Of a DNA stretch of 32,000 nt, positions 1 to 32,000 are shown in pieces. The DNA is taken from the NCBI GenBank assembly GCA_963753795.1, contig CAVWDS010000006.1, forward strand, positions 98,866 through 130,865, given 5' to 3'. Under the pieces are notes generated by a model that worked only from the letters and a program-made list of their open reading frames with translations, was not told where the DNA came from and made no database searches. This DNA is from an uncultured Acidobacteriota bacterium. Its GTDB lineage: Bacteria > Acidobacteriota > Terriglobia > UBA7540. The position numbers were made by a program, and so were the translations under genes. Numbering within the stretch: position 1 is the stretch's first letter; each line of letters begins with the position of its first letter.

Positions 1-940
1 GGGGGCATTGCTGGGATTCTTGCGCTTCAATTTTGCCCCGGCCACGATATTCCTGGGTGATAGTGGCAGCCTTTTCTTGGGATTTTTCCTGGCCTCCTTG
101 GCCATTCATACCTCGCAGAAGAGTTCGACGTTGCTGGCCATCGTGGTCCCTTTTGTGGCCTTTGGCCTCCCCTTGATGGACACTTCGCTTACCGTGATAC
201 GCCGTTTTCTGAGCGGGCGCCCGTTGTCTCTTCCCGACCACGATCACATCCATCACCGACTGCTGCAAAACAGGCTCACGCTAAAGGTGGTAGTCCTGGG
301 GCTTTACGCGCTGGCCGCGCTGTTCTCGCTCGGGTCGCTGCTTATTATTCAGACCACGGGAAGCTTGGTCGCGTTGGTGGCGGTTTTGGCAGGCGCCTCA
401 GCTTGGTTTTTGACCGGCGGGCTTCGCTACGAGGAGTTGTCGGAGTTGAACGTGTACGTGGCGCGAGCCATGCAATCACAGCGGCGGGTGCTGGCCAACC
501 AAATCCTGATACGCAAGGCATCGAGGCAATTGGAAGAGGCCACATCTCTGGAGGGGAGTTGGCAGGTTCTGGCTAGTACTCTCGAGGCCCTGGACTTTGA
601 CGGGGTTACGTGTCAGCTTTCACAGTGGCCGCATGGCCGTGCGCCATCCCTATCGGGGTGGTCGCGCTGCGGAGAGGAGAGCTCGAACGAGTTCTGGAGC
701 GTCTCCATCCCACTGCGCGCCGGCGAAAAGGCCCTGGGTGAGCTGCAGCTTTGGCGCGCGCTCAGTAGAGACCGCCTGCTCTTCCAATTTTCCTCCATTC
801 TGGACACCCTGATACCGCCGTTTGAGCAGCAACTCAAGCGGTGCTACGAGGCGCAGGAAACAAAGCTGGTGGAGGGACGTAGCCCGCGGCCAAGCCCTAG
901 CTTGCAACCCAGCCTCCTGGCAAACGGAAGGAAAGGATGA
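1..940 (+). CDS. Polyprenyl-phosphate HexNAc-1-phosphate transferase, MraY/WecA (GT4) family, 5'-truncated by the window edge
   Basis: The reading frame is open from nt 2, so the true start is upstream. IFLGDSGSLFLGF and DHDHIHHRL motifs plus hydrophobic segments are typical of MraY/WecA transferases. A ~170 aa soluble C-terminal tail follows. The stop overlaps the next start (ATGA at 937-940). Confidence 0.8.
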   Translation, partial: GALLGFLRFNFAPATIFLGDSGSLFLGFFLASLAIHTSQKSSTLLAIVVPFVAFGLPLMDTSLTVIRRFLSGRPLSLPDHDHIHHRLLQNRLTLKVVVLGLYALAALFSLGSLLIIQTTGSLVALVAVLAGASAWFLTGGLRYEELSELNVYVARAMQSQRRVLANQILIRKASRQLEEATSLEGSWQVLASTLEALDFDGVTCQLSQWPHGRAPSLSGWSRCGEESSNEFWSVSIPLRAGEKALGELQLWRALSRDRLLFQFSSILDTLIPPFEQQLKRCYEAQETKLVEGRSPRPSPSLQPSLLANGRKG

Positions 941-3114
941 AACAAGTTCTGCAAGACCTTCGCTCACACCAGGTGCAGGTGGAAGAAGTGCCGCCACCCT
1001 GCTGCCTGCCCGGGGGAGTACTGGTCAAGACTGCGGCTTCGCTGATCAGCAGCGGGACTGAACGTGCGACGATAGCCCTGGGAGGGAAGACGCTGCTGGG
1101 CAAGGCGCTGGAGCGGCCAGACCTTGTACGGCAGCTCTTTCGTCGGCTTAAGTCGAGTGGTGTCGCGGACGTGGTCGCTACGGTGCGTGCCCGGCTGGGT
1201 ACGGCCGTAGCCCTGGGCTACAGCTCCGCGGGGGCAGTTCTGAAGGTGGGCGCGGGAGCGGAGGAGTTCGCCGTGGGCGACCGCGTGGCCTGCGCAGGAG
1301 CGGGACACGCCGGACACGCCGAGGTGAATTGGATTCCTAAGAACCTGTGTGTCAAGATTCCGCCCGACGTCAGCTTCGAGTCAGCAGCCTCGGTCGCGGT
1401 GGGCGCTATTGCCTTGCAGGGAGTACGGGTGGCGGAGGCGAAGCTGGGGGAGCGAGTGGCCGTAATCGGATTGGGGCTGGTCGGGCAGCTTGTAGCACAG
1501 ATTCTGCGTGCCAACGGTTGTGTGGTATGGGGCCTGGACCCGGATCTGGGGCGGGTGAGGTTGGCGGAAGAACTTGGCATCGATTTCGCTTGCGAGAACC
1601 GGGCTTGGGAGCAAAGCCTGGTGAGCGCCTTGTGCCGGCGTGGCGAAGGAGCCGACGCCGTGATCCTCACCGCGGCGACCCGCTCGAGCGAACCTATCGA
1701 ACTGGCGGGAGAGCTGGCGCGTGACCGAGGTGTTGTGGTCGTGGTAGGCGATGTCCGCGTGGATGTTCCGCGCGAGCATTATTACAAGAAGGAACTCCAG
1801 GTGCGCTATTCACGCTCCTACGGGCCGGGACGTTACGACCCTGAGTTCGAGGAGCGAGGAGCCGACTACCCGTATGGCTTTGTGCGTTGGACGGAAAAGA
1901 GAAATATGGAAGCTTTTCTGGGGCTGGTGGCACAGCAGAAAGTGCGTGTCGAGCCGCTGTTGACACATCGCTTCAGCATCGACGAAGCCTTGGAAGCTTT
2001 TAAGCTTCTTTCTGGCGAAAGAAAAGAGAGTTACCTGGGCATTCTTCTTGCTTATCCTCCCGCCGCGGCGCTGTCGAACCGGGTAACACTTCAAGCGACT
2101 CCGACGTCCGCGGGTCGAGCAAGAGGCAGCCGTGCGACCGTCGGTGTAGGGTGGATAGGGGCCGGAAGTTTCAGCCGTGCGAAACTGCTGCCCAGCCTGC
2201 GGAAAATCGGCGGCCTCGAGTTGTTGGGCTTGGCCAACGCCACGGGTAATTCGGCGCGCAGGGTCGCCAAGAATTTCGGCTTTCGCTATTGCTCGACTGA
2301 TCCTCAGGAGATTCTGAACGACCCGGACGTTCACGCCGTCTTTATTGGCACTCGGCATCACCTACACGCCCCTTTGGTCAACGCCGCCCTTGAACACGGT
2401 AAAGACGTTTTTGTAGAGAAGCCCTTGTGCGTCAACGAGGCGGAACTAAATCAAATCGCGGAGAAGTTTGCGACCTCGGGGCGAATACTCAGCGTGGGCT
2501 TTAATCGCCGCTTCTCTCCTTTCGCCCGCGAATGTAAGAACTTCTTCGAGGGGCGTCATGAGCCACTGTCAATTCTGTACCGGGTGAACGCAGGACGTTT
2601 GCCGCCCACCCATTGGATTTATGATCCGGCTCAAGGGCACGGCCGCGTGATCGGCGAGGTCTGCCACTTCATTGACCTAGTGGCGTTCTTGGCCTCCTCG
2701 CTCCCCACCGTGGTCCAGGCTTGGCCGGTGAAGGGCGCCAGCGGCGGCGCTGAGGATGACCTCCACATGCAGATTCTCCTTGCCGACGGCTCGCGGGCGG
2801 AGATCCTATATCTCTCTTCGGGCGACGCCACCGTTCCTAAAGAGCGCATAGAAATCCATGGTGAAAGTCGAACTGCAATTTCCGAGGACTTTCGGAAAGC
2901 GTGGTTTTATTCCGATAACCATTGCCGGTCGAGGTCGCTCTTCTCTCAGGACAAAGGGCATGGAGAGGAATTGCGTGCTTTCATCCAGGCCGTGGCAGGC
3001 GGCGGGGAAGCGCCCATCCCCTTTGAAAGTCTCCGCGCGACGACCCTAGCCACCTTCCGCCTCCGCGAGTCGCTCCGATGCGGCAATGCCGTGCCGGTGT
3101 GTCCTCCGGGGTAG
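937..3114 (+). CDS. Bi-domain oxidoreductase (MDR/zinc-ADH-like N-domain fused to a Gfo/Idh/MocA C-domain)
   Basis: 725 aa. The N half has an MDR-type Rossmann segment (VAVIGLGLVGQLVAQIL). The C half has a Gfo/Idh/MocA start (VGWIGAGSFSR) and an EKPL motif. It is translationally coupled to the upstream glycosyl-1-P transferase and followed by wecB, so the context is glycan biosynthesis. Confidence 0.8.
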   Translation: MKQVLQDLRSHQVQVEEVPPPCCLPGGVLVKTAASLISSGTERATIALGGKTLLGKALERPDLVRQLFRRLKSSGVADVVATVRARLGTAVALGYSSAGAVLKVGAGAEEFAVGDRVACAGAGHAGHAEVNWIPKNLCVKIPPDVSFESAASVAVGAIALQGVRVAEAKLGERVAVIGLGLVGQLVAQILRANGCVVWGLDPDLGRVRLAEELGIDFACENRAWEQSLVSALCRRGEGADAVILTAATRSSEPIELAGELARDRGVVVVVGDVRVDVPREHYYKKELQVRYSRSYGPGRYDPEFEERGADYPYGFVRWTEKRNMEAFLGLVAQQKVRVEPLLTHRFSIDEALEAFKLLSGERKESYLGILLAYPPAAALSNRVTLQATPTSAGRARGSRATVGVGWIGAGSFSRAKLLPSLRKIGGLELLGLANATGNSARRVAKNFGFRYCSTDPQEILNDPDVHAVFIGTRHHLHAPLVNAALEHGKDVFVEKPLCVNEAELNQIAEKFATSGRILSVGFNRRFSPFARECKNFFEGRHEPLSILYRVNAGRLPPTHWIYDPAQGHGRVIGEVCHFIDLVAFLASSLPTVVQAWPVKGASGGAEDDLHMQILLADGSRAEILYLSSGDATVPKERIEIHGESRTAISEDFRKAWFYSDNHCRSRSLFSQDKGHGEELRAFIQAVAGGGEAPIPFESLRATTLATFRLRESLRCGNAVPVCPPG

Positions 3115-3124
3115 GGCAAGGCCT

Positions 3125-3143
3125 ACCCCTACAACTTGTAGGG
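3125..3143 (+). terminator. Hairpin just after the oxidoreductase stop (CCCCTACAA-C-TTGTAGGGG)
   Basis: Perfect 9-nt inverted arms lie 11 nt after the TAG at 3112-3114. There is no T-tract, so intrinsic terminator function is uncertain. Confidence 0.3.
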
Positions 3144-3146
3144 GGA

Positions 3147-3160
3147 TCCGTCAGCCGACG
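3147..3160. repeat. REP-like 14-mer palindrome CCGTCAGCCGACGG (copy 1 of 5)
   Basis: Exact 14-mer, also at 14710 and 27240, as its reverse complement at 23336, and as a variant at 9498. This copy is intergenic. Confidence 0.7.
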
Positions 3161-3242
3161 GGCCGTCCCCTGATCGCCGTGAGGCGGCATCCGTCCTTGC
3201 CGTGCAACTGACTTCTCGCCTAGCCATACGGATCACCAAACG

Positions 3243-4391
3243 ATGAAAATCCTGAGCGTTGTCGGGGCCCGGCCGAATTTTGTCAAGATCGCAGCGTTGA
3301 TGGCAGAAATGCGGAAGCATCCGGGCATTCGGCCTTTGCTCGTGCACACCGGCCAGCATTACGATCCAGAAATGTCCGATTCCTTCTTCCAGGAACTCGG
3401 CATTCCTCAACCCGATATTAACCTGGAGGTCGGGTCCGCCTCTGCGCCTTGCCAAATAGCGCAAATCATCGAGCGGCTGGAACCCGTGCTGGTGAGCGAA
3501 CGGCCTAAGGTCGTCATGCTGGTGGGCGACGTCAACTCAACCCTGGCAGGGGCGCTGACCGCCGTCAAGCTGGGCATTCGGGTGGCCCACGTCGAGGCCG
3601 GGTTGCGGAGCTTCGACCGGACCATGCCGGAGGAGATCAACCGCGTGGTGACGGACGCGATCTCTGATTTCCTTTTCGCTAGCGAGCCGAGCGGCGTGGA
3701 GAATCTCTTGAAAGAAGGAAGGCCAGCCAGCCAGATCTTCCTGGTCGGAAACGTAATGATCGACACTTTGAAGAGTTGCCTGGCAAGGGCCGGGCAATTG
3801 GGGCCGTTCGCAGATCCGGAAATGTGGGGTGAAGACAGCTCGGATCGCCCAGCAAGATTTGCTCTGGTGACTCTTCACCGGCCCTCGACGGTCGACAACG
3901 CGAGTGTGCTTCGCATCGTCTGGCAGGCTCTCGAGGAGATCGGCAAAGAAATTTCCATAGTCTTTCCCGTCCATCCCCGCACCCGCAGACGACTGCGAGA
4001 CCTGGGGCTTGACTCGCCAGCAATGGCGCCGCCTTTGGCTCATCCCAATGGAATTCGATTGATTCCTCCCTTGAGTTACCTGCGATTCCTGCATCTCCAA
4101 AGCCTCGCCACCTTCGTGATTACCGACTCGGGCGGCATCCAGGAAGAAACCACCGTGCTAGGTGTCCCTTGCCTGACGGTGCGGGAGAACACCGAGCGCC
4201 CCATCACGGCAACCGAAGGAACGAATACGCTCGTAGGTCTTAATCCCGACCGCCTCAAGGAAGAAGCTCATCAGATCCTGGGCGGGAAAGGGAAACAAGG
4301 CCGAGTTCCCGTCCTGTGGGACGGTCAGGCGGCCCAGCGCATCGTGGAAATTCTTGAGCAACAATTGCTACCAGGCTCCCAATGCCAGTAG
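3243..4391 (+). CDS. wecB: UDP-N-acetylglucosamine 2-epimerase (non-hydrolysing)
   Basis: 382 aa. The MKILSVVGARPNFVKIA N-terminus, HTGQHYD, HVEAGLRS and ITDSGGIQEE blocks are characteristic of WecB/MnaA. Confidence 0.9.
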   Translation: MKILSVVGARPNFVKIAALMAEMRKHPGIRPLLVHTGQHYDPEMSDSFFQELGIPQPDINLEVGSASAPCQIAQIIERLEPVLVSERPKVVMLVGDVNSTLAGALTAVKLGIRVAHVEAGLRSFDRTMPEEINRVVTDAISDFLFASEPSGVENLLKEGRPASQIFLVGNVMIDTLKSCLARAGQLGPFADPEMWGEDSSDRPARFALVTLHRPSTVDNASVLRIVWQALEEIGKEISIVFPVHPRTRRRLRDLGLDSPAMAPPLAHPNGIRLIPPLSYLRFLHLQSLATFVITDSGGIQEETTVLGVPCLTVRENTERPITATEGTNTLVGLNPDRLKEEAHQILGGKGKQGRVPVLWDGQAAQRIVEILEQQLLPGSQCQ

Positions 4392-4597
4392 CCTCCCGCG
4401 TGGGAATTCCCTTCCCCGCCGCAGCGTAAAGTATTCCGGCCTTCGCTCTAAGGGCTTCTCTGACCTGCGTCCCTGAACTGGGAGCGGCCTCCCTCCTGAC
4501 TCTCTGCTCTCCACGCAGCTTGCCATCCTCTTCGCCCTTCCACGCCTTTCCCCCCTTGAACTCCCGGCCATCCTCTTGGCCCGCTCGGCATAGCAGC

Positions 4598-4828
4598 GCC
4601 CGCGGAGTCGCGGTGGGCCGCAAGAATTGGATCTTCCTGGGCAGCGACAACGGCGGGCGGACAGCCGCCGTGCTGAGCAGCCCCATCGCTACCTCGAAGA
4701 GGTTGGGCGTCGACCCCTTCGCCTACCTGCGCGACGTATTCATGCACATTAGCGCACATTCCAAGCATAGGCTCGAGGAATTGCTTCCCGACAAGTGGAA
4801 AACGGCGCAGAGAAATATCCCCTCCTGA
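4598..4828 (+). pseudogene. IS66-family transposase, C-terminal ~75 aa relic only
   Basis: RGVAVGRKNWIFLGSDNGGRTAAVLSSPIATSKRLGVDPFAYLRDVFMHISAH..LEELLPDKW matches the conserved IS66 TnpC C-terminal region (GRKNWLF...GxDPxxYLxDV...ELLPxxW). No upstream DDE core is present. Confidence 0.75.
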
Positions 4829-5499
4829 TCCGCTGCCCTACAGAAAGGCGCCTGCATGGACTGGCAGCTCCCACATTTTGCGAAAGCGTGATGGCCACAA
4901 TTTTGCAACGAGCGCGCAGGAGACACGCATACATTGTCTTCGTGGACGAGGCGGGCTTCATGCTCGCTCCGGTACTGCGACGGACCTGGGCGCCGCGCGG
5001 TTGTACCCCCGTAATCAAAATTTCCGAGCCCCACGGACGGATCTCGGTAATCGGTGCAATCACGATCAGTCCAGGCCGGAGACACTTTGGTTTCCACTTT
5101 CAACTCTCTGAGGATAACGTCAACATGCGGGGAGACTCTGTGGTGCAATTTATCGAAGATGTACGCCGGAAGATTCGCGGCCCCATCACGCTCCTGTGGG
5201 ATCAAATCCCGATTCACCGTGGAAAGCCTGTGACGGCTTACCTTGCCAGACACCGGAGATTAGTTGTGGAGCCATTTCCACCATCTGCCCCGGAATTGAA
5301 CCCGGTTGACAACGTGTGGTCTTACGTCAAATACAATCGGTTGCCCAACTACACGCCTCAACAGCTGGGCGAACTGCGCAAGCGAATCACGATGGAATTC
5401 TGTCGGCTACAGAAACGCCCGTGTCTGCTACGGTCTTTCTTCGATCATACCGAACTTAGCCTTGACCCTATTTGTCCTGAAGAAACCAATACGCGCTGA
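4795..5499 (+). pseudogene. IS630-family transposase, DDE domain only (N-terminal HTH region missing)
   Basis: The DDE_3-type triad context is intact: FVDEAGF, LLWDQIPIHRG, PSAPELNPVDNVWSYVK. The first plausible ATG is at 4891. At ~200-234 aa it is shorter than full IS630 transposases and has no DNA-binding half. It abuts and overlaps the IS66 relic. Confidence 0.7.
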
Positions 5500-5629
5500 A
5501 ACCAGCTGTTCACTCCTGCCCGACTCTTACGCCTCGCCAAACAGTTCCATGGGTACACCGGACGCTTACCGCGGAAGCGGAAAGGACCAACGGAGTCTTG
5601 CTCGCCGAATCAGGCGCAACCTTCGCAGG

Positions 5630-6397
5630 CTAATGTCTCAGGAAGAAGTACGCGGACATGGAAATGCCCACGGCGATGACGAAGCGGCGGACGATTTGAG
5701 GGTCGAGTTTCTGTGCGAAGTACGCCCCGCCGTAGCCCCCCAGGACGGCGCCCAAGAGCATCACCAGGGCCTGTGGCCACAGCACCGCGCCCGCGGCGAT
5801 GAAGGTGACGACGGCAGCGCCATTGATGGCGGCATTGAGGAGCGTTTTCAAGGCGTTCATGGCGTGAATATCTTCCATGCGCAACACGGTCAGCAAGGCG
5901 AGCATCATGATTCCAATGCCGGCGCCAAAGAAGCCTCCGTAAAGGGCAATCAAGAACTGGAAGAAATTTGACGCCACCACCACGAGCCAGCGCGGCTGTT
6001 TAGAGGCCTTGAATGTCGCCTCCACCCAGGTCGCGAGCTTCTTGCCGAAGATGAGCAGCAGCGTGGCCAGCAGAAACAGATAGGGCACAAAGCGCATGAA
6101 AGTGTTCTGCGGGGTTCGAAGCAGGACCAGGGCACCCAGGGTTCCCCCGGTCACGCTGGTGAGGATCATTTCCAGGAGAATTCGAGAGTCCTTGGGAAAG
6201 CGCTTCCGATATGCACCTGCGCTGGCGACGGTGCCCGGCCATAGCGCCACCGTTGATGTGGCATTGGCCGGAATGGGAAGCACGTGCGTAAAAATCAGAG
6301 CGGGGAACGATATGAAGCTGCCGCCGCCGGCAACCGAATTCATCGTGCCTGCGACTCCCGCAGCTACAAAAAGCAATGCGGCATTCGGTAGGGTCAT
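5630..6397 (-). CDS. Sulfite exporter TauE/SafE family membrane protein
   Basis: 255 aa and polytopic. The AGVAGTMNSVAGGGSFISFPAL N-terminal motif and the internally duplicated 4-TM layout are typical of TauE/SafE (DUF81). It starts 24 nt downstream of the dxs stop on the same strand. Confidence 0.85.
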   Translation of the reverse strand: MTLPNAALLFVAAGVAGTMNSVAGGGSFISFPALIFTHVLPIPANATSTVALWPGTVASAGAYRKRFPKDSRILLEMILTSVTGGTLGALVLLRTPQNTFMRFVPYLFLLATLLLIFGKKLATWVEATFKASKQPRWLVVVASNFFQFLIALYGGFFGAGIGIMMLALLTVLRMEDIHAMNALKTLLNAAINGAAVVTFIAAGAVLWPQALVMLLGAVLGGYGGAYFAQKLDPQIVRRFVIAVGISMSAYFFLRH

Positions 6398-6421
6398 GGA
6401 AAGCAGTCGACAGTCAACAGG

Positions 6422-8344
6422 CTAAGTCCGCAGGATGGAGCGATATTTTATGGGCGCGCGCCCGGGCCACTCGTCTGCGAAGGCCTTGATGCGGTTCACG
6501 ATTCCGTCGACGTCCAGCCCATACTTGGCATGCAGCAGGTTGGTCGCTCCGTGCGGAACAATGCGGTCAGGCACCGCGATGCGCAAGAGGCTGGCTGCAA
6601 CCCTGCGGTCTTGAAGCAGGGCGGCAACCTGAGTGCCAAAGCCTCCGGCTTCCGTAGCTTCTTCGGCCGTCACCAGGAATTGCTTTTCAGCCGCCAAGCA
6701 GCAGATCAAGTCGGCATCGAGCGGCTTCACAAAACGCGCGTTGATAACGGTGGCGCTGATGCCCATCGCCTCCAGGCGGGTGGCGGCTTCAAGGCAGGGA
6801 TAGACCATGCTGCCCAGGGCGAGAATGCCGATATCTCCTCCTTCGCGGAGGATCTCACCCTTGCCGATCTCCAGCTTCTTGAACTCCGGATCGATCGCAA
6901 CGCCGATGCCATTGCCTCGCGGGTAGCGCAGCGCGGCGGGGCCGGCGACCGTGAGCGCGGTGTAGAGCATGTGGCGCAGTTCGTTTTCGTCCTTGGGAGC
7001 CATTACCACGATACCGGGCAGCGCAGAGAGAAAGGCCAGATCGTAGAGCCCGTGATGGGTTGGTCCGTCGGCGCCGACAATACCGCCGCGGTCGAGCGCG
7101 AAGGCGACGGGAGCTCGCATCAGGCAAGCATCATGCATCACCTGATCGAAAGCGCGCTGGAGGAAGGTGGAATAAATGGCTACGACAGGCCGCATCCCTT
7201 CGCAGGCCAGGCCGGTGGCGAAAGTCACCGCGTGCTGTTCCGCGATGCCCACATCGAAGAAGCGCTCGGGAAAGCGCTTGGAGAATTCATCCAGGCCTGT
7301 GCCTTCGCTCATGGCGGCGGTAATGCCGACGATGCGGGAGTCCTCTTCCGCCAGCTCGCACAGGGCCTTGCCAAAGACCGAGGTGTAAGAAGGAGCCGAG
7401 GCGGGGGCCTTGTGGAAAGCGCCGGTGGAGACATCAAATTGCGTCACCCCATGGTATTTCACCGGCAGCTTTTCGGCGATATGATAACCCTTGCCTTTCT
7501 GGGTAACGATGTGAACCAGCGTGGGCTTGCAATGGTTCTTGACCCTGGCGAGCACGGCCAGAAGTTCAGACATGTCGTGACCGTTGATGGGCCCGAGGTA
7601 CTCGAAGCCGAGCTCTTCGAACACCAAGCCGGGAATCAGCATGGTTTTCGCAGACTCCACGATGTCCTTGGACACCCTCAAAAGCCGCGGTCCCAGGCGG
7701 GGAACCGACAGCATCAACTTCTCCAACTCTTCCCTCAGCCGGTGATAGGCCTGGCCGTGGACGATGCGGTTCAGATACCCGGCCAGCGCGCCGACGTTGG
7801 GCGAAATCGACATCTTATTGTCATTGAGAATAACCAGGACTTTCTTCTGTAGGGTGCCCAGGTTGTTGATTCCCTCGAGCTCTTCGCCTACGGTTAGACC
7901 TCCGTCCCCCACCACCGCCACCACATGGTAGTCCTCACCCTTCAGGTCGCGCGCCACAGCCATACCCAGCGCGCCGGAGATGGCCGTGCCGGCGTGCGCC
8001 ACGTTAAAGGTGTCGTAAGGACTCTCCTCGCGCGAGGGGAAGCCGGAGATTCCTCCGTACTGGCGGATGGTGGGGAAGCGGTCGCGCCGTCCAGTCAGAA
8101 TTTTGTGTCCGTAAGCTTGGTGGCCAACGTCCCAGACGATTTTGTCTTTGGGCGTGTCGAAGATGTAGTGGAGCGCCACCGTCAGCTCGGCGGCGCCGAG
8201 GCTGGAGGCGAGGTGGCCGCCGATTTTCGAGATCACGCTGACCATGTAATCCCGCAGTTCATCCACCACCAGGGGTAGTTCTTCGCGCGGGATCTTCCTC
8301 AGGTCGGCGGGTGAATCAATGTGGAGAAGGTACTTGTATTCCAT
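6422..8344 (-). CDS. dxs: 1-deoxy-D-xylulose-5-phosphate synthase
   Basis: 640 aa with a LLHIDSPADLRKI start, GGHLASSLGAAELTVALHY, the TPP motif VVGDGGLTVG...NDN, and transketolase-like central and C-terminal domains. Confidence 0.95.
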   Translation of the reverse strand: MEYKYLLHIDSPADLRKIPREELPLVVDELRDYMVSVISKIGGHLASSLGAAELTVALHYIFDTPKDKIVWDVGHQAYGHKILTGRRDRFPTIRQYGGISGFPSREESPYDTFNVAHAGTAISGALGMAVARDLKGEDYHVVAVVGDGGLTVGEELEGINNLGTLQKKVLVILNDNKMSISPNVGALAGYLNRIVHGQAYHRLREELEKLMLSVPRLGPRLLRVSKDIVESAKTMLIPGLVFEELGFEYLGPINGHDMSELLAVLARVKNHCKPTLVHIVTQKGKGYHIAEKLPVKYHGVTQFDVSTGAFHKAPASAPSYTSVFGKALCELAEEDSRIVGITAAMSEGTGLDEFSKRFPERFFDVGIAEQHAVTFATGLACEGMRPVVAIYSTFLQRAFDQVMHDACLMRAPVAFALDRGGIVGADGPTHHGLYDLAFLSALPGIVVMAPKDENELRHMLYTALTVAGPAALRYPRGNGIGVAIDPEFKKLEIGKGEILREGGDIGILALGSMVYPCLEAATRLEAMGISATVINARFVKPLDADLICCLAAEKQFLVTAEEATEAGGFGTQVAALLQDRRVAASLLRIAVPDRIVPHGATNLLHAKYGLDVDGIVNRIKAFADEWPGRAPIKYRSILRT

Positions 8345-9294
8345 CAGTTCTTCCTCACCGTCAGGTATTGAGCGATGCCTTGCAGGGTGTGGGCGCGGTC
8401 ACTATAGGGTTCGAGAACTTCGCAGGCTTCGTCCACCAACCGGGAAGCCATGCGCTGGGACTCCTCGATTCCGTGGATGGCCGGATAAGTGGCCTTGTGT
8501 TGTTGGTCGTCCTTGCCCACGCTCTTGCCCAACGATTCCCGGGTGCCCAGCACGTCCAGCAGGTCATCGACAATTTGGAAAGCCAGTCCCGCTTTCTCAC
8601 CGTAGGTGGTAAGGCGGGCCAAGTCTTCTTCCCCGCCCTGCGCGTAAAGCGCTCCACACCTTACCGCAGCGCGGATAAAAGCACCCGTCTTGGCAGAATG
8701 AATATATTCCAGGGTGCGGCTGTCCGCCTTCTGCCCGGCCATACGCAGGTCAATCACCTGGCCGCCAATCATGCCTCCTTCTGTCCCGAGGGCGTGGGCC
8801 AGCTCGTGGATCACCCGCAGCTTGCACGCTTCGGGGGGCGGACCCGGAGAGGAAAGAACTTCGAAAGCCAGGGTCAGAAGTGCGTCCCCGGCCAGGATGG
8901 CAATCGACTCGCCGAAGGCCCGATGGGAAGTCGGCTTGCCCCGTCGCAAATCATCGTTATCGAGAGCCGGCAAGTCGTCGTGGATCAGGGAGTACGTGTG
9001 GATCAACTCCAGCGCGCTCCCCAGGCGCACCAGCGCCCGCTCCTCACCACCCAACAAGCGTCCGGCTTCCAGGCAGAGGATCGGCCGCAGTCGCTTTCCC
9101 CCCGCCAGCACTGAGTAGCGCATCGCCGCATGGATACTCGGCGGGAAGTTGTCGGCAGGGGGGAGCAGCCGGTCCAGTTCCTTATCGATCTGGCTGCCCG
9201 CCGTCTCGAGATACTGTTGGATGGTTTCTGTAGTAACTGTGTTCAAGGTCCTGTGTTGGGCGACAGATGCCCGCTCGCGCTCACCGCCAGTCAA
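8344..9294 (-). CDS. ispA: (2E,6E)-farnesyl diphosphate synthase / polyprenyl synthetase
   Basis: Both Asp-rich motifs are present: first LIHDDLPALDNDDLRRGKPT, second FQIVDDLLD. The stop overlaps the dxs start (ATGA at 8344). The annotated start is TTG at 9294; an alternative TTG at 9246 is possible. Confidence 0.9.
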   Translation of the reverse strand: MTGGERERASVAQHRTLNTVTTETIQQYLETAGSQIDKELDRLLPPADNFPPSIHAAMRYSVLAGGKRLRPILCLEAGRLLGGEERALVRLGSALELIHTYSLIHDDLPALDNDDLRRGKPTSHRAFGESIAILAGDALLTLAFEVLSSPGPPPEACKLRVIHELAHALGTEGGMIGGQVIDLRMAGQKADSRTLEYIHSAKTGAFIRAAVRCGALYAQGGEEDLARLTTYGEKAGLAFQIVDDLLDVLGTRESLGKSVGKDDQQHKATYPAIHGIEESQRMASRLVDEACEVLEPYSDRAHTLQGIAQYLTVRKN

Positions 9295-9497
9295 CCCTCA
9301 TTGTGACCTGAATTTGCTCGAAGGGGAAGTACTAAAAGTATGTGACGTTACTCTTGCAGGAGAAATATTGAAATATTTGGAAGCAGGCTGTAAACTGGCT
9401 ATGAACCAATTTTGTGCAAGGTTTTTTCTGGCCTGGGTCATCTGAGGACGGGGCTTAAAGAGAACCTCTGGCAGGATGTTGAAAAGCCTTTGTGAAC

Positions 9498-9613
9498 CCG
9501 TCAACTGACGGGTCATTCCGGTCCCGCAGTCAGGGCGGAAGAATGTCTTTCTGGAACCAGAAGACTTGCGAGATTCGTTGCCGTCCCGCAGTCGCGGGAC
9601 ATCTGGGAGTGAC
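9498..9613. repeat. Degenerate member of the GTCATTCCG MITE/REP family
   Basis: Reading left to right: CCGTCAACTGACGG hairpin (9498-9511), GTCATTCCGG (9512-9521), an internal GCGAGATTCG word, the palindrome GTCCCGC-AGTC-GCGGGAC (9583-9600), and a degraded right end GGGAGTGAC. It sits in the ispA/ispH divergent intergenic region. Confidence 0.45.
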
Positions 9614-9666
9614 AGGCGAAGCAGGTTTCTCTTTATCCTGTTAGAGGCTAAGACAAGAGAATTGCC

Positions 9667-10629
9667 ATGACCGCTGAAGGAAACGACATTCCCGCTTACG
9701 ATCAAGCAACTCTCCTGCTGATGCAGCCGCGAGGATTCTGTGCCGGCGTGATTCGGGCGATCGAGATTGTGGAGCTGGCATTGCAGAAGTTGGGCCGGCC
9801 CGTGTATGTGCGCAAGGAGATCGTCCACAATCGCCACGTGGTTGAAGACCTTGCAGTGCGGGGAGCTGTCTTTGTGGAGTCGCTTAAAGATGTACCCACA
9901 GGCGCGGTGGTTATTTTCAGCGCGCACGGGGTTTCTCCGTCCGTCCGCAAAGCGGCAAACGAACGAGGACTCCAGGTGATTGACGCCACGTGTCCTTTGG
10001 TCACCAAGGTTCATCTGGAAGTCATCCGTTACGCTCGTGAGAATTACACTATCGTGCTCATCGGCCACCGGAACCACGATGAAGTCATCGGCACCTTGGG
10101 AGAGGCTCCGAATGTAATCCACGTAGTTTCCTCAATCGAGGATGTGGCCTCCCTCGAGGTGAAAGACCCGCAGCGAGTGGCCTATCTTACTCAAACGACT
10201 TTAAGCATCGACGACACGACCGATATTGTGACGAAACTGAAAGAACGGTTCCCGGCTATTGAGGGACCACCCGCGCAAGACATTTGTTACGCCACGCAAA
10301 ATCGCCAAGCCGCCGTCAAGCTGGTGGCTGGGCAGACAGATGCAATTCTGGTCGTGGGCGCCGAGAACAGTTCCAACTCCAACCGTTTGGTAGAAGTAGC
10401 GCACCGGGCCGGGACGGACGCGTACCTGATCACCTGCGCTGACGACATCGAACCTCGGTGGCTCGAGGGTCGACGGCAACTGGGAATTACCGCGGGGGCC
10501 TCTACGCCGGATCACCTCGTCGAGGAAGTGGTCGACTGCCTGAAGAGGTGGGGGTTCAGCAGTGTCCGGGAAGTGGAATGGACCCAAGAAAACGTCCGAT
10601 TTGCCCTGCCGGGGGAGTTAGCAAGCTAA
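9667..10629 (+). CDS. ispH: 4-hydroxy-3-methylbut-2-enyl diphosphate reductase
   Basis: 320 aa. PRGFCAGV and DATCPLVTKVH cluster-ligand cysteine contexts, GHRNHDEV, and SSNSNRL are typical of IspH/LytB. Confidence 0.95.
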   Translation: MTAEGNDIPAYDQATLLLMQPRGFCAGVIRAIEIVELALQKLGRPVYVRKEIVHNRHVVEDLAVRGAVFVESLKDVPTGAVVIFSAHGVSPSVRKAANERGLQVIDATCPLVTKVHLEVIRYARENYTIVLIGHRNHDEVIGTLGEAPNVIHVVSSIEDVASLEVKDPQRVAYLTQTTLSIDDTTDIVTKLKERFPAIEGPPAQDICYATQNRQAAVKLVAGQTDAILVVGAENSSNSNRLVEVAHRAGTDAYLITCADDIEPRWLEGRRQLGITAGASTPDHLVEEVVDCLKRWGFSSVREVEWTQENVRFALPGELAS

Positions 10630-10661
10630 AAATCCGCTCACAGGGAGATCCAGAGCACTTC

Positions 10662-12689
10662 ATGACACCACGAGGCCAGGCCGAATCGGATACGCAAAGG
10701 GGAGAGCGGAGGCTCCCTTATGCTGAAGGCCGCTTCGACGAAAACCTCCAGGTGGCCATCCAGCGAGCCGTGGGTCATCTACTCTCCTTGCAGACCCCGG
10801 AGGGATACTGGGTGGGAGAACTCGAAGCCGACACAACCCTGGAATCGGATTACATCTTCTTTCTGTATGTCATGGGGAAGCTGGACAATCGCCGGTGCAC
10901 CAAGCTGGCAAATTATATTCGTCGCCGGCAGCTCCCTGATGGGGGATGGAATATCTACGCCGGCGGCCCGTCGGAGCTCAACGCCACGGTCAAGGCGTAC
11001 GTTGCCCTCAAGCTGGCAGGGGACTCCTCCGGAGATCCCCACATGGCGCGCGCCCGCAGCCGGATTCACGATCTAGGCGGAGTCGAAGCAACCAATTCTT
11101 ATGCACGCCTCTATTTGGCCTTGGGTGGAGTGCTGCCTTGGTCTTACGTTCCGGCTATGCCGCCGGAGCTGATTCTTATACCGTCTTGGTTCTTTCTCAG
11201 TATTTACTCGATGTCATCCTGGACGCGAGCCCTTCTCGTGCCCTTGATGCTGGTTTACGCGCACAGACCGCACTGGGATTTGCCCCCAGATGCCGGGGTG
11301 GAGGAACTTTTTCGCGACGCTTCCGGACGCATTCCGGCTTTCAAATGGGATCGCCGGCTGGTGAGCTGGCGCAATTTCTTCCTGCTGCTGGACCGGCTCT
11401 TCAAAATGCACGAGAAACTCCCGTGGAAGCCGCTCCGCAAGCGGGCGCTTCGCCGCGCCCGGCAGTGGCTCTTCGAACACCTGGAGCGCACCGAGGGGCT
11501 CGGCGCGATTTATCCCGCCATGGTCAACTCGATCTTTGCCCTGCGGGTCTTGGGTTACTCTGCCGATGACCCCCTCACGGCACGGGAAATCGGGCATCTG
11601 GCGCGATATGAAATCGAAGAAGGCGACACTCTGCGCGTGCAACCGTGTGTATCTCCGGTTTGGGATACCGCGGTGACGATGTTTTCCCTTCAGGAAGCCG
11701 GATTGCCCCCTGACCACCCCGCCTTGGTCAAAGCTGCCAGTTGGCTGCTCGACCGCCAGGTGTTGGGAGGTGGCGATTGGCAAGTCAAGAATCCGAATGT
11801 CGACCCGGGGGGATGGGCATTTGAGTTTCGAAATGATTTCTATCCGGACGTGGATGACACCTGCTTTGTCCTGATGGCGCTTCAACGCGTCGCCTATCCG
11901 GATCCGACCCGGCTGGAACAAGCTTTGCGCCGCGGCACTGCCTGGGTGCTCAGTATGCAGAACCGCGATGGCGGGTGGGGGGCGTTTGACCGCGACAACG
12001 ACTCCACCTTCCTGACGCGCGTTCCCTTCGCCGATCACAACGCCATGATCGACCCTTCGACGGGCGATCTGACGGCCCGTGTTTTGGAATACTTGGGTCG
12101 GCTCAAATGGCCTGCTTCCGATCCCAGAATTCAGCGCGCGGTGAGTTTCCTCCACCGGGATCAAACCGCTGAAGGCTCCTGGTACGGCCGGTGGGGAGTC
12201 AATTACCTCTACGGCACGAGCGGAGCATTGCGAGCGCTAGAGACATTGGGCCTGCAAAAGGAGGCGGAAAGCCAGCGGGCCGTCGCCTGGCTCCGCGCCG
12301 TGCAGAATCCGGATGGCGGCTTTGGCGAATCCTGCGCGTCCTACTATGATCCGGAGTTGAAGGGGCGCGGCCAAAGCACGGCCTCGCAAACTGCGTGGGC
12401 GCTGATCGGCTTGCTGGCAGCCGGGGAAACCTCCGAAGCCGCCGTCAAGCGGGGGGTGGGCTACCTTTTGGATCAACAGCGTGAGAACGGAACCTGGGCG
12501 GAAGCAGCCTTTACGGGAACCGGGTTCCCGCGGGTCTTCTATCTTAAGTACCACCTTTACCGGGATATCTTCCCGCTTTACGCCTTGGCGCGCTACTGGA
12601 ATTTATTGTACGGCCCGTCTGAATTTGAAGTCCTGCGTTTCCCACCGGAAGAGTTCCCACCGCGGAACGGGGACAGGAGGAGCCGATGA
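10662..12689 (+). CDS. shc: Squalene-hopene cyclase
   Basis: Catalytic DxDD motif (YPDVDDTCF). Multiple QW repeats (QTPEGYW, QLPDGGW, QNRDGGW, QTAEGSW, QRENGTW). ATG at 10662 with GGGAGA 14 nt upstream. The longer ORF from 10458 overlaps ispH and was not used. Confidence 0.93.
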   Translation: MTPRGQAESDTQRGERRLPYAEGRFDENLQVAIQRAVGHLLSLQTPEGYWVGELEADTTLESDYIFFLYVMGKLDNRRCTKLANYIRRRQLPDGGWNIYAGGPSELNATVKAYVALKLAGDSSGDPHMARARSRIHDLGGVEATNSYARLYLALGGVLPWSYVPAMPPELILIPSWFFLSIYSMSSWTRALLVPLMLVYAHRPHWDLPPDAGVEELFRDASGRIPAFKWDRRLVSWRNFFLLLDRLFKMHEKLPWKPLRKRALRRARQWLFEHLERTEGLGAIYPAMVNSIFALRVLGYSADDPLTAREIGHLARYEIEEGDTLRVQPCVSPVWDTAVTMFSLQEAGLPPDHPALVKAASWLLDRQVLGGGDWQVKNPNVDPGGWAFEFRNDFYPDVDDTCFVLMALQRVAYPDPTRLEQALRRGTAWVLSMQNRDGGWGAFDRDNDSTFLTRVPFADHNAMIDPSTGDLTARVLEYLGRLKWPASDPRIQRAVSFLHRDQTAEGSWYGRWGVNYLYGTSGALRALETLGLQKEAESQRAVAWLRAVQNPDGGFGESCASYYDPELKGRGQSTASQTAWALIGLLAAGETSEAAVKRGVGYLLDQQRENGTWAEAAFTGTGFPRVFYLKYHLYRDIFPLYALARYWNLLYGPSEFEVLRFPPEEFPPRNGDRRSR

Positions 12690-13783
12690 GGTTTCCGCTA
12701 GGCATGACCGTGAAGTTAAGCAAGTATGTCGCCGGAAAGCGCATGCGGCAGGTTGAGAAGTTTCCCCTCGTGATGATGCTCGAGCCGCTGCATGCCTGCA
12801 ACCTGACGTGCACGGGTTGCGGGCGCATCCGCGAATACAAGGAAACTATCACGGAACAGCTCACGGTGGAACAGTGCTTGAAGGCAGTGGATGAATGCGG
12901 TTCTCCTATTGTCTCCATCTGCGGGGGCGAGCCCATGATCTACCGCGGGTTGGGGCGTCTGGTGGCCGAAATCCTGGAGCGCGACAAACATATCTACCTA
13001 TGCACCAACGGCATGTTTATTCAAAGGCGCTTGAAAGAGTTCAAACCCAGCCCGCAGTTTTTCTTTAACGTGCACCTGGACGGCATGGAGACGACCCACG
13101 ATCTGTGCGTGGAGCGCAAAGGGGTGTTCCGGCAAGCCATCGAAGGCATCCGTGCGGCCAAGGCTGCCGGGTTTATGGTTTGCACCAACACCACCATTTA
13201 CAAGCAGACCGATCTGACGGAAATTGCAGAGCTCTTCGAGTATCTAAGGGAATTTGGAGTGGATGGCCACACCATCGCTCCCAGTTACTCCTATGCGGCC
13301 GTTCAAAACAAAGAGATTTTCATGTCGCGTCAGGAGATTCAGGAAAAGTTTCGCTTGGCCACGAAGCTCCTGGAGAAATACTCCCTGATGACCTCTCCGA
13401 TTTACTTGGACTTCCTGCGCGGCGAACGCGAAGACTTGATGTGCACCGCTTGGGGAAATCCGACTTACAACCCCCGGGGTTGGAAAGCGCCGTGTTATCT
13501 GATTACCGACGGCCATCACGCCACGTTCAAGGACTTCCTGGAAAAAACGAACTGGGATAAGTATGGCCGGGGGCGCGACCCTCGCTGCGAACACTGCATG
13601 GTGCACGTGGGATATGAGCCCTCTGCGGTGCTGGGTGCGAATCGGAGATTTAGCGATACCTGGAGACTGCTCAAGTGGCAACTTTCCCCGGGAAACGGCG
13701 GTCGGCGTCGGGCCAAAGACGATGAGACGAAAGAATGTTCTCCCTTAATACCCGCGCAAACGGATTCGTCGGAAGCCACCTGA
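12686..13783 (+). CDS. hpnH: Adenosyl-hopene transferase, radical SAM
   Basis: CNLTCTGCGRI (CxxxCxxC) radical SAM motif, GGEP, and a Cys-containing C-terminal extension (CEHCMVHVGYE). The start overlaps the shc stop (ATGA). Position directly after shc supports the call. Confidence 0.88.
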   Translation: MRFPLGMTVKLSKYVAGKRMRQVEKFPLVMMLEPLHACNLTCTGCGRIREYKETITEQLTVEQCLKAVDECGSPIVSICGGEPMIYRGLGRLVAEILERDKHIYLCTNGMFIQRRLKEFKPSPQFFFNVHLDGMETTHDLCVERKGVFRQAIEGIRAAKAAGFMVCTNTTIYKQTDLTEIAELFEYLREFGVDGHTIAPSYSYAAVQNKEIFMSRQEIQEKFRLATKLLEKYSLMTSPIYLDFLRGEREDLMCTAWGNPTYNPRGWKAPCYLITDGHHATFKDFLEKTNWDKYGRGRDPRCEHCMVHVGYEPSAVLGANRRFSDTWRLLKWQLSPGNGGRRRAKDDETKECSPLIPAQTDSSEAT

Positions 13784-13905
13784 CCCACTTTTTAATCGAG
13801 CGCGGTGAAAGGGCTCGGGTTCCGGTTCGCCCGCAGGGTACTTGTGCTCGTAGGGGAGGCTTCCAGTCGAGCCCCCGCGGCGCAGCGCATGAACTTGCCA
13901 CCTGA
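13735..13905 (+). pseudogene. Probable relic of hpnA (NAD-dependent sugar epimerase/dehydratase family), N-terminal ~35 codons only
   Basis: A 56-codon ORF below the track cutoff: MFSLNTRANGFVGSHLTHFLIERGERARVPVRPQ... This is the Rossmann start of SDR epimerases (TGANGFVGSHL..L.ERG..VRVLVRP), with the first Gly replaced by Arg. Similarity is lost after ~35 aa and a stop falls at 13903-13905. Confidence 0.45.
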
Positions 13906-13911
13906 ATCACA

Positions 13912-14628
13912 ATGAGAAAAGTCTTGGTTGCCTTCGCCCTCAAGGAGGAATTTGCTCCCTGGCGGCGCAGGCATCGCTTTCGCCCAATTTCAGTTTCACA
14001 GTGCGCCGTTTCAGTGACCTCCTTCGGTCCCACCGAGGTGTATGTGGCGCTCACTGGGGCGGGCGGGCTGGACGCTCACCGCTTCGATGATTTGATGGCG
14101 CGATTCACGCCCTCACTTGGAATCGTGACGGGAGTCGCCGCCGGCCTTAAACCAGCGTGGCGGCCGGGAGACCTGCTGGCTGCGCAATCGGTGTGCGCCC
14201 CGGACGCCAAGGAAAGAATCCCCGGCGACCCTACTCTTATCGATCTCGCCGTGCAATGCGGAGCGAAGCCGGCGTCCGCGCTGGTCACGCTGCCGCACAT
14301 TGCCCGCACGATGGTGGAAAAGGTGCGTTTGGCAAGCTTGGGCGACGCGGCAGATATGGAAAGCTTTCCCTCGATGAAGGAATGGTCAGCCCGCGGCATT
14401 CCCTGCCTCGCCCTGCGCGTGATTCTCGACCCAGTGGAAATGCCCATGAGCTGCGATTTTGAAGCGGCCTTTGATGTGCACGGGCAGGTGCAGATCACCA
14501 AAATCCTGGCCCAGTTGGCCCGCCGGCCCCGACTCCTGCCAGACTTCCTCCATCTCGCGCGGCAAAGCCGCCGCGTGTTGATGATGTTAGCCCACTTCCT
14601 GGATCGATTCTTGGTAGCCCTTGACTGA
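13912..14628 (+). CDS. hpnG: PNP_UDP_1-family nucleosidase/phosphorylase, HpnG-like (hopanoid-associated)
   Basis: 238 aa. It has a VLVAFALKEEF N-terminus (compare MTA nucleosidase AMEEE), GDAADMES, and ALRVILD (compare RxISD). Placement after hpnH matches HpnG, the adenosylhopane nucleosidase. Confidence 0.6.
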   Translation: MRKVLVAFALKEEFAPWRRRHRFRPISVSQCAVSVTSFGPTEVYVALTGAGGLDAHRFDDLMARFTPSLGIVTGVAAGLKPAWRPGDLLAAQSVCAPDAKERIPGDPTLIDLAVQCGAKPASALVTLPHIARTMVEKVRLASLGDAADMESFPSMKEWSARGIPCLALRVILDPVEMPMSCDFEAAFDVHGQVQITKILAQLARRPRLLPDFLHLARQSRRVLMMLAHFLDRFLVALD

Positions 14629-14692
14629 GGAACAATCAAAATCCGGTGACACTTGCCATCAGTGCCTACCCTCTCAGCCGACATGAAGACTT

Positions 14693-14835
14693 AACGGTGT
14701 CATTCCGATCCGTCAGCCGACGGAGAGGAATCTCGCTCTGCGCGAAGGCAGATCAGTAGCCTCAAGGCGTACTGGAGATTATGCGGAAGAAAGACTCAGA
14801 GCAAGATTCCTCGCTCCGCTCGGAATGACACCGTT
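14693..14835. mobile_element. 143-bp MITE-like nested palindrome (GTCATTCCG family), best-preserved copy
   Basis: Perfect 16-bp terminal inverted repeats: AACGGTGTCATTCCGA (14693-14708) and TCGGAATGACACCGTT (14820-14835). Inner 15/16 inverted repeat: GAGGAATCTCGCTCTG (14725-14740) and CAGAGCAAGATTCCTC (14797-14812). The REP 14-mer is embedded at 14710-14723. No coding capacity. Confidence 0.75.
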
Positions 14836-14924
14836 GCGTGGAGTTTCTGGAGAGCAGGCGGCAGAGCCGCCAGCTCAAACCGCCGCCACAGCGCGATCTT
14901 TCACACCCTTTCACTTATTACCGC

Positions 14925-15185
14925 CTAGGCGGGCTCCGATTCGCCTGGCTCGAAGGGTTCAGCGACCACCTTGCCCCCGGCCTTCTTTGTGAGGATCTCC
15001 ACTTTCCCTTCAGCTTCTTCCAGTTGCTTGTGGCAGGTCTCGGAGAGTTTCATTCCTTCCTCATAAAGCTGCAAGGCCTTCTCGAGCGGCAGGTCTGCGT
15101 CCTCGAGCTCGCGCACGATTCCGTCCAAGCGCTCAAGGTTCTTTTCAAAAGAGTCGGATTTGGCGGGTTTTGGTGTTTGGGTCAT
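14925..15185 (-). CDS. xseB: Exodeoxyribonuclease VII small subunit
   Basis: 86 aa. FEKNLERLDGIVRELEDADLPLEKALQLYEEGMKLSETC is the canonical XseB helix-hairpin. Confidence 0.9.
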   Translation of the reverse strand: MTQTPKPAKSDSFEKNLERLDGIVRELEDADLPLEKALQLYEEGMKLSETCHKQLEEAEGKVEILTKKAGGKVVAEPFEPGESEPA

Positions 15186-15193
15186 TTTAAAGC

Positions 15194-15256
15194 CTTCAGC
15201 GTTCAGCTATCAGCCGTCAGTTGTCTTTGCGCTCGCTGAGAGCTGACTGCTGACGG
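15194..15256. repeat. Heptamer array H1: NTCAGC x4 facing GCTGANN x3 (inverted pair)
   Basis: cttcagc gttcagc tatcagc cgtcagt, a 13-nt loop, then gctgaga gctgact gctgacg. It spans the stop codon (15210-15212) of the upstream gene and ends 9 nt from the xseB start codon. Confidence 0.7.
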
Positions 15257-17112
15257 CCCGCGTAGTTGCGGTGCGTTCCCCAAGGACTTGCGCCACATCG
15301 ACTGCCATGGCGTAGCGGCCGAAGGGCGCGGCGATTTGCACACCCTGAACCAAGTTACGGATTGAGAGCAGGGTCTCCTGAGCGATTCTAACACCTTCCG
15401 CCCGCGCTGCGTCTCCCGTATCCGCTTTTCTCATCCGATCCATGATGGCCTGTGGAACAGAGATTCCAGGCACTTCATTGTTCATGAATTCGGCGTTGCG
15501 GTAACTCGTGAGCGGGCAAATCCCTGCAACTACCGGAATACAGCCCGCCGCGGACTCTATTCGCTTCAAGAACCTCGCCAATTGCTCCACATCGAAAACC
15601 GGTGGGGTGACGGCGAAATTGGCGCCCGCTTTCAATTTGAGTTGGAAGCGGTGCAGTTCTTCCTCAGGGTTCACGGCGCAGGGATTCAACCCCACGCCGA
15701 TCAGGAATCCCGTTTGCTTGCTCAAGGGATTGCCCCCCACATCCAGCCCTTGGTTCAGATTGTTGAGGATGTTGACCAGCCCAATGGAATCAACCTCGAA
15801 GACGGCGGTTTCCTGGAGCGTAGAGAACTGGGCAGTGTCCCGAGTGATGGCGAGGATGTTCCGCAGGCCCAGCGCATGCGCACCCAGCGCGTCGGCTTGA
15901 ATGCTTAGCAGGTTACGATCGCGGGCGCTGTAGTGCAGCAAGACTTCGATGCCCACTTGCCGCTCGAGGAGGGCGGCGAGCGTGAGCGGGCTCATGCGGC
16001 CCATGACCCCCGTCCCGTCGGGAATGTTGATGGCGTCCACTCCCTTCGCCAGGAGGTACTGCGCGCCTTCCGCCTCTTTGGTGGCATCGCAGCCCTTGGG
16101 AGGAACAACCTCCGCCAGGATTGGAAACCTAGCGCGCGCCAGCTTTTCAGCCAGCCGCGAGCGCTTCTCGACTGGTATGGGTTCGAGCGTGCGCCCGGGG
16201 CGCTCCACGACCTCGATGGCCACGCGCGAGCGTTGCGGGCTCAGTGAACGGACGGCCGCTTTGATCGCCTTGATGTGCTCCGGCGTCGTCCCGCAGCAGC
16301 CCCCCACCAGCCGCGCTCCGCACTGAATGTAACGGCGCACGTAACTGGCCATGTACTCCGGCGAGCTAAGGTAGATATTCCGACCCTGAACCGTGCGGGG
16401 CATTCCCGCATTGGGTTGCGCGGAGAGCTTCCTGTCCGTCACTGCCGCCATAATCTCCAAAGCTTCCAGGATGGCCGCCGGACCTACGCTGCAATTGAGG
16501 CCGATGATGTCTGCGCCCCATTCGTCCAGTTTGCGGGCAAAGTCCTCGGGCAATGCCCCGATGGGCGTGCTGCCGTCATCCTGTACCGTCATCTGCACTA
16601 CCACAGGCAAAGAACAGACATCGCGGACGGCCAGCAGGGCTTGGTGGGCTTCGTTCGGGATCGCTCATGGTTTCGACCATGAGCAAATCTACGCCGCCCT
16701 CCGCCAGCGCTGCGATTTGCTCCCCAAACGCTTCCCTGGCTTCCTGGAGTGAGGTCGGCCCCAAAGGTTCCAGGCGGACTCCCAACGGTCCCACAGAGCC
16801 CGCCACATAGAGATCTTCTCCCGCCACTTCGCGAGCCAGGCGCGCGCCGGCCAGGTTGATTTCGCGAACCTTGGAGCCCTGATTGTATTTTTCCAGGCGC
16901 CGTCGCGTGGCCCCGAAGGTGTTGGTTTCAAGGATTTCCGCCCCGACCTTCACGTAGGCGAGGTGGACCTCCTTCACGAGTTGCGGCGAGCTCAAATTCA
17001 ACTCCTCGAAGCAGCGGCTTAGGGAGATGCCTTTCGAGTAGAGCATCGTCCCCATCGCTCCGTCGCAAACCATGGTCCGGTTTTCGATTTTCTCCAGAAA
17101 AGGTTCCCGCAT
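15210..17112 (-). pseudogene. Bifunctional homocysteine S-methyltransferase / 5,10-methylenetetrahydrofolate reductase (YitJ type), split by a 1-nt frameshift
   Basis: ORF 16576-17112 carries the N-terminal Hcy-MT half (VCDGAMGTML, ILETNTFGA, LLMVETMSD). ORF 15210-16610 carries the rest (GLNCSVGP, GGCCGTTPEHI) plus the MTHFR domain (AEVVPPKG, LHYSARDRN). Removing one C from the CCC run (plus-strand GGG at 16657-16659) reads through as MSDPNEAHQALLAVRDV. Confidence 0.85.
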
Positions 17113-17204
17113 TCTTCGTTTAGTTTAACACGCCAAACCGTGGGGAACGAAACCCCTGAAAAGTATCCCCAAGGCGGCGACATTCGTGCATAATTCCATA
17201 ACCA

Positions 17205-17816
17205 GTGATTGAATCGATTTTCCAAACACTGACGGACTTCTTCGCCCGGTACGGCTACTGGGTAGTCTTCTTCGGCGTGATGCTGGAAAACGGCGGTCTG
17301 CCCTTGCCCGGTGAAACCGTTCTGCTGTTCGCAGGGTTTCTGGCTTACCAAGGCGAGATTCGACTCGTTTGGGCGATCGGGGTTGCAATTGCCGGGGCGA
17401 CGCTCGGCGACAGCCTCGGCTACACGCTGGGTCGTTACGGAGGGAACGCCTTCTTCGATCGCTACGTCAAGCGCTTCAAGTTCCTGGCGCGCCGGTTTGA
17501 GAATTCCAGGGCGCTCTTTCTGAAGCACGGTCACTGGGCCGTGTTCACCGGCCGCTTCATCACCGGGCTGCGGGTGTTCGCGGGGCCGCTGGCCGGGCTT
17601 TTCAAGATGCCGTATACGAGGTTTCTCCTCTTCAATTTCACGGGGGCGGTAGTTTGGGCCACGGCGATCGGTTGTGTGGGTTTTCTTTTCGGAGACAATT
17701 GGTACAACCTGGTTCACGTCGTCAAGGATATCCACCGCGTCACGCTGGGCCTGGTTGCCGTGCTGGCCCTGGTGGGATTGATCGTCTACTTGCGACGGCG
17801 TACAAAAGGCGGCTAG
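17205..17816 (+). CDS. DedA family membrane protein
   Basis: 203 aa with a GTG start. YGYWVVFFGVMLENGGLPLPGETVLLFAGFLA and GRFITGLRVFAGPLAG are the DedA/SNARE-associated signature regions. Confidence 0.85.
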   Translation: MIESIFQTLTDFFARYGYWVVFFGVMLENGGLPLPGETVLLFAGFLAYQGEIRLVWAIGVAIAGATLGDSLGYTLGRYGGNAFFDRYVKRFKFLARRFENSRALFLKHGHWAVFTGRFITGLRVFAGPLAGLFKMPYTRFLLFNFTGAVVWATAIGCVGFLFGDNWYNLVHVVKDIHRVTLGLVAVLALVGLIVYLRRRTKGG

Positions 17817-17837
17817 CTCGGATCTCTTGCCGCGAAT

Positions 17838-17870
17838 GGGGAGGGCCGACGTTAAAACCATGCCCTCCCC
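17838..17870 (+). terminator. Hairpin downstream of dedA (GGGGAGGGC-15 nt-GCCCTCCCC)
   Basis: Perfect 9-bp GC-rich stem 22 nt after the stop. No U-tract, so terminator function is unproven. Confidence 0.3.
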
Positions 17871-17905
17871 CGTCTGTGGCAAGAAATCCCGGCCGAGTAA
17901 AAATT

Positions 17906-18213
17906 AACTACTTTGTTTTCAAGTATATTCCCGCTTACGGCGTGTAACTACCTGTGTTTTCATAGACATTACCGCTTTCCCCTCACTCCTTCCACGACAA
18001 TCCTTTGTTTTCATAGACATACGCGCATCGTTCTCGCAAAAAAGAATCTTGTTCTCCGGCGCGCTGGCCGGGGAGAACCGACCCGCTGCGGCGGGACGGG
18101 CCAAAACTGTCCGCCCAATTACCGGATGCCATGGCGGCCGTCCCGCCGGTTCTCGTCCCCGCCGCTCTTCCCCACGTTAACATACGCTATCGTTATAGCC
18201 TATAAGCGGGAAT
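17906..18213. other. IR-bounded non-coding element: three ~33-bp direct repeats plus a ~100-nt GC-rich imperfect hairpin (candidate ncRNA or MITE)
   Basis: TGTTTTCA(A/T)AG(T/A)A(T/C)AT units start at 17914, 17955 and 18006 in an AT-rich stretch. In the long hairpin, GGGGAGAACCG...GGCGGGACGG pairs with CCGTCCCGCC-GGTTCTCGTCCCC (about 18070-18160). An 11-nt inverted repeat, ATTCCCGCTTA (17927-17937) and TAAGCGGGAAT (18204-18214), bounds the unit. It lies between convergent genes. Confidence 0.35.
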
Positions 18214-18242
18214 TTGTCAAGCACAATCTCGCCCCCTGCCAG

Positions 18243-19418
18243 TCATTCCCGCGGAAGTCGAAAGTCGCCCTTTACTCTCTTCAGATCGTCTTTCGCGGCT
18301 TTGAAGCGGGGATTCATCTGAACCGCCGTCTCGAGCTCGGAAATAGCCTCCGCGCTTCGCCCCCGCTTTTCCAGGATCAGCCCCAGCACCCGGTGAGCAT
18401 GAGCCGCGTCCGGCTCTTCTCCCTCCGGTTCCTGTGTAAGGTATTTTCGCAAATAGGCTTCGCCTCGCTGGAGCTCGACACCTGATTCCAGCAGAGCGTC
18501 TGCCGCCTCAAAGTAAGGGGCAAGGTCGTCGGGGACGGCTTTTTCGGAAGCAGAGAGAACGGCTTCAAGTTCACTCCATCTCCGCTCAAGGGCGAGAACT
18601 TTCGCCAGGATTGAATAGCCCCTCGCCCGCGCGGGATCGAGCTCGATGGCTTCGCGCGCATGCTTCCCTGCCCCCTCGGTGTTCCTGTGAGAGGGCTGTG
18701 TGTAAAAGCTTGCGAGGGCCGTCTGCGCCTCGTAGTTCTTCGGATCAGCTTGGACGGCTTTGAGAAGACACTCTTCCACTTTGGCAAAGTCTTTTGCTTC
18801 TTTGGCCAGCTCAGCCTGCGCCAGGTATCCATGCACCGGGCTGAGTTGGACGAGTTCCTCAGCAATGGCGCGGGCCTTTCCCTTGTCACCGCCCATCATT
18901 CCCGGGGCCTGAAAGCTGTACTCCATCAAGGCCTCCAACGTATCCAGGTTCTTGGGGTCACGGGCGAGGGAAGCCTCCAACTCACCCTTAAACTTTCCCG
19001 CAAGACTCGCCGCGGCAAAAATGCTGGCTCTTTCCGCCATCTCCCCGTAAACTTCCGCAAGTTGGAAGTGATTGTTCGAGTTTGCGTCTTCGAGCGCCAC
19101 CGCCTGCTGGGCGGATTTCAGCGCGCCATCCAAATCGCCAAGAGCGAGTTTTGCGCGGGAGAGCAGGCAAGCCGCCTGCGCATCGCGCGGGTTGGCGGCG
19201 AGGCGCGGCTCCAGAATTGCCCGCGCCCGCTTCCAATGGCCGGCTTCTATCAACGCTTCGGCAGAGCCCAGGCCGGGAGCGGCGGCCTCCATGGAAGAAA
19301 GTGGAAAGCAGAAAGTAGCAAGCAGAAAAAAGAAACTGGAAACTCGAAAATGGAAACTCGCACCCTTCCCTTCTAGTTTCTGATTTCTCGTTTTTGGTTT
19401 CTGAGTTGCCAGTTTCAT
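18243..19418 (-). CDS. Tetratricopeptide-repeat protein, probably secreted
   Basis: Repeated A/L/Y-rich 34-aa helical pairs run throughout (e.g. AEVYGEMAERA, AQAELAKEAKDFAKVEECLLKAVQADP). The ATG at 19418 gives a basic and hydrophobic N-terminus (KPKTRNQK...FFFLLATFCFPLSS). An alternative ATG at 19292 would remove it. The track ORF start at 19472 is less likely. Confidence 0.75.
   Translation of the reverse strand: MKLATQKPKTRNQKLEGKGASFHFRVSSFFFLLATFCFPLSSMEAAAPGLGSAEALIEAGHWKRARAILEPRLAANPRDAQAACLLSRAKLALGDLDGALKSAQQAVALEDANSNNHFQLAEVYGEMAERASIFAAASLAGKFKGELEASLARDPKNLDTLEALMEYSFQAPGMMGGDKGKARAIAEELVQLSPVHGYLAQAELAKEAKDFAKVEECLLKAVQADPKNYEAQTALASFYTQPSHRNTEGAGKHAREAIELDPARARGYSILAKVLALERRWSELEAVLSASEKAVPDDLAPYFEAADALLESGVELQRGEAYLRKYLTQEPEGEEPDAAHAHRVLGLILEKRGRSAEAISELETAVQMNPRFKAAKDDLKRVKGDFRLPRE
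19291..19414. repeat. Heptamer array H2: AAANNNG x10 facing CNNNTTT x6 (inverted pair)
   Basis: Ten in-register units at 19291-19360, a 12-nt loop, and six complementary units at 19373-19414. It shares the exact 13-mer GAAACTCGAAAAT (19339-19351) with array H7. Confidence 0.8.
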
Positions 19419-19491
19419 ATTTGGTTCTTTGGGGTCTCCGTGTGCTCTGTGTTGGAGCATTCGCTGTGGCACCTAATCCAAAATCTAAAAT

Positions 19492-21426
19492 TCATTTCCC
19501 CTTGAGCCAGCGCTCGCGAATCGCGGTCTGCTGGGGCGTGACGCCGGGCAGTTCCTGAATTGTGTAGGAACTCGGCGCCGGCGGGTCGAGAGTCAGATAG
19601 ATGATTTCCCGTCGGCCGTGGCGTTCGACCGTGAAGGGGACGCGTGCTCCCGGCGGATAGGCTCTCAGGCGTTGATCCAAATCCTCGGTGGCCAGAGGCT
19701 GGTCATCGACCGCAATCAGGAGGTCATCGCGGCCGAGCCCGGCGCGGTCGGCGGCCCCACCCGGCCGCACAGCGGCGACCTTGACACCGCGGTTGTCAGG
19801 GAGTGAAGCTATGCCGATACTAGGCGGGGAGCCTTCGGGAACACCGGTCCGCAGAGCCAATCCGGCCGCAGCGAGCACCGTTGCGCACGGCAGTGGGGCC
19901 GTCCCGCGCACGTAGCTGTCAAAGAAGGCGGTGAAGTCGCTCCCCGTCACCTCATTCACTGCTTCGAGGATGTCCTGCTCCTCGTAGCCCCGCCCCGGGC
20001 CGTAATAATTTGCTGGCGGTGCTTCGTAGAACTTGTGGTACAGCGACGAAAGGACATCCAGAAGGGATTTTGCGCCCTGTGTCCGGGCCTGAATCTCCAA
20101 GTCCAGGAGCATGCCGAGAAGCGCGCCCTTGTTGTAATAGGAGATGGTGGAATTGGCGAAGTTGGTCTCCTGCATTTGCGGAGCCCGGTCGTAGAACCAG
20201 GCGTGGAAGCTCGAGCTCTCGGCGGACATCAGCATCCGTCCCGGTGCGTCTTCCAGAGCACGAATCTCATCGGACAGGCGGCCGAGAAATTGCTGCCGCG
20301 TCCACAGGCCTGAGCGCAACAGGCTGAGATAACTGGCATAGGTGGTCACTCCCTCGGCAAGCCACAGGGAGGGCGTGTAAACTTCGCGCGTGTAATCGAA
20401 AGGTCCGAGTTCGGCCGGCCGCAGGCGCTTGACGTTCCAGAGATGAAAGAACTCGTGCGCCGCGTTCTCTAATGCCTCATCAAGGGTGCCGCTCAGGCTT
20501 CCTCGCAGGATGATCTGGGTGGAGTTCAGGTGCTCCATCCCGTCGCCCATCGAAATGTCGGGCGCGAAGTGGAAAATAAAAGTGTAATGCTCGAAATCCG
20601 GGGCGGGCATCAACGCCATTTCGGTGTGGACAATCTTCTGGAGGCCCTCGAGGAGCTTCGTCGTATCGGTGTTCTCGTCGTCATACGAGTGCACCGCGAC
20701 GCGAATGGTCTTGCCCCGCTCCTGGAAGCGGGCCAGCTTGGTTTCGGCGCAAACCTCGAGGGGAGTGTCAACCAAGCGGTCGTAATTAGCCACTTGAAAG
20801 GTCCGCCCGCTTGTGGAGTCGGATGAACCGCTGATCAACTGCCAGTCTTTCGGTGCGTCCACGGCCAGCGTGAGCGGATTGGGTTTGTGTCCCGCCACAT
20901 ACATGAAGATCGAGGGGCCATTCAAATTCGCGTGCGTGGGGTCAAACTGGGAGAAGGAACCGTTGAGGTCGTTGGCGAAAACCCGGTAGCGCACCTTGAC
21001 AACTCCACCTCCCTGGCGCAGGTCCACGCGCCAGGTTTGCTTGTCGAGGCTCCTCCAGGGCAGCGCCTGCCCTTGCCCGCCCCAGGCCGTGAATTCCTGC
21101 ACGTTCTTGGCGAAGTCGTAAATGGCGTAGCGGCCGGGCGACCAGGCCGGCATGACAAAGTCGAGGGAATCGCCCGAGACCTGGCGGGCGGTGATCTCGA
21201 CGTTCACAAGGTGCAGGTTGGGATGAGTCAGGGTGAGGCGATACTCCAGTTGCAGTGCCGAGGAAGCAGGTTCTTCTGCCGCCCGCAGCAGGCCAACCAC
21301 CGGGGCCAGCAGGAAGATGGTGAGTAGGGCCGCGCGGCGCAATCCGGGCTTACTCTCAGTTGCTCTCTTGGATGAGTTTAGTATCAGTGTTTTCTCCGAT
21401 GACGCCAGTCGGGTGGTTTCGGTCAC
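19492..21426 (-). CDS. M61 family metallopeptidase (glycyl aminopeptidase-like) with C-terminal PDZ domain
   Basis: HEFFHLWNVKRL zinc motif and a PDZ-like GVKVAAVRPGGAADRAGLGRDDLLIAVDDQPL. N-terminal signal-like RRAALLTIFLLAPVVGLLRAAEE. The start is non-ATG: GTG at 21426 or an internal TTG. Confidence 0.85.
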   Translation of the reverse strand: MTETTRLASSEKTLILNSSKRATESKPGLRRAALLTIFLLAPVVGLLRAAEEPASSALQLEYRLTLTHPNLHLVNVEITARQVSGDSLDFVMPAWSPGRYAIYDFAKNVQEFTAWGGQGQALPWRSLDKQTWRVDLRQGGGVVKVRYRVFANDLNGSFSQFDPTHANLNGPSIFMYVAGHKPNPLTLAVDAPKDWQLISGSSDSTSGRTFQVANYDRLVDTPLEVCAETKLARFQERGKTIRVAVHSYDDENTDTTKLLEGLQKIVHTEMALMPAPDFEHYTFIFHFAPDISMGDGMEHLNSTQIILRGSLSGTLDEALENAAHEFFHLWNVKRLRPAELGPFDYTREVYTPSLWLAEGVTTYASYLSLLRSGLWTRQQFLGRLSDEIRALEDAPGRMLMSAESSSFHAWFYDRAPQMQETNFANSTISYYNKGALLGMLLDLEIQARTQGAKSLLDVLSSLYHKFYEAPPANYYGPGRGYEEQDILEAVNEVTGSDFTAFFDSYVRGTAPLPCATVLAAAGLALRTGVPEGSPPSIGIASLPDNRGVKVAAVRPGGAADRAGLGRDDLLIAVDDQPLATEDLDQRLRAYPPGARVPFTVERHGRREIIYLTLDPPAPSSYTIQELPGVTPQQTAIRERWLKGK

Positions 21427-21455
21427 TAATCAGAATAGCAAAAAAAACATGCGGA

Positions 21456-21518
21456 TTATTTCTTCTCAGGCCCTAGCACCAGTTTGTGAACGGTGGCCTG
21501 TTCAACCGCCGCATCACT
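21456..21518 (-). pseudogene. Relic second copy of the acylase gene 3' end (last 20 codons plus TAA)
   Basis: Positions 21459-21518 align without gaps to 21544-21603 (50/60 identical, offset 85 nt). The relic encodes SDAAVEQATVHKLVLGPEKK*; the in-gene copy encodes SDAAVEQATVHKLVLGTGKK. It is out of frame with the live gene and is followed by a T8 run on the coding strand. Confidence 0.6.
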
Positions 21519-24069
21519 CACCCCCGGCACCCCATCCCCCCCATTTCTTCCCAGTACCCAAGACCAGTTTGTGAACGGTGGCCTGCTCGACCGCTGCATC
21601 GCTGAAGGACATGGGAAAACTGCGGCCGTTGTACCAGGCGTCGAACTGGTCCTTGTAGTAAGCGCTGAACACTTGGCCGGATTCGCCCAGAGTAATGTTC
21701 TGGACCGAATGGTCGAGGTCCGAGAGATCGACAACCATGCGCATGGAAGGACCGTGCCGGCTGGTTGTCGCTTTTACCGTGGTAGCAGTTCCTGCCTGCG
21801 GAAATGCGCCCACATTCAGCAGCCTCCCCAAAAGAGGAAAACCTTGGCCCAGCGGGTGGTAGAAAGTCAGAAGAATGGTATTGCCCCATTTCCAGGCGTC
21901 GTGACTCCCACCGCCTGCCCGGCCGGGGATTTGCTTTACGCCCTCTTCGAGACTCTTCATCAGGGTATCTGCGAAAGAGGAATCGCTGGGCGGGAGCCAG
22001 CGCGTCCATTTGTTCTCCAACACGTTCTGGAGGAAGATGGTGCTCATCCCCCAGTGGTAGCTCGAGAGGTCGTCGCCCAGTTTGGGTTTGAGGATGCGCT
22101 CGAGCAGGGCCTTGCGGGTGACTTCGCACACCAACGTGGCGGCAGAATCCATCCTGGCCTCGCCATCCCAAGGGTTCAGGAGGCTGAGAGCATACTGGGC
22201 GTCAGGGTCTTGCGGTAGATGGTGAGAGCTGGCTTGCAGAAGTTGTTCGGCGAGCCACTTGTCTTCCAGCGTGACAATGTCAGTCTGAATGCGCAGCATG
22301 TCGGCGACGGTGAAAGCCTTCCCGGCGCGAAGTAGTTGAAAGATGCGCGCGGTGCGAAACGGAGGATCCCAGTGGCTGGTGATGAAATAGGGGTAAGCGT
22401 CAGGCACCACGCGGCCATTCGCCGTGGCGATTATGCCGCTTGCAGGGTTGTAGGCATGCGGAAGATCCTCGAACGGAACGTAGTTGACCCAGTCGTAGTC
22501 GTCGGTATCGCCGGGCACGGGCACTGCCCCGGTGCCCTGTTTGCGGATGGGCACCCATGCCGCCGCGTAGTAGCCGATATTTCCGTCCCTGTCGGCATAC
22601 ACAAAGTTTTGCATCGGTCCCGTAAAGTTGCGCAAGGCGGCCGTAAACTGTTCCCAATTCTCCGCCAAGCCGATTTTGGGTAGGGCGTTGAATAAAGAGG
22701 AGAGGGCGTGCGGTTCGAGCACCGTCCATCGCAGGGCAAGGTCGCGATTGCCCGCATTCGAAATGATGGGGCCATGGCGCGTTACCTTCACCGTGAGTCG
22801 ATAATCCTGCTTCCGGCGAACCTTGATAACCTCGTCGCGGACTTCAGCATCAACCAGCGCGCCGTTGTGAAGGTACCTGTGGGGGGCAACAGGGTCGAAC
22901 CTTTCCGCATATAAGTCCTGGACATCGGGGCCGGTATTGGTCATACCCCAGGCAATCTTTTCATTGTGGCCGATAATCACCATTGGCGCGCCAGGCAAGC
23001 TTACTCCGCTCACGTTCAGGCCCGGGGCCTTCAAGTGGATCATGTACCACACGCTGGGAACACTGTGATCGAGGTGAGGGTCATTGGCGAGTAACGGCTT
23101 GCCGGACCGAGTGTGAGCGCCGTTGACCACCCAGTTGTTGCTTCCCCGCCCCGGATTGCCTGCGTCACCGGCGAGAAGGAGCGTAGCCAGGGTGGGGTCA
23201 AGATCACCAGGGTCCGTTGTCATTCCGAGCCGTACGTCTTCTGTCATTCCGAGCGAAGCGAGGAATCTCGCTCTGAAAGTAACGGACGTGCGAGATTCCT
23301 CGTCGTCGCGCGCCTGAGGGAATCCTCGGAATGATCCGTCGGCTGACGGACTTAAGGGTTTTTTCGGCGCCCCGCCAGGAGCGGCGGCGACCTCCGCCAC
23401 CGGCTCATCCAGCGGCGAGTGGTCCGGAAAGAGATCGGCGGAAAGCTCCAGGCCGAGCTTTGCCCGGATACGTTCGCGCATCAAATCTGTCCGCCAAGTT
23501 GTGCTGAGCGTCTTGGCCATATTCAGCGCCACGGCCAGGGAATCGGCCTCTGTCCATGGTCGAGGCCGGTACTTGAGCAAGTAGAATTCTATGGGCAGGT
23601 GGTCCTTGTGGCTGGCAATGAAAGCGTTGACCCCGTTGGCGTACGCGGCGAGTGGAGCGCGCGCCTTCGGGCTGAGCTCCGCCAGGGCGCGCTCAGAAAC
23701 TTGCCGGAATCCCAAGGTGCGGTTTTCGACGTCAAGCCGCAGCGTCCTTTCGCCGAAAACTTCTGAGAGTTCCCCTTCCGCCAATCGCCGGCTCAAGTCC
23801 ATCTGCCACAGGCGGTCTTGAGCCGTCACGTAACCTTGCGCGAAGAACAGGTCCGGGAGCGAGGAGGCGCGAAGGTGAGGAACGCCGCGCGCGTCGCGCA
23901 AGACCTCGACCGGCGCTGAAAGCCCGTCAACTTGAATCACTCCCTCGACTTGCGGAAGGCTTGAGCGAGCATGCCAGTACAGCCACCCACCGCCGCTCAC
24001 GATGATGAGCAGAAGAAGGATCACAAGAGATATGAGCTTGCGCTTGATAAACTGCCTCACAACTTGCAA
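21514..24069 (-). CDS. Penicillin/cephalosporin-acylase family Ntn hydrolase (membrane anchored)
   Basis: An N-terminal TM segment precedes the alpha domain (FFAQGYVTAQDRLWQMD). The GSNNWVV sequence (23131-23145) supplies the beta-subunit N-terminal nucleophile Ser, followed by NDPHL. GTG at 24060, 10 nt after a GGAGG, is a likelier start than the track's TTG at 24069. Confidence 0.9.
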   Translation of the reverse strand: MQVVRQFIKRKLISLVILLLLIIVSGGGWLYWHARSSLPQVEGVIQVDGLSAPVEVLRDARGVPHLRASSLPDLFFAQGYVTAQDRLWQMDLSRRLAEGELSEVFGERTLRLDVENRTLGFRQVSERALAELSPKARAPLAAYANGVNAFIASHKDHLPIEFYLLKYRPRPWTEADSLAVALNMAKTLSTTWRTDLMRERIRAKLGLELSADLFPDHSPLDEPVAEVAAAPGGAPKKPLSPSADGSFRGFPQARDDEESRTSVTFRARFLASLGMTEDVRLGMTTDPGDLDPTLATLLLAGDAGNPGRGSNNWVVNGAHTRSGKPLLANDPHLDHSVPSVWYMIHLKAPGLNVSGVSLPGAPMVIIGHNEKIAWGMTNTGPDVQDLYAERFDPVAPHRYLHNGALVDAEVRDEVIKVRRKQDYRLTVKVTRHGPIISNAGNRDLALRWTVLEPHALSSLFNALPKIGLAENWEQFTAALRNFTGPMQNFVYADRDGNIGYYAAAWVPIRKQGTGAVPVPGDTDDYDWVNYVPFEDLPHAYNPASGIIATANGRVVPDAYPYFITSHWDPPFRTARIFQLLRAGKAFTVADMLRIQTDIVTLEDKWLAEQLLQASSHHLPQDPDAQYALSLLNPWDGEARMDSAATLVCEVTRKALLERILKPKLGDDLSSYHWGMSTIFLQNVLENKWTRWLPPSDSSFADTLMKSLEEGVKQIPGRAGGGSHDAWKWGNTILLTFYHPLGQGFPLLGRLLNVGAFPQAGTATTVKATTSRHGPSMRMVVDLSDLDHSVQNITLGESGQVFSAYYKDQFDAWYNGRSFPMSFSDAAVEQATVHKLVLGTGKKWGGWGAGGE
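23219..23349. mobile_element. MITE-like nested palindrome (GTCATTCCG family) inserted in frame inside the acylase CDS
   Basis: GTCATTCCGAG occurs twice (23219, 23243). GCGAGGAATCTCGC (23258-23271) faces GCGAGATTCCTCG (23290-23302). CTCGGAATGA lies at 23325-23334, then the REP 14-mer as reverse complement at 23336-23349. It is translated as ...PSADGSFRGFPQARDDEESRTSVTFRARFLASLGMTEDVRLGMT... Confidence 0.75.
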
Positions 24070-24248
24070 ACCTCCACCCGGGATGTCATAAACCGATCTG
24101 CGGATCGATCGACGACGCAGGTCACTCGAGAAAGAAAACTATTCGGTTTTAGCCGGACCATGGTACTTAAAATCCTCTTGGGTAGCAATGCTGAGGGATC
24201 AACATGCCGAACGATCAACGGCCGAGGGACCAAGCGTAGTCACGCAAT

Positions 24249-24275
24249 CAGCCCTCCCCCGCGGGGAGAGGGCTG
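24249..24275. repeat. Isolated hairpin related to the first stem of the 80-bp GGGAGAGGG repeat
   Basis: CAGCCCTCCCCCGCGGGGAGAGGGCTG; compare CCCTCTCCCCCGGGGAGAGGG at 26644-26664. It lies in the acylase/dacB divergent region. Confidence 0.4.
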
Positions 24276-24313
24276 ATCTTCCGGTTTCGGCGCCCCTGTC
24301 CAACCAAAGATAT

Positions 24314-24426
24314 GTCTCTCGACTTCTCGACTCTCGACTCTCAACTGCACTACCTGTAAGATGGCACCTTTGGACTCTTTCTTGGGGGTTTGACCTTTGA
24401 CTTTCGACTTTCGACTGTTGACCGCA
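24314..24426. repeat. Heptamer array H3: GACTCTC units grading into GACTTTC/GACCTTT units, single register
   Basis: GAC-phased units at 24329 and 24336, then again at 24392, 24399, 24406, 24413 and 24420. The gap 24392-24336 = 56 = 8x7, so the register is kept through degenerate filler. The array runs into the first codons of dacB. Confidence 0.65.
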
Positions 24427-26004
24427 ATTCGAAAGCGGCTTAATCGACTCCTTGTCATTATCGTGCTCGCCCTTTTGAGCACGGCCTTGACCGCGCCGTT
24501 CCTCTCTGCTGCCAATCGACAATCGAAGCCGCACGCTTCTCCGGCGCTTAACGCTCGCCTTGACGCAATCCTTCGCTCGAGCGCTGCCGCACGCGGCTTT
24601 TGGGGCATCGAGGTGGCAGAGCTTCCCAGCGGAACAATCCTCTTCAGCCGTGACGCGCAACACCTTTTCCACCCCGCTTCAAACATGAAGTTGTTTACTA
24701 CAGCGGCGGGGTTCGAAAAGCTCGGACCGGATTTCGTCTTCCGCACCACGGTGGAAAGCGAGTCCGGACCGGATGCGCAGGGGCACGCGCAGAAACTTTA
24801 CCTGGTTGGGAAAGGAGACCCCAGTTTTTGTGACGACGTTTTTCCGCCGCTTCGGAATCCGGGTGAGGCCAAGAATCATCTTTGCCCGACTCTCCAAGAA
24901 CTGGCGGAGCAGATCAGGGCGCGTGGAGTGCTGGAAGTCTCCGGCCCTCTGGTAGCGGACGACAGTTATTTCCTTTGGGAACCGTACACCCACGGCTGGA
25001 CCGCTGAGGATCTGATATGGGGCTATGGGGCGGCCGTCTCAGCTCTGGCCTTGAATTCTAATGCTTTGCTGCTCCGAATCAAGCCGGCATTGAAGCTCGG
25101 CGATCCCGCCCAGGTTTGGCTTGAGCCCCTGGCGGACTATTACCAGCTCAACAACAGACTCGAAACCAGCGGAGCGGGAACCGAAGAGCGTTGGTCCGTA
25201 AAACGAGAGCTGGATTCCATGCGTCTGGACATTTGGGGGCAAATCCCCCTCGACGCCCGAGAGACTAGCGAACGGGTGGCCATCGCTCATCCGGCGCAGT
25301 TGGTCGGTGAACTTTTCCGCCAGGCGCTCGAGGGCGCCGGCGTTGTCGTCAAAGGCGGTGTCGAGGTGAATCATCTAACACCGCTGGAGGCAGCGACAGC
25401 CAGTCAAACTCCTCTCCCACTTTCTCCGCGCGTGGTCCTGGCCGAGCATGACTCCCAGCCGCTGCGGGAGATGGTGAAGGGGACCAACAAGGAAAGCCGG
25501 AACTTTTATGCGGAAATGTTTTTGCGCACTCTCGGTCGCGAGGTGAAGCATCGTGGCGGCCTCGAGGACGGCTTGGAGGTACTCAATGAATTCGCGCAGC
25601 AAATCGGCGCCGAGCCGGGCGAGACGGTGTTCGCCGATGGCTCGGGCCTCTCGCGAGATGATTTGGTGACACCAGACACACTCGTAAAGCTGTTGATCCA
25701 CATGGCGAGTGACCCGGCTTTCGAGGTATTCCTTAATACGCTGCCTGTGGCCGGCGTGGACGGGACATTGGTTGCCCGCTTCAAGGGGACACGTGCGGAA
25801 GGAAAAATCCACGCCAAGACGGGCACCCTCGAGCAGGTGAATGCCCTTTCCGGCTATATGGATCTGCCTTCAGGCAAGAGGCTTGTCTTCTCCATCATCG
25901 GAAATAGCCACCCCCTCAAGGAGCGGCAGGGCGCAGTTACCATCGACCAAATTGCCTTGGCCGTTTATGATTGGTACTCCCGGCACAAGAAAAGCAGGCA
26001 GTAG
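24397..26004 (+). CDS. dacB: D-alanyl-D-alanine carboxypeptidase/endopeptidase, PBP4 (peptidase S13)
   Basis: SxxK (PASNMKLFT), DGSGLSRDDLVTP and KTGTL motifs, with signal-like LLVIIVLALLSTALTAPFLSAA. There is no ATG near the 5' end; the candidate starts TTG 24397 and TTG 24418 both lie inside array H3. Confidence 0.88.
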   Translation: MTFDFRLLTAIRKRLNRLLVIIVLALLSTALTAPFLSAANRQSKPHASPALNARLDAILRSSAAARGFWGIEVAELPSGTILFSRDAQHLFHPASNMKLFTTAAGFEKLGPDFVFRTTVESESGPDAQGHAQKLYLVGKGDPSFCDDVFPPLRNPGEAKNHLCPTLQELAEQIRARGVLEVSGPLVADDSYFLWEPYTHGWTAEDLIWGYGAAVSALALNSNALLLRIKPALKLGDPAQVWLEPLADYYQLNNRLETSGAGTEERWSVKRELDSMRLDIWGQIPLDARETSERVAIAHPAQLVGELFRQALEGAGVVVKGGVEVNHLTPLEAATASQTPLPLSPRVVLAEHDSQPLREMVKGTNKESRNFYAEMFLRTLGREVKHRGGLEDGLEVLNEFAQQIGAEPGETVFADGSGLSRDDLVTPDTLVKLLIHMASDPAFEVFLNTLPVAGVDGTLVARFKGTRAEGKIHAKTGTLEQVNALSGYMDLPSGKRLVFSIIGNSHPLKERQGAVTIDQIALAVYDWYSRHKKSRQ

Positions 26005-26028
26005 GCAGAAAGCAGTAGGCAGTGGGTG
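25994..26028. repeat. Heptamer array H4: GNAGGCA x5
   Basis: gcaggca gtaggca gaaagca gtaggca gtgggtg. It contains the dacB stop codon (26002-26004). No inverted partner was seen. Confidence 0.45.
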
Positions 26029-26040
26029 CGGCTAATCATT

Positions 26041-26619
26041 ATGAAAGTCATAACAGTCTTCGGAAGTTCACTGCCCGGGGAGGCGAGCCGTGCTTACGCG
26101 GAAGCACGGCAACTGGGAAGACTGTTGGCAGAAGCCGGGTTCGCCATCTGCAATGGCGGATACAGGGGATTAATGGAAGCCTCAGCGCGAGGCGCTCGCG
26201 AGGCAGGCGGCCACACCATCGGCGTCACGTGCGAGGTCTGGCCTGGCAAGGCGAATCAGTGGATTGCAGATGAGGTACGCACAAAGTCGTTTTCCGAACG
26301 CCTCATGACGCTGCTGGAGCGCGGCGACGCTTACGTCGTTCTCCCGGGTGGAACCGGCACGCTGGCGGAATTGGCGCTGGCCTGGGAGATGATGAACAAG
26401 GCCAGCCTATCGAAGACGGTGGGCGGGAGCAAGCCCCTCCTGGTGATGTCGCCTTACTGGCAGCCGGTCATCGCTTGCCTGGAACAGGAAGGGCAGCTCA
26501 ACTCCACCCAGAAGGAATGGAAGTCGCCGGCGATGGAAATCGTCACCCTGGTGACCGGCCCCGAGCAGGTAGTCGAGTACTTGAAGAAGAGCCGCAAACG
26601 CGTGTCATTCCAAGGATAG
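26041..26619 (+). CDS. LOG family / TIGR00730-725-type Rossmann-fold nucleotide-binding protein
   Basis: ITVFGSS, NGGYRGLMEASARGAREAGGHTIGV and VVLPGGTGTLAELALAWE (PGGxGTxxE) motifs. ATG at 26041 is preferred over the upstream GTG at 26026. Confidence 0.8.
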   Translation: MKVITVFGSSLPGEASRAYAEARQLGRLLAEAGFAICNGGYRGLMEASARGAREAGGHTIGVTCEVWPGKANQWIADEVRTKSFSERLMTLLERGDAYVVLPGGTGTLAELALAWEMMNKASLSKTVGGSKPLLVMSPYWQPVIACLEQEGQLNSTQKEWKSPAMEIVTLVTGPEQVVEYLKKSRKRVSFQG

Positions 26620-26635
26620 CCGAAGAACGTTAAAT

Positions 26636-26713
26636 GGGTCTTGCCCTCTCCCCCGGGGAGAGGGTGGACCGCGACGGCGCTTTCACCAGCCGGCGCGGGC
26701 CGGGTGAGGGGTC
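26636..26713 (+). repeat. ~80-bp dispersed repeat, copy 1 (CTCTCCCCCGGGGAGAGGGTGG...CGCTTTCACCAGCCGGCGCGGG..GGTGAGGGGTC)
   Basis: It aligns with 31798-31876 in the same orientation with a few mismatches and two 1-nt indels. It contains an 8-bp GGGAGAGG/CCTCTCCC stem. Intergenic. Confidence 0.7.
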
Positions 26714-26752
26714 AGTTCCACGGCGAGGAGGGAGAGGGTTCGGCTGAACACA

Positions 26753-27439
26753 ATGCTTGACAAAAACACAACCCCAGCCGTCGTGCCCATGAGCGCGCGC
26801 CTCTGGCACGCCGTACGGAAAGCCGCGCTATCAGTACTGTTCGCGAGCATCCTCATAATTCCCAAAGTCAGAGCCCTGCGCAGAAAGATTTGGGAATGGT
26901 CGGCGGTTCGAGTCCTGATGGCGTCGCTGGGGTGCTTGCTGGGCTGGCGATACAAGCACGCCAAGGGCGGAGTGGTGGATTTGGTTGTGGGTGTCGCGTT
27001 AATGGCTTTCGGCCTGCTGGTTCGCGCCAAGCCGCAAGCCAAGTCGGTGGACGCTCAGGCCCGCCAGCTCGAGGCACTCGTGGTTCTGAACGGCGGGGCG
27101 TTCATCCCGGCAGGAAAAGAACGGCCCTTAACCATGGCGCGCATTTTCGTGAATCCCGACCGGTTATTCGTGGTTGATGAACGCGAGCACACTTTGGAGG
27201 AGATTCCGCTGGTCCGGGTGCGCGAGCTGGCAGCGCAGTCCGTCAGCCGACGGATCCCCGTCTCAGACGAGCCTGAAGCAGAAGCACAAACCTGGGACCT
27301 CGAGATTACCTGGGAAGCAAAGGAGATGCGCACAGCCCGGTTCCGCTATGACGGCGTGTTTGCCGAGCATCTGGCGCGCGTCGCGGAAACCACGGTGCGA
27401 AATCTCTTGCGGAGAGAATTAACGGTCCTTAGGGAATAG
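26753..27439 (+). CDS. Hypothetical membrane protein (N-terminal TM segments plus a soluble C-terminal domain)
   Basis: 228 aa. Hydrophobic stretches: AALSVLFASILII, VRVLMASLGCLLGW, VVDLVVGVALMAFGLLV. I recognise no family motif. The C-terminal beta-rich region could be PH-like, which is speculative. The REP 14-mer sits in frame inside the CDS. Confidence 0.55.
   Translation: MLDKNTTPAVVPMSARLWHAVRKAALSVLFASILIIPKVRALRRKIWEWSAVRVLMASLGCLLGWRYKHAKGGVVDLVVGVALMAFGLLVRAKPQAKSVDAQARQLEALVVLNGGAFIPAGKERPLTMARIFVNPDRLFVVDEREHTLEEIPLVRVRELAAQSVSRRIPVSDEPEAEAQTWDLEITWEAKEMRTARFRYDGVFAEHLARVAETTVRNLLRRELTVLRE
27240..27253. repeat. REP-like 14-mer CCGTCAGCCGACGG inside a CDS (copy 5 of 5)
   Basis: Exact 14-mer, translated as QSVSRRIP in the 26753-27439 ORF. 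Confidence 0.7.
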
Positions 27440-27570
27440 GGAATAGGTAACCGGGAACAGGAGAAGGGCGAATAGGGAGTAGGGAATCGGGAACAGCGCG
27501 CAGGAGAAGAGCAGCCGTCGACACCTGTTCCCTATTCCCTGTTCCCTGTTCCCTGCCCCCTGTTCCCTAC
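27430..27570. repeat. Heptamer array H5: TAGGGAA-type x12 facing CCTGTTC x6, filling a convergent intergenic gap
   Basis: Left arm 27430-27514, loop 27515-27523, right arm 27524-27570. The TAG stop of the plus-strand gene (27437-27439) is part of a unit. The minus-strand rSAM stop lies at 27572-27574. It could act as a bidirectional terminator hairpin. Confidence 0.8.
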
Positions 27571-27571
27571 G

Positions 27572-28633
27572 TCAGCGGATGGTGTCGCCGGCCAGTCCCC
27601 AGAAGTCCTTCGCGTAGTAGGACGAAAGCACATTCCCAAACAGATGGCAGATGCCGTGGCAGTCGGGAATGTCCCCGTAGAGTTTACGGCCTCGCGCGAA
27701 GACCTTCTTGAACGATCCTTCGCGCAACAGGTTCCCACCGATCTTTTTGAGTGGCTCGCAGGGATAAAACACATCGCCGTTGGGGTAGACGCGCGGAAAC
27801 ATGGTCGGGAAGCACTGGAAATCGCCGAACTCGAGCAGGGTGCGAATGAGCTTGGGCGTGCCATTGATGGGCTGAGCGCGCTCGCGCCGGCGCTGCACGA
27901 TCTTCTCAACCAGGGCTTGGTAGCGCGGGTTCTGCCGCAGGCGAAGGTTGGGCAACTTCTCGTTCAGCGCCGTCTGCGTGGCGAAGACAAATCCCTGCTC
28001 GCCGCAGAAGTCCATGATGCTCTCGATATCAGCGATATTCCATTCTTCGATGACCGTGCTGATGGTGATGTCCGTTGGCTTCGAGAAGCGCGACTTGGCC
28101 AGTTGCAGGTTCTCGAGCACCCTGGCGAGGACAGCGGGCTTGGACATGGGCTTGGTCGAATCCGCCTCGAGCGAATCCAGGCTGACGATGAGGCTGTGCA
28201 AGGAGTCAAACAACCCCTGCCGTTTATGCAGGAGCGTGCCATTGGTGATGAGCAGCACCGAGCGAAACTTCAAATCATGCCGCGCCGCGCGGGCCAGTTC
28301 CTCGATATCGTCGCGCAAGGTCGGCTCCCCGCCCGTGAAGAGGATCGAATCAGTTCCCTTGCGCACGATTCGAAGCAACTTGACGGTCTCGGCGGTGGGC
28401 AGTTCCTGGCTGAAGACGTCCGGCTCCTTTTGGGTGCAGTACGTGCAGGCCAGATTGCATTTATGGGTGACGTAAAGTATCGCCGCATAGGGCGCCACAA
28501 CGTTGGTGCGTCGAATCTCACGCCGATAAAGGTTCTGGAAATAATGTTTGAAGTTCTTCAGGACAAAGGGATAGTGTCGCAGCAATCCCTTCAGGAGGGC
28601 CAGCCCCTTTTGTTCTGAACGCCCCTCGCCCAT
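27572..28633 (-). CDS. Radical SAM protein of unknown function with a Cys-rich C-terminal region
   Basis: 353 aa. HKCNLACTYC (CxxxCxxC), TGGEPTL and ITNG are present. The C-terminus carries extra cysteines (FQCFP, YPCEPL, DCHGICHLFG), suggesting an auxiliary-cluster (SPASM/twitch-like) region. No Shine-Dalgarno sequence; the start overlaps the stop of an upstream ORF (TAATG). Confidence 0.85.
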   Translation of the reverse strand: MGEGRSEQKGLALLKGLLRHYPFVLKNFKHYFQNLYRREIRRTNVVAPYAAILYVTHKCNLACTYCTQKEPDVFSQELPTAETVKLLRIVRKGTDSILFTGGEPTLRDDIEELARAARHDLKFRSVLLITNGTLLHKRQGLFDSLHSLIVSLDSLEADSTKPMSKPAVLARVLENLQLAKSRFSKPTDITISTVIEEWNIADIESIMDFCGEQGFVFATQTALNEKLPNLRLRQNPRYQALVEKIVQRRRERAQPINGTPKLIRTLLEFGDFQCFPTMFPRVYPNGDVFYPCEPLKKIGGNLLREGSFKKVFARGRKLYGDIPDCHGICHLFGNVLSSYYAKDFWGLAGDTIR

Positions 28634-28872
28634 TAACCAGAAGCGTATACGAAGACGCGGAGTCCCGGCAAGGCTTTTGAGGCCAATGAGGTGGAAGTGG
28701 GGCCTAAATGCTTCCTATCAGTGCTCCCCGGGGGGCATCGGCAGCGAAAGTTCGAATCACGGGTGGCGGCGACATTGCTTTCTATGTCGCCGACCCCTGG
28801 GTTCCACCCCACACCCATGGTCCGATAGCCCCGCCCGTTGTGCGCAGACATACAAGACAATGTCTGCGCCAC
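28633..28872 (-). CDS. Doubtful 79-codon ORF translationally coupled to the radical SAM gene
   Basis: GTG start at 28872, with internal ATGs at 28851 and 28818. The stop overlaps the rSAM ATG (TAATG). No recognisable family, a weak RBS, and two strong palindromes inside it. It could equally be untranslated leader. Confidence 0.2.
   Translation of the reverse strand: MAQTLSCMSAHNGRGYRTMGVGWNPGVGDIESNVAATRDSNFRCRCPPGSTDRKHLGPTSTSLASKALPGLRVFVYASG
28767..28792. promoter_or_regulatory. Palindrome A: CGGCGACAT-N8-ATGTCGCCG
   Basis: Perfect 9-bp arms with an 8-nt spacer. It shares the GACAT-N8-ATGTC core with palindrome B, 76 bp away, in the divergent region between the rSAM and PD40 genes. Confidence 0.4.
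28842..28869. promoter_or_regulatory. Palindrome B: GCGCAGACAT-N8-ATGTCTGCGC
   Basis: Perfect 10-bp arms with an 8-nt spacer and the same GACAT-N8-ATGTC core as palindrome A. No flanking T-tract on either strand. Confidence 0.4.
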
Positions 28873-29000
28873 CCTCGCTACCCCGCACCAGCTGCTCGTG
28901 TCACTCGGGAGATCGCAGGGTCGAAAATACGATTTTCATCAAGTTTCGCGGGCCGAAGGCACTAAGGGACAGGCCCCAAACAACTTGGGTCAGCGCCAGC

Positions 29001-29036
29001 CATTGCCATTTTCTATTTTCCATTTTCCAGTTTCCA
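29001..29036. repeat. Heptamer array H6: ATTTTCC-type x5 (reverse complement of the GAAA family)
   Basis: cattgcc attttct attttcc attttcc agtttcc. TTTCTATTTTCC (29010-29021) is the exact reverse complement of GGAAAATAGAAA in array H7 (31655-31666). Confidence 0.6.
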
Positions 29037-29069
29037 GGTATATGTTGTAGGTCGGGTCGGAGATCAACG

Positions 29070-29102
29070 ATGGAAATTCACGAAGATGTGGTGATGAAAT
29101 GA
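29070..29102 (+). CDS. Possible 10-codon leader ORF (MEIHEDVVMK) overlapping the downstream start
   Basis: GGAGA lies 6 nt upstream of the ATG at 29070. Its TGA overlaps the ATG of the PD40 gene (ATGA at 29099-29102). The main gene has no Shine-Dalgarno sequence of its own and no alternative in-frame start after the stop at 29048-29050. Confidence 0.25.
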   Translation: MEIHEDVVMK

Positions 29103-31663
29103 AGGGCGCCGCTGAAACCGCTCTGTTGCTGGTTACATTCTCTTGCATGGCTTTCGCGCAGAAGGCGGACACCTCGCAGCCGCCGCCCATCCTCAGCGAT
29201 GCGGGGCGATATCCAGCCGCGCGCCACGGCGGGCCGTACATGTGGAATTACTATATCCCGCCGGCGCCGGGAACCACCCCCTGGGCGCCTTGCTGGTCGC
29301 CGGACGGCAAGCGGATCGCGGTGGCGATGCAAGGTTCGATTTGGATTGTGGACCCCGAGACAGGCAAAGCCGCCGAGATCACGAAAACCAGCGGCTACGC
29401 CTCTTTGCCAACCTGGTCGCCTGACGGAAAGTGGATCGTCTACACCTCCGACTACGACCACCGGCGCATTCAACTGGAAGCAGTAGAGCTATCCAGCGGC
29501 GATTTCCACGCGCTCACGAGCGACGACGCGATCTACCTGGACCCGGCCTTTTCACCGGACGGCACGCAACTCACCTACGTATCGACCCTGCCTAACGGTT
29601 ATTTCAATATCTACGTGCGCGCCATACACGATGGCCGGTGGAGCGGCGAGCCCGTTGCGGTTACCGCGGACGCCGCCTATCCGCGCGACCGACTCTATTT
29701 TGGCGAATGGGATATGCACACCCAGCCCGCCTGGACGCCGGACGGCAAGGAGCTGGTCTTCATCTGGAATCGCGACGTGCCTCTCGGCTCGGGCGATCTT
29801 TGGCGGGCGCCGGCCATAGCTGGCGGCATGCGCCATGCGACGCGCATCCTGCACGAACAGACGCTCTACCGCACGCGCCCGCACGTCTCGCCCGATGGGA
29901 ATCGCATTGTGTACGCTTCCACAGGCGGGGCGGCCGACCAGTACAACAATCTCTACCTTCTCCCGATCGGGGGCGGTGATCCGTACAAAATCACCATCGG
30001 AGCCTACGACCACTTTCATCCCCGCTGGTCTCCCGACGGCGAGTGGATCGCCTTCATCTCGAATGAAGCCGGGCTGCCGCAGTTATGCCTGCTGGAGACC
30101 TGGGGCGGCGCCGTCAAGAAGGTTCGCATCACGGCGCGCGCCTGGAAGCGCCCCATGGGCAGGCTTCACGCGCGCGTCATCGATGCGGCGACAGGGCTGC
30201 CGACCTCGGCGCGCATTCAGGGGACTGGGGCAGACGGCCGAGCTTATGCGCCGGTTGACACCTATGCGCGGCTGAGCAGCTCCGGACCGCCTTACTTCCA
30301 TACAACCGGTGAGTTCACCGCCGAATTTCCACCCGGGCGGATGACCCTCGAAGCGATAAAAGGATTCGAGTACCAGCCTGATAAACAGCAATTCGAGATC
30401 GTGCCCGGCCGCACCACGTCCGCCACTTTCACTCTGCGCCGCATCGCGAATCTCCCCGCCCAAGGCTGGTACAGCGGCTCGACGCACGTCCACATGAACT
30501 ACGGCGGCAACCTGCATGACACGCCGCAGAACCTGGCCATGATGGCCAGCGCGGAAGACCTGCACATGGTGAATGCCATGGCAGCCAATAAGGACAACCG
30601 CGTGCTCGACTGGCATTATTTCCGCCCCGGCAGGCAGGAGTACCCGCTGAAGAAAGCCGTTCCCGGCATCAGGATCATGTTCGGTGAAGAGTACCGTCCC
30701 GCGTTCTGGGGACACACCTTCCTGCTCGGCATGCGCGACCACCTCTACTCGCCCTTCGCCGAGAACTATGAAGGGACTGCCATTGCCAGCCTCTATCCGA
30801 CGAACACAGATGTCTTCCGCGAGGTGAAGGCGCAGGGCGGAGTCACCGGCTACGTGCATCCGTTCGGCGATGCGGACCCGGTTGTGTCGGGGTACGGAGC
30901 CAAGGGATTTCCGGTGGACGCAGCCCTGGGCACGCTCGATGCGCTGGAGTGGTCCGGCGCCGTGCGGGCGGAAATGGGTGTGTGGCATCGCCTCCTCAAC
31001 AACGACATCGCGCTCGTGCCGGTGGGCGGCGAGGATTCGGAAAACGACCTCCATGCGCTCAGAACGCTGGGCGCTATTCGAACTTACGTGCACCTCGATG
31101 GCCCGCTCAGCGGCGATGCATGGCTCGAGGCCCTGCGCAAGGGCCGGACGTTCCTAAGCACTGCCCCGCTGCTCGACTTGAAGATTGATGGGCAGTTGCC
31201 CGGCAGCACCTTGCGGCTTCCGGCGGGCGGAGGTACGGTTCTCATTGAAGCGAGCTTGAAGTCGGTTGTCCCGGTGACGAAACTCGTGCTGTACCACCGG
31301 CGCGGGGTGTTGCGCGAGATTCCCGTCAACCCGGACGGCAAGTCGGCCCACTTTCGCGAGCAGGTCCGGCTGCCCGAGAGCGACTGGATTTCGCTCGAGG
31401 CCGAAGGGCCGCCTGATTCGCGGTTCGATTCGGCCTTCGCTCTGGCGATAACCAATGCCGTGCGCGTCTATGTCGGAGACGGAAAGATCCGCGACCGCGC
31501 TTCGGCGGAATACTATGTCCGCTGGATCGATAAGCTCCGCCCCCAGGTCGAGCAGTGGCCGTGGTGGAACTCGGAGGCCGAGAAGAAGCATGTGCTGGCG
31601 CAGCTCGAGGAAGCGCAGCGGGTCTACCGGCAGTTGGCGGACGAGGCGGAAAGTGGAAAATAG
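29099..31663 (+). CDS. Secreted PD40 (TolB-like) beta-propeller fused to a CehA/McbA- or PHP-like metallohydrolase domain
   Basis: Signal-like N-terminus (ALLLVTFSCMAFAQ). Six PD40 repeats (WSPDGKRIAV, WSPDGKWIVYTS, FSPDGTQLTYVS, WTPDGKELVFI, VSPDGNRIVYAS, WSPDGEWIAFIS). The C half has an HxH metal motif (GSTHVHMNYGG) and later His/Asp/Glu residues. The C-domain family assignment is from memory of similarly annotated proteins. Confidence 0.75.
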   Translation: MKGAAETALLLVTFSCMAFAQKADTSQPPPILSDAGRYPAARHGGPYMWNYYIPPAPGTTPWAPCWSPDGKRIAVAMQGSIWIVDPETGKAAEITKTSGYASLPTWSPDGKWIVYTSDYDHRRIQLEAVELSSGDFHALTSDDAIYLDPAFSPDGTQLTYVSTLPNGYFNIYVRAIHDGRWSGEPVAVTADAAYPRDRLYFGEWDMHTQPAWTPDGKELVFIWNRDVPLGSGDLWRAPAIAGGMRHATRILHEQTLYRTRPHVSPDGNRIVYASTGGAADQYNNLYLLPIGGGDPYKITIGAYDHFHPRWSPDGEWIAFISNEAGLPQLCLLETWGGAVKKVRITARAWKRPMGRLHARVIDAATGLPTSARIQGTGADGRAYAPVDTYARLSSSGPPYFHTTGEFTAEFPPGRMTLEAIKGFEYQPDKQQFEIVPGRTTSATFTLRRIANLPAQGWYSGSTHVHMNYGGNLHDTPQNLAMMASAEDLHMVNAMAANKDNRVLDWHYFRPGRQEYPLKKAVPGIRIMFGEEYRPAFWGHTFLLGMRDHLYSPFAENYEGTAIASLYPTNTDVFREVKAQGGVTGYVHPFGDADPVVSGYGAKGFPVDAALGTLDALEWSGAVRAEMGVWHRLLNNDIALVPVGGEDSENDLHALRTLGAIRTYVHLDGPLSGDAWLEALRKGRTFLSTAPLLDLKIDGQLPGSTLRLPAGGGTVLIEASLKSVVPVTKLVLYHRRGVLREIPVNPDGKSAHFREQVRLPESDWISLEAEGPPDSRFDSAFALAITNAVRVYVGDGKIRDRASAEYYVRWIDKLRPQVEQWPWWNSEAEKKHVLAQLEEAQRVYRQLADEAESGK

Positions 31664-31780
31664 AAACTGGAAAATGCAAAACCCGAAATCCGACATTCGT
31701 AAGCCGAAACTCGACAAGCGAAATCCGAAACTCGAAAATCGAATTGCGAAACCCGAAATCGGTAACTAGAAAATTGAAAC
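31648..31780. repeat. Heptamer array H7: NNGAAAN x19 in a single unbroken register
   Basis: ggaaagt ggaaaat agaaact ggaaaat gcaaaac ccgaaat ccgacat tcgtaag ccgaaac tcgacaa gcgaaat ccgaaac tcgaaaa tcgaatt gcgaaac ccgaaat cggtaac tagaaaa ttgaaac. The stop codon of the upstream gene (31661-31663) lies inside unit 2/3. Confidence 0.85.
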
Positions 31781-31797
31781 CGCCGCCCGGACCAAAA

Positions 31798-31876
31798 GGG
31801 GCCTTACTCTCTCCCTGGGGAGAGGGTGGCCCGCGACCGACGCTTTCACCAGTCGGCGCGGGTCAGGTGAGGGGTC
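31798..31876 (+). repeat. ~80-bp dispersed repeat, copy 2
   Basis: Same orientation and architecture as 26636-26713 (CTCTCCCTGGGGAGAGGGTGG...CGCTTTCACCAGTCGGCGCGGGTCAGGTGAGGGGTC). Confidence 0.7.
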
Positions 31877-32000
31877 TTTTCCATGAAGGTTCTTGAACGA
31901 GCCGCGGACCCACAAATGAGGTCCGCGCCACGCCGCTCGCTTTCGGCAATCCTGCGCAAATGAGGGCACGTGAGTGCAGGTGTTAAGGGGATGTCGCCAG

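Follow-up and report, generated by a model that had tools for sequence, protein, structure and literature searches.

Heptanucleotide tandem-repeat arrays at gene ends in an uncultured Terriglobia bacterium

Heptanucleotide repeats in described systems

The STRR arrays of heterocystous cyanobacteria are built from the named units CCCCAGT, TTGGTCA and CAACAGT. A general excess of heptanucleotide repeats in bacteria, together with the proposal that they arise by polymerase slippage, goes back to Mrazek 2007 (as cited in PMC4679880 and PMC4692102). In Xanthomonas, (GGGANTN)n arrays sit at the same sites and are yet variable, and some form inverted pairs (Rehm et al. 2015, PMC4692102). Intergenic heptamers near gene ends are also represented by the TAACTGA arrays of Beggiatoaceae and cyanobacteria (MacGregor 2015, PMC4679880) and by the mostly paired sets of Geobacter metallireducens (Aklujkar 2009, PMC2700814). 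The most informative case functionally is that of Haemophilus influenzae hmw1A/hmw2A, where the phase-variable repeat (ATCTTTC)n acts through an RNA hairpin in the transcribed 5'-UTR that is cut by RNase III (Rapun-Araiz et al. 2025, PMC12721329); this is a functional account of the sort that a first-pass annotation of the DNA studied here had believed to be lacking.

The arrays described below are a repeat of this known kind (STRR, Xanthomonas GGGAATC, Beggiatoa TAACTGA, Haemophilus hmw) in a new host, and the literature searched contained no report of heptamer arrays in Acidobacteria. The window, as the whole analysed stretch of 32,000 nucleotides is called here, belongs to an uncultured Terriglobia (Acidobacteriota) bacterium of soil or peat with about 60% GC, and not to a cyanobacterium. 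With the repeats of the Mrazek survey and the STRR of Calothrix/Anabaena, the arrays share tandem 7-nt units in excess over other periods, a mostly intergenic location, several unit families per genome and a variable copy number. Their earlier assignment to an STRR-like class was sound in that the heptamers stand tandem and head to tail, but the host, the units and the many inverted pairs differ. A strictly cyanobacterial STRR is ruled out, with a Terriglobia host and the units TCAGCNN, GAAAnnn, GACTYTC, GNAGGCA and YAGGGAA, at least five unrelated families within 17 kb.

A closer comparison is with Xanthomonas (GGGANTN)n and Nostoc GGGGA(T/C)T (PMC4692102), which likewise combine fixed and free positions, include some inverted pairs and recur at the same intergenic sites in relatives with another length and sequence. 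The (GGGAAYA)n unit of locus 5 approaches Xanthomonas (GGGAATC)n and also matches a G-quadruplex motif; here, in contrast, G-rich units make up one of at least five families, and nested two-family hairpins and the capture of stop codons occur for which the text consulted in PMC4692102 notes no Xanthomonas counterpart. As at hmw, an array of heptamers beside a gene contributes one side of a long, imperfect hairpin in the RNA (predicted here), and unit number varies naturally. The right arm, however, is a G-rich tract in hmw and an inverted array here, and hmw is a single, experimentally tested virulence locus in a pathogen, whereas the present arrays lie mostly at the 3' ends of housekeeping genes and occur at about 2-3 per 10 kb, or more than 1000 per genome if that density is uniform.

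The TAACTGA arrays have one fixed unit in 2-6 copies just upstream of start codons (PMC4679880), in contrast to the many drifting families, longer arrays and stop-codon bias seen here; a CTGA core is nevertheless common to many of the present units. REP/BIME/REPIN elements share with these arrays an intergenic position at gene 3' ends and convergent junctions, and significant hairpins are predicted for loci 1 and 5 of the window; but a REP is a single 20-40 nt palindrome, scattered through the genome in near-identical copies and linked to a RAYT transposase, while the arms here are variable tandem heptamers. In the limited sample available the families differ by locus and the loop at a radical SAM gene junction is unique, which is not the dispersed-copy pattern of REP/BIME/REPIN. 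A MITE identity was likewise rejected, the array ends being ragged and varying by whole units; the only element that has terminal inverted repeats, with CTAG on its flanks, is an unrelated insert within an array of the relative L001.

The period-7 signal and its seven loci

The first-pass annotation had claimed seven loci of period 7, and Tandem Repeats Finder called a period of 7 (or 14/21/35) at all seven, with 4-12 copies each. The units as first described in 7-nt steps agree with a phased read-out (Table 1). None is in the first 15 kb of the window, which has about eight spacers; all seven belong to its second half. In a sliding test that scored self-matches of at least 75% at lag k within 28 nt, the window gave eight segments at lag 7 and two at lag 14, with lags 4-6, 8-13 and 15 empty; dinucleotide-preserving shuffles (n=200) gave a lag-7 mean of 0.0 and a maximum of 0. 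The same test on 82 Terriglobia loci (1.47 Mb) returned 59 segments at lag 7 against 0-1 at lags 4, 5, 10, 11 and 13, and on metagenome loci (0.56 Mb) it returned 129 at lag 7, 13 at lag 10 and 4 at lag 8. Across about 2 Mb of related Terriglobia DNA, tandem periods other than multiples of 3 were almost all 7.

Chance periodicity or an assembly artefact has a negligible probability as the source of this signal. Repeats may mislead assemblers, and a short-read contig from an independent assembly, L086, terminates within array 5b, but no positive support for an artefact was found. L086 matches the window at 100% over 27526-28941 and is identical across the array, and arrays of like kind are present on dozens of metagenome contigs from other samples and assemblies. 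Not a single lag-7 segment arose in any of the shuffles, and both readings are ruled out.

Table 1. Heptamer arrays of the window, with their units, arrangement and neighbouring gene features
Array	Coordinates	Units	Arrangement	Position relative to genes
1a	15191..15225	five: AGCCTTC AGCGTTC AGCTATC AGCCGTC AGTTGTC; core TCAGC		edge 6 nt from xseB start codon (15185, minus strand); encloses stop codon of upstream MTHFR-like ORF (15210-15212, minus strand)
1b	15235..15256	GCTGANN x3	inverted vs 1a	upstream ORF reads through arm
2a	19293..19360	~10, GAAA/AAAG core (AAAGTGG AAAGCAG ... AAACTCG); 14-nt higher-order period		adjoins TPR gene start codon (19290-19292, minus strand)
2b	19371..19414	nnnTTTC x ~6	inverted vs 2a	
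3a	24316..24346	CTCGACT x4.3, one unit 8 nt long		in divergent spacer, penicillin amidase (minus strand) / S13 peptidase (plus strand)
3b	24389..24426	TTYGACY x5	same orientation as 3a	spans candidate TTG starts of S13 peptidase (24397 or 24418)
4	25994..26028	GNAGGCA x5	single	encloses S13 peptidase stop codon (26002-26004); most of spacer ahead of LOG-family gene (ATG at 26041)
5a	27430..27493	(YAGGGAA)n, ~9, with phase slips		encloses stop codon (27437-27439) of unknown gene 26753-27439
5b	27524..27570	(CCTGTTC/CCTATTC) x6.4	inverted vs 5a	edge 1 nt from radical SAM stop codon (27572-27574, minus strand)
6	29001..29036	ATTTTCC x5; GAAAnnn family on other strand	single	63 nt upstream of PD40-repeat gene start (29099)
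7	31648..31780	19, GAAA core; 14-, 21-, 35-nt higher-order periods; +1 phase shift after unit 5	single	encloses PD40 gene stop codon (31661-31663)

Loci 1, 2 and 5 consist of an array and its inverted copy. At locus 3 the two arrays run in the same direction, and loci 4, 6 and 7 have one array each. The complementary unit pairs had been listed at the outset, but had not been recognised as inverted arrays with the potential to fold into hairpins. Loci 2, 6 and 7 belong to one unit family, GAAAnnn; loci 6 and 7 have a 14-mer in common on opposite strands, and the 13-mer GAAACTCGAAAAT is present at both 19339 and 31727, as had been pointed out for exact words common to different loci. The register is less perfect than was first thought. 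Locus 7 had been described as free of indels, yet its GAAA core moves by one position past unit 5, and phase slips are also present in the left arm of locus 5 and in array 3a. The GAC phase said to be kept across the filler of locus 3 does hold numerically, with 49 nt (7x7) from the last unit of the first array (AAC, 24343) to the first GAC of the second (24392), but chance alone would give this one time in seven. The filler itself shows no periodicity at lag 7, and this phase-keeping is a coincidence. No tRNA genes were found in the window, and no Rfam 15 family matched at its gathering score; at the E-value threshold the matches were confined to locus 5 and were chance hits to long-hairpin miRNA models.

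One alternative reading has the arrays act at the level of DNA, either as binding sites of a global regulator or nucleoid protein or as alternative structures such as G-quadruplexes. Heptanucleotide pairs in Geobacter are annotated as putative global-regulator sites (PMC2700814), and the CTGA core recurs across genomes: 15 of 52 locus-unit combinations have a CTGA/TCAG core where 4.0 would be expected, in a post hoc count on combinations that are partly non-independent. At locus 5 both arms match the quadruplex consensus (at least four G3 tracts, loops of 1-7 nt) at 27466-27491 (+) and 27544-27567 (-), two of the three predicted motifs in the window, and their unit resembles the Xanthomonas (GGGAATC)n that PMC4692102 reports as quadruplex-forming. 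The other six loci have no such motif, however, and the G-rich family is one only. Since the window holds at least five unit families and families are replaced at orthologous sites, a single sequence-specific binder is insufficient, and the arrays gather at stop codons and not in promoter regions. An explanation at the level of DNA binding or DNA structure is therefore highly improbable.

Gene ends, hairpins and turnover among relatives

Placement was assessed with 46 arrays from unbiased genome loci. Only eight lay inside genes, where 31.3 were expected, which bears out the earlier view that placement is non-random with respect to gene boundaries, and 17 were at most 30 nt from a stop (3.1 expected). 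Among the non-interior arrays, 12 contained a stop codon (3.9 expected), and start codons showed no excess (4 versus 4.0 expected). Stop triplets are not enriched in the array units themselves (33 versus 29.4 expected, p ~0.15). The statement that each array reaches the start or stop of a coding sequence held for six window loci, of which four enclose a stop codon and two adjoin a start, but not for locus 6, 63 nt from its ATG. The flanking genes encode housekeeping enzymes. In a consensus scan for promoters, one weak match coincided with an array (array 1), and counts were at or below the shuffle expectation. The arrays of the window are not intrinsic (Rho-independent) terminators by the scan used, which looked for a short G+C-rich stem-loop ahead of a T run: the window has 13 terminator-like sites against 19.1 expected from shuffles, and none of the 13 coincides with an array.

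For about 20 of 59 arrays, an inverted counterpart lies no more than 200 nt away. The arms of locus 1 fold in the minus-strand transcript with a predicted -32.5 kcal/mol (z -3.5), and 5a and 5b form one predicted hairpin of -76.2 kcal/mol (z -6.1; z -5.0 on the other strand). Locus 2 gives a long imperfect predicted hairpin that is no stabler than those of shuffles (z -0.7), and no hairpin was predicted at loci 3, 4, 6 and 7. Because four of the seven loci are without a hairpin, no single function can cover them all. The arms are not complementary unit by unit but fold through slipped registers. Paired arrays likely act as 3'-end or intercistronic RNA hairpins, with putative roles as transcript ends, stability elements or RNase III sites, and for the arrays at large any terminator, RNase III or regulatory role would be of the same putative standing.

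At the convergent junction beside the radical SAM gene, 36 distinct natural variants of 67-564 nt were recovered from a clade of at least 90% identity. Of the 32 that were folded, 26 had z < -3 (median -4.65). The shortest variant, that of L121, is a 67-nt hairpin, and all 36 keep at least 67 nt of array; such retention may point to selection over neutral tolerance. Within the outer arms there is a second, inner hairpin, whose loop is conserved. The stop of the gene comes in two allelic forms, CGC-TGA-(2-4 nt)-array and CGG-TAG-GGAAC, between which a 5-nt deletion turns the array's own TAG into the stop codon. Relatives below 90% identity carry other palindromic repeats at this junction instead.

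In another reading the arrays are selected, tunable RNA elements, forming 5'-UTR, intercistronic or 3'-UTR hairpins that are processed by RNase III or other factors and whose unit number sets expression; RNA processing might even be required for unit-number change, as in hmw. The hmw heptamer is an experimental precedent (PMC12721329), and the sense strand upstream of the TPR gene, (nnCTTTC)n, resembles its unit. Arrays 1b, 2a and 3b adjoin start codons in the transcribed sense, and the foldback at the radical SAM junction was kept in those 26 variants, with none shorter than 67 nt, despite full turnover of sequence and length. This reading is nonetheless rather unlikely. Most arrays are at 3' ends and, among non-interior arrays, start codons are met no more often than expected, there is no compensatory matching between hairpin arms, loci 2, 4, 6 and 7 lack significant structure, and housekeeping neighbours have no obvious need for contingency switching.

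In relatives, arrays stand at the same junctions with a different unit count or unit sequence. A comparison of unit numbers between orthologous arrays had been proposed in the first-pass annotation, and it revealed indels of exactly 7 or 14 nt. At locus 1 the window and L006 differ by exactly one 7-nt unit with the rest alignable, L107 and L108 are 100% identical except for a 14-nt indel, L120 and L139 differ by 14 nt, and L107 and L135 by 7, 7 and 7. It is because orthologous arrays change in such steps that the register is kept while the sequence drifts. Of the two causes put forward earlier, a process or selection acting on the period, the generating process stands, as the unit indels and the 14-, 21- and 35-nt periods show; selection on the period is not needed for register conservation. 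Whole families change as well: the hairpin unit at the MTHFR/xseB junction is TCAGCNN in the window and L006, GTCCGTT in L001-L004 and GAAGNNN in L010, and it is absent from L014. Such outright replacement at one junction is as compatible with re-seeding, or with transfer from array to array, as with drift.

A further reading is that the inverted pairs are MITE- or REPIN-like mobile elements with heptamer arms, inserted at gene ends by a transposase. The same unit families do recur at several loci and in several genomes: GAAAnnn is present at loci 2, 6 and 7 and, in L001 and L006, ahead of the penicillin amidase gene. Two (AGTACTG)n hairpins that resemble each other lie 3 kb apart in L077, and the nested inner hairpin of the radical SAM junction could be seen in the same light. 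Small dispersed repeats in cyanobacteria are reportedly associated with heptamer arrays (Elhai et al., in 2008, are said to have made the connection), which would lend this reading some support. The arrays, however, have no conserved termini or target-site duplications at their ragged ends, arm lengths vary by single units, and single arrays outnumber pairs. The conserved inner loop had no copy at the other loci examined, a limited sample, and the sole clear insertion (L001 5604-5878, bounded by 20-nt terminal inverted repeats and flanked by CTAG) is of another kind and went into an array. Transposition as the origin of the pairs is accordingly improbable.

Origin of the arrays and their significance

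The explanation preferred here, with a probability of roughly 0.6, is that the arrays are STRR-type heptanucleotide simple-sequence repeats that are generated in place by slippage, are tolerated at gene ends and yield hairpins. Whole 7-nt units or blocks of several units are gained and lost in place, by slipped-strand mispairing or unequal recombination, and point substitutions blur the unit sequence while unit gain and loss hold the register. As 7 is not a multiple of 3, arrays would persist only outside gene interiors. They accumulate in short spacers, chiefly at 3' ends, and the loss of spacer DNA would often leave an array to supply the stop codon of a gene. Around 40% of arrays have an inverted partner from their own unit family. 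In these cases the transcript, or the DNA when single-stranded, could fold into a long imperfect hairpin, one that would still fold after any unit indel.

By itself, slippage accounts neither for the dominance of 7 over 5, 8, 10 or 11 nor for the recurrence of a few unit families (among them GCTGANN, AGTACYG and GAAAnnn) in genomes far apart. A period-specific mechanism, possibly one that depends on transcription or RNA processing in the manner of hmw and RNase III, could build and maintain heptamer hairpins, more than 1000 per genome at the present density, as evolvable rheostats of transcript ends and expression, in what would amount to a genome-wide contingency system of a free-living soil bacterium. 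This is a speculative and improbable idea; if it were true, the CTGA-core units common to Beggiatoa, cyanobacteria and Geobacter would suggest that one sequence-specific factor is shared.

Arrays of this kind have practical effects, in that they break up short-read assemblies and move called gene ends, lengthening or shortening ORFs. In many bacteria, surveys from the earliest onwards have ranked heptanucleotide repeats first in abundance among long tandem repeats, and this lineage is a dense natural experiment on the dominance of 7 and on array function. At a single junction, dozens of environmental variants display whole-unit indels, unit-family replacement, nested hairpins and stop-codon capture, and with such dense variation the question can be addressed in metagenomes and metatranscriptomes from peat that are already public.

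A period of seven at seven loci

Period 7 or one of its multiples (14, 21, 35) was called by Tandem Repeats Finder at all seven array loci (loci 1-7, window 15194-31780). A sliding self-match test, in which a segment was counted where identity at lag k reached at least 75% across 28 nt, found eight segments at lag 7 and two at lag 14 in the window; lags 4-6, 8-13 and 15 yielded no segment. Chance periodicity is excluded, as not one lag-7 segment arose in 200 dinucleotide-preserving shuffles of the window (mean 0.0, maximum 0). An assembly artefact was likewise ruled out: L086, a short-read contig from an independent assembly, matches window 27526-28941 at every base, and comparable arrays occur on many metagenome contigs of other samples. 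The arrays reported in the first-pass annotation are real and period-specific; their unit sequences match the read-out in 7-nt steps, and positions 19339 and 31727 do have the exact word GAAACTCGAAAAT in common. GAAAnnn forms one family across loci 2, 6 and 7, and a 14-mer is common to loci 6 and 7 on opposite strands. L086 breaks within array 5b, the second array of locus 5, so such arrays probably fragment short-read assemblies of these genomes.

The register is less strict than had been described. Locus 7, thought to be free of indels, is not, because its phase moves by +1 past the fifth unit, and slips also occur in the left arm of locus 5 and in array 3a. At locus 3, the GAC phase said to persist across filler does keep its spacing (AAC at 24343 to GAC at 24392, 49 nt or 7x7), but such spacing would arise by chance one time in seven, and the filler itself shows no lag-7 signal.

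Genes, arrays and repeats in the window (gene identities are Pfam assignments where so marked)
Feature	Position	Strand	Basis or remark
Hopanoid block	9335-14924
Squalene-hopene cyclase	10458-12689		hopanoid block
DUF3463 radical SAM	12686-13783		hopanoid block
Phosphorylase-family gene	13912-14628		hopanoid block
Palindromic repeat (TGTCATTCCGAGCG.AGCGAGGAATCT)	14796-14830; 23242-23276		spacer; in frame in penicillin amidase
xseB	14925-15185	-	Pfam
S-methyltransferase/MTHFR gene	15210-17112	-	Pfam; overlapping ORFs 15210-16610 and 16576-17112
VTT-domain gene	17205-17816	+	domain taken from the 203-aa ortholog on L001, not from a scan of the window ORF
TPR gene	start codon ends 19292	-	Pfam
M61 peptidase	19492-21426	-	Pfam
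61-nt direct repeat	21458-21518; 21543-21603		84% identity, 85 nt apart
Penicillin amidase	21514-24069	-	Pfam
Half-palindrome of the ~90-nt element	24243-24273		upstream of penicillin amidase
S13 peptidase	about 24397-26004	+	Pfam
LOG-family gene	26041-26619	+	Pfam
Dispersed ~90-nt element (CTCTCCC..GGGAGAGGGTGG..CGCTTTCACCAG..GGTGAGGGGTC)	26643-26733; 31797-31883		second copy beside array 7
Gene without assigned identity	26753-27439	+
Array 5a	27430-27493
Array 5b	27524-27570
Radical SAM gene	27572-28633	-	Pfam
PD40-repeat gene	29099-31663	+	Pfam

The window has a GC content of about 60%. Its penicillin amidase is 84% identical to a homologue in an uncultured Terriglobia MAG, SPRUCE 281, and the 79 matches that follow are nearly all from Acidobacteriota; judged by these protein matches, the host is therefore an acidobacterium and not a cyanobacterium. 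The S-methyltransferase/MTHFR gene, split into two ORFs here, is a single 619-aa gene in L001, a contig of a relative, and the split is due to a frameshift or else to an error in sequencing; the window ORF crosses array 1b and ends in array 1a, with a C-terminus unlike that of L001. The hopanoid block is missing at this position in five relatives (L006, L010, L014, L003 and L005), where the homologue of window 9334 downward comes immediately after xseB. This arrangement points to an insertion in the lineage of the window, possibly at the site of an array. A GCTGANN heptamer hairpin lies near that xseB junction in L006 (20198-20288) and L001 (10276-10340).

Placement at gene boundaries and predicted hairpins

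That every array touches a CDS start or stop holds for six of the seven loci, locus 6 lying 63 nt upstream of its gene. The stop codon is inside the array at four loci (15210-15212, 26002-26004, 27437-27439 and 31661-31663), and start codons are adjoined by loci 1, 2 and 3, the first of which also contains a stop codon. The spacers are co-directional at loci 1, 2 and 4, divergent at loci 3 and 6, and convergent at locus 5. Non-random placement was also seen in related loci, with genes placed by a simple codon-usage gene caller. Among 46 arrays from unbiased genome loci, eight were interior to genes against 31.3 expected at random (minimum 22 in 500 trials), 17 lay within 30 nt of a stop codon and 10 within 30 nt of a start codon (3.1 expected in each case). 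When only the 45 arrays outside gene interiors were considered, window included, a stop codon fell inside the array 12 times, where 3.9 were expected and none of 300 trials exceeded 8, a signal that comes in part from geometry, since an ORF entering an array with a stop triplet in its units terminates within three units; start codons were not in excess (4 against 4.0). The arrays are thus kept out of gene interiors and concentrated at 3' ends.

Other repeats lie in and around the penicillin amidase gene. The 61-nt direct repeat copies its 3' end into the spacer preceding the M61 peptidase gene, and one palindromic repeat is located in its excised spacer peptide. In L008 (9042-9124) and L013 (10733-10815), this peptide instead holds, in frame, a heptamer hairpin, (GATTGYC)n/(GRCAATC)n, which reads ..DCRLSIVDCRLIQSKIGNRQ.. 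in translation, directly ahead of the catalytic SNNW. Repeats of the intergenic type seem to be tolerated in this linker.

Loci 1, 2 and 5 each consist of an array followed by a reverse-complement array, and because of this inversion the transcribed strand is predicted to form one long imperfect hairpin. The predicted energy is -32.5 kcal/mol at locus 1 (z, relative to shuffled sequences, -3.5) and -76.2 kcal/mol at locus 5 (z -6.1; other strand -5.0); the prediction for locus 2 is hairpin-shaped with a stability not above that of shuffles (z -0.7). The two arrays of locus 3 have the same orientation; loci 4, 6 and 7 consist of one array each, for which folding gave no significant structure. 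The arms are not complementary unit by unit and the predicted folds use slipped registers; a tandem-repeat stem keeps folding whatever whole-unit indel occurs. Inverted pairs may form hairpins in RNA or single-stranded DNA, which could end or stabilise transcripts, or expose them to RNase III. Both arms of locus 5, (GGGAAYA)n, match the G-quadruplex consensus and hold two of the window's three motifs of this kind. No Rfam family was matched, and in a consensus scan of the window no canonical terminator or promoter pattern coincided with an array, apart from one weak promoter-like match over array 1.

Change by whole units at shared junctions

In relatives whose genes are 85-88% identical in nucleotide sequence, the same junctions are occupied by arrays too, though the arrays themselves are unlike. 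At locus 1, L006 equals the window plus exactly one 7-nt unit and is alignable elsewhere, an instance of the unit-number polymorphism that was to be looked for at orthologous spacers. The same junction holds a (GTCCGTT)n hairpin with a central insert of about 70 nt on contigs whose xseB protein is identical to that of the window, a degenerate (GAAGNNN)n hairpin in the more distant L010, and no hairpin in L014. GACTYTC arrays lie upstream of penicillin amidase in the window; in L001 and L006 a GAAAnnn hairpin occurs there. A single sequence-specific DNA-binding protein cannot lie behind all the arrays, given at least five unrelated unit families in 17 kb and the replacement of the unit family at one site.

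A population-scale view was obtained for the convergent spacer 3' of the radical SAM gene, which holds locus 5, from 80 metagenome loci retrieved via the radical SAM protein. The clade at ≥90% protein identity has 36 distinct junction variants of 67-564 nt, all filled with periodic arrays, a universal occupancy that may reflect selection. The variants typically come with outer arms (YAGGGAA)n and (TTCCCTR)n, and in many cases with added inner arms (TRAAGGY)n/(ACCTTTA)n flanking a conserved loop. In a few (L101, L112, L114, L104 and L118) decamer (CGCAGATNAA)n hairpins take the place of these, and L104 and L118 contain them as multiplied blocks of about 180 nt. Of the variants in this clade, 32 were short enough to fold, and 26 of these gave z < -3 (median -4.65), as did three of nine junctions in the group below 90% identity. 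Most of the indels that separate the closest variants are 7 or 14 nt long: L107 and L108 differ by a single 14-nt indel and are otherwise 100% identical, L120 and L139 differ by 14 nt, and L107 and L135 by gaps of 7, 7 and 7 and one of 13 nt. Two stop alleles exist for the radical SAM gene: the first reads CGC-TGA, then 2-4 nt and the array, and the second reads CGG-TAG-GGAAC, in which a 5-nt deletion turned the TAG of the first array unit into the stop. The convergent neighbour likewise terminates within an array unit (...CTT AGG GAA TAG). Two further tandem copies of the radical SAM gene's last bases (GATACCATCCGCCGAA), then (GGGAAYA)n arrays, occupy the 524-nt junction of L127, which suggests unequal recombination between arrays, and in L092 a long, telomere-repeat-like (TAGGGAT)n array faces (AACCCCT)n.

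The arrays, then, change by whole units. The proposal that either the generating process or selection acts on the period is upheld as to the process. No selection on the period itself need be invoked: whole-unit indels and point substitution suffice for the register to outlast sequence drift. Multi-unit duplications account for the higher-order periods of 14, 21 and 35 nt, and spacer loss may let arrays reach and replace stop codons. The case for a mobile-element origin is weak, as the arrays have neither conserved termini nor target-site duplications, their arm lengths differ by single units, and the conserved loop of the junction hairpin was not found at the other loci compared.

In L001 (5604-5878), a GAAACTA array that is uninterrupted in L006 is broken by what looks like an inserted MITE, 275 nt long. 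It has terminal inverted repeats of 20 nt (TGTCCTGAGTCAGAAGTTCG) and CTAG on both sides, and the GGGAGAGGG element is present in it as one copy. The ~90-nt CTCTCCC element, with at least two occurrences in the window, is also found, at 92% identity, at a non-syntenic position in L006 (13708-13799).

Distribution and known heptamer repeats

The lag-7 signal extends to relatives. In 82 Terriglobia loci (1.47 Mb), picked via a protein and not via repeats, 59 lag-7 segments were found against 0-1 at each of lags 4, 5, 10, 11 and 13; lag 8 gave seven, mainly from two octamer-using genomes, and multiples of three gave a few, probably coding repeats. The metagenome loci (0.56 Mb) gave 129 segments at lag 7, 13 at lag 10 and four at lag 8. 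Octamer arrays (GAAGCTNC-like) of like architecture were seen in L048 (2527-2862 and 14426-14463) and L054. The trait is patchy: arrays are dense in the closest relatives of the window (about 2-5 per 10 kb), many other genomes have none at the threshold used, and scattered lineages have them again. Some unit families recur in distant genomes. CTGA/TCAG is the most frequent 4-mer among array units. Across the window, L001 and genome loci L006-L085 it was present in 15 of 52 locus-unit combinations, where shuffles that preserve composition lead one to expect 4.0, in a post hoc count of partly non-independent combinations. This core is also found in the TAACTGA units of Beggiatoa and cyanobacteria and the MTYCTGA units of Geobacter.

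Heptanucleotides are the most abundant class of long simple-sequence repeats in many prokaryotes, with polymerase slippage proposed, according to Mrazek 2007 as related in PMC4679880. For Xanthomonas and Nostoc, Rehm et al. 2015 describe heterogeneous (GGGANTN)n arrays, which occupy the same intergenic sites across related genomes, vary in length and sequence, and include some inverted pairs (PMC4692102). TAACTGA arrays immediately upstream of start codons were described by MacGregor 2015 (PMC4679880), and heptanucleotide sets in pairs in Geobacter by Aklujkar 2009 (PMC2700814). The nearest experimental model for the hairpins is the (ATCTTTC)n repeat of Haemophilus influenzae hmw, which forms one arm of a 5'-UTR hairpin that is cut by RNase III, with both expression and unit-number change dependent on the hairpin (PMC12721329). 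No report of such repeats in Acidobacteria was found in the literature searched. To the known heptamer repeats are now added the variation of one junction at population scale, hairpins nested from two unit families, stop-codon capture, and a bias to stop rather than start codons. Unsurprising in kind, the arrays are real and dense, and are good material for the old heptamer question.

Follow-up and report, generated by a model that had tools for sequence, protein, structure and literature searches.

An in-frame palindromic repeat in the predicted alpha-beta linker of a Terriglobia penicillin-acylase-family gene, a linker shared by several repeat families

Results

A palindromic repeat lies in frame within a penicillin-acylase-family gene

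We analysed a 32,000-nucleotide stretch of DNA from an uncultured Acidobacteriota bacterium (hereafter the window), which carries a penicillin-acylase-family gene interrupted in frame by a member of a palindromic repeat family. The relevant features, in window coordinates, are:

21514..24069, minus strand: precursor gene of the penicillin-acylase family (Ntn hydrolase, S45) with 851 codons, the first of which encode a signal helix or membrane anchor
23353..23394, minus strand: rapidly evolving native part of the alpha-beta linker on its N-side (EVAAAPGGAPKKPL)
23218..23352, minus strand: nested-palindromic repeat, in frame, codons S240-T284; without counterpart in close orthologues and matching the intergenic copy
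23335..23350, minus strand: small hairpin module of family D5 (TCCGTCAGCCGACGGA), located at the insert's upstream end, with solo copies at 3145 and 27237
23218..23241, minus strand: 24-bp tandem duplicate of the element end (EDVRLGMT), present in 0 to 3 copies among orthologues
23143..23217, minus strand: native C-side of the linker, 24 codons, plus Gly309; contains the widely conserved DPTLAxLL segment
23140..23142, minus strand: codon of Ser310, predicted to be the nucleophile at the N-terminus of the beta subunit; solved beta chains begin at this query residue
14693..14835, plus strand: intergenic full copy of the acylase-element family, 143 bp, whose 16-bp terminal inverted repeat is perfect (AACGGTGTCATTCCGA / TCGGAATGACACCGTT)
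9509..9615, plus strand: degenerate copy of the acylase-element family (family D13), apparently intergenic by ORF layout

The acylase ORF matches PF01804 over residues 53-828 (739.7 bits against a cut-off of 21.3, E 6.7e-222), and its closest solved relatives are D-succinylase and the cephalosporin/penicillin acylases. Its AlphaFold model (pTM 0.78) displays the Ntn-hydrolase fold, in which the alpha subunit is alpha-helical and the beta subunit rich in beta structure, and the top Foldseek matches to this model are D-succinylase (E 2.5e-45, TM 0.70/0.77) and cephalosporin acylase precursors. Consistent with the initial annotation, which had the GSNNW motif supply the nucleophile of the beta subunit, Ser310 within this motif is preceded by Gly and, in alignments with many solved beta chains, falls on their residue 1. 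The motif (G306-S307-N308-N309-W310 in the numbering of P0001) is invariant across 71 orthologues. Judged by homology, the gene encodes a PF01804 acylase with an intact Gly-Ser nucleophile motif. Comparison with an orthologue yields 86% nucleotide identity across the core with 76% at third positions, placing first and second positions at ~92% and indicating purifying selection on the acylase core.

The gene frame runs through the 135-bp element (SPSADGSFRGFPQARDDEESRTSVTFRARFLASLGMTEDVRLGMT; 45 codons) without a stop, as had been claimed, and of the six frames only two are open, both in the sense of the gene. Folded as single-stranded DNA, the element reaches -37.6 kcal/mol (z = -3.8), and its terminal inverted repeats read TCATTCCGAG / CTCGGAATGA. 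The initial estimates of 131 bp and 44 residues were essentially right, as was the distance to GSNNW, put at about 24 codons and found to be exactly 24 (TDPGDLDPTLATLLLAGDAGNPGR); the range first assigned, 23131-23349, extends from the GSNNW codons almost to the far end of the element and is wider than the element itself. Parts of the insert vary among orthologues: some lack the small hairpin module, with SLSFRG in place of SPSADGSFRG, and the EDVRLGMT unit occurs in three extra copies in P0024 and in none in P0015 and P0022.

The string GTCATTCCG occurs five times in the window against 0.33 expected, a count reached in 0 of 100 shuffles. Of the inverted-repeat pairs in the window, the longest connects 14796-14830 with 23242-23276 (35 nt, 94% identity), linking the acylase copy to the perfect-TIR copy that had been placed in the same family. 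With the degenerate copy, the family has three copies within 32 kb.

The insert coincides with an indel in the alpha-beta linker

Across 106 orthologues, the linker ranges from 39 to 122 aa (mode 42); that of the window measures 83, whereas close orthologues from Terriglobia metagenomes without the element have 42. Two of these, P0042/L001 and P0052/L133, represent empty sites, with a 42-aa linker from which the repeat is absent. When the linkers of L001 and the window were searched by BLAST against sequence outside acylase genes, the former had no match and the latter matched across the element only. The alignment with orthologues proposed in the initial annotation bears out its expectation: from sequence comparison, the ~45 aa are an indel coinciding with the repeat.

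The precursor model, likewise proposed as a check, places the insert after the last alpha helix (189-210) and before Ser310, in a stretch modelled with low confidence (pLDDT < 50 for residues 221-307). Solved alpha chains cease aligning at about residues 186-240, as located with a chimeric query (window alpha part plus P0042 linker) used for that purpose only, and beta chains begin at 310. Because low confidence extends from the last alpha helix to the Ser, the insert is predicted to lie in the alpha-beta linker, outside the modelled fold. A helix at 289-295, in the native C-side, is modelled with low confidence.

Precursors of family S45 are ordered as signal peptide, alpha subunit, spacer and beta subunit, with autocatalytic cleavage of the spacer (PMC11241749). 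In penicillin G, cephalosporin and AHL acylases (PMC11241749; PDB 1e3a, 1keh, 4e55-4e57, 5c9i), the spacer occupies the same precursor position, from the C-terminus of alpha to the nucleophile Ser; it differs in length between family members and is missing or disordered in mature structures. Spacers of characterised S45 enzymes are native, whereas about half of the window's is a genomic repeat and those of its orthologues carry a rotating set of repeats. From this knowledge of the family, we infer that the linker is excised in the window's clade, and by analogy proteolytic removal of the spacer would take the insert with it; the insert could also remain on the mature alpha chain. The structure of the closest solved homologue, D-succinylase, shows 762 of 824 residues, which is consistent with spacer removal but does not prove it; accessible papers yielded no experimental processing data for this enzyme.

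The repeat belongs to a hairpin superfamily found in many phyla

The 26-nt arm of the repeat is found exactly in at least 120 genome loci from many phyla and is identical across at least 10 phyla. Its general form is GTCA-N4-GAGCGNAGCGA-N4'-TC, with full complementarity in 209 of 229 matches and eight stem types. For 49 of 135 arms, a GTCATTCCG partner lies 60-160 nt away, and many others have a diverged partner. These sequences suggest that the repeat consists of two REP-type hairpins in inverted orientation. It also lies in frame within a DnaE-like PHP domain (L043) and an Lhr-like DEAD domain (L057). These are the only two cases verified with Pfam; in GC-rich DNA, stop-free stretches of at least 200 codons around arms are not a reliable criterion, as many arise spuriously. 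Since the family is tolerated inside these domains, an excised spacer is not a prerequisite for survival of the repeat.

The superfamily is absent from Rfam, Pfam and NCBIfam scans. Rfam returned no match at the gathering threshold across the whole window, and permissive scans of the acylase and intergenic copies gave chance hairpin matches only. Translation of the element in four frames gave no match to a Pfam or NCBIfam model at E <= 1, and a literature search for the 11-nt core string GTCATTCCGAG recovered unrelated primers only.

The initial annotation described the element as MITE-like. The repeat does share with MITEs its size (135-143 bp, within the usual 70-300 bp), terminal inverted repeats, multiple copies and a lack of coding capacity of its own, but it lacks the target-site duplication: none was found by eye at the window copies or at ~45 copies from other genomes with printed flanks, and the flanks of repeat copies merely prolong the palindrome (T...A). 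Its anatomy is nearer to that of REPs and REPINs, with short hairpins as arms, stems that covary across the superfamily, inverted pairing and a short spacer.

Intragenic GTAG- and CGTC-tagged REPs and REP dimers have been described, and REPs likewise lack target-site duplications and have some copies within coding regions (Di Nocera et al. 2013, PMC3733652). Unlike these tagged REPs, the arms here begin with GTCA, and CGTC occurs solely in the small module CCGTCAGCCGACGG, adjoining the loop; the window element also differs from REPs in being a mosaic of several hairpin modules. One of the other linker inserts, the D-type of orthologue P0046, is itself GTAG-tagged, like GTAG REPs. REPIN doublets are reportedly mobilised by RAYT transposases, a mechanism ascribed to Bertels and Rainey in 2011. 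A tblastn search of 1.4 Mb of loci for relatives of E. coli RayT gave one match, in L056 (E 4e-14); this RAYT-like gene is flanked by a different repeat, and no RAYT gene flanking the acylase-element family was found in the 1.4 Mb. In a non-systematic look through the loci examined, we saw no insertion sequence with the ends of the element.

Palindromic elements in frame in protein-coding genes are known from Rickettsia as RPEs (Ogata et al. 2000, as summarised in PMC10969869 and PMC3733652). Like the ~150-bp RPEs, the repeat is a short palindromic family with copies between genes and in frame inside ORFs that stay functional (the acylase, the L043 PHP domain and the L057 DEAD domain), and the added peptide falls at positions compatible with the fold. 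The hosts differ, being Rickettsia for RPEs and here an Acidobacteriota bacterium, with the family in many other phyla; so does the site, a pro-peptide-like spacer whose removal is expected and which different families have colonised repeatedly. No sequence kinship with RPEs was detected, and RPE membership is not supported because the translated element matches no NCBIfam or Pfam model. The acylase insert is a variant of this known, RPE-like phenomenon of in-frame palindromic repeats.

Unrelated repeats recur in the same linker

The acylase linker is a hot spot: in orthologues, it holds four or more further repeat families that also occur between genes elsewhere, in agreement with the initial suggestion that this spot tolerates repeats, many of which now prove to lie there in frame. 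The B-type insert (P0049/L005) matches intergenic repeats of the window itself (26642-26684 and 31817-31837). The GTAG...CTAC nested palindrome that forms the D-type insert (P0046/L214) recurs between genes in L002, L003, L013, L064, L087, L130 and L131; P0111/L215 carries a heptamer array, and the more distant acylases L177, L188, L203 and L208 carry inserts related to the superfamily. The C-type insert (PLLGGGGG...) forms a clear hairpin, with one other similar hairpin in the 1.4 Mb of loci; going by its palindromic form, it is a putative repeat family. Inserts of types E, F and G (P0089, P0100 and P0033) were assessed on protein sequence alone.

These linkers also show nested insertions, tandem duplications and hairpin deletions, the last exemplified by L007, in which an internal deletion lies between the arms of the element. 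Genes with cores 92-96% identical differ in their linkers, which may hold the element (A), the element with a nested insertion, a short linker or a duplicated one. Linker types are interleaved on a crude neighbour-joining tree, which served to show this alone. The initial annotation further held that the linker would be the one place tolerant of such an insertion. This does not stand, given the PHP and DEAD domains above and the repeat-like inserts that a few orthologues carry elsewhere in the protein (close to residue 45, at residue 577 and at the C-terminus).

Higher conservation of the element than of its surroundings

Between the window and L003, the element is 96.4% identical, against 75.6% at third positions (p = 2e-8) and 68% in the flanking native linker. 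Across insert-bearing orthologues, nucleotide identity to the window is 64-71% for the native linker (both sides pooled) and 83-96% for the element. The element is conserved beyond expectation for a neutral passenger, which goes against its being silent, as first supposed. Despite this conservation, no compensatory changes were found in 36 stem pairs across seven orthologous copies, in which stem changes break pairs. Because covariation is absent from these copies, we make no claim of a functional RNA in the acylase copy. The lack of covariation and the internal deletion in L007 point to decay rather than maintenance.

Discussion

We consider it probable, at roughly 75%, that a selfish repeat is tolerated in a disposable alpha-beta linker of this Terriglobia acylase, whose core remains under selection. 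In the proposed course of events, a non-coding and non-autonomous repeat, made of two inverted REP-type arms around a loop and belonging to a family of many phyla, would have inserted into the linker-coding DNA of an acylase, either secreted or anchored in the membrane, in a lineage of Terriglobia (Acidobacteriota). The precursor would self-cleave at the Gly-Ser bond, with the intervening spacer either removed or left as a floppy tail, so that the linker would be almost free of constraint on sequence and length. Insertions whose length is a multiple of three and that lack stops would survive purifying selection, making the 45 extra residues a passenger peptide while the enzyme core stays selected. 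The insert would later have changed in ways usual for palindromes and repeats, by loss between the arms, tandem duplication of the 24-bp end and nesting of a second family member, probably joined by recombination between linker alleles.

Selfish palindromes could in this way persist in an essential-looking ORF when they land in a protein segment that is later discarded. The range of 39 to 122 aa in orthologues suggests that an Ntn-hydrolase spacer is nearly unconstrained upward, which would be useful for engineering acylase precursors, and junk repeats can be translated into the linker peptides of acidobacterial enzymes, a point relevant to annotation and homology searches.

Tolerance is, as we read the hot spot, its likely cause. 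That it instead reflects targeting at the DNA level, with linker DNA or an existing palindrome drawing further palindromic elements and promoting slippage, or with recombination spreading linker alleles between strains, seems to us unlikely. Such a process would account for the second family member nested within the first in L008, for the Lys-rich A-run (PKK / KKK / GRK) that precedes inserts of three families, and for the mosaic linkers of P0019 and P0020 and the tandem duplications of the native linker in L006 and L132, whose units can recombine. The families in the linker are, however, unrelated (nested palindromes, GTAG-type palindromes and heptamer arrays), making a shared target preference improbable, and every surviving insert keeps the frame and lacks stops, which is the mark of a selective filter. 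Targeting would in any case complement tolerance of the repeat in a disposable linker rather than exclude it.

Further readings take up the conservation of the element and of its arm. We hold it unlikely that the alpha-beta spacers of acidobacterial Ntn-hydrolase acylases serve as landing pads whose captured sequence stays near-constant (96% against 76% at neutral sites) because its DNA/RNA motif or its peptide modulates precursor maturation or expression. We give no more weight to the reading that the repeat, whose arm is identical across at least 10 phyla, belongs to an undescribed hairpin family under structural constraint. Co-option of the insert, whether as an mRNA hairpin that slows translation or stabilises the message or as a peptide active within the pro-region, for instance in tuning the timing of autoprocessing, we rate as improbable too. 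The element is indeed conserved well beyond third codon positions and the surrounding linker and persists in lineages with cores only 85-88% identical, and the alpha subunit reportedly folds first and templates the beta subunit (PMC11241749), so that a translational pause at the junction is conceivable. Against co-option, stem changes break pairs with no compensatory substitutions seen, relatives with 92-96% core identity lack, replace or interrupt the element, and model confidence in the insert is below 50. The four differences from L003 within the element, two synonymous and two non-synonymous, give no sign of peptide-level selection, though these numbers are tiny.

It is very improbable that the insertion crippled autoprocessing and left the acylase gene an inactive relic, as might be argued from structure titles reporting that shortened-spacer mutants of cephalosporin acylase and MacQ leave precursors uncleaved, given that the insert makes the spacer longer, not shorter, that the 851-codon ORF is intact, that more than 30 insert-bearing orthologues keep an intact ORF and every invariant residue, that the core is under purifying selection, and that the arrangement with a downstream gene appears to be kept. 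That downstream gene encodes a Peptidase_M61 in orthologous loci with listed gene calls, and the window ORF at 19492-21426, assigned by position, occupies its place.

In-frame insertion of a palindromic repeat in the acylase linker

The host gene encodes an 851-aa protein that matches PF01804 (penicillin amidase) end to end (Pfam, E 6.7e-222), with residue 310 aligned to the exact start of the solved beta chains of penicillin, cephalosporin and glutaryl acylases. Compared with the acylase locus of another genome (L003), its core is 86% identical at the nucleotide level, with 76% identity at third positions against an implied ~92% at first and second positions, a difference that points to purifying selection on the acylase. 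The gene and the copies of the repeat are as follows:

21514-24069, minus strand: acylase ORF, 851 aa
23140-23142, minus strand: codon of Ser310, the Ser of GSNNWVV, aligned with beta-chain starts
23218-23352, minus strand: inserted element, 135 bp = 45 codons, S240-T284
14693-14835, intergenic (between ORFs): full repeat copy, perfect 16-bp terminal inverted repeat
9509-9615: degenerate third repeat copy

The initial annotation had placed a repeat inside this ORF, close to the nucleophile Ser, and had recognized it through a perfect-ended copy elsewhere in the window. All three observations hold. The window has five copies of GTCATTCCG where 0.33 would be expected (0 of 100 shuffles reach five), 23242-23276 forms the window's longest inverted-repeat pair with 14796-14830 (35 nt, 94%), the 16-bp terminal inverted repeat of the intergenic copy is perfect, and the insert ends 24 codons ahead of GSNNW. 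In the gene sense, the insert consists of AG-TCCGTCAGCCGACGGA, a small hairpin; TCATTCCGAGG and then a GC-rich inner hairpin; CGAGGAATCTCGC, an 18-nt loop and GCGAGATTCCTCG; and CTTCG-CTCGGAATGACA followed by a 24-bp tandem repeat of the element's end. As single-stranded DNA, the element region folds at -37.6 kcal/mol (z = -3.8). The insert is open in just two of six frames, both sense-oriented.

A protein search recovered orthologues (P-numbers; their DNA loci carry L-numbers) with 62-85% identity, several from source-named Terriglobia (Acidobacteriota) metagenome-assembled genomes. Between D-x-P-V-A and GSNNW these orthologues have 39 to 122 residues, most often 42, and the window has 83. 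The refuting case named in the initial annotation, repeat-free orthologues with a homologous segment of equal length, did not arise among close orthologues: P0042 and P0052 have a 42-aa linker (...VAEVFPGRKVSPQKKQADPPPNSGDLDPTLAALL...), and the DNA of their loci (L001, L133) bears no trace of the element. When linkers were compared by BLAST with all collected sequence outside acylase genes, that of L001 had no match and that of the window had 177, all within the element. These comparisons identify the ~45-residue segment as an insertion.

At the 3' end of the gene, 21458-21603 (minus strand) contains an 85-bp tandem duplication of the gene end (61 nt at 84% identity). The ORF now ends ...HKLVLGTGKK-WGGWGAGGE-stop, with a second copy of SDAAVEQATVHKLVLGPEKK-stop downstream and out of frame. 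Fourteen of the orthologues listed likewise have a GG-GAG-type tail after the KK, either FGGWGAGGE or a variant of it.

The small hairpin GATCCGTCAGCCGACGGATC also occurs as solo copies at 3142-3161, 14707-14723 and 27237-27256. One directly follows the stop codon of a 725-aa ORF and one sits within the intergenic element; the third is in frame (QSVSRRIP) in a 228-aa ORF (26753-27439) and may be another in-frame repeat insertion.

The insert lies in the predicted alpha-beta spacer

An AlphaFold2 model built from 71 orthologues (pTM 0.78; model numbering is ORF minus 3) has an N-terminal helix at 2-33 and a helical alpha domain whose last helix spans 189-210. An unbroken stretch of pLDDT <50 follows at 221-307, after which the beta domain begins at the nucleophile. 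The insert (model residues 237-281) falls entirely within this stretch, as the initial annotation had anticipated; its overall reading of an in-frame repeat in the acylase linker is supported, with corrections to the uniqueness of the site and to the name of the element. Foldseek groups the model with D-succinylase and cephalosporin acylase precursors. Because alignments to solved alpha chains stop between ORF residues 186 and 240, the insertion point lies at the expected C-terminus of alpha or just past it.

In family S45, the precursor is described as beginning with a signal peptide and as having a spacer between alpha and beta that is removed autocatalytically (PMC11241749). By analogy, the spacer would also be removed in the window's acylase clade; a literature search found no processing data for D-succinylase. 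Carriage of palindromic repeats in frame within genes is a known phenomenon, of which this is a case. What would be new is the location of the repeat in a spacer expected to excise itself.

Conservation of the inserted element

In seven orthologous copies of the insert, pairing persists in 92.6% of stem cells. There are no compensatory changes in these stems, and substitutions break pairs or yield G-U, a pattern that speaks against structural selection on the acylase copy at either the RNA or the DNA level. The element is nonetheless strikingly conserved. Between the window and L003 it is 96.4% identical, compared with 75.6% at core third positions (Fisher p = 2e-8) and 68% in the flanking native linker, and the contrast is similar for most other divergent pairs. 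These differences count against a passenger that is purely neutral. The conservation may reflect any of three causes: gene conversion from other genomic copies, recombination between alleles of the linker in which the element serves as crossover point (the linkers of P0019 and P0020 are mosaics), or constraint on primary sequence.

The linker is a preferred site for several repeat families

Orthologues carry quite different sequences at this position:

Type A: the window's element (window, P0004)
Type A + nested: second superfamily member within the first, EFTLSGQSEIL...SEGLGMT (P0018/L008)
Type A, internal deletion: exactly between the arms, the element's two inverted hairpins, TCATTC/GGAATGACA with / at the deletion (P0039/L007)
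Type B: ...APSRATLSPWERAD... (P0049/L005)
Type C: ...PLLGGGGGQGVVDG...PLLQQGGE... (P0051/L004)
Type D: ...PTFRSAGAGLKAGAT... (P0046/L214)
Heptamer array: ...NSKFEIRNS...FDFRVS... (P0111/L215)
Duplication: native linker tandemly duplicated (P0036/L006)

Several further types are known from protein sequence only. The B insert matches repeats that lie between genes in the window itself, one at 26642-26684 (43 nt at 93% identity) and one at 31817-31837; a second palindromic family (CCCTCTCCCC...GGGGAGAGGG plus ~45 nt), present in the window at 24243-24273, 26642-26720 and 31813-31883, forms the in-frame linker insert of P0049. The D insert, a nested palindrome of the form GTAG...CTAC, recurs between genes in seven other loci, and the in-frame heptamer insert of P0111 matches intergenic heptamer arrays; P0102 shows the same signature at the protein level only. 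The C insert forms a clear hairpin and may belong to a repeat family, but a search of the collected loci did not confirm multiple copies. Repeat-derived linkers also occur in distant acidobacterial acylases of 40-47% identity (L159, L177, L188, L203, L204, L208), four of which (L177, L188, L203, L208) match unrelated loci at the DNA level. This repeated colonization of the spacer by several repeat families is new.

Heptamer arrays like those matched by the P0111 insert lie in the window itself at 19299-19364 and 31651-31780, and there are further arrays at 27431-27547 and 29003-29037. Their 7-nt units are of the GAAAnnn or GGGAATA type, in inverted orientation in some cases, and several orthologous loci (e.g. 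L001-L004, L007, L129-L131) have (GAAAnnn)n arrays of a comparable kind. A large acidobacterial acylase clade (L149-L202; 40-47% identical) has a long acidic run (e.g. DDEDDDDDM) where the window's clade has repeats.

Type A, A + nested, short or duplicated linkers are found in genes whose cores are 92-96% identical in nucleotides, and linker turnover is fast. In P0027 and P0030, a first native unit precedes a second unit containing the element, a layout that suggests interconversion of linker forms by unequal recombination between duplicated units.

The initial annotation had regarded the linker as the one place where a repeat insertion could stay silent. As a tolerant site it is strongly preferred but not unique: elsewhere in a 112-sequence alignment, indels are confined to three places (around residue 45, at residue 577 and at the C-terminus), each in a few sequences. 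The inserts of P0104 (near residue 45) and of P0109 and P0117 (residue 577) are repeat-like and in frame, being either PGLPALRQAQGGPFDFAQGPE..., between membrane anchor and alpha domain, or ...GEASGLP...ALPYQ..., in a beta-domain loop.

A widespread repeat resembling REP doublets

At least 120 stretches of GTDB species genomes, belonging to at least 10 phyla, carry the 26-nt right arm AGATTCCTCGCTYCGCTCGGAATGAC exactly, and this very wide distribution is also new. Carriers of the arm include Acidobacteriota, Chloroflexota, Planctomycetota, Bacteroidota, several proteobacterial orders, Desulfobacterota, Nitrospirota, Gemmatimonadota, Armatimonadota, Verrucomicrobiota and Patescibacteria; two cultured isolates, Hymenobacter lutimineralis and Luteimonas saliphila, are among the matches listed. 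The arm is a hairpin, GTCA-N4-GAGCGNAGCGA-N4'-TC, with N4 and N4' fully complementary in 209 of 229 matches in the collected loci, a sample skewed to TTCC/GGAA by the way loci were fetched. The eight different stem types in use represent covariation at the superfamily level.

Arms often occur in inverted pairs 60-160 nt apart. The label "MITE-like" is loose: no target-site duplication is visible around copies, and the anatomy is closer to REP doublets (REPINs) or REP dimers (PMC3733652) than to a classical, demonstrable MITE. Unlike REPs, the arms lack a GTAG or CGTC tag, and no RAYT gene associated with the repeat was found in the collected loci. Neither Rfam, Pfam nor NCBIfam has a model matching the element, and a literature search gave no match. 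An Acidobacteriaceae metagenome-assembled genome does contain a RAYT-like Y1 transposase gene (L056, 238-702; tblastn E 4e-14 to E. coli RayT), with a different repeat (translating ...ALKRRSST...) on both sides; this is probably a REP-RAYT unit unrelated to the GTCATTCCG family.

The family is also carried in frame by two otherwise intact genes of other functions. In a DnaE-like polymerase (L043) it occupies ~aa 84-125, inside a PHP domain whose match to a profile of 164 positions takes up 213 residues. In Luteimonas saliphila, an Lhr-like helicase (L057) has it at ~aa 150-200, inside a DEAD-box domain that covers 293 residues where the profile has 165 positions. Rickettsia palindromic elements likewise lie in frame within real genes (PMC10969869).
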